From Kudoa neothunni (taxonomy: Eukaryota; Animalia; Cnidaria): DNA of 64,000 nucleotides. Within the stretch, counting starts at the first letter, position 1; each line of letters starts with the position of its first letter. Made by a program: the position numbers and the translations under genes. The DNA lies in contig OZ199839.1 of the NCBI GenBank assembly GCA_964304625.1, forward strand, positions 11,636,578 through 11,700,577, given 5' to 3'. This document shows, in pieces, positions 1-64,000 of this stretch. A model generated the notes under the pieces. It saw only the letters and a list, made by a program, of their open reading frames with translations. It was not told the origin of the DNA and ran no database searches.

Positions 1-810
1 TATTCGAATACCATACATATGTATGGAAACGCAGACACAAAGTGTTACCAAACAGCAATCTTAACACAATTTGTTGGATTAAATTAAAACAGATCAAAAA
101 TCACAATGAATAACTCCAATTATGAAGGTGAATTTCGCACAATCTAGATCTGTGACCTGAGACGCCAGCATATACACAAGAATCATTGACACCAGCAAAT
201 ATTGTGCACAGCAAGTGTGATAAAACACGCCCAATGGAGTCATATATCGAACTATAAACAGTTAGTGTAAGAAAAACGAAAACAGAATAAAAATCACTGA
301 ATGTTGACACGAGAGGAGCAAAGAGTAGCGAACCTTCTACACAGCTAACTACAGTAAAATATAATGAAGAAGAACATTCAATACGGTTCTTACTCACCTA
401 TTCTCGTGTAACCTAAACGTAGAGAATAGAGCGTTATTCAAAAAATTAACTCAAAATCTGATACCTTGGTTGTTTTCCATATGATCAGCGTCTAAAAGGT
501 TGTAATCTATCTGTATACCTCCAGAAAAATCAAAATATTTACATATGTATTCAAACATGGATTTGCTGTAGTAGCAAATGTAGGCATCACTAATTTTTTG
601 ATGTTTCTTGCATAAAGCAATGGATCCCAAGATAGATGGAACCTTTGCTGTGGTTGTGTTCTTGTCGAAAGGGGGATAAATGAAATTTTGTGAAAAGCAA
701 CCCACCACAAAGATAAATATATTGATAGAGTAGCACACTAATGCCACTATGGATAGTAGTTGCTTTCTCTTGACAAGTTTAACGTTATAAACCCTTTCAG
801 CTGGAAACAT
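1..810 (-). CDS. Claudin/PMP22-superfamily-like four-TM protein, paralog 1 (multi-exon; 3' end runs off the window)
   Basis: Manual splicing with phase-1 GT-AG introns gives MFPAERV...LLSIVALVCYSINIFIFVVGCFSQN (TM1)...LGSIALC..YIC../GYTRI/VSCVEGSLLFAPLVSTF/IRYMTPLGVFYHTCCAQYLLVSMILVYMLASQV..FTFIIGVIH/YCCLVTLCVCVSIHMYGIR. Most intron positions match paralogs 2 and 3. Start codon uncertain. Confidence 0.65.
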
Positions 811-2876
811 TAAACTATTTAATATTAGATAAGCTGATTTCTATTTAATTTTAGCCTATGGAGAATGTTTGTTTTGGGCAGATTTGCCTCTGATTATATG
901 ATACGTTCCTAATACAAGACAGTTATTCCAATTTTATCGTTTTAAAAATTTGGACGCAATCATTCTTTAGTAAATTTAATAATGGCTTGAGAATTAATTA
1001 TTTTTTGCACTAAAATTTTTAAATATATATGATAGATGTTAGTTTATATAAAGATGATTAAAATACGTAGAGATTAAGTATTTTTTTTTATTAATTTCAT
1101 TATGATCCAACAGTTTATTGCTTGAAATATAAGCTTTTAATTGTTATTATTGAGAATTAGAATTTAATATTTATACATAAATTACTGTTTCAATTTTAAT
1201 ATAAAGTATCAACTTTTGTCTTGGTTGATTAAATAAAATAAACTATATATTATTTATAGTAATTATTTAATATATTTTCTCACATAATAATGATTATTTG
1301 AATATGAACTTTTAGTATTAATTTGGCTTGATGAGCGAAAATAATTTAAAAACTATTTTTAACGATAGATATCGACGAAATAATGGATTAATCTCATAAA
1401 CACTTTTTGTAAAGTTCGGAGAGATTATCGCACTTATTTGATTGATATGATAATTCTAAAATTCCGCGCTTAATAAAGTTAAATAATATATGAAAAAACA
1501 ACAAATTTGTTGATAATAAGAAGGAAACGTGCAAAATTAAAAAAACTATAAATCTAATTTATCGTATGCCTGGTGGCGATTTTCCTTTAACAGAATGACA
1601 AAAATCAATGTAGGTATCAAACGAAAGGCCAAACACATCCAAAATATTGCGAACGAATACCCAATGTTCGAACCATCTATCAGCTTTTTTGAATGAGAAA
1701 TTTGATTTGTGATAATTACATTATTTATTATGGAAATTAAACCTAATATAATATAATTAATATAATATAACTAATATAATATAATAAAAATAATATATCA
1801 GAAGAAATGGCTATCAGAACGATTTACATAATCCGAGAGAACAAAGAGTCACAATTTCGTATCTCATTCCAGCCAATGTTGCAACCAAGACGAATATATC
1901 CAAGATTATATAGATTAGAAACAAAATATGGAATGTTGCTCCAATTTTTGAAAGGCATTTAACTAATGAAAAATTAGATATTATGGGGACGTAATATCAG
2001 ATACAGAATCTGTGATCGAGCTTTACAAACAAAAATAATTGTCCCTTGGAGACCTCTAAGATTATAATTATTAATAAAAATTTTTATGATAATCTTTATT
2101 TAGTTATTGTAAAATAGAGTAATATCTACAAAGTGGAAGTTAATATAATATGATAAATATCTGCTGTATTTAGACACTTACTTGTATATTTTGAAAAATA
2201 ATCTTTTGTAACATTTCGCGCGTCACAAACTAAAAATATGGTCAACAATATTAGAAATCGATATTCTAGATGTTTTGACCTCCAAATGAGAACATGGAAC
2301 TTTTATAGTAACAATCGATATAGTTGTTTCCATCGAATCCTTTGCATGTAGTCAATGTCCCGTATATCTGTATTTCTTGGACATTATAGCCGTCGGAGTG
2401 TTTTAATATGAGGGTTTGATTAAAATACGCAAGGAATATTAATATGAATTCAATTAATTCGCATATTAGAGCGAGTGGAACATAATAAATTCTTATCTAA
2501 AATAGTGTCAACAAAATAACGAAATATATTGTTATACCTTTTCTAAACCATGCGCCATATCTGCGTCAGTTAAATTTCAATGGATTTTTAAAGCTTATTA
2601 ATATTAATAATTTCCGAATCCATTGATATGATTACGAAATGAAATAAATCAAAAGTTAAATATGCGATAATTAAGATTTTTAATCTTTTTCCATTAAAAA
2701 ATAGAAAAATGTTATAATTTTGGGATAGTAATCATAGTGACAACATAATATTCGTTCCTTTTGATATTACAAAAGTTAACAAATTTTTGGATAATCATTA
2801 AAATTTTTAATGTGCCGCTAACGACTATCACGTGAGCGTCAAAGTCTAAGATAAAGCATGTTGGAATAAATTGAAA

Positions 2877-2880
<4 letters not shown>

Positions 2881-2911
<31 letters not shown>
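2881..2911. repeat. (TA)n microsatellite; others at ~7592-7617, 11569-11586, 12965-12994, 23719-23755, 46786-46806
   Basis: Direct reading of the sequence. Confidence 0.9.
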
Positions 2912-2913
<2 letters not shown>

Positions 2914-5886
2914 AAGAATCGAGGATTATATAATAAATTGTGTTAAGATTGTTGCAACTATTATTCATAACACTATGATCAAAAATACAACAGTAATCTT
3001 CTTCGAGATAATAGTAGTTTATATATATAATAAAGTAATTAACCACTATCTTGAGGATTCTAATGCTTGATAATTAAAGGTCCTTATTTTGTATTAATAG
3101 AATCCCATAGATATTCTAACAAATTGTTTATTTATTTTTAATGATTTAACAAATAAAACCTGGTAAAAAAAATTGAAAATAATATTTTTTTATATTTTTA
3201 GCAAATAGATTGTTAAGAATTAGATTAGATAATACACTGACAGACCATTTAAATTAGAAAATAAGCAATCTTACCAACAATAAAATATTATCATTGTTAT
3301 TTATGCGATTTTTTAATTTGGATAATGTTTAAATAATTTTCTCGCTCATATCTTTATGGCGGACAAATAAGAAATGTTCCAGAATATTTTTAAATATTAT
3401 TAAAATTTCATTTGGTTGTAAGAAGTATTCTAGAATAAAAATATCATCACGCTATTATTAATCTAATTTTCAGTCAGTTATTATTTGTTAAATTCAAATA
3501 TTGAATCTTCAGTATGTGATTGTTTATTTTAACGATATGTGAAAATAATATTTATGGTGGTGGCCATGATAGAGTTTAACATTCTCAAAAATAATGGTAT
3601 AAATTTTGATATTATTAAATAACTTAATATAATTAATATGAAAATAATAAATATCACAATCAGTAATTTTTATTTTAGTGGCAAATATAACTTAATAACT
3701 ATATTCAGTTAATAAATACTAATAGTCTATTTAAAATGGGTTTTAATAAACTTCATGTATTGATTACATAGATCTTAACAATATTGGATTAAAGCTTACT
3801 TATATAATTAAAATAATGCATTATTTGTAAGATTAACAATTTCGAAAAATAAATATAAATGTTAGAGAAAAATTTTATAAATCAATAAATGCGGATATTT
3901 ACTCGACTTTTTGATTATTTTCTATTAAAAGATATAATAAACAAATAAACGTATGTAATTATGAAACATAATTCAGCCAATATAGTGATTATTAAATTTT
4001 TATACATAAGTAAATATTTTACAAAAATAATATTAACGAATATATTTCTCACATTAACATCCCCATACCGTGCAATTCTAAATTGAATTTGCTTATAAGG
4101 TGTAAATCTTTTAATTCAAATATATTGTGATTGATATAAAAATGATGAGCAGATTGATAATGTCATTTTTCTTTTTTTTAAATTATGTTAGGATGTAGAC
4201 ATTTCGAACCCATTAAACCCACAATAAATATTAGTATTAAACGTGATAATAGAAAATTTTGTGAATTGTAAAGAATGGTTTTTAAATCAATTAAATAAAA
4301 ATTTTATATAACTTGATAAAATAAAATTAAATCGAACTAAAAACTAAAAAAACTCAAAATATTCTAATTTAGTTGTACTTTCTTAAAATTACTGACTCTT
4401 AATAATGACAATATTCAAAATTTTATCAAAATATAGATAAAATATTACCGAAATTAATCATCAAACCCACGAGAATAAATCTAATAGTTTCCATTTTGTT
4501 TCTACAATTATGATACATTGTATAAATTGAAGTTTTTGTTATAAAATTTGATGTGGTTATCGTCGCACCTGATTATTTAGCTTTGTTAATCTAATCTGTA
4601 TTTAAAAGTAAAATTTAAAGGAAAGGACAACTTTTTATACTAAACATTGATAGTGAATATAAATAAATATTTGAATTAAAAATTCTTTCCTCTCTTTTCA
4701 AATAAATTACAATTTTAATTACACACAATTACAATTGTTTAAATAAATCCATGCTCAATCACTATAAATTGGCTTTAGAATATGGAAAAAATAATAAATA
4801 AAATTAAATATTATTTATAGATACATTAACTACGATTATATCTAAATCGTGGTCGTTATGATGATTATTTTTATAATAATTAAAAGACTTAAAAGTAATC
4901 AGATTATTTTTTAAATGACTTTTCAAATGGTTTATGATAAATTAAAAGATACATTGATGATTTTTTAAGTTAAAATGTAAATCGATTAAAAATTTATTTT
5001 ATCAAACCTAATAATATTTCGAGAAAAAACTTTATCCATATTTAAAAACACCTAATGGTAATTTTCATCTCAGAGTTAAATTTATATAAATACCTCTCGT
5101 GTATTGTATATTTAAATTGGGTCCAAAAAATCACATATAGACATAACGAAGTTGCTGGAGACTATAACTAATAATTAAATTTACGGCGCCTTCTCCACCT
5201 AATTAAGCTAACTTCACATTATTTTACTGTCGGGCCTGAACGGTCTTGCGTGTGTTTATTCTGAGTTTCAATGAGCGTGATTAAAAACGCAACAGGAGTC
5301 ATACATTAATTTATATAGTATAACTAGTTGTTTAATTTTGATTCGTAACAATATTCCGATCATAATTTTATGATATATACATTATTAAGCAGGTTATACA
5401 TGGTATAGTTTTAATAACAGCATGTGTTTAAATTATAATTTTTAAAAAATTAAACAAAATAAAAAAATCGTCCACTTTTATAAGTCTTGATACAATATAA
5501 AACTAATAAATATTATTTTCCATAAAGAATTATGCCTTAATTCATAAAAAAGAGGAATATGACGTACATTTAATTAATAATATTTTAAAAATAAAAGTAA
5601 ATATAAAATATATTAAAATTTTCTCGTAATAACAGAGGATGGTAATTTTTTCAAATTAATCGTGGTCTTAGTATTTATTTACGAGTATTTTATTTTTGTA
5701 TCAATGAAACTAAAAATACAATTCTAATTTATACCTCATTTTTATATTTAATTTCATGTATTGCGACATAAATACAAAATTTCAATGTTTTACATCTTTG
5801 GCTTCAGAATAACAAACGATAATATCCGTAACAGATTAATCATCATTTAGAGTGGAATATTTCATGAAATACTTAAATAAATTTAA

Positions 5887-5963
5887 CCCTACCGATACTG
5901 AGTACTGAGTACTGGGTACTGGGTACTGACTACTGACTACTGACTCGGGTATTTTAAGACCCC
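5887..5963 (+). repeat. piggyBac-like terminus carrying a 7-bp minisatellite (TACTG-NN x7)
   Basis: TTAA-CCCT start, then tactgag x2, tactggg x2, tactgac x3, then cgggtattttaagacccc, which resembles the cgggtctaatagacc subterminal motif at 34436. Confidence 0.5.
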
Positions 5964-6345
5964 AAATTGACTATTTTATTTCTATATTGAGTGCATTTCT
6001 ATCTGATAATAGAATTTATAATTTACCGGCTAAAGATTTATTCACAAAATAAGACATAGTTTTCCTTATTTCATTTAATACTTGTATTTTTTCTAAACCT
6101 CATACATTTATTAAAAAATGCGAATCATGAAAAGAAATATTTATTAAAAAATATTGTTATTGGTTAACTATAATTAATCCGACTAACCATTCAATTTGTT
6201 TTCGCCTTCGCATATTGGGGTAACAATATTTCTCATAAATTTTTCGCTTTTCTTGGATTTTAGTACGAGTCCTAACAACAATTTAAAGATTTAGAAAACT
6301 CTTTAATTGTTAGTATAAGAGTTATAACCAAAGTCAACTAATGCA

Positions 6346-6420
6346 CGATCAATAGCACAGCGGAATGGTGCCATTGTCTTTTGAGCTAGGGCTCATAGGT
6401 TAGAACCTCGTCCGCGACCA
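6346..6420 (+). pseudogene. Degenerate tRNA / tRNA-derived SINE head
   Basis: A-box-like TAGCACAGCGG, B-box-like GGTTAGAACCT and 3' end ...CCGCGACCA at tRNA spacing. The acceptor and anticodon stems are broken. Confidence 0.45.
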
Positions 6421-7060
6421 TTCATTACATCTATCTGAAAAGGCATATCATAAAGAAATATGATATGCATTTTCGTCTCATAAAATATCGATTCATTTTA
6501 TAATAACACTAGTCTTAAATTTTACTATCACCCATTAATGGATGTATTTGGAGTTTACTGCGTAGATGTTCATTCATCCTATTTGATGATGTAAATCAAC
6601 GTTATTGTTTGTTTAAGGAGTGTATAGTATACCTTTGTGGCTTTAGTTTAACATTATACCAATAAGGTTGTTGATAAATAAATTCATGTAAATACCTCCA
6701 GAAACAGAAATCCGCTGCATATTTGCCATGGAATTGATAAGCTGAGTGTATTGTTTAAAATATATAAAATTAAATAAGCTTAAAGCGTATTTCGTCTGGG
6801 ATCAAGAAATACCGCATTCAGGCACACGCGTTTAGTTTCGGAAACTGATACAGGGAAAGTTAAATACTACATGGATCCTCAGAATTTGTTTATGATGTAT
6901 AATAGTAATGTTTTTAAGAAATCAGCATCATTAAGATGAACTAATATGCCAGAGTTGATAAAATACATTCCCTCCGATATCAAAATATAACAATATTGAT
7001 CGTGATATAATTATAATGTGAAGAATGCATCTAAAACTTAAAGTTTTAGAATTGTAATTA

Positions 7061-7586
7061 TTAAAAGTTCATCTGATCTGATCTTCTGAATCCCAATTCA
7101 TTCCTTTGAAAAACGATTAAACAAAAGTATATGGTGGGAATGATGCGAAGGAGAAAGCAAATCCAGAACATAATAAATGAGTTTCCAGGGGAAGATTGTT
7201 CGGAAGCCTCCAAATGAATACGAAGTATATGTGTAAGGATACCATTATTTATTAATAATAGTAGACCTTAAAGTTGTGTTAAAAAAAAGAATTAATTTAA
7301 AAAAATTTACACAATCCAAGAGAAAAGATGACAATGACATACAATTTTGATCCCGTAATGGTTACATAGATTGTCGCAACTATAACAAATGAAATCAGCG
7401 CCACATAAAGGAAGAACAATGCGTGGAATACGTAACCAACATTGGCGAGACAATGATCTAACCAATGTAAATCATGTTTATAATAACGAATCAATACAGA
7501 ATCCAAGGTTTGGGGGCACAAACAAGAACATCTCATGGCCATAGATGTCTAGAAAAATTTATATAGTCTGATAGTAATAAAAAATT

Positions 7587-7617
<31 letters not shown>

Positions 7618-8015
7618 TGTTTTTAATTGAATTAAATATAACAAGAAAAATTCGTTTGAGCAAAAAATGAATATGAAATTTTTTCTTACTGTAAAGCGTT
7701 GGAGAAACTCCATTCTTTACATCAACTTCGCACACTAAAATGGTAACTACCATGACCAGATTTGAAAAAATGATAGTGTTTACTTTGTAAGGAAAATAAT
7801 GATCCGCCAGTGACGCAAGTAAATACAGCTCGCATACCTGGGGGTCCAGTGCATCCGCTTAAGATTCCAGAAATGAGGACCTGGTTGCTATATAAATCTC
7901 TATGTTGAATAACCAGAAGATTTTGGTTAAAGTAGGCCAGCAATATCAGAATAAGTTCAATAAACATAATAAATATGGAGACAAATTGTAAAACAATTTT
8001 TAACTTAATTAACAT
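7061..8015 (-). CDS. Claudin/PMP22-superfamily-like four-TM protein, paralog 2 (5 exons)
   Basis: Spliced: MLIKLKIVLQFVSIFIMFIELILILLAYFNQN..SGILSGC..TCVTGGSLFSLQ/MCEVDVKNGVSPTLY/NIYGHEMFLFVPPNLGF/YHCLANVGYVFHALFFLYVALISFVIVATIY..VIFSLGL/CLLLLINNGILTHILR..PGNSFIMFWICFLLRIIPTIYFCLIVFQRNELGFRRSDQMNF*. All introns phase 1; four hydrophobic helices; Cys-containing first loop; stop at 7061-7063. Confidence 0.75.
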
Positions 8016-9370
8016 GATTGTTATTATTATTGAGAAAAATCTAACAATACATGTTCAGAATAAATTCCCATAGTTCTTTCTCGAAGATATTCTTTAATAC
8101 TCAATAAAGATTATCAAATACAAAGTAAATAATTTGATGTAAAAGAGATTACCGAACCTTTTATAACCTTATTTATAAATTATTTTTATATAAATAAAAT
8201 AAATAAATCTTTTGTGCTAATTAAAAAAATATAATAAACATTTGTAGTTGGCTTATAAGCCAAATAACTAATGGATCACATTTTATGCCTATTTTCGGAT
8301 ATATTATTTAAACTTTTTCCAACAATTTTGGTATGGAAGTGCCTATTGGCACGATAAATAATATTCAAGTGGTATTAGTTTTGACTATCTTTAATTATTT
8401 TTGCCCCTAAGAGCTAAGACCGGAGCATTGGGCCAGAATAATTAAATATAGCAGATTCTAAAAAAGTAAATCTGTAATCAGTTTATAAGTTGGAGTTGCT
8501 GAGATTTAAAATTCTATCTGCGCATGCGCACATGTCGTTAGGATTAAATTTTATCGTACCAATTGCCTTTCCCTTTTTTTATAGTAATACACGCGTATTT
8601 ATGAAATTGTTCTAAATGTCAAATTTCGAATATATGTATTTATTTAATTCTATACTTAGTGAAAAGTGGAATTTTGCCCGATTAATAATCGATAATGCTA
8701 TCTGTAATATTATAATTCATTTTCGATTTGATCAACTACAATTACAATGATTTCGATTAGAAATAAATTTTTTTAACTGTTGGCCGGCAAATAATCACAA
8801 AAATATATGTATCTTTTTTGACTTAAATTCGGCGCACAAATGTATTCTGCATGCTATCACGTCCAACTTCACGAATTAACACCGTCGTGATGTTACGAGG
8901 GTAACATATCGTTTTAATAATGAAATCTTTTAAGTATTTGATCAGCGAAAATTTTGAAAATGTATGGCTTGCTCTATACACTATAAAAGTTATTTCTTAG
9001 TTCACATTTCCCATTTTCGATGTTGAAATAGTAGGACATAAATAAATGCATAACCATGTGGAAATTTATGTAAATAATTAATTACATTTTCAAATTTATC
9101 ATCCAATTTTTAGTAATATAATAATCATTGGTTATAATGCGAAATGGTGACCGAATTTTCAGATTATAGATTATAATCAGTTCGAATATTAATTTCATTT
9201 TATTAAACCCGGGTTAGCGTTATATTTATTCTATAATATTTGCCAGAAATGACTTATTTTCATTCAATATAATATTTTTGATATTATGGTTACACATTTA
9301 CTACAAATGAACACCTAATCCTCGCATAAAATACGAATTCCTTTTTCTTATAGACATAGATTAAATAATA

Positions 9371-10753
9371 TAGGGTTTTCCGAGCTTTAGTGACATCATG
9401 TCAAGCATTAGTGACACGGTATTTAAGATAGCTATATATAATTAGGTAAAAAAATACGAAAATATTACTTTAAATTTCGAATGAACAACAAATAATAATT
9501 TGGGGAATTTGAAAAAGATATCCAAACACTATCGTATAATTTATACTTATTCTAAAATAATTTCTCGGTTCAAACATCTGCTGATATATCGAAGCATTTT
9601 TCGATAATAATTTGAGCTGTCGTTGGTGGAAATAACTTTGAAACCATCATCTATTAAATTTAAAAGGTCGCTTTCATTTCTCGCATGTCCTCTCACAACA
9701 TGGTTTTTCCATTTGCTGAAAACATTTTCAATTGGATTCATGAAGGGTGAATACGGAGGTAGATACATCAACGTTAGTTGTAACGTTGCTAAAATTTCGC
9801 TAAGTCCCCGATAATGATGTATCCTTGCATTATCGAGTATGAAGCATGGATCTTCAATTTCCAAAGAACGGCACAAATCTGCCAACTCAATGAGGAACTC
9901 TTTAAAATCTTCGCCATTTACTGGTCTTCGATTTATTTTATATAGCACCATGCCATACTTATTCATCGCTGCGATGACGGATATGTTCCTTGACTTGACG
10001 GCTTTCACGTTTACATATGCTGATGTACCAACAAGCGAACGACCCTGTCTTGTACGTGACGATACATTAAAACCAACTTCGTCAATAAAAACAAAGTTGC
10101 TGCCTTCTGCCTCAAGCAATTTTGAATTGAACTCTTGGGCGTACACAAAACGTTTTTCCACTGTATCGTCAGAGTTTCTTCGTTCAGGAACAATGGTGAG
10201 CATTTTTAAAGAATAATGGAATTCTTTAAGGCATCTATTTATTGTGCTAACGCTAACACTCACGCCACATTCGTCTAATAATTTTTGACGAAGAGTCTTA
10301 AGGGTAATGGTGGCGTCCTCATCCACCCAACTTCTAATACGCAACTTTTGATCTTCATTTAGTTTTGAAGAAAAGTCACCACCCCTTTTTAATGACTTTT
10401 CTTTCCCATCAAGAAGATACGATTTTACAATTGAAGCAACAGTTTGTCGCTTAATTCCAACATTTTCAGCGATGACGGCGTTACTGTAACCCAATTCGCA
10501 CTGATTAGCAATCATTTTCCTATCTCGGTCACTTATTGTTTGTCTCTTAAATTTGGTTCGAGTTGTCATTTGAGAATCGTCGCTATTATCTGTTTTTAAA
10601 GTTCATAAATATTAAACTAACGTGTAATGTTAAATTTATACCACTCATATTATTTTTATTCGATTAATTTACAATGTGAACGTAATTATAAGCTTAAATT
10701 ACGCACGTGTCACTAAAGCTTGACATGATGTCACTAAAGCTCGAAAAACCCTA
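9371..10753 (-). mobile_element. Intact IS630-Tc1-mariner (DD34E) DNA transposon
   Basis: 48-bp TIRs (9371-9418 and 10706-10753, 2 mismatches), each with an internal direct repeat (agc[t/a]ttagtgaca x2), flanked by TA on both sides and enclosing a single uninterrupted transposase ORF. Confidence 0.95.
9547..10569 (-). CDS. Tc1/IS630-family DD34E transposase, 340 aa
   Basis: N-terminal HTH domains, then FIDEVGF ... ILDNARIHH ... LPPYSPFMNPIENVFSKWK with 34 residues between the second D and the E; intronless. Confidence 0.95.
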   Translation of the reverse strand: MTTRTKFKRQTISDRDRKMIANQCELGYSNAVIAENVGIKRQTVASIVKSYLLDGKEKSLKRGGDFSSKLNEDQKLRIRSWVDEDATITLKTLRQKLLDECGVSVSVSTINRCLKEFHYSLKMLTIVPERRNSDDTVEKRFVYAQEFNSKLLEAEGSNFVFIDEVGFNVSSRTRQGRSLVGTSAYVNVKAVKSRNISVIAAMNKYGMVLYKINRRPVNGEDFKEFLIELADLCRSLEIEDPCFILDNARIHHYRGLSEILATLQLTLMYLPPYSPFMNPIENVFSKWKNHVVRGHARNESDLLNLIDDGFKVISTNDSSNYYRKMLRYISRCLNREIILE

Positions 10754-10929
10754 TAAGCAATCGCTAAGGAAGAAATATGATAGTCCAACAGAATTAGAGT
10801 GGTCCGACGTCAATTCTACAACACAGAGCATGCTTTATTTGGTCAACTTAATTGGTGGTATAACCAGTCGAAATAATCGCGAGGGCTAGGAATTTTCTGC
10901 ATTAATAGATTACTGCAAATGCTATTGTG

Positions 10930-11400
10930 GTGTCGAATAGCGGTTGCCCAAAGCACCCTACTGATGGCGCCACGCTGATAAATACTCATTATTAAAATAT
11001 TCCACGGGGTCGTTTTTGAATGTTGTTGTTGATTTGGATTACGGCCAATATGATACCTTATTGACCTTAATATTTTTCAGTTAAATATTTCATTTAATAT
11101 TATTGTGGGAACGGTAGTAGATATTTCTACGGCATCAAAGCAATAATGTCCTATCTCTATCTTATCGTGGACGGCACCTATCTTAACTAATATACAGTTA
11201 TTGCTAACTAATTTTATAAACCTCTTCATTTCAGTCTCTTCGTGTTGTATATTTGAAGTGATAGTTTCCAGCGTTTACATTAATGCAATGGTACATTCGG
11301 TTCCTTTTGATGTACATAATGCGAGGTTATTTTTGGAATATTTTTATATGTTCCTTCTCCATAGAAATGACTTTGATTTACGAAGAGCACTCAATTACTC
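10930..11400 (-). mobile_element. Penelope-like retroelement RT relic
   Basis: Decayed motifs in the expected order on the minus strand: HFYG (cf. xYGLPKxHK), CFDAVEISTTVP (cf. SFDVxSLFTNVP), FNNEY..Q.GALGN (cf. FNxxxYxQxxGxAMGSP). Several stops. Confidence 0.45.
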
Positions 11401-12407
11401 GGTCCTATAGATTTTAAATGTGTTATCAAATATTTAGGAGGTTGTTGTTGGATTAAGTTAACATATGGAAAAATTCAATAATTTATGAACAGTTTCGTAC
11501 CTTAAAATCAACCAATAGGCGTTTATTTTCTTGAAAACAGAAGAATATTTATATTTATGATAGTAGTAATATATATATATATATATTACTAGAATATTTA
11601 ATCAGGAATCATGTCTAAGTGATTGTCGTCAAATGGAATAAATATAAAATAGCTATGCCTTTGAAATATTGTTTTTTAACTGACAGCATGGATGGATTGT
11701 CTCTGTTTGACTAATGTATCTTTCTTCTTTAAGAAAAAGGGTTATAATTCAGAGATTGTAATTTTTATATTAATAATATAGTTTATATATATTGATTTTA
11801 TAATTTGTCTGATATCGTAAGACAATTTTAATTAAATTTTGAATTATTTATTATTTTAATATGTATCTATGCGATTATAAATAATAGTTCCAATCGTTGA
11901 GTCATGAGATGTTGAAGAGAATATTCAAGGTTCCCAAACTAGCCACTGCAAATTGACATGGACGATAAAGTTTTGTTTTTATTCTATGCATTTTAGAAAT
12001 ATTTTTTTTAACTCAAAATAAAATATAAACCATAATATTAAAATTATAACATTAGCCCGTTTTTTATTGATATTATTATTTTCGAATTTTTATAAAAATA
12101 AACGTCTCGCTGAAAGTGAAACTTTGGCATTCACACAGAATAATATTCACATAGAATAAGAATGGGAAAGCACCGATTTAATAAATAAATATCGATCATT
12201 ACAGCAAATATAAAAATAAAGGATAAGGAGAAATTTTATAAATAAATTGGTTTACATCACCTTATTCCTCTAAAATTTTAAACTTTAATAACATTAGTTA
12301 TGACCTAGAAATCATCACATGAAAATCAAATTAACATATTCGAATAACTAGACTAGCTGAAAGAAAATTAGTGGTCAAAAAGTAACAATTTAGAGGTTGG
12401 GGTTCGA

Positions 12408-12960
12408 TTACATTGGGGCATCAACATCCACAAAATCCTCCGTTTCATCATATTTTTCATACTCATATTCAGATTTTCGGAAAGCCATCAAACCGAACAC
12501 CATGGCAGCAAACAAAGGAAATATTAAACACACCCAAAACATCATAAATGACCATCCAACCCACGAACCTTCCATAATTTTTATTTGCAATATTACTTGG
12601 CGTGTGATAACAATATTATCGATGAGAAGCAGCACACCTAAAAATAAATAAATAAATCTATACAATTATCATATAAATTTAAATATCACATGAAAAAACA
12701 CAACCGATTGCCAAAAGTATCTTATTATAACGAAATTTAGTTGAAACGATCGCTGAAATTATGACCGCAATAATAAGTAATTGGTTTAGGAGGAAAACAA
12801 TATGGAATAATTTTTCTGCCTTTGGGAAACATCTGACTAAAATATACTCGAAAAAATCAACAAAATCACAATAATACAATGTCTTCCGTTCAAGGAAATA
12901 AACAGAAACAACATTCCACCAACGTAAGCTAAATATTTCGTTACAAAATCTGAATGTAAT

Positions 12961-13001
<41 letters not shown>

Positions 13002-13530
13002 GCCCGAGGGAAAAAAAACTAATCAGCTTGGTTTTAATTTAACAAATAATATTCATAATATTTATTGAATTGACAAATATGAGGTTGAAATTTTAAAAAT
13101 ATTATTATCGTTTTTAAAACAAATCATCAGTATTACAGTAATGTTTCGGATAATACATTCGCTCCTTCTTCTCATTATACTCATTATGTTCACCACTGTA
13201 ATCACAAACTAAAAATTAAATGTTTTCGCATTTGTTTTCGTAATGTTAAAATAGAATTACCGCCAAATGAAAATATGGAAGCACCATAGTAACATTCCAT
13301 AGATTTGTGTTGGAATGAGCCAGCACATGAGGTCCAACTTCCAATTGTATAATTTGGATATACATTATCATCTGGTATATACATTAGAACCCATCCTTGG
13401 TTAAAATATGCCAGTGATAGCAGTATAAATTCCCAGAACAATGCCAATATAGCTATACATGAACAAATCACTTTTCCCTAAGGAGAAAAATGAATAAACA
13501 AAAGGATAACGCAATTTCTACATCCGCCAT
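12408..13530 (-). CDS. Claudin/PMP22-superfamily-like four-TM protein, paralog 3 (6 exons)
   Basis: Spliced: MAD/GKVICSCIAILALFWEFILLSLAYFNQG..IGSWTSC..MECYYGASIFSFG/VCDY..PKHY/SYVGGMLFLFISLNGRH/FRCFPKAEKLFHIVFLLNQLLIIAVIISAIV..AIGCVFS/CVLLLIDNIVITRQ..VGWSFMMFWVCLIFPLFAAMVFGLMAF..DAPM*. Contains G-x-W-x-x-C..C in loop 1 and GWSF before TM4 (claudin-superfamily hallmarks), and shares LAYFNQ with paralog 2. Confidence 0.8.
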
Positions 13531-16149
13531 CACTTCACTTCTATCAACGTTTTTGCCGTTAATACTATTAATAATTAATCCAATTATACATTTTAATTGC
13601 GATATTTTGAAAAATATATATTTTAACGATAATAATATTGATTAAGTAGAAAAATTTTCTAAACAAAAATTTAAATTATCAATTCGAAAAAGATATTTTA
13701 AGTATGCCATAAAATTAATTATTGATAATCCATTGTGTAATATTTTATTAATTTCCTTATTGGTTAAATCTTCTGTTGATACTTTCTAAAATGAGGAGTG
13801 TAAGCGTTTTATTTATTATAAGTAATTAATATTTTGTCGGTAACAAGTTAGCAAGACACTTGATCGAATTATTATTTCCTATTTGTAGAATATTATTAAT
13901 GAGATGTATTTAACCTCATGATATATATTATAAGATGGTTATTATTATTAAAATACTTGATAGTTCTTTTCAATGGGTAGGGGGACCTTTTGAAGCAGGT
14001 TAATTAAATAAATTTAGCGGTAATTGCAGAATTAATCATTTGATTTCTGTAAATTAATTGGAATTATTAAGTGATAGCACTCAAGCATGTAAACATATTT
14101 CGACTAAATACATTTGCATTAAAAATATAAATTTTTAAATATAAATGTTAATTGTATCATACTAAATATTTAATTACTAATAAACTTGATAACAAAGTTT
14201 AATTTTTACGAACGTTTATATTTTAATTACTTATCACCTGTTTATTATAAAAATTGTTTAGTATTTTCAATATTATTGTTGGTTATCACGATTGTGTGGG
14301 TCCCTTTTCCGAATACTTAATAAGGATTAAACTCTTCGAAGAAAATTCAAAATCAATCGCAGCTAAAATTATGATTAATAAATTAATCCCCACATATTAT
14401 TCATATGAGTAGCAGTATTTGAAAAAATACCGGTTTTTTATTGGATACATGATTCTTATTTTTTCACTGTAGTGAATAATTAGATTACATTCGTTTAAAT
14501 TTAGGGTTAAAATGTAGAAAAATGGCAGTAATCCAAATCAGCGACTACAATAAAAACCTAACCTGTTGATTATTTTAATTTTTGTATTTTTCATTGTTCC
14601 ATCACCACTAGGTTAATTTAGGCACTGTATTTGTTATCAATACTAGTTGCTGTAATATATTCTTTAATAACTGTTAACCTCTCGCAGTTATTTCCTGAGG
14701 CAATATCATTTCATCGATCGAATAAAGATTGCTTTATTTATCCTAAGATTTGTATGTGACAACTATGATTTTTTATCAAACGTCATATTTCATCCTTAGA
14801 AATTGCCTACTATTAGTTAGATGTCTATAAGAATGAGAAATTCATATTTTCAGCAGGCAATAGATATTAAATTGTATCGAATATATAATGATAATATCAA
14901 AAATCATTTATTATAATTAATCCATTCATTTTTATGATTAAATTTCATACTAATTTTATTTAAAAAATTCAGGATTAATATCCGAACTAATTATAATCTT
15001 TAATCGGTATATAAAGTCATTATCCACATTTTAATTCAATTTAAAAATAACGCCATTATTTTTCATTATTTATTAACTTTATAATTGTTATAAGATAATA
15101 AAATTGGAATATTTTGCTCCTAAAAGAGTTTAAGATTCCCATAACATTTTTCAGTTTCTACAAATTCATAAAAATATTTTTTTAAATTGTCAACTATGTG
15201 CAATTAATGGATATTTGATAAAAAATAATTGTGGAATTATTAAGAACAAGGAATAACTATCATAGTAATTATTAACTTGGAAGTTTAAGCAAACCAAAAT
15301 TGATCTTGTTTGAATCTTCCTTTTAAATTTACCTGTAAAACAATAAATTTACCAATATTAATTATAGATGACGCTATTATCGTGGTAGTTAATACTTTGT
15401 AATCCTAATAAGCTAATCTATAGAATTTCTTGCTAAAATTAGATAACAACTTAAACATTATAAATTCGTTGTCGGCTTATTAAACCATTTATAATTTTCG
15501 GATGAAGATTAGGAACTTTTATCCAAAATAAATTTAATTGGATGAATCAATCGTATTTATTTTTTAATAGTGAAATTTAAACCGTTTAATTTTTAATGTA
15601 AAACTGACGGTATATTTTTTAGTAAAAAATGTGACGAAATTATTGATAGATTAATTATTAAAATTTTTACTCCTCAGCGATGTTTATGAATCATTTGCTA
15701 ACGTGTTTTTTAAATAAATATATTATTTATCAACTTTTTATTCATATCAAATATAATTTATTTAAAAAACTATAAATATAACGAATTGTATGTGGTTTCT
15801 TGTTTTTTTAATGATGGCTATTCTAGTGACCATTGGGTATGAATGCATGATCAAACTTATACAATTCAATGATTCACGAGAAATTGAAGATTTCACCGCC
15901 ATTATTCAACCGTTCCAATTATAACGATGTGTATACATGAAATAACGTTTATACATTATTTTAGTGAAAAATCTTTCCGATTAATCCCTAATATATTTAA
16001 GGTGTAATACTCCCCAAAACGATATTATTATTGGCGTATCTTCCGTATTAGTTTTGTCCACCGCTTTAAATTCAACCTATTCCTTAAGTTTATGTTACTC
16101 TTTAAATTATATAAAAAATTTAAGATAAATAAAAATTTAGATAAAAACT

Positions 16150-19100
16150 ACCTTCCAACACTTTTAGGTTGTAAAATACCCCAGATTTTTTCGGCTAAAA
16201 TAATCGAGATAAATATGTTTATTAGGCGTTTGCAATATTAGTGACATTAAACCTATAGTTATTCCAAGATTTTAAGGTTCGTAAAGTAATTAAATAAAGA
16301 CAGTGGCTATTTTTATGAATCCGTAATATCCGCAATATCTGCATGCGGGGGTTGTCTATTGCTACGGGAGGAAATAACTCCAAATCTACAAACTCATATA
16401 AAATTTGAAATTTATATTTGTAATCAATGATTTTTGGCCTAACATAAATAATTGTTTTGGAGAAATGTTAAGCTATTGGAATTTCTAATATTGTAACTAT
16501 AAATTTCGTGTTTTACGTTTTTCTTTTAATAATGTTAAATAAATATTTTAATTTTTTACTAATATATATTACTTTAACTAAAAAAACAAACATTATGTTT
16601 TATATATAAAAACGTTCACTATATTATCTCTGATTGTACCTAAAATGTTTAATCTAGCTCAGCTAATGTAAGCTGTTAAAATATGGTTAACTAGATTTTT
16701 ATAAAATGAAATAATTATATTTATTATATATTTGATTTATAGATTATATTTACCTGTATTATTATATACCTACAAAGTATATTAAGTATTACCACTATTC
16801 ATAGAAAACGATTAGAGCATTCTATGTAGTGAATTCAGAGAATATCTTTAAAGTAATATTTAATTCTACAGTTAAAATCAATATATAAGCTTACTGTGTT
16901 TATTTAAATGGCGATGAGCATAATTCTATCTTTTATATGTTATTGTTACAAATATAGATAAATTATTAGTTTTAATAACATAAAAATTAAAAAAAAAATT
17001 AATTTTTGCTGTAATGCGTTATCTGAAATTAATGTCCACAATAGAAAAAAACACGCTTTGTATTCTTGATTACAGTAACCTTTGTGCGAATCAACGTTTT
17101 CATTGTAGCGTCATTTGTTCGATGGAATCCTCTCCTGGATTGAAAGTTGACTTATACAACTCATTAAAAGTCATATTAATCGTTATGAACATCTTTTTTC
17201 CTACAAATTAAAAAGGAGGGAAAATTCTAAAATATTTTATAAAGAATTAATTTACTACAAAATAACGTTTGTATTCTTTTCGACTCTCTATAAAAAAGAA
17301 AGTTTAAAGGTAACAAAAATCGTCAGCATATAGAGGTAACTGCCTGTCTAGCATTCCTTTTTAAGTTAGTAAAGATATGGAAAATTTTTCATAATCATAT
17401 TTTTAAATGAAATACACAATCGTCTTTATAATGCTTCGATATACAAATTTCTACCTCATCAACAAAATGTCGATTTCTCAGATGGTCATCTGTTTTAATT
17501 AATATCACTTGGATCTAATAAAAATCGTACACAAAAAATGCTATGCTATAAAACGAGTAAAAATATCACAATGAAATCCCTACACAACATGAAAACAAGA
17601 GGAATAACCATAATAGATGTATTTACGACTATCAATATGTTAACTCAAAATTTTAATTGTGCTGTTAAAATTAGAAAAAATGACAATAATGTTATTATTT
17701 GATTACTTTTGGTTGATCACCTAATGCTACTTATTCTTCAATTTTGTTGAAAATGTAAGCTAATGGAGGTAATAAATAAACTTTTGTATTAACGGTGATT
17801 GCGAATTCAAATATTTTGGATAAATTACACAAATTTTATTCTTATTAGTGCACCCTTTTATTTAACTGCTGCTGACGATCCTATTTGATAATTTGGTGTT
17901 ACTTATGCAAGCATTTTGTATAAAAAATTATGTAGCATTGTTATTGTTGAGAACATAAAGTAAGGGAATTTTTGAGAATTGCCTCTTCAAATACTCATTT
18001 CTTACCTGTAAACTTTGTGTAAGCCAAATATTTCAAAGGGATTTTGCACAAAATATTACGAAATAACAACTGATACTCGAAATAAAATCATTAAAATGTT
18101 AACAAACATTAGTTAGAGTTACCATTCCCATCGAGAGTGGAAACAATCAGACAACCTAAATAATCTAGACTAACAGTCATTGCTTTTTCTAGAAAAAAAA
18201 CCTATGGATAAATAATATACTATCTATTTAAAATACTAACTTTTTATTAATAAAAAGTTTTATTTGAGCACAAAAATTGTATCATAATCAGTCTAATACA
18301 ATGTATCTAACACACGAACTTACAAATTTTCATAATCTAACAATACATTTTGTAAATGTTTTAAATTTTCAATTTACTAAAATATACCACCCCCCTTTAA
18401 AATAACTGAGAAATTGTCACCAAATTAAAAACGTTTCTCGGCGCATTCTCATATTAATAGAAGTCAAAATTTTTTTATTTCATTTGAGCATTCACCTTAA
18501 TGACTAATTTTGAATATTAACTTTATTAAACTTTAAAAATGTAAACTAAGGTTATTTTTTAATCCAAAAATCCTTACAATTTTATTGTATTTTTCTTTAA
18601 TATTGTTAATTATGTTAAGCCAAAAATCATTTATTTCGAATGTAAATTTCAAATTTTGACTGGATTCTTAAATTTGTAGTTATTCCCTCCAGTAGCAATA
18701 GACAACGCCAGCATGCGGATTATACGGATACGTAGCAATAGCCAATGCCTTAAATTGATTTCCTGCGCTATAATTATCTAATATAATGAATACATACGCC
18801 TTAAATATTTGATAATATTGAAACGAGTGATCTTCGTGAGGAAAATGAGGATTTATGTTCATCTGACAGCGAATTCGAGTATCAAATTATAGAAGACGAT
18901 GAAGCTGAAATACCGGAAGCACACGGCAACATATTAACAAGTGATGGCGGATTTACATGGAGTTTATCCAAGCCACCTACAGCTAAAACATGCCAAGAAA
19001 ACATGATGAATTCTTTACCTGGAGCTGCAGCTTATGGAACGTCCAAGATAATATGCTCGCTAGATTACTTTCTTCTGTTTTTCAACAATAGTGTATGCAA

Positions 19101-20706
19101 TCAAATTATTTCATTTATCAACATTTTTGGAGTACACCATTTTAATGAAGACTGAATTGACTCTTACATTGTGGAATTTAAAGGTTACCTTGGTCTTCTC
19201 GTATTGATGGCCACTCATAAAGACCGACAAGAGCCTTTATGAGAGCTCTTTGGTGAAAAAGAAGGAAAGGATATATATAGAAGGTTTTTTTCACTTCGTT
19301 AATTCATTCAAATCACTCGAGCACTTCATTTCGATGATTTTAATACACGATTGGAAAAAAAAAATTGACAAATTTTTCCTTATACGTGATGTATGGAATC
19401 AATGGATTGATTTGTTACCAAGATGTAACCGTAGATGAGCAACGTGCCTCGTTCAAGGGAAGGTGCCCTTTCCGACAGTACATGTCGATGAAAATGGCAC
19501 AGTATGGCCTAAAGTTTTTTATATTAGTTGTTGCAGTGGCAAACTATAGCTGTAACATCAGTATAAATCTCGGAAGAAACATTTACGAAACTATTCGACA
19601 ATGCGGATTGGGTGAAAGTGTTGTCCTTACACTGTCAACACCACTATTCCATTCAGGTAGGAATGTTGTAGCAGACTATTTTTGTCGCTTTCCGTCGCAA
19701 ACAATTTGTTGCAGAAAAAGCTTACCTAATTGAGAATTGTTCGGAAAAACAAAAAGGGGGTATCTCCTTGTTTTTTCCCTCAAGAAAAAAACCCTCTACA
19801 GTAGTACTTTCATGTGTTACGAAAAATTCATGCTGACGTTTTATGTTTGTGATAAGTCGAAAGAGGTAATTCTTTTGACGAATGACACTATTGGTGATTC
19901 TGTTAGCGATGAGCTAACTAATTGTAAGCCTCAAATGATTCTAAATTATAACGAAACAAAACGGGGGAGTCGACAACATCGATAAGACGTTAGCGTCGGT
20001 TTCTGTACGCAGATTCACAAGAAGGTGGCCTCTAATAATGTTTTTTTAACATGGCGGATTTATTTCTAGTCAATGCATTTGCATTATTTATGGATATTTT
20101 TAATATCACAATAACCGGACGTAATTTTTTTGAAACAAGTGGCTGAAGAACTTTACAATCCCTTATTGATAAAAAATTCGTCCGAAAATAAAGTCATCAA
20201 GAAATTATCTAAGAAAATCATCGTTTCGAAAAAGAATCCACCTCTGAGCTCCAAACAATCCAGATGTGAGTATTGTGAGCGTAGTAAAGATAAAAAAAAC
20301 AAATAAATGATGCCAGAAATGCTACAGATACGGATACGGATTTTAATGCGTAGATCATTCCTCGAATAGTTGTTTTAGGTACGATAAATAAATATATTTT
20401 TATTTGTTTCGTTATATTCTCATTAATACATGTTTTTGAGTTAATTATTTCGGTAAAAAAATTTATGTACAAACATTAAATTGATTGATAATGTCCATCG
20501 ATATTTTATGAATATTTGCCGATGCTATTACGAAAAGATTTAATATTTAAAGCTAACGCGTATTTTCCTCTGTTTTCTGCCAGCGATTTTTGTATTATTC
20601 TAAATTATGATCATTCAATTTATCTAAGTATTACCATACAATAAAAAAGTGTGGAGTTTTACAACCTAAAAGTGTTAGATGTCATGTTATTGGGATCATT
20701 AGAGGG
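16150..20706 (+). mobile_element. Decayed piggyBac (PGBD4-like) transposon interrupted by a hAT insertion
   Basis: Subterminal inverted repeat aacacttttaggttgtaaaa at ~16157 and ~20657-20676; right end AGGG|TTAA at 20703-20710. Broken ORF 18.8-20.4 kb contains TVDEQRASFKGRCPFRQYM..YGLK, GRNVVADYF, KPQMILNYNETK.GVD, RRWP and a Cys-rich tail. Confidence 0.8.
16301..18747 (-). mobile_element. hAT-like element with long (~140-bp) imperfect terminal inverted repeats, nested in piggyBac
   Basis: Ends CAGTGGCTATT / AATAGCCAATG. 16318-16450 is the inverted copy of 18610-18732 (e.g. gttgtctattgctac, aaaatttgaaattta..aatgatttttggc). Decayed xRVFS dimerisation-domain motif near 17030-17065 (minus). No intact TSD. 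Confidence 0.6.
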
Positions 20707-21036
20707 TTAACTGAATCTAAAACGAATAATTTATTGTAAAATAATACAACATATTTAATTGAATTGAATTAAATTAAATTATTCTTTTTTTTTACTTTTT
20801 TTTGTAAAAGTTAAAATAATGGTTCGGTGTTCCTTGCACATTTTTAGATAACGCATAGTATGATTCACCCAAAATATATTTTTTATTCTAAAGATGATCA
20901 TTAGGAGAAGCTAATTATAATTGTATAAAATATATAAATTTTAATAAATAACAAATTCGACTGTTTTTTGTAAAATCTCATTGGTTAATGATTTTTTATA
21001 ATTTAAAAACTTCTGCCGATCATTTATTCGTATCTA

Positions 21037-22397
21037 TTAGCCGTTGTTTGATTTATAATAATCTTTTGATAGAGGAGAAGGTGAAAGTGTTAATTGATGA
21101 GGAGTCAGACTACAAGACGCCAAACACAGTTCTTTCTTGGTGAATCTATTCTTATTTCCACCAATACCTTTATAAGCAAACAAATAGCAATCTCGGCTTT
21201 CACTGTCAAAGTACCACCTTGGAAGATCTAGTCTACCCTTTCCTGCACTTGGTCGTTGAAGACAAAATGCCTCAGTGTTTCTCCATGTTTGTTCACCTAT
21301 TTCAATTTTATAATATTTCTAGAAAATAACTTTAATACATACTAATTGGACATTTCCCAGCACATAATTCTACGGTATCAAATTGATTCACTCCCTCGGT
21401 TTTGTTACATTCCGTTGAATAAAAAGGAAGACACGACTTAGATGTTGCGTTGTAATAGTATTTAAGACCTACTGGGCCTTCACATATGCTTTGATATGGA
21501 ACTCCGCTGCATGGCCATTTTTTTTCTTTTGGTTCTATTTATACATATGTTAATTAATCAAGAAAATGAAAATTGTTCCCCACTTTTTACACATTTTTTG
21601 ACACAGTCACTAAATTTCTTGAATATTCCTCTCTCTTGATTGCTGTTTACAGCTGTATAAAGACATTGATTTTTGTCGCTATTGTAAACTATCTTCACGT
21701 CATACTGCATTTCACCTCCATCTGGCGAATTAGTTAATTTATGAGGAACCATACAATCAAACACGTTAGGTATTTCGTTTCTTTTCGCTATTAAATATAC
21801 AATATGTTTTTTATAATAAAAAAAATTAGTAACCCCGGCAAGCGTTTTCACAGTCATTGTTATCTCCAAACACGTAGTTTGACTCTTCACAACCATTTGA
21901 CATGAATCCTCTACATTCGGAATATTCTGGGGTTATGGTCCCATTTTTATCATCAATTTTTTGAGGATTATATTTAAAAAATTTTTTTTTAATTGTTTTT
22001 GTTTTAGTACAGATACTTTTCGGCTGAATTTTTATGGGATATTTGCAAGCTTCGAGCATTTCTAGAGGAGATGCAACCACTACAATGAATTATTTTAATG
22101 GTACATATTGTATTTGAAGTTACGGTGATTTTCACATTCCTCTCTAGACTTAAAATTATTGAAATCCAATCCAGAACCTAAATAGCTAAATTCTTCACAT
22201 TCAGCATCGCTTTTCTTTATTCTAAATCTTGTAGTTGGTTGTACACCATCTACTGCTTTTCCCGAACCAGTACTTGCATAATCTGCTAGCCTTATATCTA
22301 AAAAGATGTTGAGTTTTATAGCAATAAAAATGAAAAAATAACCAAATGAAGCACAATTTAAAAATAAAGTGATTAATGCTAGAAGCATAGGAATCAT
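21037..22397 (-). CDS. Secreted multi-Kunitz (BPTI-fold) protein, 5 domains, 6 exons
   Basis: Signal exon 22397-22343 (MIPMLLALITLFLNCASF), then one Kunitz domain per phase-1 exon: 22297-22124, 22079-21834, 21787-21584, 21534-21343, 21296-21037. Domain 5 reads FCLQRPSAGKGRLDLPRWYFDSESRDCYLFAYKGIGGNKNRFTKKELCLASC. Domains 4-5 are absent from the ORF track. Confidence 0.88.
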
Positions 22398-22877
22398 GTC
22401 GTTTTGTCGTGAACGCAAGTACAAAATTTCGATTGGAGATTTTATCCTATTATATATCAATCTTATTTATGAATAGGTTTCAGATAGATTATATCAATAA
22501 GTAAATGAAGGTAACATATTAATGTATTATTCTGCGCAAATTTCACAGCTTTTTCCGGGTCCGGGAATATTTTTAGTAGAAAATCTCTTAAATTTAGTAT
22601 ATAACATGTATTAATCCATGAACCTAGCCCATTGGAAGATATAAACTAAACCAGTATTAAAATGTCATTATTATAATGACTAATATTGCCAAAACTAAAG
22701 TTGAAATCGTTTAGAGTGATCATAAATATAACATAAACCATCTTAAAATAAAAAAAACTTACAAAAACTACCATTTATAGCTTAAACTAACACAGCTTTT
22801 TACGACAACGACTTTATTCGCCCAGTTTAACCAATAGCCGTTTATTACTTCAATATATCAACCTAAATAATTTAATA

Positions 22878-23102
22878 CAGCCCGATTGGTTATCGTGGGA
22901 TCGGGTATTTGGTGGTTTTGATTTTATGCCATGTTTGTTTAAATTATTCAATTATTTTAAAATCTTTCATAATGTATATTCTAGAAGAGAACATCAAAAA
23001 AATTTTTGTCCAATCCCGTAATATCCCGGTATCGCGTTGTGTCGTCGTATTGAGTGGTTTCTCCCTACTCCCGTTGAACCAAGCAATAGCAAGGTCAGAC
23101 TG
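22878..23102. mobile_element. pogo/Tigger-derived MITE-like relic
   Basis: TA-CAG... left end and ...gtcagactg-TA right end. The right ~60 nt are also found at ~36690-36746 (gttgaacca.gcaa.agc.a.gtca.actgt). Confidence 0.4.
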
Positions 23103-25252
23103 TAATTATATAAAGTAATATCGATAAATCCTTGCTGATTTAAATCGATGAAACTTCATTTATGCAAAAGCCTCAATGAAATCTTATAGCATAGTTTTAG
23201 CATTAAGGACATTAATTTATGTGGTTACAATTCATTATTATTATTTTTTTTGTAGAAAACGTGCATCTTATTGTTATTTAAAATCATAAAAAACTTTTAG
23301 CATGTCCTTATCAATTTATATATCTTACAAGTACTGGTATAAGGAGTGTTTTGGGCACATACCTACATTACACAGTATTTCAACACCAACATGCAAACGA
23401 AGTGCACATTAGTATCAAATCACAAATTTATTCCGAATCAGAGGTTTTATTGTATCTAAAAACACTCCAAATCAATGTAATTAAAGGTTTTGGAGTAGGT
23501 TATGGGATTTGTGGGTTGTTTATCATTTATTAATACAAATGCGAATGATGACGTCATTCGGTTGGGTCTACTCTCTACGCGGATATAAATGTTCATTATT
23601 GTTATCATAGTTTTAGGTGATGGGTTTTCTATTTTATCTAACCATTTAAATAATATAATGTGATATTTTAAGACTGCGTAACTGTGTTGTAGTCAAGAGT
23701 ATATTAAAGTTTATCCTTTATATATATATATATTATATATATATATATATATATAAAGGGGGACAGCCGGTATGTGTATGCGCCCCTAAGTACGTATGTG
23801 CTACAAAACTTTTCCCTATAGATAGATATTTATATAATTTGCGATAATTGAAAAATTGTCGCATTTGTTACTACACTGACTAAGTTTAAAAATTAATGTA
23901 GGAAATTGTGTTGTCATCGTTGTTAAGTTTGTTAAGTGGATTACATGGTTTCATTAATAAGATCAATGTGTTAGTTCATGGCAATATAGATCTAACAGGA
24001 CGTCTGCAAGTTGTTTTGAACGTTTTTAGTGATTCATTCTTATGCTATATATATACGACTTCAAGATACATCTTATATCGTTCATCTATCTGTATATTTA
24101 AAGTAGATGTGTGCTTCAATACACTCCTTATTTTTGGAACTTTTTATATATTTGGCTTGATAAATACACTTTAAAAGTCCTATAGGTGGAATGTAATATA
24201 GGAAAAATATGCAAATTTGATAAATTAATGAAGAATTGGTAGCGCCTATTATACTATTGTAGTCAGATGGATTCAATCCTTACATACTAAAACTATGTCC
24301 CCAAATTTCATTATAGTGACCGTTAGACTTAATGTTTAGCGATGAGAGTTAATGTATAGATTGAAATCTTACTTTATCTAATTATTTAACATATTTTTGT
24401 TTTTAGTAAGGAGCTACACAACAGTTGTTAGAAGAGAGTGTAAAAATGTGTTGGATAAAGATATTAATTTGAGCAAAAAAAATTAATTATCGTAAGTTAT
24501 TATTGTGTTATTCAGGTTTTTCTACTTTCAATATCTCTCTAAAATGATCCCAATTTTTTACTATGCCAAACACAGTCGTTAAAAGTACGATATATAAAAA
24601 AAGATTTATTTATCTCTCCTTAGGGTTAACCAAAAGAGTCTGATATTTTTTTATTTTTAAATAGTATTCTTCTATGATGAAATTTTCTCAATCCCATGAG
24701 TAGCTGGGCAGTTTGCGCTAATATCGTACAAAATGGTTTTAATTTAAATTAAAAAAGTAATTTGCTTAAGTTATCTTCCATTTACATAGTATTCGACATC
24801 CTATGATTTCCATAAAACGATCATAATCCTAATTTCATATATCACAATGGTTAAAAGTACGATATATTAAAATTATTTTAGGTTAAGCTTTTTAAAAGGA
24901 TTTTTCAACTCAAAATATTTCTCTTACAATGCGAACCTCGCATTTTAAGCAATATATACATATACATAGATTCGGATATATATAGATATAAACGATAAGA
25001 CACGTGATAAAAATGAATAGAAATTTATTATATATATTTGTCTTCCGTAAACTTCTAAATTTCTCCTAGTAAAGCTCTATTTAATGTAATTCTAATAATA
25101 TTGTTCGGTTTTATTTGTCAAATTAAATAAAATTTTACAAAGATTAAACCGATTTATGCCAAGGAACAATTATCAAACTTCGATCAATTGCCGAATGAAT
25201 AGTGTATTTAACTATCATATTAATAGCTCATTATCCCATCATTTACGTAAGC

Positions 25253-28200
25253 ATGAAAATAATTTTGATAACATTATTTTTAATTGCCTCCAAAGTTTTG
25301 ACTAATGGTAGTAATTTCGATGTGAACAAATGAAAATTCAATTTTCACGTATTTATTACATAGTGAATAACTTGGAAGAATGTAATATTCATTACGCATA
25401 TAAGGCTAATTTGAATGTGCTGGATGTGAGTATAAACATTCCAAAGCGACCCGTATACATTGATGTCGGCTGGAAGTTGGTAAATTCACAAAGCAGAACC
25501 CCAATTCTGATGTCTCGGAAAAGTTTGATCAAATGTGATAGTGATGGTGCATGTCCTATGTCAATTTTTGACGTAAGCAGATTGAACTCCTATCTACTTT
25601 TCATTGATACAGACGCGTGCTTACAAAGAGAGCCACTAAAAATATACAGAGGTAAATTTCAGGATAACCAATTAGATAAAAATCTCATCCCTATTATCTA
25701 GATAGAATAAATATTGATATTGATTATATTATAACTGAAGATTCAAAAATAGTACTTCAAAGTGAACTCTTTAAGCATAAGAAATATATGTGTCACATTA
25801 TTATACGAGGAAAAAATCATTATAGTGCTGTTAGATTAGCATATGAGTCAATATACAATTATTGTGATGAACCTTTTTATACTATACCCCAAAATTTCCT
25901 CGGTGTGATATTGACAGTTGAAGTAAAGGACATAAGTTATCCGATTGATGTTACTATTAAAAGTGATTTAATATTTTAGTTATTTTTCATAACTCATTTA
26001 GAAAATATGTTGAGAGAGAATCCATATTTATTTGATATTATTGACATTCATAGAATTATGATAGAATTTGATAAGAATTCTTTTGATAATTATAATTTAT
26101 ATTTGATTGATAATCTTCAATTCAATGAAGAAAAATCTGAGCTCTATCAAAAAGAAAACAAAGTGTCAAAAAGAACGCAGTCATCTAGTCGGAAAATTTT
26201 ATTGCGATTATTCTTTTATTTTTGTCAGAGTATCTTAGATTAGAGAATATTGAAAACAAAAAAAGTTTTCTATTACACATGCATCTACGTAAGAAAATTA
26301 TTACAGATTTTAATATAATTGAATTTAGGTAATATTGAGGAAGATATAACTCTGATTAATGAATTTAGTCGGTTCAAAATAATTGTAGACTCAAATTATT
26401 ATGGATATCCTATCAGATACGTATTGGATGAATATAATGGAGATAAATTAGAGAAAAGATTTACTTGTAATGAAGACGATAGAAGTGGTTGCATTGGATT
26501 TGTTGTTGATAATGTTGTTATTTTTGAAAAGGCATTACTAAAATCCTACAGAATAAAATGGAGGCATGGGTTCGAATATTTTGAAAAATTAATTCGATGG
26601 AAAGCTACGATGATAAAATTTTATCATTCAGTTGGGTCCAATAATATAAATGTTTGGTCAAATATACCAGTAGAATACAACCTAAGTTGTTTCTACACAT
26701 TGACTAGGGTTGATACTTTGTGGGATGGGTACCATGTGGCGGGAACTTACGATTCGTATGGCCCGCATTCTCATATTGGCTATAAATCATGCCAAAATTA
26801 CACAATTGACCTTTCGTCTATCACTCCCAAAACGTTGCACATATATATACCTCAGCTGAATTATGTGGATTCCATTAGAAATATATATGAAAAATATAAA
26901 TTTCGAATTTCTAAATTCGAAGATGGGCTCAAAATAACAACAGTTTTCAGAAAAGAATATTGTAATATAGAATTTGTTGATTTAAAAAAAAAATTAAAGT
27001 ACATGTATTCCAAAGAAACTATGTTCAGTCAAAGTTATGATGCATATACCTGTGAATCTAAATATTCGTATCCATCAGATATTGAAAAAAGCAATATTGT
27101 TGGAATTTATTTAAAATCACTTGAAACAGACAGCGTCTTCTATGTTGATCTACTTTACAGTAATAAATACAATATGATGTATGATAATTTATTAAAACAT
27201 ATAATAGACGATGAAGACTTCAATGTACAAATTAGTCGGTCAGTTTCTGGCCAACTGAGCCTTGAATTTACAGAACCAATGGATATTACTTCATTAGATT
27301 ATATAAAGATATTTCAAGTGGATGGTCTTAAAAATGACTTGCAATTATTTCATAAGGAATCTAATTGGAAAAGCGATGTTAGGGGAAAATTATCCCAATT
27401 AGGATTGGGAGTATTATTAGCTAAAACTGTTTACTTAAAGATAAAATTTCAATCTGGTTCCATTTTTAACAAAATTCTATCATTGCGTAAGAAAAATTTG
27501 GTTGATGTGTTTATATGAATTTTTATTTTAGCTGATATTTCGGTGGATCCTTATGTGAAAGTTAATGAAAGAAATGTTGAAATTATTCCTCTGAATGTCG
27601 TAAATGTTGAAGGAGAATGTAAATTGGTGTTAGATTCATACAATGGATCTGACGAATATACAACATTAAGACAATCTTATATCGATAAATGCAACGAAAA
27701 AATAGTTATTGAGAATCTAAAAAAGAAAAATGATATTTATATCTACAGAGACAACCAACTGATTATTAGACAATCCTTCACTTTATGTATGATTAAATTA
27801 TTCCATTAAGGAAATTCCAAATGAATATTGCAAATATAATAATTACTTTAAATATTTACTGAAATATGAAATATTAATTACACTATTAAATTGTACTATT
27901 TTTTATAATATTATGATTATATTTAATAGTTTATTATTTAAAACTATAAGTATAATTGATTCAATATTATAATCTTGATAAATTATAGACAACAAAAATT
28001 TGATAACTGGACTGGAATACTATAATGATAAAATTTTGATTCGTCACAATAAACAAATTAATGAAGATTCAAGTTGCACGATTGAGGTTAAAGAGATTGA
28101 TACAAATGTACAAATATTATCTCAAAAATGCAATCCTGCTACAGATTCCTGTAATGCTATTAAAGATTGTACTAATGTCACCATTGATATGGTATATAAT

Positions 28201-31200
28201 AAGATATTTAAGCTTAAACTTTCCGTCAATGATGATGTGGAAGAGGTTAACGTTCGAGAAAGTGATTATATGGAAATTAGTAAAATGCTTTAAATAATTA
28301 TTAATGATAGTTCCATTTGAGATAATTTGGGAACACCGGTGGGAGAAAAACACATTAAAAATATTCCATCGAATGTCTGGTATTGATGTCAAATGCTGTT
28401 ACAAATTCGGTGTCACTAATAAATCCAAAAATAAACATTTAAATGGAAGCAAAATGTTTCATAATTGTCGGCCCGTAGAATGCAATAACTTTATCTACAG
28501 GCCTCGATCACTTTATGATTTATCGAAAAATTATACACACATAATTTTTAGTTATCAAATTGAAAGAAAAACCTCTGTCAAGTATTACAATATAGGTATG
28601 TTTAATATTGTAGGCACTTGTCTCATTTTTGTCTATTGCAGTAAGGCCTTGATATAGATTAATTAATGATTGATTAGTGTTTGTCAACATAAAAAGTTCA
28701 CTAAATTCTGTTAGTTAACCTTTGAAGAGTTCTAAATACTAAATTTAATTTTTGGTTTAATCAAATTCAAAATTATAGAAATTGGTGGCCTCGCTATTGC
28801 GTGGTTTTTTGGTAAAATAATCCGATTAGTCCTATATTTTATTATTATATAAACAATGTTAGGAATATCTCAGAGAAGCATAGAAGATAAAATCCTAATA
28901 ATTCAATATTACGAATTGTTTAATGCGAAGATCAGGTGTCAATATGATGATAATGAAGCATGTTCGCCTACGAAGTATTGACCAGATTTTAGTTTTCGAG
29001 AAAGAAGAATAGGTCATTCCCCTCTATCTGTGCGATATTATTAAATAAAGTTACTTGGTGTGTGCAAGAATTTCGATTGAGTGAATACGAATTTCACTTG
29101 GAAAATACAACCAGATTGAGAGTGGGTTGAATAATTGGATTGTTAGTATGCGAGCAAAAAAGAGACAAAATTTAGAATTACGGAAAGGCAATTCTTGAGA
29201 AAACATGATTCTGATCAAAAAATTTCATTTTAGTGATGGGTGGTTTTGTAAATTCAAAATTGGTTGAGTTTAAATAACAGCAAGCTCGATAAATAGGCAA
29301 CTAGCGCTGATATGTCAGTTAATGAATGATTGAAAAACTTTTAGAAGAAATAAGTAATTATAGTCATAAAAATAATTTTAATCCTGATAAATCTATTCTT
29401 TGCGAAAAACTTTCCCAGTGTACACATACATTAAAAAGGAAATCTATGAGAGAGGTTGAAAAAATAAAATAAATAATTTCCCCTTTGGTAACTGACTCAT
29501 TATACGGCAATAGCTATTGCTTTATGTTGTTGGTAAGTTTCAACGAAATAGCTGAATATCTGTAGCCATTTTTTATCTGATACTAAAGGACGTAGATAAT
29601 AAATTTATTGAAAAAAGTGGAAACGATTATATACTACGAGATCAATACCTTTCTTAACTCAATAAATAATACATTTAAAAATATCAAATGAATTTTTCTC
29701 CCTAAAATTGTAACTAGCAACGTGCAGGCAATCAGCCTCAGTATTATTCTTAGTTTCAAAACTAATTATGCATAGATTTCGTACACAATTCTTTTATTTA
29801 ACGTGGATACCACAAATGCCTCGGGATACACGATATAATGCTGTTTAAATACCCTAAAAAATGTCTGAGAAACAATCAGTAGTTTTGTTATCGTAAATTG
29901 TTTCAAGAATCCTCCTATTTTTGGTAGTTGTGGTTTATTCGATTAAAAATATTTAATATATATAATAATAAATAATTAATTGATTCTAATTATGAAATGT
30001 ATGTAATTATTAATGGGACTATTTGTGTCTCGTTTGCTTCGATTATTTTAGAAGATCTCGATGATGTTGTCGATATGGATGCCACTGAAACTGTTTATGA
30101 TAATTAATCTGAGAGCTATGGCATAAGAAACTAAAAATTCCTGTTCATAATTAATATGGCGACTTTGATTTCGAATACAAACAGTTTCAACGAAACAACT
30201 AAAAGTCTCAATCAGCATAATTAGAAAAACCTTCAGCCCTGTTCCCTCTACATCCTGTTATGGATCGTTATAGGAAATATTTAAACCACAAAAAACTAAA
30301 ATGAATTTCTATCTCGTCAAAAAATTTTAATATTAATATTTTGTGAGCATGCTCGAGACCTCGATATGCGAGGAGCCTCGTTTTTGCGTGGTAAATCGCA
30401 TTCCCCACAAAACCTCCCTATATCGAGGCTTTACTGTAATTTTTTAATGGCTGAGATACATTAAAAAACTAAAGTTGTTCTCGATCTATCTTATGCTTAA
30501 AAATACTATTAATTTTCAAACGGGACCTGATAGGACCTCTATTATTTGTTTAATTTAATATACAATCTTAACGTTTTTATTTTAAACAACAAATAAACCA
30601 ATATGAAATCAAATTAAAAGTATTATTTATAGATTTCTTTAAATTATATACGTTAACGTTGAAATGAAATGATAGCATAATTCTTATGTATTAATAATGG
30701 TTAATCATGAATTTTTCATAACAAAGGTGTTTCCGTTCAGAGACAAATGCATATGAATATTGGAAATCATATCCATTCGAATTTTAAAATGTTGACATAT
30801 ATTTTATCTAAAATACATAAATTGGATGAGTAGATATTTTTGATTTCGCTAAAGTAATTTAAAGCAAATATTTTATTGTTTAAATTTAATTATGTAAAAT
30901 TCTTCATTTTCTGCAACAGAAAAGAATGAAGTATTTAAGTTTTTTAGGCACACGTTATTTCCTTACGTAGGTTGTATTGTTATAATGTCGACAACTCAAA
31001 ATTTAGAAATAAAACGATAACTGATAATCAGAAAAATTAAAATATATTATAACTATTACTTAAGATTGTTCAAATTTATAACATTTTTTATTTATCACTC
31101 GTATATCTATTACTATATATTTCATATTTAAGAATGGATGTAATATGTTAAACTCGCTCATCCTTTATATAAAATAAATATTAGAACAAAATTATTATTA

Positions 31201-31646
31201 AATTTAATATTAGTTAAAAATTTGTGAGTTTAAATAATTTTCTTAAGATTGTATAATTTTATTCTGAATTGACCCTACTAAAAATGAAATTCACGGATGA
31301 GACTTGTGTTACTTGTGCAAATATAATATAACATTTATTATAAATAAATATATTAGGTCATTCCAAGCATGATTATATGCTTGCGAAATACGGTGATTCA
31401 ATTTATTATAGACCCATTTTTGAAGCAGAAGTAACAGAAACATCCGATCAAATGTGGTATGTACATAAAGGTGGATTATTGAAAAAAGTTACGGAAAACA
31501 CAAAGAAAATAGATGTTAATAAACTGACATGCATGTCATTAAAACCAGAAGCCAAATTTGACTACAAATTAATTATCAACCATGGAGCCGCCCAAACAGC
31601 AATTTTTATTGATTATTATCCTGAAAAGAATACGGTATATTGTTGA
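25253..31646 (+). CDS. Segment A: signal peptide plus ~11 tandem ~95-aa beta-sandwich-like modules (5' part of the giant adhesion GPCR, or a secreted paralog)
   Basis: Signal exon 25253-25307 (MKIILITLFLIASKVLTN). Phase-1 exons 25364-25651, 25702-25962, 26002-26288 (two +1 homopolymer frameshifts), 26329-27486 (~4 modules), 27532-27786, 27989-28261, 28311-28595, 31357-31634/31646. The first module is 288 nt and ends QREPLKIYRG, like the D modules of segment C (QKKEPILIKRG). Confidence 0.7.
28639..30436 (+). mobile_element. Decayed pogo/Tigger transposon in an intron of segment A
   Basis: TIRs cagtaaggccttgatatag and ctatatcgaggctttactg-TA (17/19 match). Relic CENP-B HTH (GKY..IE..L..WI..MR, FSDGW..KFK) and FLP..TS..Q....II.SFK motifs. 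Confidence 0.8.
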
Positions 31647-34420
31647 CTTGATAACCAATATTAAATTAATATATTATAAATGATTCTGTAATTGGATTGA
31701 TTAACGTAAATTATATTTTTTACTTTAAATAGAATAAATATTAACATTTTTATAATTTTAATCTTTTAAAGTTATTAAAATCGATCTTTATCAAAGTATA
31801 GAGTAATTAATATTTTGTAGATTTGACTAAAAAATGGGATAATTAATTGTTAAATATTTAAATATATCTTTTAAGTCAGATCTGACCATTATAACAGTAT
31901 GAACGACATATTTATATTTTTGAATATTAACTGATACTTTAAGTTTAGTTTAATAGTTTGAAATAAAGTTTAATAAGATTTCATTCAATTTAATGCAACC
32001 TAATGCGGTTTTGACCGATATAGAGATATTTTCCGTTTTTGAAGCAATAATATAAAATAAATATTGTTAATATTAATAATTTAGGTTATCATGTTTGATA
32101 TTTTCAGAATCTAATTTAATAAATATTATAATTATAATATTACGGACTAATTTAATGTAGGGTTGCATCGATATCAAGTTTTTGCTTGTGATCGATTTCG
32201 TTAATTTTCCAATATTGTAAAATAATACCATGAAAACATAAATTTTTTGAAAAATTAATAGGATGTCTATGCCGCATTTCAAAATTTAACCTAAAATTAG
32301 TAATGTTTAACTTTATTGACGTCCAATGCATTTTTTTAATACTATCACGCATTATAACTAAAAAAGTATAAATTATTTAATATATATATTTCTATATTTA
32401 TTATATTTCTGAAATAGAGATATGGAATGGGTGAGTATGATAACACCTTTGTTTGCTTCAAGAACTATACATTTTGATATATTAATTTAACGTGACATGA
32501 TACGTTATGCTTGTTACGGCATAGCAAATGATTTTTACGTTTTTTAAAATAATTTATTTTACTCTTATTTATGTGTAACTAACCCATTTAGTTGTTTATC
32601 GTATTAACTACTGTACTTTTAAATTCCATTTATGAAATATGTATGAATTATTTTGTGGAGTTCATAAAGTGATACCAATTAATCCATCTATACATTCATT
32701 CTATATGAATAAAATCCTTTGTGTGTCAACGTGTGTCCATAAGTACGCATGTGCGACTAAAATATTTTCCATATAGAGAGACATTTATGAAATTTTTCAG
32801 GAATCACCACGTTTCAAAAAATCTTTAAATTGTGTTTACATTACCGAATATTCCCAAAGGTGTTTATAAAATAATGATTTTGTCGATTTAAAGTTTGTTA
32901 AGCAGATTACATGAGTCCAATTGTAGGATTAACGCCAGCTTATGTCATGGTGACCGTCGGTTGAAATTAACTTTTCCCCCTTATATGCTCCATCAAATGT
33001 AAATTGAGCGACAGAATCTGACTTTTATTTATTTTTGACCTGGTACTTTGTGTGTCTGCACTAATACACTCTCTATGTCGGGAGTTTTAATGTATTTGAC
33101 TCGATAAGCACACTTCGAAGGTTCTATTACTCGTTTTAGACATAGAAAAAAGTCAATATTCGCATCTTTAATAGCGAATTGGTAGAGCATGCTATAATAT
33201 GATGGATTAAAGAATTATAATTAGAGGCCGTAGTTTTCGACGACTATTTTTAAAAAATTCTACGTTTATTTAAAAACTCGCGTATGCGCATCAGAAAACA
33301 TTATTATCAAGCATAATGTCAATGAAATAAACATGAATATAATTTTTTAGAAAATTTTTCCTTAAAATATAATATTTAAAGCATTCTCAGTCGTTCAAAC
33401 GCCGAATGCACAGTATAGCATTTGAGAAAATGCTTTAATTTTGAGATACTTCTTTCCACGGCTGTAGGTGAGAGTGATGTATGCACCGATTCTAGGCCCA
33501 CCCTAGATAATATGAGATACTTCGATTTGTTTATTCTCTATTATCCAAGACCTATCATTTTATCTTTTCTTGTTGATCGACGTTAACATATTTTGGTATA
33601 TTTTTAAGATTAATTTACCAATTTTAATCTATTTATCTATTTACTTGGATATATAATTTCCCATTCATCTGCTTTTTCCGTCCATAATAAAATGAAAAAG
33701 AATCGGCGAACTATCTCGATTATAACAGTAAAAGTAGAAATATGTTAAAAATTTCGACACTTTAGACGTTTATCGATTTCAATCGAAAATTACGAACCCT
33801 AATTAAAATTGATGAAAAAAAGCAACCCTTCAAAAATATTACTTTAAATGTTAAATTATGTAGGTGACAATAATATTTTTAATATTTAACAAATTGAGTA
33901 CAAACTCAAACATGTTAATTGGGAGATTCATTATATACAGCCAAAGTTACCACATTAATCGAAGAAGTGGCTTAAAAAAAGATTAGTCTATTTGAGCTAA
34001 AAAATGTGATTGTGCTCTCAAGAACTGGATTCATGCAAAAAGGTCCAGTAGGGTATTCTGATTTGCATCACTTTTATTAAAAACGTCGACAACATGAGGA
34101 AGAAAAAGTCATGTCAGACAGTTATATACTAAAACCAATTATTTCCTGAAATACAACGACCAACTATAAGTCCTTCTATTTCACTCTTTTACACAACTAT
34201 AGATCTTATCCAAACGATTGATCTAATTAATAATGCTTATCAATATCAAAGTGTTTCTACAACGATTAAACAACCATATTTCAAGTCATCAACCTGTGCA
34301 AAATTTTTCGTACATTTTAAAACAATGAATTCTGATAATTCATAATACTAGTACATTATGAAACCATCTTCCATATCATATTACATATTTCTTTATAACG
34401 TTTCCAAAAAAGATGTTTAA

Positions 34421-35700
34421 CTTTCTGATTGCTTTCGGGTCTAATAGACCACAGAGCATTTTGTGATCAAAATTTTTTGTACTTGTTGGTCTCAAACACA
34501 ATTTAAATCCCGTGTAATCTCCCAAAATACACACATGAATATTTCAATCAGTTATTTTATAAAAATATTAAAGTTATAAGGGAAATAAACACAATTTATA
34601 CACTTGGTGTTTTGGGGGCTGTATTAGACCCCGCAATTTTATAGACTTAAACAACTGTAAAAATTATTTTATGCATCATATCAAAATTAAAGCAGATTCT
34701 ATCGTACATTTTCAGAGAAAATAAGGAAACAGGTATCGACGATATTCAGCGAGAAATGCCGAAGACATCTCTAGAAATACGAGCGCCTCGGTTGACATAA
34801 ATTATGAAGATTACGAAAGCGATGACAACAAATCCATTAATATATTACAATTTATTCATAACTTTTCAAAACCTTTCGAATTCTATTATGGTGATGTTGA
34901 CTCTCCCAATATATTTTCAAAAAATATGGCGTAATGTGTTCCATTGAAATCCCAAAAACCTCAAAGTGTGCACATAAAATATTATGAACGTTGTCCTGGT
35001 GTTTCCGCTTATTTAACCCGTAGAATACAGGAATTTGTGGAGTGCTCAGATATACTTTTTCGTGGTGGCGTTTATTAAAACTTAATGTGGAATACAAATA
35101 CAATTGTTCTGTATTGTTTTAATCGATTTTATTTGTGCAAAAAAATTAATGTACACAACACTAACTTACAAAACACTAAAATAGGAATAACGTGCTACCA
35201 CTCGTTAATTCATGTTTACATAGTAATACACAACTGTTAATCCTTTACACGAAATTTAATCCCATGCATGCAACATATATCGTCATACTCTTTGCTGAGA
35301 ATAATTTTAAATCAACATTTTTGTGCCTACATAGGTGTACTTACTTATACGATAATATTGAAATCTCGATTGGAGTTTTTAAAAATATTTTGGAATAAAG
35401 ATAAAAGCAGAAAAATATTCGATAAGTGTGAACAAATTCTTCCTATTTGCCTAATACCCTGTTCGATTTTAACAGCTGATGAACAGTTGATTGCTTCTAG
35501 AAGGAAATATCCTTTCGTACAATACATTCCTTATAAATCGACAGTCTACGGAATCAAATTATTCTAGTTTGTTGTTACATCCACTAGCTTTTATCGTAAT
35601 ACTTCTGTCTCCCTGTGTAAACAAAATAACCAAAAAGCTAAATGTTTCGGAGAAAATATTATTTTAGATCTTGTGTCGTACCTAAAAACAGTAGTCGAAA
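34421..35700 (+). mobile_element. piggyBac relic (5' part) containing a Penelope-like fragment
   Basis: TTAA|C.. end with a gggtctaatagacc motif echoed at 34616-34633. ORF 35268-35567 has LTADEQLIASRRKYPFVQYIPYKSTVYGIK (PGBD catalytic region). Confidence 0.7.
34852..35103 (-). mobile_element. Penelope-like RT N-terminal fragment
   Basis: TPQIPVFYGLNKRKH matches the Penelope RT motif PxFYGLPKxHK. Confidence 0.5.
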
Positions 35701-37063
35701 AACAACGAATTCATACATTCTTTGTTTAAGACTTTGTTGTAAAAAAGCTCTCAGTTTCTCGAAAGAAATTACATTTAATGTGTTATGATAATGCATTTCT
35801 TTCATTTTACCTCAATTAACTTAAGATAAATATCAATTAAAATTTGTGTTGTCGTAAACGTCTTCAGATTCATTTGAACCATTAATCAGTTGTATCGAAT
35901 TTGTTAATTTAATACGTTTATTTTTATTTTTATGAATAATAATAGAATACCTTTTGAACGAAAAGCCGAATTAATAATATGCATAAACAGTTATCACTAC
36001 TTATTAGATCTTGCGCTATATTTTATAAACAACCATTCAGCATGCTCATTAATGATATAATTTTAATTAAACCATCAATAGCATGTTGAAAACAGATTAT
36101 TTTGTGAATAAAAAACTATGATTATCACACAAGATTGGAACGAACCAACTTTAATATACAGTTAATTCTACCGTTGGAACATTAATCCCTCTCGTATATA
36201 GTCGTTATGTCATGTTTTTACAATAGTGTCTTAATTCATCGACAGAATTTTTTCCAAATTAGCATACAATCTTAAAACAAATTTCCGCCTTTAATGAGCC
36301 AATAAAAATGTATAGTAAATTTTGAGGCGCTCGGAAAGTTAATTAGAATAAATAAAGCTATATAATTACATGATTTATGTTTTCTTAAAACTTGCTACAT
36401 GTAAAAATTATATAATTATAGGCATAAGTAAACAATAAAAAGGGATTTGTTTAATATCTAATTATCAATAAAATAATTTTAAAAATGTTTTTCCGTGAAT
36501 TTATTTTTCTGACTGATATTGTAAATTCTAGAATATGGTCACCCATTGAACACACTGGTGGTTCATAACAGCATTTCTTATAATATTAAATCTAATATAA
36601 TAATGAGGATAATATTACTTTTAGTTTATAAAGCAATGACAGAATTTCTCAGCTTTTTAAAGTGTAACGCACGCTTGCGAAGTATCTGTCTATTGCGTGA
36701 CCTCTCTCTAGTCTAGTTGAACCACGCAAAAGCCACGTCAAACTGTGTATCAAAAGGGGTAACAAATTAATTTAAATGATATTATGTGTTAAATAAAAGT
36801 TAAAATAATATTATCGCCAAATTTATTAAGTGTGTATAATATAAAATCGTATTAATATATAATAAATTAAATAATTTCAAAAAACAATAACCGTTTAGTT
36901 TTTTGCAAAAAATATATAGTGCAAATATAAAATATGTTCCTTTTGTAACAGATCTTCTGGCCATTTTTTTGTTATTCAAAATTAACCAATTTATCTTAAT
37001 ATTTTATTATAATAAGAATTAATATTTGATGATTAAGATATATTTTAGTTAAATTCACATGTA

Positions 37064-39411
37064 CAGTCAACAACGGTTACTGCGCACTTTTGGGGGAATG
37101 GCAAAAAGGTGTGCGATACACATTCTGTGCCCAAGATTCCCCTAATTGTGCATGAGTGTAAGATAAAACGCAATTATTTTCTTTGAAACAAACTAATTAA
37201 CATTTATTTTTTAGAAAAATTGTTATAAACTACATTTCTTCGTATATTTCACAATTTTAGATATCCTATCCATCACGGGATAGAAATCATTCAATCTATA
37301 TGAGTGTTAAGTTGAAATGTTCAGTGTATTTCTGAGATAGCATTCTTCAGTTTCTCCGCCTTTAATAAGTACGTGAGGTGGTAATTTTCATTGTAATTTG
37401 CATCATATTAAGAAATTTTATTCCAAATAAATGGATTGTCCTTATAAGAATAAAAATAAGATTCCATAATTTCACATGTTTTCATGATCTAACTGATTAA
37501 TAATGATACAACCACCTTGTTGAATTTATCAAAACTTTAAAAGTTGAGAATTAAAGATAAGCTTGATCGTCTTGTGTATCTAGAAAGGTGTTCCTTCCGA
37601 ATAGTTGAAATAATTTTTTTAATTCAATTTAACGAATTTAATTATAAACAGATTTGGATTTATCAAGGTCCGGTTGGGTAAGAAAAAACAAAAGATCTAC
37701 GTAAGAATCATGACATATATGGGTGCGCGGGTGTTAATAATGAAGTTTTTATTTTACATTTGATTTTGAAATTCTGTGATTTCATCTTATATAATCGTTT
37801 ATGATTATATTCATTTTATTTTGTTGACAATGATGCAATTAGATTCTATTACATTTGAAGAACGTAATAAAATATTTTTATAAAAAACGGGTTTAAAAAT
37901 GTTAATTTTTAAATCTAAAACATACAGTTTGTTCCATTATATCATTCGCTTATAATACTTATCATTTATAATTATAGGCATTTTTTGTATTTAAAAACAA
38001 TTTCGATTATACCACTAAAATTTTTAAATATTTACAATTAAACATCATTTTCAATAAGAAATAATAATGTTTTAGTTTTTAAATTTTTTGGTCATTTTTC
38101 TCTCACCTAATTTAAAAGGTATTTAATTAATAATGGAAGACATTGATCATTGAATTTTTTTCAACCGTTTTTTCCCGCATAATAATAACAATAATAATAC
38201 GAATTTATACGTCATTTATAATAAAAAATATATCATACGTTTGATAAATTTATTTGAAAATTGTTTAACATAATTATTTAACATATACAAAATTACCATT
38301 GTCATTATAATGACCAACAAATCCACATAGAGTAAAAAGTCTTAACATTAACTTGTTCTTTTTATTTGTCTATAATTTAATTAATTGATGAAACTCTTAC
38401 TATTATAGATAAATTTTATATTAAAAGTTACATAAAATTAAAGCAATATCGATTTCAGGAGTACAACAAAAATATTTCCTTGCTGAAGAGCAAAATTACA
38501 TGACCTATGCAATTGTAACAAAATCTTTCGTCTCCTGTAATCATTTTCATCTCTTTATATGTGTAGATTCTCTTAAACATAAATACATCCGTGTAACGAT
38601 AGTATGCACATTTGGGAGAATTTAAAATGGAACAAAATACAAATTTAGCTCCATATTACCGTTAGATTGCACAGACATAAAACAAAACTTAGTAATATTT
38701 CGAGATTAATGTAGTGTATGATTATTTGCAAACATGTTACACGTGTCAATTATTTGTTTATTACATCATTTTAATATTTCATATAAGATTTACTGAATGA
38801 GTTAATCCATCAAAACTATTATATACATTTCTCACAAATTTTAGAGAATAGATATTTTAGTTTATTATTAATCTTTAATTATTTATTTTAATTGATTCAT
38901 TAAAATGAATGAAAGTAAAATTTAGTTATTTTGTTATAATTGATTGTCGTTGGTCGGATTCTTCCAAGATTCAATCGGATCATATATATTTGATTTAACA
39001 TCAATATGATCACTGATATTAGGCTCTCAGGGATATATGTATAAACGAAATCAATTAATATTTAGTAATTATGTCCACAGTCTTTTATAAAAAATATTTA
39101 AATGCTATCCACATTGTTCTCATTATCCATTTGTCGTAGTTACATTATTTACATTAAATATAATAAAAATACTTTCTACATTGTTTTTAAAAAAAATTTA
39201 AATTTTATCAATAATTAAAACTCCGCCTTAATGGAGAAATTTATACTATATTTTTAGCATTTGTGAAAGGTTTTTTTTAAATAAATAATTCCAAATGTTT
39301 TTTTAATAGCTTAAAAGAGGTATAAGATGGAATTGCACCTTATAACGTGATAAAATAATGACACAACGAAAAATGCGTAGTATCGACCTACGCAATAACC
39401 GTTGTTGACTT
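37064..39411. mobile_element. pogo/Tigger-type element, highly decayed
   Basis: TA-cagtcaacaacggttactgcgca at the left end and its inverted copy tacgcaataaccgttgttgact(t)-TA at 39389-39413. Confidence 0.7.
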
Positions 39412-39871
39412 TAATCAAAACTAACAAACTAAGCATACACGTATAATGGTATCTTCTAGAATTAGAAATTTCATTATTTGTATTCATTGAAGACAGTGAT
39501 ATCTATGAAACCCTAATAAAATTGTAACGACAGAAAAAACAAAATTGATTTTATAATAATACTTCAACTAGAATCAATCAAAAATCTAAATAATAAATAA
39601 TGTAATAGTTGGAAATTGACTCATAATATCTTTCAATATTTTGTATAATATTCATATCTTATCAAATATTTTATTATTGTTACATTTCAAAATTTAAGAA
39701 ACAAATTAGAATAGCTATGCATTTAAAATTTATTTTAAATATTATTAATATAATGACTGACAGTATAATTTATGAGACGGGAATTATTTACGTTATTTGA
39801 AAAGAGCTAGAAACATATATATTATTTTAAATTAACAATATAATTTATTTTATCTTGAAAAAATTAATTAG

Positions 39872-42548
39872 ATAATTTACAATTCAATGGTATATTCATA
39901 ATAACTAATAGGAAGCTATGGGTGAAGTTGTAACCAATGGTGAAGATCATATATTACGAATAAGCTTCACATATAATACAAAAACCGATGGAAAATATAT
40001 TAGTTATTACCGTTTCATAAATGGTAATTTCAATGAAGAAAAGGAATTAAATAAAAGATTTGAATGCGATGAAAGACAAATCTCGACTTCCCCTCAAAGT
40101 ATGTGTTTAATCAGTTTCGAAGTTCTCCCTGATCAAATAATTAAACTTTGTTCGATTGTCAATGAAAATATATTATCTTGCAAAATCTACAAATCCAGTA
40201 ATTAAATATAATATTTTCAAGTAATGGTATTTTTATCATTAAAATATTTAGAATATTATTTTCAGAATATTCGGTTGTTATCAATTATTGACAATCATTA
40301 CAAAATTGAAATATCATTTAATTCGGATGTTGAAACCAAGTGTTATTTTTCATTTGATTTTATCGATGAAAGAACCATACCTTCTAATCCAATAAATTGT
40401 GCATGTGACGAAAACAACTATGACATCAAATGTTCTAGTTACAAACCCTATTTGCTTGTTGGACGCACTAAATTAATTACATTTGCGCTGGATAATAAAT
40501 CACAATTTTTTGGTTTTCTCAAAATTTCTGTCCCAATGCCTCTCAGTATTTTATATTATTTCAATATATTATAAGCTCATAATAGAAACGTACTTGGATA
40601 GAAGTGAATACTCAGTAATTCATTTGGAAAATCAGGAAAAAGCAATAATAAAATTTAATCCATTTTACTGTGAATATGCTTTTAAGGGAAATAATTTCGC
40701 CAAAAATAGAAAAAATACATCTACCATCACTGGAACGAAAATAAGCGACATTACCACCACAAGTTATGGTCACCACGATTTCACTTGTCCTACTATCTCA
40801 GCATACATTCTACTGGACAATATTAAAATACAATTAAGTAATTCATTCACAAAACAAAATTATTCACTCCAAATAAATGGTAGTTAATTCAATTATCTAA
40901 AATTTCTATAATTACATATTTAGTATTCAATAATTACCGTCTAGTCGATTATAGTGCCATAATCTTGGGGAATGACATTTATTTCTTTGGAACATTAAAT
41001 AAATTTGCCAATTATAAATATACTTTGAATAATGTTCTCTATATAACAAAATCTGAAACTATTGACCAACAAAAATTATATACAAGTATACAAAATATTA
41101 AAATTGTTTGCGAAGGTTACTATTGTTCGAGCCTTTCTTCCCAAATCACTGATGCCAATATCCTAAAATATAATATATTTATGGAGATATTTAAAAGAAT
41201 AATTAAATTTGATAAAAGTATTATTTATTTATATTCTATTCATAATTATTATTATGTTTTGATGAGTAATTTTTTAGTTCCTACTGTAATAAGTGTTGAC
41301 ATCTCTGAAGTGAGCGATAAACAATATATGATAGTTTATAACATTGACCAGAAACTTCAAAAAATAATCATAAATGAAAAAATCACTGATAAATCAAACA
41401 ATACTTGTTATACGGATGTGAATAAAACTCTCTTATGTGATTATAAATCTTGTGGACAAACGATCACTATCAAGAGCGGCTGTACCCCTCCATTCTGGTT
41501 ACATATTGATTCAAAAGATATGATTATTTCAAATTCGGTTTTGAAACGTAATTGAAACTAATAATTAGGAGTGATTTCATTTTCATTATATTTAGTGGAA
41601 GATTCAAAAAGTGAGGTCGCGTTTGAGTATATAGACGACATGCACCATAATAACTACAATATAATATTAAAATTAAAAAGAAACGAAACTAATAGAGCCT
41701 TTATTTCAAATCATATTAATATTGGTTCTAACACGATAGCAGATGAGTGCTACAGTCTAATAGATATGATAAAAATATCTTTGGTAATGGTCGAGATAAA
41801 ATCTGATTGTTTAGCTAATTCTAAAACTATTAAATATTTGTATCCACTGGAACATGATCCAGGTGAAAGTGACACTCGTAATAAAATTTCTGATCTCTAT
41901 TTAATGAAATATCTTAATAGATAGCTTATATAGTTTTGGAAAGGCGATGGTTGACAAAAAATCAATAAAAGTATACTTATTTTCTCCAATACCAAGGGGT
42001 ACATTAACACCGTCTTATTTAACTGTGGAAGATACAACAACAGGAGATGACATATTTGGCTCATTTGATACTAATTTAATTAGCAGTTGCGTCCAAAAAA
42101 TTTGCACTTTTGTAATACCTTTGAAAGAAGATATACTGTCGGATAACCTTAAAATTACTGCATCGTTTGATGGAATTAGTTCATTTGTGTATCAAATTAA
42201 AAGTATATGATGTTACATGAATCAAAAAATATAGATTGATTAGGTCCAAACGAAGATCTTAATTATTATCTTTTCAAAACTACACATGATAATCTAATTC
42301 TCTATTTGGAAGGTGAGACAATTGCACCTGGTGTCGAGGTACTCTTGGAAGACGACAGAAACTCAAGATATTCTTGTATTATCAAAACGAACGAGGGAAA
42401 ATTTTATTGTACGATTGCTCGAAACAATATATTGGATGGAACATATTTCAAATTCCCAAACAGTAACACAAGAATAAATGTAAAGAAACCTAAAGGTGAT
42501 CGCCATTTAAAAATATTGGATATATTTGATGCAGTTATAAATAACTGA
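39872..42548 (+). CDS. Segment B: 8 further beta-sandwich-like modules on phase-1 exons (middle of the giant adhesion GPCR, or a separate secreted paralog)
   Basis: Exons 39872/39912-40197, 40252-40545, 40585-40879, 40924-41217, 41278-41547, 41596-41862, 41921-42202, 42244-42495 (some boundaries approximate). All have phase-1 GT donors and paired Cys (e.g. SCVQKIC, VCEGYYC). No TM segment. Confidence 0.65.
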
Positions 42549-43719
42549 CGAACTTATTTACAACGCCAATAAAAATATTAACGTTACTATCGAGAAAACC
42601 CGGGAGCGAGCTTATTTAAATAAAAAACACCTTGAAAAATTAACAAAAAATGTTAATCTCTTTATAAAACATTTTTCTTAACGGAATAAATTCATAATGT
42701 GTCTAATTTCAACATTTCGTAAATCTTGTTAAGTAAAATAAATATTCTAGTCGTATAAAAGTACTCTACTTCGTATAAGAGCGGGATTATTAGGTTACAA
42801 TGATTTAAAAGAATCAAAATGATCTTTATCTTTCAACTGATCCGTCGAATAAAGTATTAAACCCTAATTTTAATAACAGCGTCGTTCTTTTGACAACATT
42901 ATTAATAAAAATAAACAGTAATATTCCAGACCTCTTCTCTTTCTCCTTGAATGGATTTTGTCATCATCTAGAAATCGAAATTTCTTAAAACTCCAATGGC
43001 GTACTAATCGCATCAACTAACCCATCAATCTAAAAGTTTGTTGGCAAATTTTACTCTAAAATAAGTGTGTTACATTCTTCTTAAATCCATATAAAAATCA
43101 TCGACAAAATCAGCGTTAATTAAAGGCGCAACATTATAATATTCTCCCCTATCCCGAATCAATCTCCCGCTTAAAAGACACGTCGCCGTTTACACCGCCG
43201 CCTTGCCAACTCACGTACTCACAAACACAAACCCCTTTGGTCGACTTAACTATTTTCCAAGAGTTAAAAAGAGTAAAATCTCAACGAAATGGTTGAATAT
43301 ACAGCAAATAACCAATTTCACACACTTTTAAAACCCCGATTTAGTTAGAATATTGATTGGTCATTGATTATATATGTTTCTTATAATTTTTAAATCAAGA
43401 TTTTTCTAAAAGTTATTTTAAATAGTTATTAAATAATGTTACCGACAGTCACGTGATTCACAAATTTCATGCACCATTTTCAGGTACTTCTTGTTTATTA
43501 TTTTGTAAAGTCAATATTTGATTCCAAAAACTCCTATAACTATACCTTTTGTCGAAAAGTATAATATTAGTTATTATTATGAAAGTCTCCAATCTAATGA
43601 CCCAAAAAGTGCCACTTTGTCACCTTTTAAAATATCTATTATCCCGACTCCTAATGGCATCCTAGTGATGAAAAATTAAATAATCAAAACCTATAAATGT
43701 TTTAAGAATCTAAAAATAG

Positions 43720-43900
43720 AAGTTATTTGCACGTAGAACAATTTCATTCTGTTGATCAAGATTTGTACGAGTACATTGAGTGGGATCGAAGAAAAATGGT
43801 TGTAGTAGGCACCGTCGCGATAACCAAGGGAAATTAATTAGCCGATGAAAAAGGTTTACTTTCATATGCAATTCGTGGTGGATATCGCTGATATAAAAAA
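43720..43900 (+). mobile_element. pogo/Tigger CENP-B-type HTH fragment
   Basis: Reads F.SVDQDLYEYIEWDRRK....AI....LA.EKG...RGWI across frameshifts, as in Tigger HTH2. Confidence 0.35.
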
Positions 43901-44403
43901 GGCCCCAACATTTATAATTCTAATTTTATTAATTAATCTACTGATGTTATGACTGAAACTACTTCAGAGTGGTTCACTCAAATCTGAATATTTTTTTAAA
44001 TATACTCTGAAAATTTTATTCGCAATGTAGACTAAACTGTCTTATTCTACCAATAGCAACAATGGAGATATTTCATATATTTCTGAAAAATAGTTTTTTG
44101 TTGATAATACATTTCTCGGATTATAATATACAGTTATTTAATCAGCTAAAACGGAATAGAATCATATTGCATCCTTGAACATCGACCTTATTTTGTTATA
44201 GATGATTATATGAAATCCGAATAATTGTTCCACGTACAAAATAACGGAAATTAGTTTAATCCGTTCCTGCGTATCGAATAAAGTCTATTTTTATTTATTT
44301 GAAAATGTACACACCTTGTATCTATGAAATATAATAAAAAATATTAATTATAATAATATAAATGAAATATAGGATTAATATTTTTTGGTTTTTACACGAA
44401 AAA

Positions 44404-45140
44404 TTAAATAGGTTTCTCCTTCGATGGCGGTCGCATGAATTGATTAAGCGGCTCTTCTTCTGGAATTTCTTTTCTTCCCTGTTTTTTACTCCAACTGGAC
44501 TTCGCTCTTATTTTGATGCGTTTACTAATATAAACACATACCTAAAATTAATTGCTTTGCCTTTGTTTAGAATTCTTCTGAAGTGGCTCATTACGATATG
44601 GTTAAAAATGTCCTCTATTCGATTTACCAACACTGTATATCAGGGGTCTCCAAACTTTTCTCTTCATCGACCCCCTCCATAGATTTTATTAAAAATATTA
44701 AAGTATATTCAGCGTTTTGACTGTAACAATTAAAATTATGTGCAATATCTCACATTAATGTTCTATTTTCGGTATATAATAAAATGCAATATTACACTAA
44801 CACAAAAAACTTTTACTAACGATGTAACATCAAATATATCAGACAAATCTTAGATATTTGTAAATTTACCACAATAAACCTGTTTTTCATTATAAATTAT
44901 ATTCAAATGACCTCCTATGTTAGGTCTTCTGTATATGATTATAATTACATGTTTTTGCATAAATATGAATACAGCGCAGATTTTAAGATTAAATTACATT
45001 ATATATAGAAAAATTAATATTTATTCATAGCTGCCTTTAATAGTTAACAAGAATGTCTTAATCTTTACCCTTAGATAGTGTTCCTTAGTCTGAGGTCGCT
45101 TCAAGAGTTTTTGAAGTGTCCACAGGGGTTCAAACGACAT
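44404..45140 (-). CDS. Candidate small spliced gene (~90 aa, unknown function), antisense to the GPCR locus
   Basis: Phase-consistent chain MSFEPLWTLQKLLKRPQTKEHYLR / VYC / VLVNRIEDIFNHIVMSHFRRILNKGKAINF / RAKSSWSKKQGRKEIPEEEPLNQFMRPPSKEKPI*, with GTAAAG, GTAAAT and GTATGT donors and a 35-nt last intron. Needs a 10-nt micro-exon. Confidence 0.35.
44641..44680 (+). mobile_element. hAT (Charlie-type) terminal fragment
   Basis: CAGGGGTCTCCAAACTT is a typical Charlie/hAT TIR; no partner end found. Confidence 0.45.
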
Positions 45141-45721
45141 TTACTTGTTGTTATTATTATTTTCGTAGCTTTTATAATTTTGTTTGAAATCAATTTAAAA
45201 ATAAGACTTATCTTTTATAGTCAATTATAAATTTAACGTAAACTATCGTTATTGTTTTGTATATTATGATATCAACAAATACTAGTGATCATTTAAATTC
45301 GAGATATTTTAAAATGAGGAAAAATTAATTTATTACTTTGATTAAAATAATTATTTAATGAATGATTTTGAATAGCGCATTTATCTTTAACTATGTCATT
45401 ATATGCATTTTTATTAATTTATCAAAGAGCACATTTATTAGAGTAAGCGCGGTAGTTGTTCTAATCGTACCCTTTAAAATTATAGACAACAAATAAAATT
45501 TTTAGAGATATATCAAATATTTTTTTAAATTTATACTTTTATAGGTTTAATGAGGGAGTATTAAAAAATAATTCATTTGGAAGTTGGTATATTTAAATAG
45601 TAATGAATTGGTGCTAAATTTGAAATTTAATTTAAACAATTTTATAAATCATTTAAAATATGCAGTTTCCATGGTATCGGTTTTGAATATTGGCAATTTT
45701 AGTGAATATCGAGTACACCCA

Positions 45722-46180
45722 AAGCTGAGAACAGATAGCCCAGTGGTGTGGTGACTGGACACGATACCCGCCAACTGATCAGTCTATTGTTTCCGTATGA
45801 GTGTACCACTATCCCGTAATGAGAGCTGTTATTAGAATGGGATTGCACTATAAGTGTAATTTCCTTTGCACTTTTAGTTCAATCTAACAGAGAAGGTTGA
45901 ATTAGACGTTTTAATCGTCGGATGCTCTAACAGACCTGAAATCTCGGTAGAGCCTAAGTCCTTATGGATTTGTGCGTACGGTATGGGATGGTGCATGCAC
46001 CACCAATAAGAATGTTTAGTAGGTTAAATACCCACACTACTCAAGAATGATAAGGACAAAGTGGTAAATGTTACTCGTCTTACGGTGTCTACAGCGTTGT
46101 TGACGATGGTCTAACCATCCATATCCTCATAACCTAAAAAAAATTCGCCAGGGGCTTTACCTTGCAAACAAAAAAAAATT
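45722..46180 (+). ncRNA. Structured RNA / tRNA-headed SINE-like retroposon
   Basis: GC-richer non-coding island with pol III A-box TAGCCCAGTGG (45736-45746), about ten stems using G-U pairs on the plus strand, 5'-3' closure, a ctttacctt tail and an oligo-A end. Confidence 0.5.
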
Positions 46181-46593
46181 AAAAAGAGTAACGGAAAAAA
46201 CTAGAAAATGGTGCTATCCTAATTAAATATATTAAATTTAATGATTTAGCATGCCTTCATTTTTATCTTCTTCCTAGTATACGTAATTCTGGTTCCGAAT
46301 CTTAATTTAAAAATACATTTTATTATTAGTAAGATGTATAGTACGGAATATTTAGAAGTATAAATTGTTACTTAATTTTAATATATCCATTGTCATTATC
46401 GTTCAAGTGAACTGCTTGGTGGAGACATATTAACCAATCAAATAACGAGTTATCATTAATAATTATTTTATTTAATTAGTTATCTCCTTATTCACTCATA
46501 TTCACATAATAAATATTTAAATACATCAATTATTTTCGTATAAATTAAATTTTTGTTCTAATAAAGAATGATATTAAAATATTTTTTGAAATA

Positions 46594-49500
46594 ATGGCTA
46601 CGTTCATATCATTTCTTGTTTATAAATTCATCTACGGATTTTATTAGTATGCGTTTAAATTATAATCGTATATTTATTATTCTCTAAAAATATAAATATG
46701 AGAATATTTATTATTTATAGATATATCTATCATCCAAATTTGTTGGTGACAAATTAACTAATACATATTGAAACTCTTTTACTCCTATATATATATATAT
46801 ATATATTGTCCTCTGTTAACGATTATGATAATTTAGAAATATTAAGCACTGAATTGGATTATTATTGGGAATCTCAAAACCTGAATATTGTATTGACGAT
46901 AGTTTCAGAAGGAATATTATCTGAATTCAACATCAATTACCACCTGTGTGAGGAAAATCCAACGAAGAAAAATTCATCGCAGAGACAACAAACAATTAAA
47001 TGCGCTAACAACAGATGCAGTTGGACAGTAGAAAATATCAAATCTGACAAAAATCATATTTTAACGTTTTCATCACAAAATCTTATAAATCATATGTCTT
47101 ATTTTATCAGGAATGGTGAATGTAATATTTCATTATTGGGATACAATAAATTTTTCAATTGCCATATAAATTTTAGACGAGTGTCCCTTCGTTGGCGTTA
47201 AACAAGATGACAAAGCTACTGGTGGCGTTTCAATAATAATAGAATTATTAGGTGTTATGCCGAAAGTCTTATACATCACTTATTCCTTATATGAAACAAC
47301 TGATGGAAACAAACAAGTAATGCCAGAATCTACTCAAAAGATACCCTGCGTTAAATATGAATGCACATTAAAAATCCCAGACATATCACAAACAAAAAGC
47401 TACGATATTATGTTATCCATACCAAAATGCACCGATAAAATAAATTTCAAAATAAAAAATTGTACTATTTATATACAAATATATTAAATAATTTTCTCTG
47501 TAGCTCCCACCACTTACGACTTAGTGTACAATTACCAAATAACCAGTTCCAACAAGGCCACCCTTACAATAATAATATCGAAACTTGCAATACCATATCA
47601 AAAAATTACTTTCGATTGGTTTTTAAAATTAAGTAAAAGCTCAGTACCTCTTCAATCTTCCACTTCATTGGTTGAACTTACAGATGAAAATTCATCATTT
47701 TCATTTCAAATACCAAATATTGATCTAGATTCGGAATACTTCATTGATTTTTCATCCGACTATCTCGCTGCAATGCCTCATAAAACATTGATTGTTAAAT
47801 GTATATTTATAAATTTACTTTAATATATTTTTATATCAAAATTTTAATTAAGCGAAAATCAATTATGAAATAATACAGAAATGGAACGATGGCAAACTTT
47901 CAATTTCATTAAGATTGAATGTACCAATAAATAAATTATGCATTGATATTGAAATTACCACTCTTAAAAAAACGAATTCTGGAATAATAGAAAAATCCAC
48001 AGTCACTCTGAATGCAACTTTATTTTGTGACCAAAGCGTTTGCGACTATGAATTTGAAAATGTGACCAAAAAAGATCATTTCAAAATCGCGTTAGTATCG
48101 AATTTATTACAACCCAAAGCTCCTATCATCCTTAAGAAAGGTAAATCATTATTAAATAATTTAGAAATTGCAACAAATTTTTTAGAACCTACTACATTTA
48201 CTATAAATCAAAAATACGAAAAAAATGTATTCTTGGTGGAGTTTTCATTGCATAATAAATACAATGAGATATTCATCAAATGGAGTTTGTCGGACACAGA
48301 AGGAAATTTGGTCGAACATTCTGGCAATTTATTCAAAGAGGTTGTGATTTACAATGATAAATTTGTCCTCAATCTTGGGAAGCTGTACCAAACTAAAGAA
48401 TACAAATTAAAGTTTGAATCCGAAGAACTTGATGGGAATAAAGAACTTGCAATAAATAGTAACAACTAATCAAATATTGAAATAGTTGACCATTCCTAAT
48501 TTTGTTTAAAACAATAATTATAATATGTTGTATCATTTAAAAATATATTATCCTGTATTTAACTAATAATGATAATTTTAGAGAAGTTTGACTATGTCAT
48601 AAAATATAAATGGGATTATCACAAACTAAAAATAACATTGGAAATTTCACCGAGTGAACCTCGGATGGATTTTACCATCGACTATTCTTATTATGAAAAT
48701 GATAAAAAACCAGAAAATGTGGTTGAAAATAATAAACCGATTCAATGCGACACAAATATATGCACGTTTTTAATTAAAAATATAAATTACGCTGTCGATC
48801 ACACATTTTCGTTCCATGTACCAAGTCTCGTCGATAATGTTCAGTATCAAATAAAGAAAGGTACTTAGATTATCGAAAATGGCTTGTAATTCTGTTATTA
48901 ATTATATTATTCAGAACCATGTCCGCTGTCAGATATACAACTGAAACCTCCAGAAAACGAGGATCGCACTCTAATAATTCAACTGTTATTTGCATACGAA
49001 GAGTTATCGGTTGATTATTCAGTTTATGAATCAGATGAGAATACTAGCTTAATAATTCATGATCCAAATAAAAAGATAATTTGTGAATCGACCATATGTG
49101 AATTATCCATCCCAAAGCTAATACTTACAAAGTCTTATAACATTGTTGTGAAAGTACCCTTGTGTAAGGAAAATTTGACGATATCAACTGAAAAAGGTAC
49201 AATATACCACTCATAAAAATAATAAATTTTTCTAGCTCGAAGCAATTACACATTAACATACAGTTATCAAAAAGAACAGTCCAACAAAGTTACACTTACT
49301 CTACAATTAAAGCTTTTATTACCTTATGATAAAATCGAGTTGGATTGGTCTTTGAAAGCAAATTCCAATGTCGTTATGAGATCATCTTCAAAAACCGAGC
49401 TGACTCAAAAGAATTCCATATTTTCCTTATCTATACCAGAAGTTGATACAGGAAAAGAATATACAATTGAGTTCACTTCCAAATATCTCGTGGAAAAAAC

Positions 49501-52500
49501 AAATGGGAATATCATAATTAAAGGTATGTAATAATAAACCCGCTAGTTCATTCGCAGTCATTTATTTAATTAATGATATATTAATAAATGAATATTATTA
49601 TAATTCGACATTTTTCAAATAAAAATAATTCAGAAATAATTGTTCAATTTATGTTTTATTCTCAAGAAATAATATGCAAGATAAACAAAATTTAATTAAA
49701 TTAGTGATTATACAATGGATTATAATTTGATTTCATTGTATACTTATTATTTATGATAGATGATATATATTAATTTATATCATTTAATTAATTAATTGTG
49801 TGAATATCACAAAAGAATTGATATCACCGTGAAATTCATGTTAAACCTAATTTTAACCCTCCGGTATCCAGGAGAAAAGCTTACGCACATACATAGACGT
49901 GGACATTGTTTCCAACCACCCAAAAAACATCGGATTATATAATTGACTACGAATTATTTAATTAAACATATTTTGCATAATATTAAATTTATTCTGCATT
50001 CACCGTAATTGCCTTGTTCACACGGACTGCATTTTGTGCGGCATCGTTTTTGGGAGATCTGTTACAAACACAGAAATGTTAACGTTTTTCGAATCTATGG
50101 TTTACCCTTTCACTTTTGTTTTGTATATTTGCTTTGGATTCCACTATGAGTTCTATTGCTAGCTGTTTTTGGAAATCTCTTATGACCAAAGCTTTTATTG
50201 GTTAAGTAATTGAGAGTTTCTAGATCCATATAGTTGAAATTCATTATACACATCTGCTTCTACTATATTGTAAAACACAGCATTTGGCCAGCGTCTAATG
50301 GCTCATTCTGTAGAATAGCATCGCACAAGCTGATCGAAAGTGTCAACATCATCATTTATCGCATTGTAATATAGGATTATCTTAGGTTTTGATTTTTCCA
50401 TTTCATGACCCCTATCAGAATCAATGTCCCAGGAAATACTTTGAGGTCATTAAGGTTAACCTTTTTGTGCGTTTATTCTCAATATTATTTTATGTTAAAA
50501 CAATAATATTATTCCTTAAAATTAAACTATGTATACACTTTTCTAAGAAATCAATCCGTTTTATTTATTATAATTATACAAGTTTGGGAAAAAGTATAAA
50601 CAATGTAATTGCGCTAACGTAACGTATAGTTTATATGGTTTAAAATAGTTGGTTGTGTATATTGATTGCTAACAAATATAATAATATAGTTCCAATAAAT
50701 TATCAAATCAACAAAAAGCACGCAGATGATAAAGTTCAACTAACAATACAGCCAGAAATAGATGTGAATCAATTAGAAGTCAAACTTGAATATTCCACTT
50801 TGAAAAAGACCCCTAATAAATATGACGTGAAGGAGACAAGATCAATAGATATAACGCTAAAATGTATCGAAAAAGTTTGCGAATATCTTTTGGAAAAAAT
50901 TGACAAGAATGAAAACTATTACATTAAAATTGTGCCAGGTTTATTGCAAAAGAAAGAACCTATTCTTATCAAAAGAGGTATTATTTTTCTGTATTATTAT
51001 TAATATAATATATTCAAGAACCGACTACATTTGAGGTTAATTATAAATATAACAATAATGAATTATTGGTTGAGTTCACATTGAAAATTAAATTTGATGA
51101 GATATTCATCAAATGGAGCTTATCAGACTCAATAAATGTTTTGGTCAAAAATTCTAACGATCTGTTCAAAAAGGTTGTGGTCAAAGATAACAAATGTACC
51201 TTAAATCTTGGACCGTTGTATCAAACAAAAGAATACAAATTAACATTTGAATCCGAAGAACTTACTGGGAAGAATGAACTTGTAGTAGAAAGTAATAATT
51301 AATAAAATATCGAAAAAGTTGACTATTCCTACTTTTATTAAAAATATTAATTATAATATAATGTATAACTTAAAAATAAAAAAAATTTCTTGTTGAATTA
51401 TAAATGATAATTTTAGAGAGATTTGAATATGCATTAAAACATGAATGGGATTATCACAAACTAGAAATAACATTGGTAATTTTCTCGAATGAACCTCGGA
51501 TGGAATTTGCTATCGACTATTCTTATTACGAACAAGGTAAAAATATTGCTGATGCGATTATAAACAAAAAAACAATTATATGCGAACATCATATATGTAA
51601 TTTTGAAATTGAAAATATCAACTATAAAGTTGATCACATATTTTTACTTCATGCCCCAAATCTTGTCGATCACCTTCAGTATGAAATAAAGAGAGGTGAT
51701 TCAAAACTCAACAATGTGTTTCCATTTTCTTAATTTTATTATATTTAGAACCATGTCCATTGTCAAGTATACAACAAAAGTCGTTTGAAAACGATAAACT
51801 GAATCTAATAATTAAACTTTTATCGGCATACGAAGAGTTATCAGTTGATTATTCAGTTTATGAAACAAGTGAAAATACTGATTTACTCACTCTACACTCA
51901 AATGAACTGATATCGTGTATAATGAATACATGCGAATTATCCATTTCAGACTTAACACTTACAAAGTCTTATAATGTTGCTGTGAAAGTACCCTTGTGTG
52001 AAGCAGGCAGGACTCTATCAATCGATAAATGTATAATATCCGAATCATAAAAATAATAAATTTTTTTAGCTCGAAGCGATTACACAATAACATACAATTA
52101 TCGCAAAGAAGAGTTCAATAAAGTTACACTTACTCTACAATTGCAGCTTTCACTTCCTTATGATAAAATCGAGTTAGAATGGTCTCTGAAAACAGGTTTG
52201 AATTCAGAGGTCGTTAAGAGTTCATCTTCGATGACTGCGCTGACTAAAGAGGTTTCCTTATTTTCATTATCTATACCAGAAGTTGATATAAATAATGAAT
52301 ATACAATTGAGTTCATTTCCGAATACCTTGTGGAAAAAATAAACAGAAATATCCTAGTAGAAGGTATATAATAATAATGTTGTTTATTTCATTCGCATCT
52401 AACTATTTAATTGATACTATATTCATGATCTAATTTTAATAAAATTCATTAATTTTTCCAAATTTAACAATTAAGTAATAATTAATCTATTTATACTAAG

Positions 52501-55500
52501 TTATTAGCAAAAAATTTAAAAAAAATTAAATATTATATAAGGATTAGAATTTGTTTTTCATTGTTTATTTATTATTTAGAATACTTAAATAGGAAGTTTC
52601 ATTATTTCGATTAATTAGTCTTATGAGTACTACTAAATAATGGATATAATGTGGAAGTTTATAAACAAAAATTAAATTAAAGATGTAATTTACATTTATA
52701 ATGGGTTTGTAATTCAAATTTGACAAATAATATATTTTCTATACATAATAATTAATAATACATATGTACAATCCCTGTTATTTTTATGTTTATTATAAAA
52801 TAAAATTACGAGGGATAGAAACAATTTTTTAAAAAACTGCATTCGATGATATAATCTTATATAACTGATTACCACCTTTCTGAAAGTTAGCTAATATTCA
52901 CCAACAAATTTAGTAATTGTGTAAACTATTAAAGCAAATAATTCGATTTTTAATGTTACAAATTTTTTAAAATGATTGTATTAATTTAATCCTAAACTAT
53001 AACATGAGAATTTCAATTACTAAATTTTACATTTTAATCTTCCTTGTAGGTGGCGCGTGACCATGGGGGAGCCGATTGGGCCATTTGTGGACCATGATAA
53101 AAAAATATAAAACGCTTCAAATTTTTATTTAATAACTCAGCTCATCTCTTTGAGTAATTAAACGCAATACATGGATAAATTGGGTTCCAATTTTCAGTTT
53201 TTGTTATTAATCGTGAGCATGTTAAAGTAGGTCAGCTACCTCCAAATTAATAAAATTATGAGCGTTATAGTCTGTGAGAGTATTAAAGACAAAAGTAATC
53301 GTCGAGTTAATCAATTAAAAATTAAAATAAGCTGAAATGGAGTAGGAACATGACCTCGCCCGGACAGTTTTAATGACAAACGTGTTTGTCGCCTTTCAGA
53401 AGGCTCCGAATGGATTAAGTATATTTTGAATGTCTCATTGTTTTTCACAACACTGTATTAGACAGCGATGAAAAATAATTTTTCAGTATCGTGTCGAGTT
53501 ACAAAAATATTTGATTTGACGGTCAAAATATGGATATTTTTTCAAGAAGTTGAAAGGGGTTATTGTTGTTATAAGCATTCTGCGAGTGAATGTATTTATG
53601 ATTATACTAAATGAACTTTCCGACTCACCACTCACCAATTGCGTTGGATACGAGTCATGAGTACTTAAATTACTAAATTAAATTAACACATCGTTTTTTA
53701 GAATACAATAAAAAATTGTCTTCCAACAAGTTCTACACCAATAATAACAAATTTATATAAGAAAACTATTTGAAATATTTGTTACATACGATAACTTACT
53801 TTTGCTTGGGCTGATTCGCATAAATTAATTTACCGAAATTAGAACGAAATAATGTGGACTTGCTATCTTTGATCCATTAATAGAGAAAGCATCTGATATG
53901 ATGTTGTTTTTTTGAATAATCAACATCGTCTTCGTAGGAATCGTCAGATTTTGATATTTTAAAATCAGAATCATCATTGGAATTAAAATTAAGATTATTT
54001 TATAGAAGCTATTCGATATCTCTGCATGCATTATGCATTATTCGCGGTCATGTTGCTTAAGTAATGATTGAATATTATTTTCCAAGAATAAATAACTTAA
54101 AAAAGGATTAAAAAAGTTACGTTTTATTAACATAAAAAGAATGTTAAATTGTTTGTGTACGTATTAATTTTCGTTACCCTCATTTGAGTTTAGCTAGAAA
54201 CAAAGATGCAATTTTTGAGTTAAATAACTTCCACCAGTAAAATCTAATTTAATTATTTAAAAAAAATAATAAAAAGTGATACAATATTACTTTTTTTGAA
54301 AAATAAAACAAATAAATAATCTTTTTCTCATAAAAAAGTGGTATAGTTATTTTTCTTAAATAATTGAAACGAATAAAAATTTGTTTGTTACAGAAGTCAT
54401 CTTATTACCCAGACCCTTCTAGATGAATTAAATGTAGAGATCAAAATCCTTAGGGTCACAGATGACCCCACATTGGACCGGGGGGTTAATTGCAGAATAA
54501 ATAATCTATTTTATTATTAAGTTCGTAAAAATTAATATTTTTAGAGTTAAAATCTTAGCCTGAACTTTTTTGTTGTTAACAACTATAATAATTTAGTTCC
54601 AATAAGCTATAAAATCAACAAAATCCATGTCGATGATAAGGTTCAACTAACAATTCAGCCAGAGATAGATGTTAATCGATTAGATGTCAAACTCGAATAT
54701 TCCACTTTGAAAAAGACTCTTAATAAATATGACGTGAAGGAGACAAGATCAATAGATATAACGCTAAAATGTATCGAAAAAGTTTGCGAATATCTTTTGG
54801 AAAATATTGACAAAAATGAAAACTATTACATTAAAATTTTGCCAGGTTTATTGCAAGAGAAAGAACCTATTCTTATTAAAAGAGGTATTATTTTTCTGTA
54901 TTATTATTAATATAATATACTCAAGAACCAACTGCATTTGAGGTCAAGTATGAATATAACAATGATGGATTATTGGTTGAGTTCACATTGGAGGATGACA
55001 TAGAAGAAATTTTCCTTAAATGGAGTTTACTGGGAAAAGGAGAGAAATCTATAAAAAATTCCAATGATCAAATTAATTTATTACCATGTGAAGCAAAAAA
55101 ATGTTCCATCGAACTTGGCAAGTTGGACCAAGCTGAACAATATAAATTCGCCTTTCAGTCTGATGAACTTCAAGGAGTCAGCGAATTAATAATCGAAAGT
55201 AGATATTTTTTCATTAAATATAAATATTATTATTCGTTAAAAATTGATTAAATAAATTATTTTTTTATTTATATTCACTTTTTCTAGTTAACTGGGAAAT
55301 ACTTTTGACAAAATCAGAAGAATTGGATAAGACAATGGAACTCAATGACGAACCAATAGTATAGTTAATTATGCCGACTTTTCATATGGTATGCATATAT
55401 TAGATTACCGGTAATTTTATAAAAGCTTGGAATAAAATAGTGTATGAAGTAATCGAAACAAGTAACTAAAACCACGTACAATTACAATTATAATAACTTT

Positions 55501-57276
55501 CAATTTAGCACCAATTCAAAATAATTCAACCATTGAAGACAGCCCAAAAAAAGAGAAGGAGGAAGAAACTTCGTAAATAGATCAAAATAATGACATTAAT
55601 ATAATAATTATCTTGTTTGTAGAATCTTCTTAAAACAAATTAACCTTTTGGACAAGAATATCATAAATATTGACGTTACTGAGGAAGTCGATTCGGACAA
55701 TATAAAATTGAAGACAATCACAACACAAGAGGCTTCAAAAACGATATATTTTGCTAAACCAATAGCCGACAATGAAATTAATGACATGTTACAGAATTCA
55801 ACGCTTGCTGTAAACAACGATGAGCCATTGCAATCCACTTATTTGCACATGGAATTTTCAGCTGATGATTCTTCCGCTGAAGCGGACAACCAGAGTAAAA
55901 TTGTGTTGGCCGTAACGAAAAATAAGGAAATTAACAATTCAACACAAACGAGTGATATTATTGCAGGAGATGTGCTAATCATAAAAGTTTCAAATAATCG
56001 GACAAAAAAATTAAATATAACGTTCAGTCAAATTATAAAAACCAATGATAAAAAGAACAATTTTAGATGTTGCACGTTAGATAGTATATTAATACTATTA
56101 ATTATTGTAAATAATAACCATGTTTCCTTATAAAGGTAAAACGTTAGCTTGGGAAACTAAATACTGCTCAATTTTACATGAAGTCCCTATTTCAACATTC
56201 CTCACCAATTACACATGCACTTGCAATCACACAACAAGTTATGCAATCATATACGATATTTTTGACGACGATTCGACAAAAAATATTTATTATCAACATC
56301 AAATATCCCTAATCACAACTGGCATTTCGATGGTATTTTTGTTCCTCACATTTGTGTGCATTTTATCATCTAAGTAAATTTTTTACGGTAAATAGAAATT
56401 GAATGTTAACTGTTTGATTATAGAGTTGTTAAAAAAATAAGAATTTTGGCTCAATTGTGGATGTGTGTGGCTATATTTATATTCCACTTGGCATTTATCT
56501 TGGGAAATGTGTTTAACAAAAAACATCGTTCCTGTTTTTATGTTGCCACCTTTTTACATTATAGCCTTATGAGTCAATACATGGCGTTGTTATTAAATTC
56601 TCTTGTTGTTGTCAAAAACCTTTTATTAACAATGAAAAAAGTAAAGAAAATAATTATGAAAATTATAGCACTACTTTTTCTAAGTGAGTATATTCGTTTA
56701 AACTTAATAATATTTAAATTTTAGTCATTCCTATATTTGTTGCAGCAATTTCTAGCCAATTATTTAGTGCTAATTACGTCATAAAAACAAAGTATTTAAG
56801 TTATATCAATTTTCATTGCAATTTATTTGAATATTTATAGTTGTATTCCACATGGTTGGCTAAAGTTGGTGACAATCACGATTCCTGGAGTGTGTATACT
56901 ATTTTTTAATCTAATGGTATTGTTCCTGGTATTACGCACAATCTACAGGTCCGAAATTACAAATAAGAAAAAATGTTCAATCAATCAACGAGCAAAACAG
57001 TTACTGTTCCTATTCATGATGTTAGGAATGCCGATGCTAATCCAATTTTTATCCTTCTTCATTAAAAGTGAAATAATTATATTGGTTTCCAATTGTTTAA
57101 ACACGTCAATGGGAACATTCTTATTTTTCATCTTTGTTGTTGGAAACAAAGAAATGAGAACTCATATAAAATCAACACTTGGAACAGGATCAAGCCGGAA
57201 GAGGATAATATCAATGAATAGAAGTAAATCCACAACCAAGATGACAACTTTTACATCAAGATATAAAAAACGATAA
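46594..57276 (+). CDS. Adhesion GPCR (class B2): 15 tandem extracellular modules + GAIN/GPS + 7TM (segment C)
   Basis: 15 phase-1 module exons from 46837 to 55198, GAIN exons 55288-56084, GPS CCTLDSKTLAWETKYC..CTCNHTTSYAII, then seven TM helices including TM3 SCFYVATFLHYSLMS, TM5 IPGVCILFFNL, TM6 LFMMLG and TM7 LNTSMGTFLFFIFVV; stop at 57274-57276. Possible own signal exons 46594-46617 + 46721-46745 (MATFISFL/IYLSSKFV/EILS), otherwise spliced from segment B. Confidence 0.9.
49857..50455 (-). mobile_element. piggyBac 3' fragment in a GPCR intron
   Basis: TTAA|CCCT end. The minus strand reads KPKIILYYN...VDTFDQL..YS...RRWPNAVFYNIV and a Cys-rich tail. Confidence 0.7.
53048..54485. mobile_element. 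Composite DNA-transposon relics (hAT-like fragment plus piggyBac terminus) in a GPCR intron
   Basis: Ends ...gggtcacagatgacccc...GGGG|TTAA at 54486-54489. A GC-rich hAT-like terminus lies at ~53048-53095, with decayed coding traces on the minus strand. Confidence 0.4.
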
Positions 57277-58244
57277 ATTCCTGTTAGTTAAAATAATATT
57301 GTTATTTCTCTAGTATAATATTAGTTTTCGTTCTTAGTTAGATTTCATTTCTTTAATTTGCCTTTAAAATAAATCCATATTTGTAAACATTTCATTTTTA
57401 TCATGTCTGTATACCCATTAAAAATCTTAAATTTTTGTCTCAACTAATAATTTGGTCTAAATAAAATACTTAAACGGATGAATTAAAGTTTATAATTTCC
57501 TTAAATTAACAATTTTGTTTATTTTGTAATTTATTGCTACATACGTGCCAGAAAAATACTAACAGAAATAAATAATAAGTTGGTCGCAAGATGGTTCTTA
57601 CGCGTTAGACCAGTGAAGAGAATCTTATTACGCAGAATAGTTGCTGCGATAAAAACAAATTCCTCACTTGAAAACACAGCGGAGTAGTTGGGAACTTTTT
57701 ATCCAAAAATCGAAACTATTGTATTACGATGTATTATTTTATTTTTGTTTGGGAACTTATACAATTACCAATAGTATAATAACCCTCGAATATCTGGCAA
57801 AATAGTTACATGAATTTTTGAAGAGGACCGCTATGGTCCTATGCAATTTATTTGTAGCATATTTATATTCAAATCTATTTAACTATAATGATATATAAAA
57901 CAATCTAATAGCATTGTTATAAGTTATAAAAAATGAAAAAAAAATTGAATTATAAAATTAAAATCAAATTTTTTAGACGCGCGCATTAAAAAAATAAATA
58001 ATTTGAAAATATAAACTTATTATTTTATGATTGTAATTGGCAAAAAACCATTATAATAAAGATATAATCAATAAATTATTTTGTTTATAACTACAAATGA
58101 TAATTTGATACAAAAATACAAAATAAATTAGTATTTTACAACATTAAATTGAATTACATGTCCAATCTATCTATACCATCTCATTATAATGACATTAATT
58201 CTAATCGTTTTGTCTAAAATCTAAATAGGTAAATTACACAAGTA

Positions 58245-60134
58245 CAGTCGAGATTGGATATTACGTGATTCGGTATTGCGTAATTTAAGATTTTCGATAT
58301 GAAGATATTTACATTGGGACTTAATTTTAGAGTTATATCATTACTTTATTTATTAAATTAATAATATAGAATAAAAATAAAAAAATATTTTTTCTATGTG
58401 CCTCTGATTTAGTATTGCGTAAAACCTTTTTATTGCGTAACGTAAATTACCAACGTGACTCGATATTGCGTGATTTCATCTTCGATATGTCCAGGGAGCA
58501 GCGTGAAATTTCTGAGAAAATTAGAATAATACAATATTACAATTCAATAAAATCAATAAAGGGCGCAAAGAAAATGACGGTTGAAAAGTTTAAACTTAGT
58601 GGTATGATTATTTTTAATCGATAACAATTTATTTCTTAAAGGACATTCAACGCTTGACAGAATTATTTCTCATGAAACCAAGCTTAAAAATTCAGATGTT
58701 GCAGGAAATAGGAAGAGGCATTCAATTGGAAGATTTATCAACATAAACGAAGAAGTTTATGAATGGTTTACCAAAAAACACACCAATGGTCACATTTCTG
58801 GTGACGTAATACTTGAAATGGCCACCATAATTGCCAGAAAGAATGAAGTTCAAAATTTTAAAGCAAGCAGGGGTTGGCCAGCTGGGTTTAAAAAAAAAAT
58901 TGGAACCATTTTCAAGCGTTTTCATGGTGAAGCTGCGAGCGCTAACGTCGCGTCTATTGATTCATGGATCTATGAAAATAAAAATTTGATAAGCATATAT
59001 AGCCCATAAAATATAATCAATATTGACGAAACTGGTTTATTTTATGAGCAATTACAGAAAAATAGTTATTTATTAAAAGAAGAAAATGACATTAAAGATA
59101 AAAAGCTATCGAAAAAAAGAATAACGATTTCGGTATCGTGCTCTTTAAGCGGAGAAAAGTTGCCCCTAGTCGTAATTGGGAAATACCAAAACCCCAGGTG
59201 CTTCAAGGGGGTAAAAAATTTACCTTATGAGTATTATGCCCAAAAAAATTCTTGGATGACCTCTGCTATTTTTTTCCAGATAATGAAAAAATTAAATTTT
59301 AAAATGGAATCAGAACAACGAAAAATACTACAAGTGTTTTACAGCCACTCGATCTCGGAGTGATTAATTGTCTCAAAAGTAGATATAAAAAAATATTGTC
59401 TAGCCATATGGCATTATGTGATGATTCGTTAAATAATAAATTTACATTACTTAATGCAATTTTGACACTCCAAGAAGCATGGAACAGTATTCCATCTGAA
59501 ATTATTGTCAACTGTTTTAAAAAGTCGGGCATATTTAGCGAAAGTAAAAGCTAATGCGAACTTCAAAAATCAATCCATTATCATAGAAGATACAGAGACG
59601 GAAACAAATGATAAAATTTTAGAAGATGAATAGAATATAAATATACAATAAAATTTTAATATTTTTATAGTCGAGGAGGAAACATGGGAGATTAACTTTG
59701 ATGATGATAACGGCGATGTCTTAATATCAACAGTGAATCCAATTCAGAATGAAATCGAATCTAATGAGGAAGAACCAAAAGTTCCAATAAAAGATATAAA
59801 GCATGCCGTAAGTACATTAAGGAAGGTGTTTATTCAGGAAGATCCATCTGGACTCATCGATCTTCATCCGACAATTGATCGAATTTTAAAAATATCTCAA
59901 AGATAGCACCAAACTAAAATTACTTCATTTTTTCATAAAAATTAATAATTTTGTCTGGTTGAGTTAAATAAAATTCCTTATATTTATTTTATTTCACTAG
60001 CAATGATTTAAAGTAGGATAAACGCACAAAACAAGTTCAAATCGAATAATTTTACAAGTGCGCTCATGTGCGTGACTCGATATTGCGTAATTTTTCCTTG
60101 GTCCCAAAAATTACGCAATATCGAATCTCGACTG
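58245..60134 (+). mobile_element. pogo/Tigger transposon, internally deleted and non-functional
   Basis: TA-cagtcgagatt.gatatt / aatatcgaatctcgactg-TA TIRs; repeated tattgcgt subterminal motif. Motifs FKASRGW, NIDETGLFY, PLVVIGKYQNPRCFK, NSWMTS, QPLDLGVI. The DN..H/FLPPNT segment is missing and there are stops. Confidence 0.9.
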
Positions 60135-60136
60135 TA

Positions 60137-61759
60137 TTTCAATTTGGAAAATTGCCAGCAGTATAACTTTAAGAAAATTGCTCGAAAGTGCACATGGAAA
60201 AGAAGTTCCATTGTCCTATGACGCAATTTTTAATTCATTAATCATTGTGGAAAACTCAAGACCTGCACTCTGTTGTGACGAATGGACATCAAGGTAAAAT
60301 AAACGTTTCCTTAATATCCAAGCCTATTTCGAGGGGAAAAATCTCTCTTGGTGTAACAGGAGTGACAGAAAGATGCACAGGTGTAGAATTGGCTTGATTA
60401 ATAAATAAACAACTCTGCAAATTTGGAGTCAATTCATTATTTATGTGCATTGACGGAGCTTCGAACATGGAAAAATGTACGTATGAGCTGGAATCTGATG
60501 AATTAGAATTTGATGAGCAGGAGTTTGTTCTTATGTCCAACTTTTTTGATGTTGTTTCTCGGGCCAGGTCAATTATCAATTTTTTTTCAAGATCTGGATT
60601 GGCTACCGACACATTAAGGAAGTCGTGTGAGGAAAAAGGAATACAATATTTATCTCTAAATTCTGATTGTGTCACACGTTTGTCCAGTTTATATCAAATG
60701 TTGATAAAGTTCGTTCAAATGTACCAGGCAATAGAGCATACTTATTCTATTCTGGAAAAGGAATTATCAGTAGACAAGGACGAAATAATTGTCATCAATG
60801 TAATTACTTACATAATATTTTTATGAATGATTTACAATAAAGGAACTAACATCATCTCTTGAAATTGTACATCGAGCTGTTCTTAGATTGTCTGAGTCGG
60901 TTATTAATTTGGCGCAATGTGATTTTATATTGACAGGCGCAATAACTGAACTCACACTTATTGAGGGATCAATTGCATCGAAACTAAAAGAAAACGTCAT
61001 CAAGCGCTGCAAAGAAAGACGGACAATTTGGTCGGATATTTTTTTAAATCTAAGTTTTGATTCAAAAATCTGTGACAAAAGTTTTTTCTACAAAAGACAG
61101 TCACATTTTGAGCTAGAGGAAACGATAAACTTTGTTGAGCCAGTTGATCAAATTGAAAGTGAAGCCCCTGAGTCTAATTTGGACTTAGAAGATTCGATAA
61201 ATTACGTTTCCGAGCCCAAGCGTTTAAAACTTACCGACTCAGATGAAACCCTCAATTTTACATGTCATGACGTGATGATGGATCGCTTAGAAAGAGTTCG
61301 AAAATCCTTTTCTAACATAAGATCCACGAGCATTGATTCCGAAAGATGTTTTTCCTTGTGTAATCACATCATAACCCCACTAAGAACAAGATTGAGCGAT
61401 TCAAAACTCGACATTATCGTGTTTATTTATGAAAACCGAAATAATTAATTTTTGTTTGATTCTAATGATATTTGTTATGATGCATTATGTAGAATTCTAA
61501 CATAAATAGACTATAACCACTTTTAAAAGGAAGGATCTATCATATTTTGAGAATTAAATTTTTTAAAAAGAGAATACAAAATTAATTAAACTGTAAGATA
61601 ATTTTAAACCTTTTTATAAAAGTATGTTTAAGAGTGAATAGTTTATATTTATATTTTCGTATAAATCATTAAATATTTCTTCTAAATAATTTAAAAAAAA
61701 TAACAAAAAATCGAAAACCGATTTTAAAAAAACCGAAAACCGAACCGAATTAAACCTTA
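60137..61759 (+). mobile_element. hAT (Ac/hobo-type) transposon relic
   Basis: CCDEWTS, IDGASNM, DCVTRLSSLYQML and the dimerisation domain STSIDSERCFS..ITPLRTRLSD. Subterminal AACCG repeats at 61716-61746 end in aaacctta. Confidence 0.85.
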
Positions 61760-61947
61760 TTTTTATCCATCTTTGGAGACAACAAGAGGGACATATCTTC
61801 AATGCTCGTATCGCTATCAACATCTTCGTCATTGTTGACTGACTCATTAATTATGTCATCCAAGTCCTCTGAACCACTTTCAATGTATAGTGTATCGTCA
61901 ACACTTTCATAATCGTTTAAAAAAATATGTTTTTTGTCATAATTCAT
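61760..61947 (-). pseudogene. Acidic N-terminus of a probable piggyBac-type transposase truncated by the hAT insertion
   Basis: MNYDKK..ESGSEDLDD..DEDVDSDTSIED is acidic like PGBD N-termini, and the ORF is cut at the hAT end. Confidence 0.35.
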
Positions 61948-62017
61948 TTTTTAAGCAAATTTATTGTTGAGAGATCAAGTTTGTCATAAAATAAATTCAA
62001 TTAAAATTTTTGATTAA

Positions 62018-64000
62018 CCTTTCCGTGCCTAGTGATGCCATATGGCATCATTTTGTTAATTAGCAAATTTCTCCGTTATTACATATTTCTGCAAGACAAA
62101 ATTTGTCATATTATTAGATGAACATCAACGTGATCATTCAAAAATTATGAAAGTGTTAGGTTTTATATTTTCATGTAATAAAATAGATAATAATACTTGC
62201 TGTTGAGATTAGCAAAACTGACCCCTTCGAACGATAACTATAAGACTAAAGAAACAGTTTTACTCAACTGATAAAAATTTATTGTATTAGTGTAATAAAA
62301 TATTTTTAAAAATATAGATTAAAATTGTGGAAAGTTTTAACACTAAGGTTCAAAATGAAAAATAAACAATGATACCATATGGCATCACTCGGCGGGGGCC
62401 GATTACACGTGGGAGAATGATGAAGGATGCTGATTTTATTAAAAAAACAAATTCGGGAGGATGATGAAACTTTTAATAATTCTGTCAGTGATAACGACTT
62501 TTCTGAAAGCGAAAACGATACGGTAACTCCTGACGTTGATCCTAGGTGGATTCTAAATGAATCTTTTGATGGTAAAAACTCAACTGCATCAAAATCTATT
62601 TTTAAGGAAGTTGATGGTGATATTTTTGAACCAATTTATTATTTCAATCAGTTTTTTAACGACGCCCTTTTTGAACTAATTTTAAATGAAACGAATAAAT
62701 ACGCATCAACATTAAATTCGTCGTTTAAAACTACAATTGAGGAAATCCGGCTATTAATTGGTATTCTTATTCGAATGTCTGTCGTAAAACTGCCCCGATA
62801 TAGGAATTATTGGTCAACAAAATTAATTACAACACCATATCCGACAGAATGACGAGGGATAGATTCGATTCGTTATTAAGATATTTACATTTCTGCGACA
62901 ATAACAATATTGTTTTAAATCCTAATAACGATGGTTACGACAGGGTTTTTAAGATAAGACCTGTCCTTGACATAATACGGCAGGCTTGCTTAGTTATCGA
63001 GCCTGAATACCATCAATCCGTTGATGAGCAAATTATTCCCTTTAAGGGGAAATCGGTCTTAAAACGTTATTTACCATTGAAACCTACCAAACGAGGTTTT
63101 AAAGTTTTTACGAGGAATGGTGCCGGTGGAATTATCCATGATTTTTACTTTGAATCTGGAACTACTTTAATGTTACAACATCTACGGGGAATAAGTCATC
63201 GGACATAGTGTTGAAACTTTGAATAGTTCTAAATATCATAAATACTATGATAATTACTTTTCAAGTTTAACTTGCATGCCAAACTTTTGGAGCTTGGTTA
63301 CTTTTCTACCAGCACCATAAGAAAAACTCGCATGACAAAGTGTCCTTTTAAAGCAGAAAAAGAGTTTAAAAATCAACCTAGAGGAAGTTTTGAATATAGA
63401 ATCTATTGTCTAAATAACTCAAAAATAAATGTTGTACGCTGGTTAGATGGATCTATCGTTAATGTATCATCCACTTTTATTCTGCCTTTCCGATGTCTTC
63501 TGTACAAAGGTATGACAAAAAACATAAAAAAGTTCTCAATATCAGTTATCCTCGAATCTTAAAAATGTATAACAAGTACACGGGTGGGGTCGATTTGTTT
63601 GATATGTTGATGGCATTGTATCGATTAGATCATAAGTCATAAAAGTGGTACATCAGAATATTTTTTTGGTGCTTAAATCTCTGCTTACTAAATGGATGGC
63701 TCATTTATCGCAGACAATGTAAACTAATGGATATAGACAGTAAAAAGATTATGGATCTTCAAAACTTTACATTAGAGGTAAGTGAGCACCTAATGTTTTA
63801 CTGCCAAAACATAGAACGTGTGCCAAAAAGGGGTAGACCATCATCCACCGAAGTGACCGTCAACCAAAGTATGCCTAATCGCAAGCGAACGTCCGATGGA
63901 ATGTTTCATTATCCAGAATCTAGAAATGAAAAAAGAGATGCAAGTACTGTTCAATGTATTCTAGGATTTACTGCATAAAATGCAACGTCGCTCTGTGCCT
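62018..64000 (+). mobile_element. piggyBac (PGBD2/3-like) transposon with frameshifted transposase; continues beyond the window
   Basis: TTAA|CCTTT left end; palindromic gatgccatatggcatc repeated inverted at ~62371. Motifs SVDEQIIPFKGKSVLKRYLPLKPTKRGFK, DNYFSS, RWLD, YNKYTGGVDLFD and a C-terminal Cys-rich region. Confidence 0.9.

Follow-up and report, generated by a model that had tools for sequence, protein, structure and literature searches.

Gene model and exon organization

The locus occupies positions 25253 to 57276 of the forward strand of the window, by which we mean the whole stretch of 64,000 nucleotides of Kudoa neothunni DNA that was analyzed, and it is very probably a single 40-exon protein-coding gene for an adhesion GPCR (class B2) of ~3,690 residues. 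The 40 GT-AG exons, all on the + strand as are the features below, chain into one frame from the ATG at 25253 to the TAA at 57274-57276, spanning ~32 kb. The chain comprises 11,070 nt, that is, 3,689 codons and a stop, and is free of stops inside exons and at split codons. The one open frame of the original prediction and all its coordinates are thereby verified, and its length estimate of ~3,900 aa gives way to the computed 3,689 codons. The product is laid out as signal peptide, ~34 modules of ~90 aa, linker, GPS motif, and 7TM. The proposal that modules sit on single phase 1-1 exons of 250 to 300 nt describes the gene well: 32 exons bear the ~34 modules, 30 of them are symmetric phase 1-1, and 28 measure 249 to 297 nt, the outliers in size or phase being an 831-nt three-module exon, a 186-nt exon, and the two exons flanking a phase-0 intron. 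Ordinary introns of the gene measure 39 to 125 nt. All family assignments given below were made exon by exon, not on the joined protein.

Exon 1 (25253-25307) carries the start codon and, as read from the sequence, an 18-residue hydrophobic signal-peptide-like leader (MKIILITLFLIASKVLTN), and ends in a phase-1 donor; an equivalent ATG mini-exon is found 60 to 120 nt 5′ of the first module in all five paralogues compared (par2 to par6). The module 1 exon (25364-25651, 288 nt, phase 1-1) is a direct member of the block 3 module family (HMM E = 1.8e-5, or 3e-16 iterated; hhalign 79%), and the module 2 exon (25702-25962, 261 nt, phase 1-1) has an open frame with GT-AG borders and is kept in five paralogues with dN/dS of 0.24 to 0.29. 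The short module 3 exon (exon 4; 26002-26187, 186 nt, phase 1-1), conserved in par2 and par3 only, is the least certain one because its donor is weak. Modules 4 to 6 share the 831-nt exon (26329-27159), and module 7 (27208-27456, 249 nt) follows a 48-nt intron (27160-27207). The whole of 26329-27456 had been taken for one large exon; it is most likely two, since the intervening intron, stop-free here, carries stops at the same place in par4 to par6. The middle module of the three-module exon (about 26604-26888) is the best conserved of the gene, with 92% identity in near paralogues and 59% to 61% in distant ones. Modules 8 (27532-27786, 255 nt) and 9 (27989-28261, 273 nt), both phase 1-1, have open frames, conservation in paralogues, and dN/dS values in their favor; module 10 (28311-28595, 285 nt, phase 1-1) has an open frame and is conserved in par2, par3, and par6. 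Block 1 ends with module 11 (31357-31634, 278 nt, phase 1 to 0), whose donor follows YYPEK- and agrees in position and phase with the donors of par4 and par6.

Block 2 opens with module 12 (39912-40197, 286 nt, phase 0 to 1), which has an open frame, paralogue conservation, and a homologous junction. Open frames and paralogue conservation likewise mark modules 13 (40252-40545, 294 nt), 14 (40586-40879, 294 nt), and 17 (41596-41868, 273 nt), all phase 1-1. The module HMM recognizes the counterparts of module 15 (40924-41217, 294 nt) in par4, par5, and par6 (E = 6e-13, 2e-8, and 8e-12), accompanied by an in-register hhalign match, and those of module 18 (41921-42202, 282 nt) in par2 and par3 (E = 4e-7 and 2e-9). 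Module 16 (41278-41547, 270 nt, phase 1-1) is conserved in paralogues and gives a weak in-register hhalign match to type E of block 3. The block ends with module 19 (42244-42495, 252 nt), whose phase-1 donor has homologues in par2, par4, and par6.

Block 3 is a five-module unit, A to E, present three times; the repeats are 25% to 69% identical to each other and their order is fixed in paralogues. Super-repeat 1 (46837-48458) consists of A1 (46837-47115), B1 (47177-47461), C1 (47504-47800), D1 (47853-48140), and E1 (48186-48458). Super-repeat 2 (48582-51291) consists of A2 (48582-48860), B2 (48915-49196), C2 (49236-49523), D2 (50690-50977), and E2 (51019-51291), with a 1,166-nt intron between C2 and D2, and super-repeat 3 (51417-55198) of A3 (51417-51695), B3 (51749-52030), C3 (52070-52363), D3 (54597-54884), and E3 (54926-55198), with a 2,233-nt intron between C3 and D3. 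Three small linker exons (55288-55358, 55404-55461, 55509-55572) close the frame toward the receptor part; the first and third are 83% to 100% conserved in par2 and par3.

Joining of the three blocks

Two long introns give the locus its three-block appearance. Intron 10 (31635-39911, 8,277 nt) is occupied at about 34407-36358 and 37051-39428 by dispersed repeats, for which about 110 further genomic matches (70% to 90% identity) exist, and intron 18 (42496-46836, 4,341 nt) contains an ~830-nt dispersed repeat at 43293-44128 with at least 40 genomic copies at 77% to 82% identity. The donor at 31635 and the acceptor at 39911 are both phase 0, and the donor at 42496 and the acceptor at 46836 both phase 1. 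The five paralogues, spread over two contigs and both strands, are colinear with the window gene exon by exon across all three blocks and the presumed GAIN exon; colinearity reaches the 7TM exons in four of the five, the 7TM of par4 lying just beyond the compared DNA. At the block 1/2 junction, where a phase-0 donor after YYPEK- meets an acceptor before the next module, the intron measures ~220 nt in par6 and is similarly short in par4. At the block 2/3 junction, the homologous phase-1 intron has a length of ~70 nt (par6), ~150 nt (par4), or ~1.2 kb (par2).

An arrangement of two or three transcription units, in which block 1, block 2, or both encode separate (eg, secreted) module proteins and block 3 alone is fused to the GPS-7TM part, appears quite unlikely. 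The gaps of 8.3 and 4.3 kb do far exceed the usual introns, and read-through at the donor 31635 hits a stop after three codons, so that a secreted product of block 1 alone is possible. Four RNA data sets with the same species label, three of raw reads and one of contigs, also have no read across either gap, yet with zero reads placed on 42000-47900 they have no bearing either way. Against separate units, no signal peptide is present at the start of block 2 or block 3, the first in-frame ATG of block 2 (39918) precedes a non-hydrophobic stretch, phases agree across both gaps, dispersed repeats fill them, and par4 and par6 have ordinary short introns at these junctions, within an order that is colinear in five paralogues. 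The sequence comparison thus supports the joining of the blocks in frame as one gene, as originally predicted, because five colinear paralogues share the junction phases and homologous splice sites, with short junction introns in two of them. The three-block look would then be a by-product of transposon-derived repeats swelling two introns.

Receptor part

Downstream of the linker, a pre-GPS exon (55623-56083), presumed to encode a GAIN subdomain, is kept in paralogues and in L014, a metagenome contig of a related organism, on which modules are followed by homologous GAIN, GPS, and 7TM exons. The next exon (56148-56373) encodes the GPS motif (W..C...CxCNH-T/T-SYAII; Pfam GPS), a tethered-agonist-like stretch, and TM1. 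TM2, TM3, and the start of TM4 lie on 56424-56683, whose family profile finds ADGRE1, ADGRG2, and ADGRL3 (E = 1.5e-4 to 4e-4), and the remainder of TM4 to TM7, a short tail, and the stop on 56801-57276, whose profile finds ADGRF1 (E = 2e-8), followed by E5, L2, L3, D1, and G2. In these 7TM exon profiles, built from 11 relatives, the top matches are adhesion GPCRs only, and class B1 receptors come after. Taken alone, the GPS and 7TM exons of the window fall under the Pfam curated cut-offs: the GPS reaches 20.7 bits where 22.5 is required, and the 7TM exons singly give E = 0.049 (ADGRF1, last exon) and 0.32, without reaching Pfam 7tm_2. All 11 relatives match Pfam GPS (best E = 5.7e-5), and CxCNHTTSYA, the Trp, four Cys, and the His and Thr at the cleavage position are invariant among them. 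An ectodomain is also in place, with a leader exon conserved in paralogues and ~34 modules behind it. Together, the sequence evidence supports the identity of the product as an adhesion-type GPCR with a GPS motif.

The earlier assignment of a 7TM with GAIN/GPS therefore holds for the adhesion-type 7TM and the GPS; of the GAIN fold only its GPS part is demonstrated. A profile of the ~250 residues between the last module and the GPS, a region spread over several exons, finds no solved GAIN in the PDB by sequence. The nearest language-model clusters of the pre-GPS exon carry Pfam GPS (scores 0.82-0.86), which is only a lead. Autoproteolysis is uncertain, because Thr replaces the usual Leu at the −1 position of the cleavage motif H-T/T-SYAII.

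Relatedness and fold of the modules

The module HMM detects the 15 block 3 modules at E = 1e-26 to 1e-33, and nothing on the minus strand or outside the locus within the window at E below 0.1. The 15 modules of 46837-55198 do bear the module motif described earlier. Direct relatedness by HMM is solid for 16 modules only, namely these 15 and the one at 25364-25651; two more (15 and 18) are linked to the family only via their paralogous counterparts. The other 18 modules have no similarity to block 3 detectable by HMM or hhalign, bar these two positions via paralogues. The original count of ~34 modules is right, but only 16 to 18 of them are linked by sequence, not all as had been claimed.

The AlphaFold model of the block 3 module A2 is a seven-strand sandwich (pLDDT 80.9). 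CBM56 (Z = 10.0, rmsd 2.1 over 80 aligned residues) leads its structural matches, ahead of FN3 domains from cytokine receptors (Z = 8.5-8.7); with LAR and fibronectin included, the FN3 matches range in Z from 7 to 8.7, values common among small sandwiches. The model of the three-module exon of block 1 contains three beta-rich domains (pLDDT 75) and gives 65 Foldseek matches at 1e-3 or better, nearly all to tandem FN3, macroglobulin-type, or Ig sandwich arrays (FN3 E down to 2.6e-5). For these two predicted ectodomain pieces, which comprise four modules, the models support an FN3/Ig-like beta-sandwich fold.

By sequence the modules match no named family, in agreement with the original prediction of such a sandwich: neither Pfam nor the PDB returns a match. 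Pfam fn3 (PF00041) is not matched at E up to 1 by the 15 block 3 modules or the other scanned exons, and the nearest Pfam matches are NDNF Fn(III) (E = 0.041) and a Dep-1 Fn3-like family (E = 0.1). A PDB profile search with the modules gives at best E = 0.74, for IL-31RA. Calx-beta has no Pfam match, and no Calx-beta structure is among the fold matches listed. In a profile search of 1.84 billion proteins, the true relatives are four short metagenome ORFs only.

All ~34 modules would form a long beta-sandwich rod off the cell, a picture in which 13 of the ~34 have neither a sequence link nor a fold prediction. Binding to the rod, or pulling on it, would pass to the GAIN/GPS region, and the tethered agonist would then be exposed to the 7TM, starting G-protein signalling as in other adhesion GPCRs.

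Gene family and selection

About 15 loci of this receptor family are present in the 40-Mb genome. A homologue of the last 7TM exon occurs at 15 loci, and at every one of them module matches lie upstream of it on the same strand. Growth of the family would have involved tandem duplication of modules, as in the three A-E units here, and gene duplication. Across the family, mosaic gene-conversion tracts accompany diverged ectodomains, and recent gene conversion would keep the 3′ ends alike. A neighboring paralogue about 12 to 23 kb past the end of the window has stops in several module exons. Module exons have dN/dS of 0.24 to 0.93 with dS up to 1.4, the exception being E3 against par2 (1.35 at dS 0.06). 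The average signal is constraint, not diversification, because dN/dS is below 1 in all but this one little-diverged pair.

These values also bear on whether the window gene is itself a silent or decaying copy with paralogues doing the work, which we consider very unlikely. Decay might be suggested by the repeats invading its introns, by the in-exon stops of the nearby paralogue, and by the failure to find RNA reads, the last with no bearing either way given the empty interval 42000-47900. However, all 40 exons are open, every splice site is intact, and dN/dS stays below 1 except in the one exon pair.

The phase 1-1 symmetry of the module exons invites the idea that combinatorial skipping or choice of exons yields many isoforms of one gene and thus a variable recognition system. 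Skipping of any of the 30 symmetric exons would preserve the frame. The many family members have diverged in their ectodomains and carry mosaic conversion tracts, and adhesion GPCRs in general are known to vary their ectodomain modules by alternative splicing (PMC13197933). Still, the reading is an unlikely one. No mutually exclusive arrays of near-identical exons are seen, the A-E repeats being too divergent and fixed in order, the RNA runs placed no read on 42000-47900, and dN/dS again points away from diversification. Phase 1-1 symmetry is the ordinary state of extracellular module exons in the exon-shuffling literature, and as such a default it does not by itself imply skipping. A broader version, in which the ~15 receptor genes would be a diversifying recognition system, with gene conversion shuffling modules among paralogues including the decayed neighbor and frame-neutral skipping added, is similarly doubtful; if true, it would mean a variable surface-receptor repertoire on a constant signalling unit. 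Placement of such a receptor at a host-parasite interface, as first proposed, would be a further hypothesis; the HSP70 of this genome shares at most 78% identity with proteins of arthropods, rotifers, and flatworms.

Relation to known receptors and significance

The closest known design is ADGRV1 (VLGR1), a giant adhesion GPCR of vertebrates that carries about 35 Calx-beta repeats as well as other domains. The window receptor resembles it in its very long ectodomain, where tandem repeats of ~100 aa, about 35 in number and predicted to be beta-sandwiches, precede a presumed GAIN/GPS region and an adhesion-type 7TM, and the two probably share their working, a long tether relaying binding or force to the tethered agonist. 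In contrast to ADGRV1, its modules have no Calx-beta match in Pfam or among the fold matches listed, the other domains of ADGRV1 are not detected here, and it is one of about 15 paralogues, not a single gene. Calx-beta is counted among the modules of adhesion GPCRs (PMC13197933), and FN3 among the ectodomain modules of holozoan ones (PMC12716839). Like the FN3-bearing holozoan receptors, the window gene has predicted seven-strand FN3-like sandwiches before GPS-7TM, and a sixth-strand Tyr of its module resembles the FN3 tyrosine corner; unlike FN3, no module reaches Pfam fn3, and many have a C-x4-C pair. Since adhesion GPCRs bearing FN3 domains have been recorded before (PMC12716839), the architecture represents a variation on a known kind rather than a new kind.

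Two further comparisons are narrower. The bacterial carbohydrate-binding CBM56 modules, which bind beta-1,3-glucan (5t7a, 6a6c), are the best structural match of the predicted block 3 module, but sequence identity is 10% to 12% and the Foldseek E only 7e-3; a common small sandwich does not show common function. The Ig-FN3 receptors Dscam and sDscam, the model behind the variability idea, are likewise surface receptors of many one-exon sandwich modules in a multigene setting, whereas the window gene is without mutually exclusive exon clusters and its membrane part is a 7TM, not a single helix.

In this very small animal genome (40 Mb), about 15 giant adhesion GPCRs take up several hundred kilobases. 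Their module is invisible to standard domain libraries, and therefore automatic annotation is likely to fragment or miss these genes. Within the ectodomain, the strongly conserved module at about 26604-26888 is a candidate binding site. Old diverged modules together with freshly homogenized 3′ ends would make the family a clean case of concerted evolution within a receptor family. The very long rod of repeated sandwiches before GPS-7TM would be a second, independent design of the ADGRV1 kind, and with a second example the purpose of such rods can be asked.

Gene model and exon structure

The genome of K. neothunni comprises 40.26 Mb on four contigs, and the window has a GC content of ~28%. An HSP70 gene without introns encodes a protein whose identity to crustacean, insect, mite, rotifer, and flatworm sequences does not exceed 78%. 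On the forward strand between 25.3 and 57.3 kb the stop-free stretches are strikingly regular. Forty exons could be chained here, by script and by eye, from the ATG at 25253 to the TAA at 57274-57276, with all introns of the GT-AG type and without a stop in any exon or split codon, the joins being checked codon by codon. The summed exon length is 11,070 nt, equivalent to 3,689 codons and a stop, and the introns are mostly 39 to 125 nt long. About 34 modules are distributed over 32 exons, 30 of which are phase 1-1; the atypical module exons are the three-module exon 26329-27159 (modules 4 to 6), a short exon (186 nt) whose donor is weak, and the pair bordering the phase-0 intron.

The modular structure of the locus is confirmed, and the two junctions named in the original prediction, 31635/39911 (both phase 0) and 42496/46836 (both phase 1), are exact. 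They divide the module exons into three blocks. The proposed large exon 26329-27456 is most likely two exons, split by a stop-free intron of 48 nt (27160-27207) whose counterpart holds stops in three distant paralogues.

Sequence relatedness of the modules

The region 46.8-55.2 kb (block 3) contains 15 stretches which match one another at 25% to 90% identity in BLASTP and represent three copies of a five-module unit, A-B-C-D-E. Each of these modules occupies one AG/GT-flanked, phase 1-1 exon of 273 to 297 nt with a length divisible by three, and their alignment contains the proposed motif. A hidden Markov model (HMM) of the block-3 modules recovers 15 of 15 (E 1e-26 to 1e-33) and also matches the far-5′ exon 25364-25651 (module 1, E 1.8e-5), with no other segment of the window on either strand below E 0.1, which defines one sequence family of 16 window modules. 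Iteration within the window did not enlarge this family, and hhalign comparison of blocks 1 and 2 with block 3, using position profiles of three and six sequences, gave nothing at 50% or above except module 1. When the HMM was iterated over multiple paralogues, only the counterparts of module 15 (40924-41217; 2e-8 to 6e-13) and module 18 (41921-42202; 4e-7 to 2e-9) were newly added. The claim of ~34 related modules is thus upheld by sequence for the family of 16, and through paralogues for these two, but by neither HMM nor hhalign for the remainder. Outside these 18 and the three modules of the exon 26329-27159, whose fold was modelled, 13 modules are assigned by their size, phase, and position and by coding constraint.

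Module fold and database searches

All searches used single exons as queries, and family assignment is thus exon by exon. In Pfam, single exons matched none of 7tm_2, fn3, Ig, or Calx-beta. The modules have no meaningful match in Pfam or among PDB sequences, the nearest being Fn(III)-type families at E 0.04 to 0.1, in keeping with the expectation that they lie outside the named families. With a block-2 module as query, a language-model search returned only noise.

The module profile gave eight matches at E ≤ 1e-3 among 1.84 billion representative proteins. Four large ones (P0002, P0003, P0004, P0007) contain bacterial-type repeat and Ig-like domains (DUF285, He_PIG, Big_9, MBG) and were rejected, the similarity being probably compositional. 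The other four are short, plain relatives located on short metagenome contigs. Clear module relatives are found on two such contigs from other samples, L013 (ENA ERZ28624939 scaffold_2590) and L014 (Logan SRR31175926_40595). On L014 the modules precede homologues of the GAIN, GPS, and 7TM exons, with 34% to 45% identity. The two contigs therefore indicate a related organism in those samples, and the order on L014 indicates that the architecture is present in it.

The original prediction of an FN3- or Ig-like sandwich is borne out in the predicted models. The AlphaFold model of a block-3 module is a seven-strand sandwich (pLDDT 80.9), matched best in structure by CBM56, at Z 10.0 and an rmsd of 2.1 over 80 residues, and by the FN3 domains of cytokine receptors, at Z 8.5-8.7; in Foldseek it had no match at E 1e-3 or better. 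The AlphaFold model of the three-module exon in block 1 consists of three β-rich domains (pLDDT 75) and gave 65 matches at ≤1e-3, nearly all to tandem FN3, macroglobulin-type, and Ig arrays.

Receptor part

The 7TM exons of the window, searched singly against Pfam, are too diverged to match 7tm_2, and a six-frame search of the whole genome with this family gave barely any signal. Singly, they match ADGRF1 (E 0.049) and ADGRE1 (E 0.32) weakly. Profiles built from 11 relatives place them among adhesion GPCRs, as had been proposed: the exon covering TM4-7 finds ADGRF1 at 2e-8, followed by E5, L2, L3, D1, G2, and G4, the exon covering TM2-3 finds ADGRE1, G2, and L3 at ~1e-4, and class B1 receptors rank below adhesion GPCRs in both searches. 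Against 5.8 billion proteins the 7TM exon profile found only two fragments, in a search whose length window leaves out full-length proteins.

The exon preceding TM1 contains a Trp, four Cys, and the sequence CxCNH-T/T-SYAII, all invariant across the relatives, and Pfam GPS matches 11 of 11, in agreement with the predicted GPS. Cleavage at H-T/T is uncertain since position −1 of the putative site is Thr instead of Leu. The ~250 residues 5′ of the GPS presumably form a short GAIN domain; the profile of the presumed GAIN exon has no match among PDB sequences.

One gene or three

Three raw-read RNA runs and one RNA contig set under the species label gave zero reads on 42000-47900, a result that weighs neither for nor against a single gene. 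A search of the genome with the module profile gave at least 98 matches, clustered on two contigs. Homologues of the last 7TM exon are found at 15 loci, including the gene under study, each preceded by a same-strand cluster of modules. Exon order was compared at five of the paralogues (par2 to par6), and all of them have blocks 1, 2, and 3, then the linker and then the presumed GAIN exon, as in the window. The 7TM exons come next in four of them; in par4 the 7TM lies just beyond the DNA compared.

At the block 1/2 junction of par4 and par6, the donor directly follows a conserved YYPEK- and the acceptor directly precedes the next module, in phase 0. The intron here is ~220 nt long in par6 and about as short in par4, as against 8,277 nt in the window. 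The phase-1 sites of the block 2/3 junction are likewise homologous in the paralogues, with an intron of ~70 nt in par6, ~150 nt in par4, and ~1.2 kb in par2 versus 4,341 nt in the window. Both long window introns carry dispersed repeats with 40 to more than 100 matches elsewhere in the genome. A hydrophobic ATG mini-exon with a phase-1 donor is located just 5′ of module 1 in all five paralogues, and no such ATG-initiated exon was found at the starts of blocks 2 and 3. The colinearity of the paralogues, the homologous junction phases, and the short junction introns support the assignment of the three blocks to one gene, and on this comparative sequence evidence the locus is probably a single gene whose division into blocks is an effect of repeat insertion.

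Several repeats and transposon remnants were observed in and around the gene. A dispersed repeat of ~830 nt at 43293-44128 has at least 40 copies (77%-82% identity) on three contigs and, being without a long ORF, looks like a non-autonomous element. The 8.3-kb intron contains two more dispersed families with many copies at 72% to 90% identity (37051-39428 and 34407-36358), and the stretch 35241-35564 resembles a transposase remnant by eye, although Pfam gave no match. The piggyBac-type transposase fragments at 62424-63205 and 19344-19730 (Pfam DDE_Tnp_1_7, E 1e-12 to 8e-16) are split over frames and therefore probably decayed. Just 3′ of the receptor gene, 58608-59360 encodes a pogo/Tc5-type transposase (HTH_Tnp_Tc5 E 3e-9, DDE_1 E 7e-14).

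Selection and probable gene conversion

Compared with par2 and par3, the module exons show dN/dS of 0.24 to 0.93 in every case except one pair, E3 versus par2, where dN/dS is 1.35 at a dS of only 0.06. With dS ranging from 0.02 to 1.4, all of these exons thus resemble moderately constrained coding sequence, and these comparisons give no exon-wide sign of diversifying selection.

The last 7.8 kb of the locus (49461-57262), counting all introns, two of them long, match par3 (G000:C2:11822479-11830272), which lies 135 kb away, at 96.6% identity, and the last 3 kb are 93% identical to par2, as against 72% to 80% identity to the paralogues in the upstream parts. Exons D2 to C3 have dS of 0 to 0.05. 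The near identity with par3 and the drop in dS speak for either recent gene conversion or segmental duplication of a part of the gene. The contrast between near-identical 3′ ends and diverged upstream parts suggests that the constancy of the GAIN-7TM unit, next to variable ectodomains, is largely due to recent gene conversion.

Within the three-module exon, the central module (26604-26888) stands out by its conservation, being 92% identical in near paralogues (54%-79% for the flanking modules) and 59% to 61% identical in distant ones (26%-49% for the flanking modules). In the predicted model this module has a low-confidence inserted loop. We regard it as a candidate functional site.

About 12 to 23 kb past the window end, at G000:C2:11713100-11724000, there is a neighboring paralogue with stops in several module exons; its 3′ part is covered by the stretch L040. 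Its 7TM exon is open, and the protein encoded by its presumed GAIN exon is 100% identical to that of the window. It may be a decaying copy which still exchanges sequence.

Relation to known receptors

Overall, the observation underlying the original prediction is confirmed and its interpretation finds partial support. That the receptor is combinatorially spliced and variable, and acts at the interface of host and parasite, is speculation, and we consider it improbable. In design its nearest counterpart is ADGRV1, which has Calx-beta domains; the present modules match no Calx-beta model in Pfam, and no Calx-beta structure is among the fold matches listed. FN3 domains on adhesion GPCRs are already recorded (PMC12716839) and receptors of this class are known to vary their ectodomains by splicing (PMC13197933), and the receptor is therefore a variation on a known design. 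What is new is an orphan family of FN3-like modules, with ~34 copies per gene and ~15 genes per genome.
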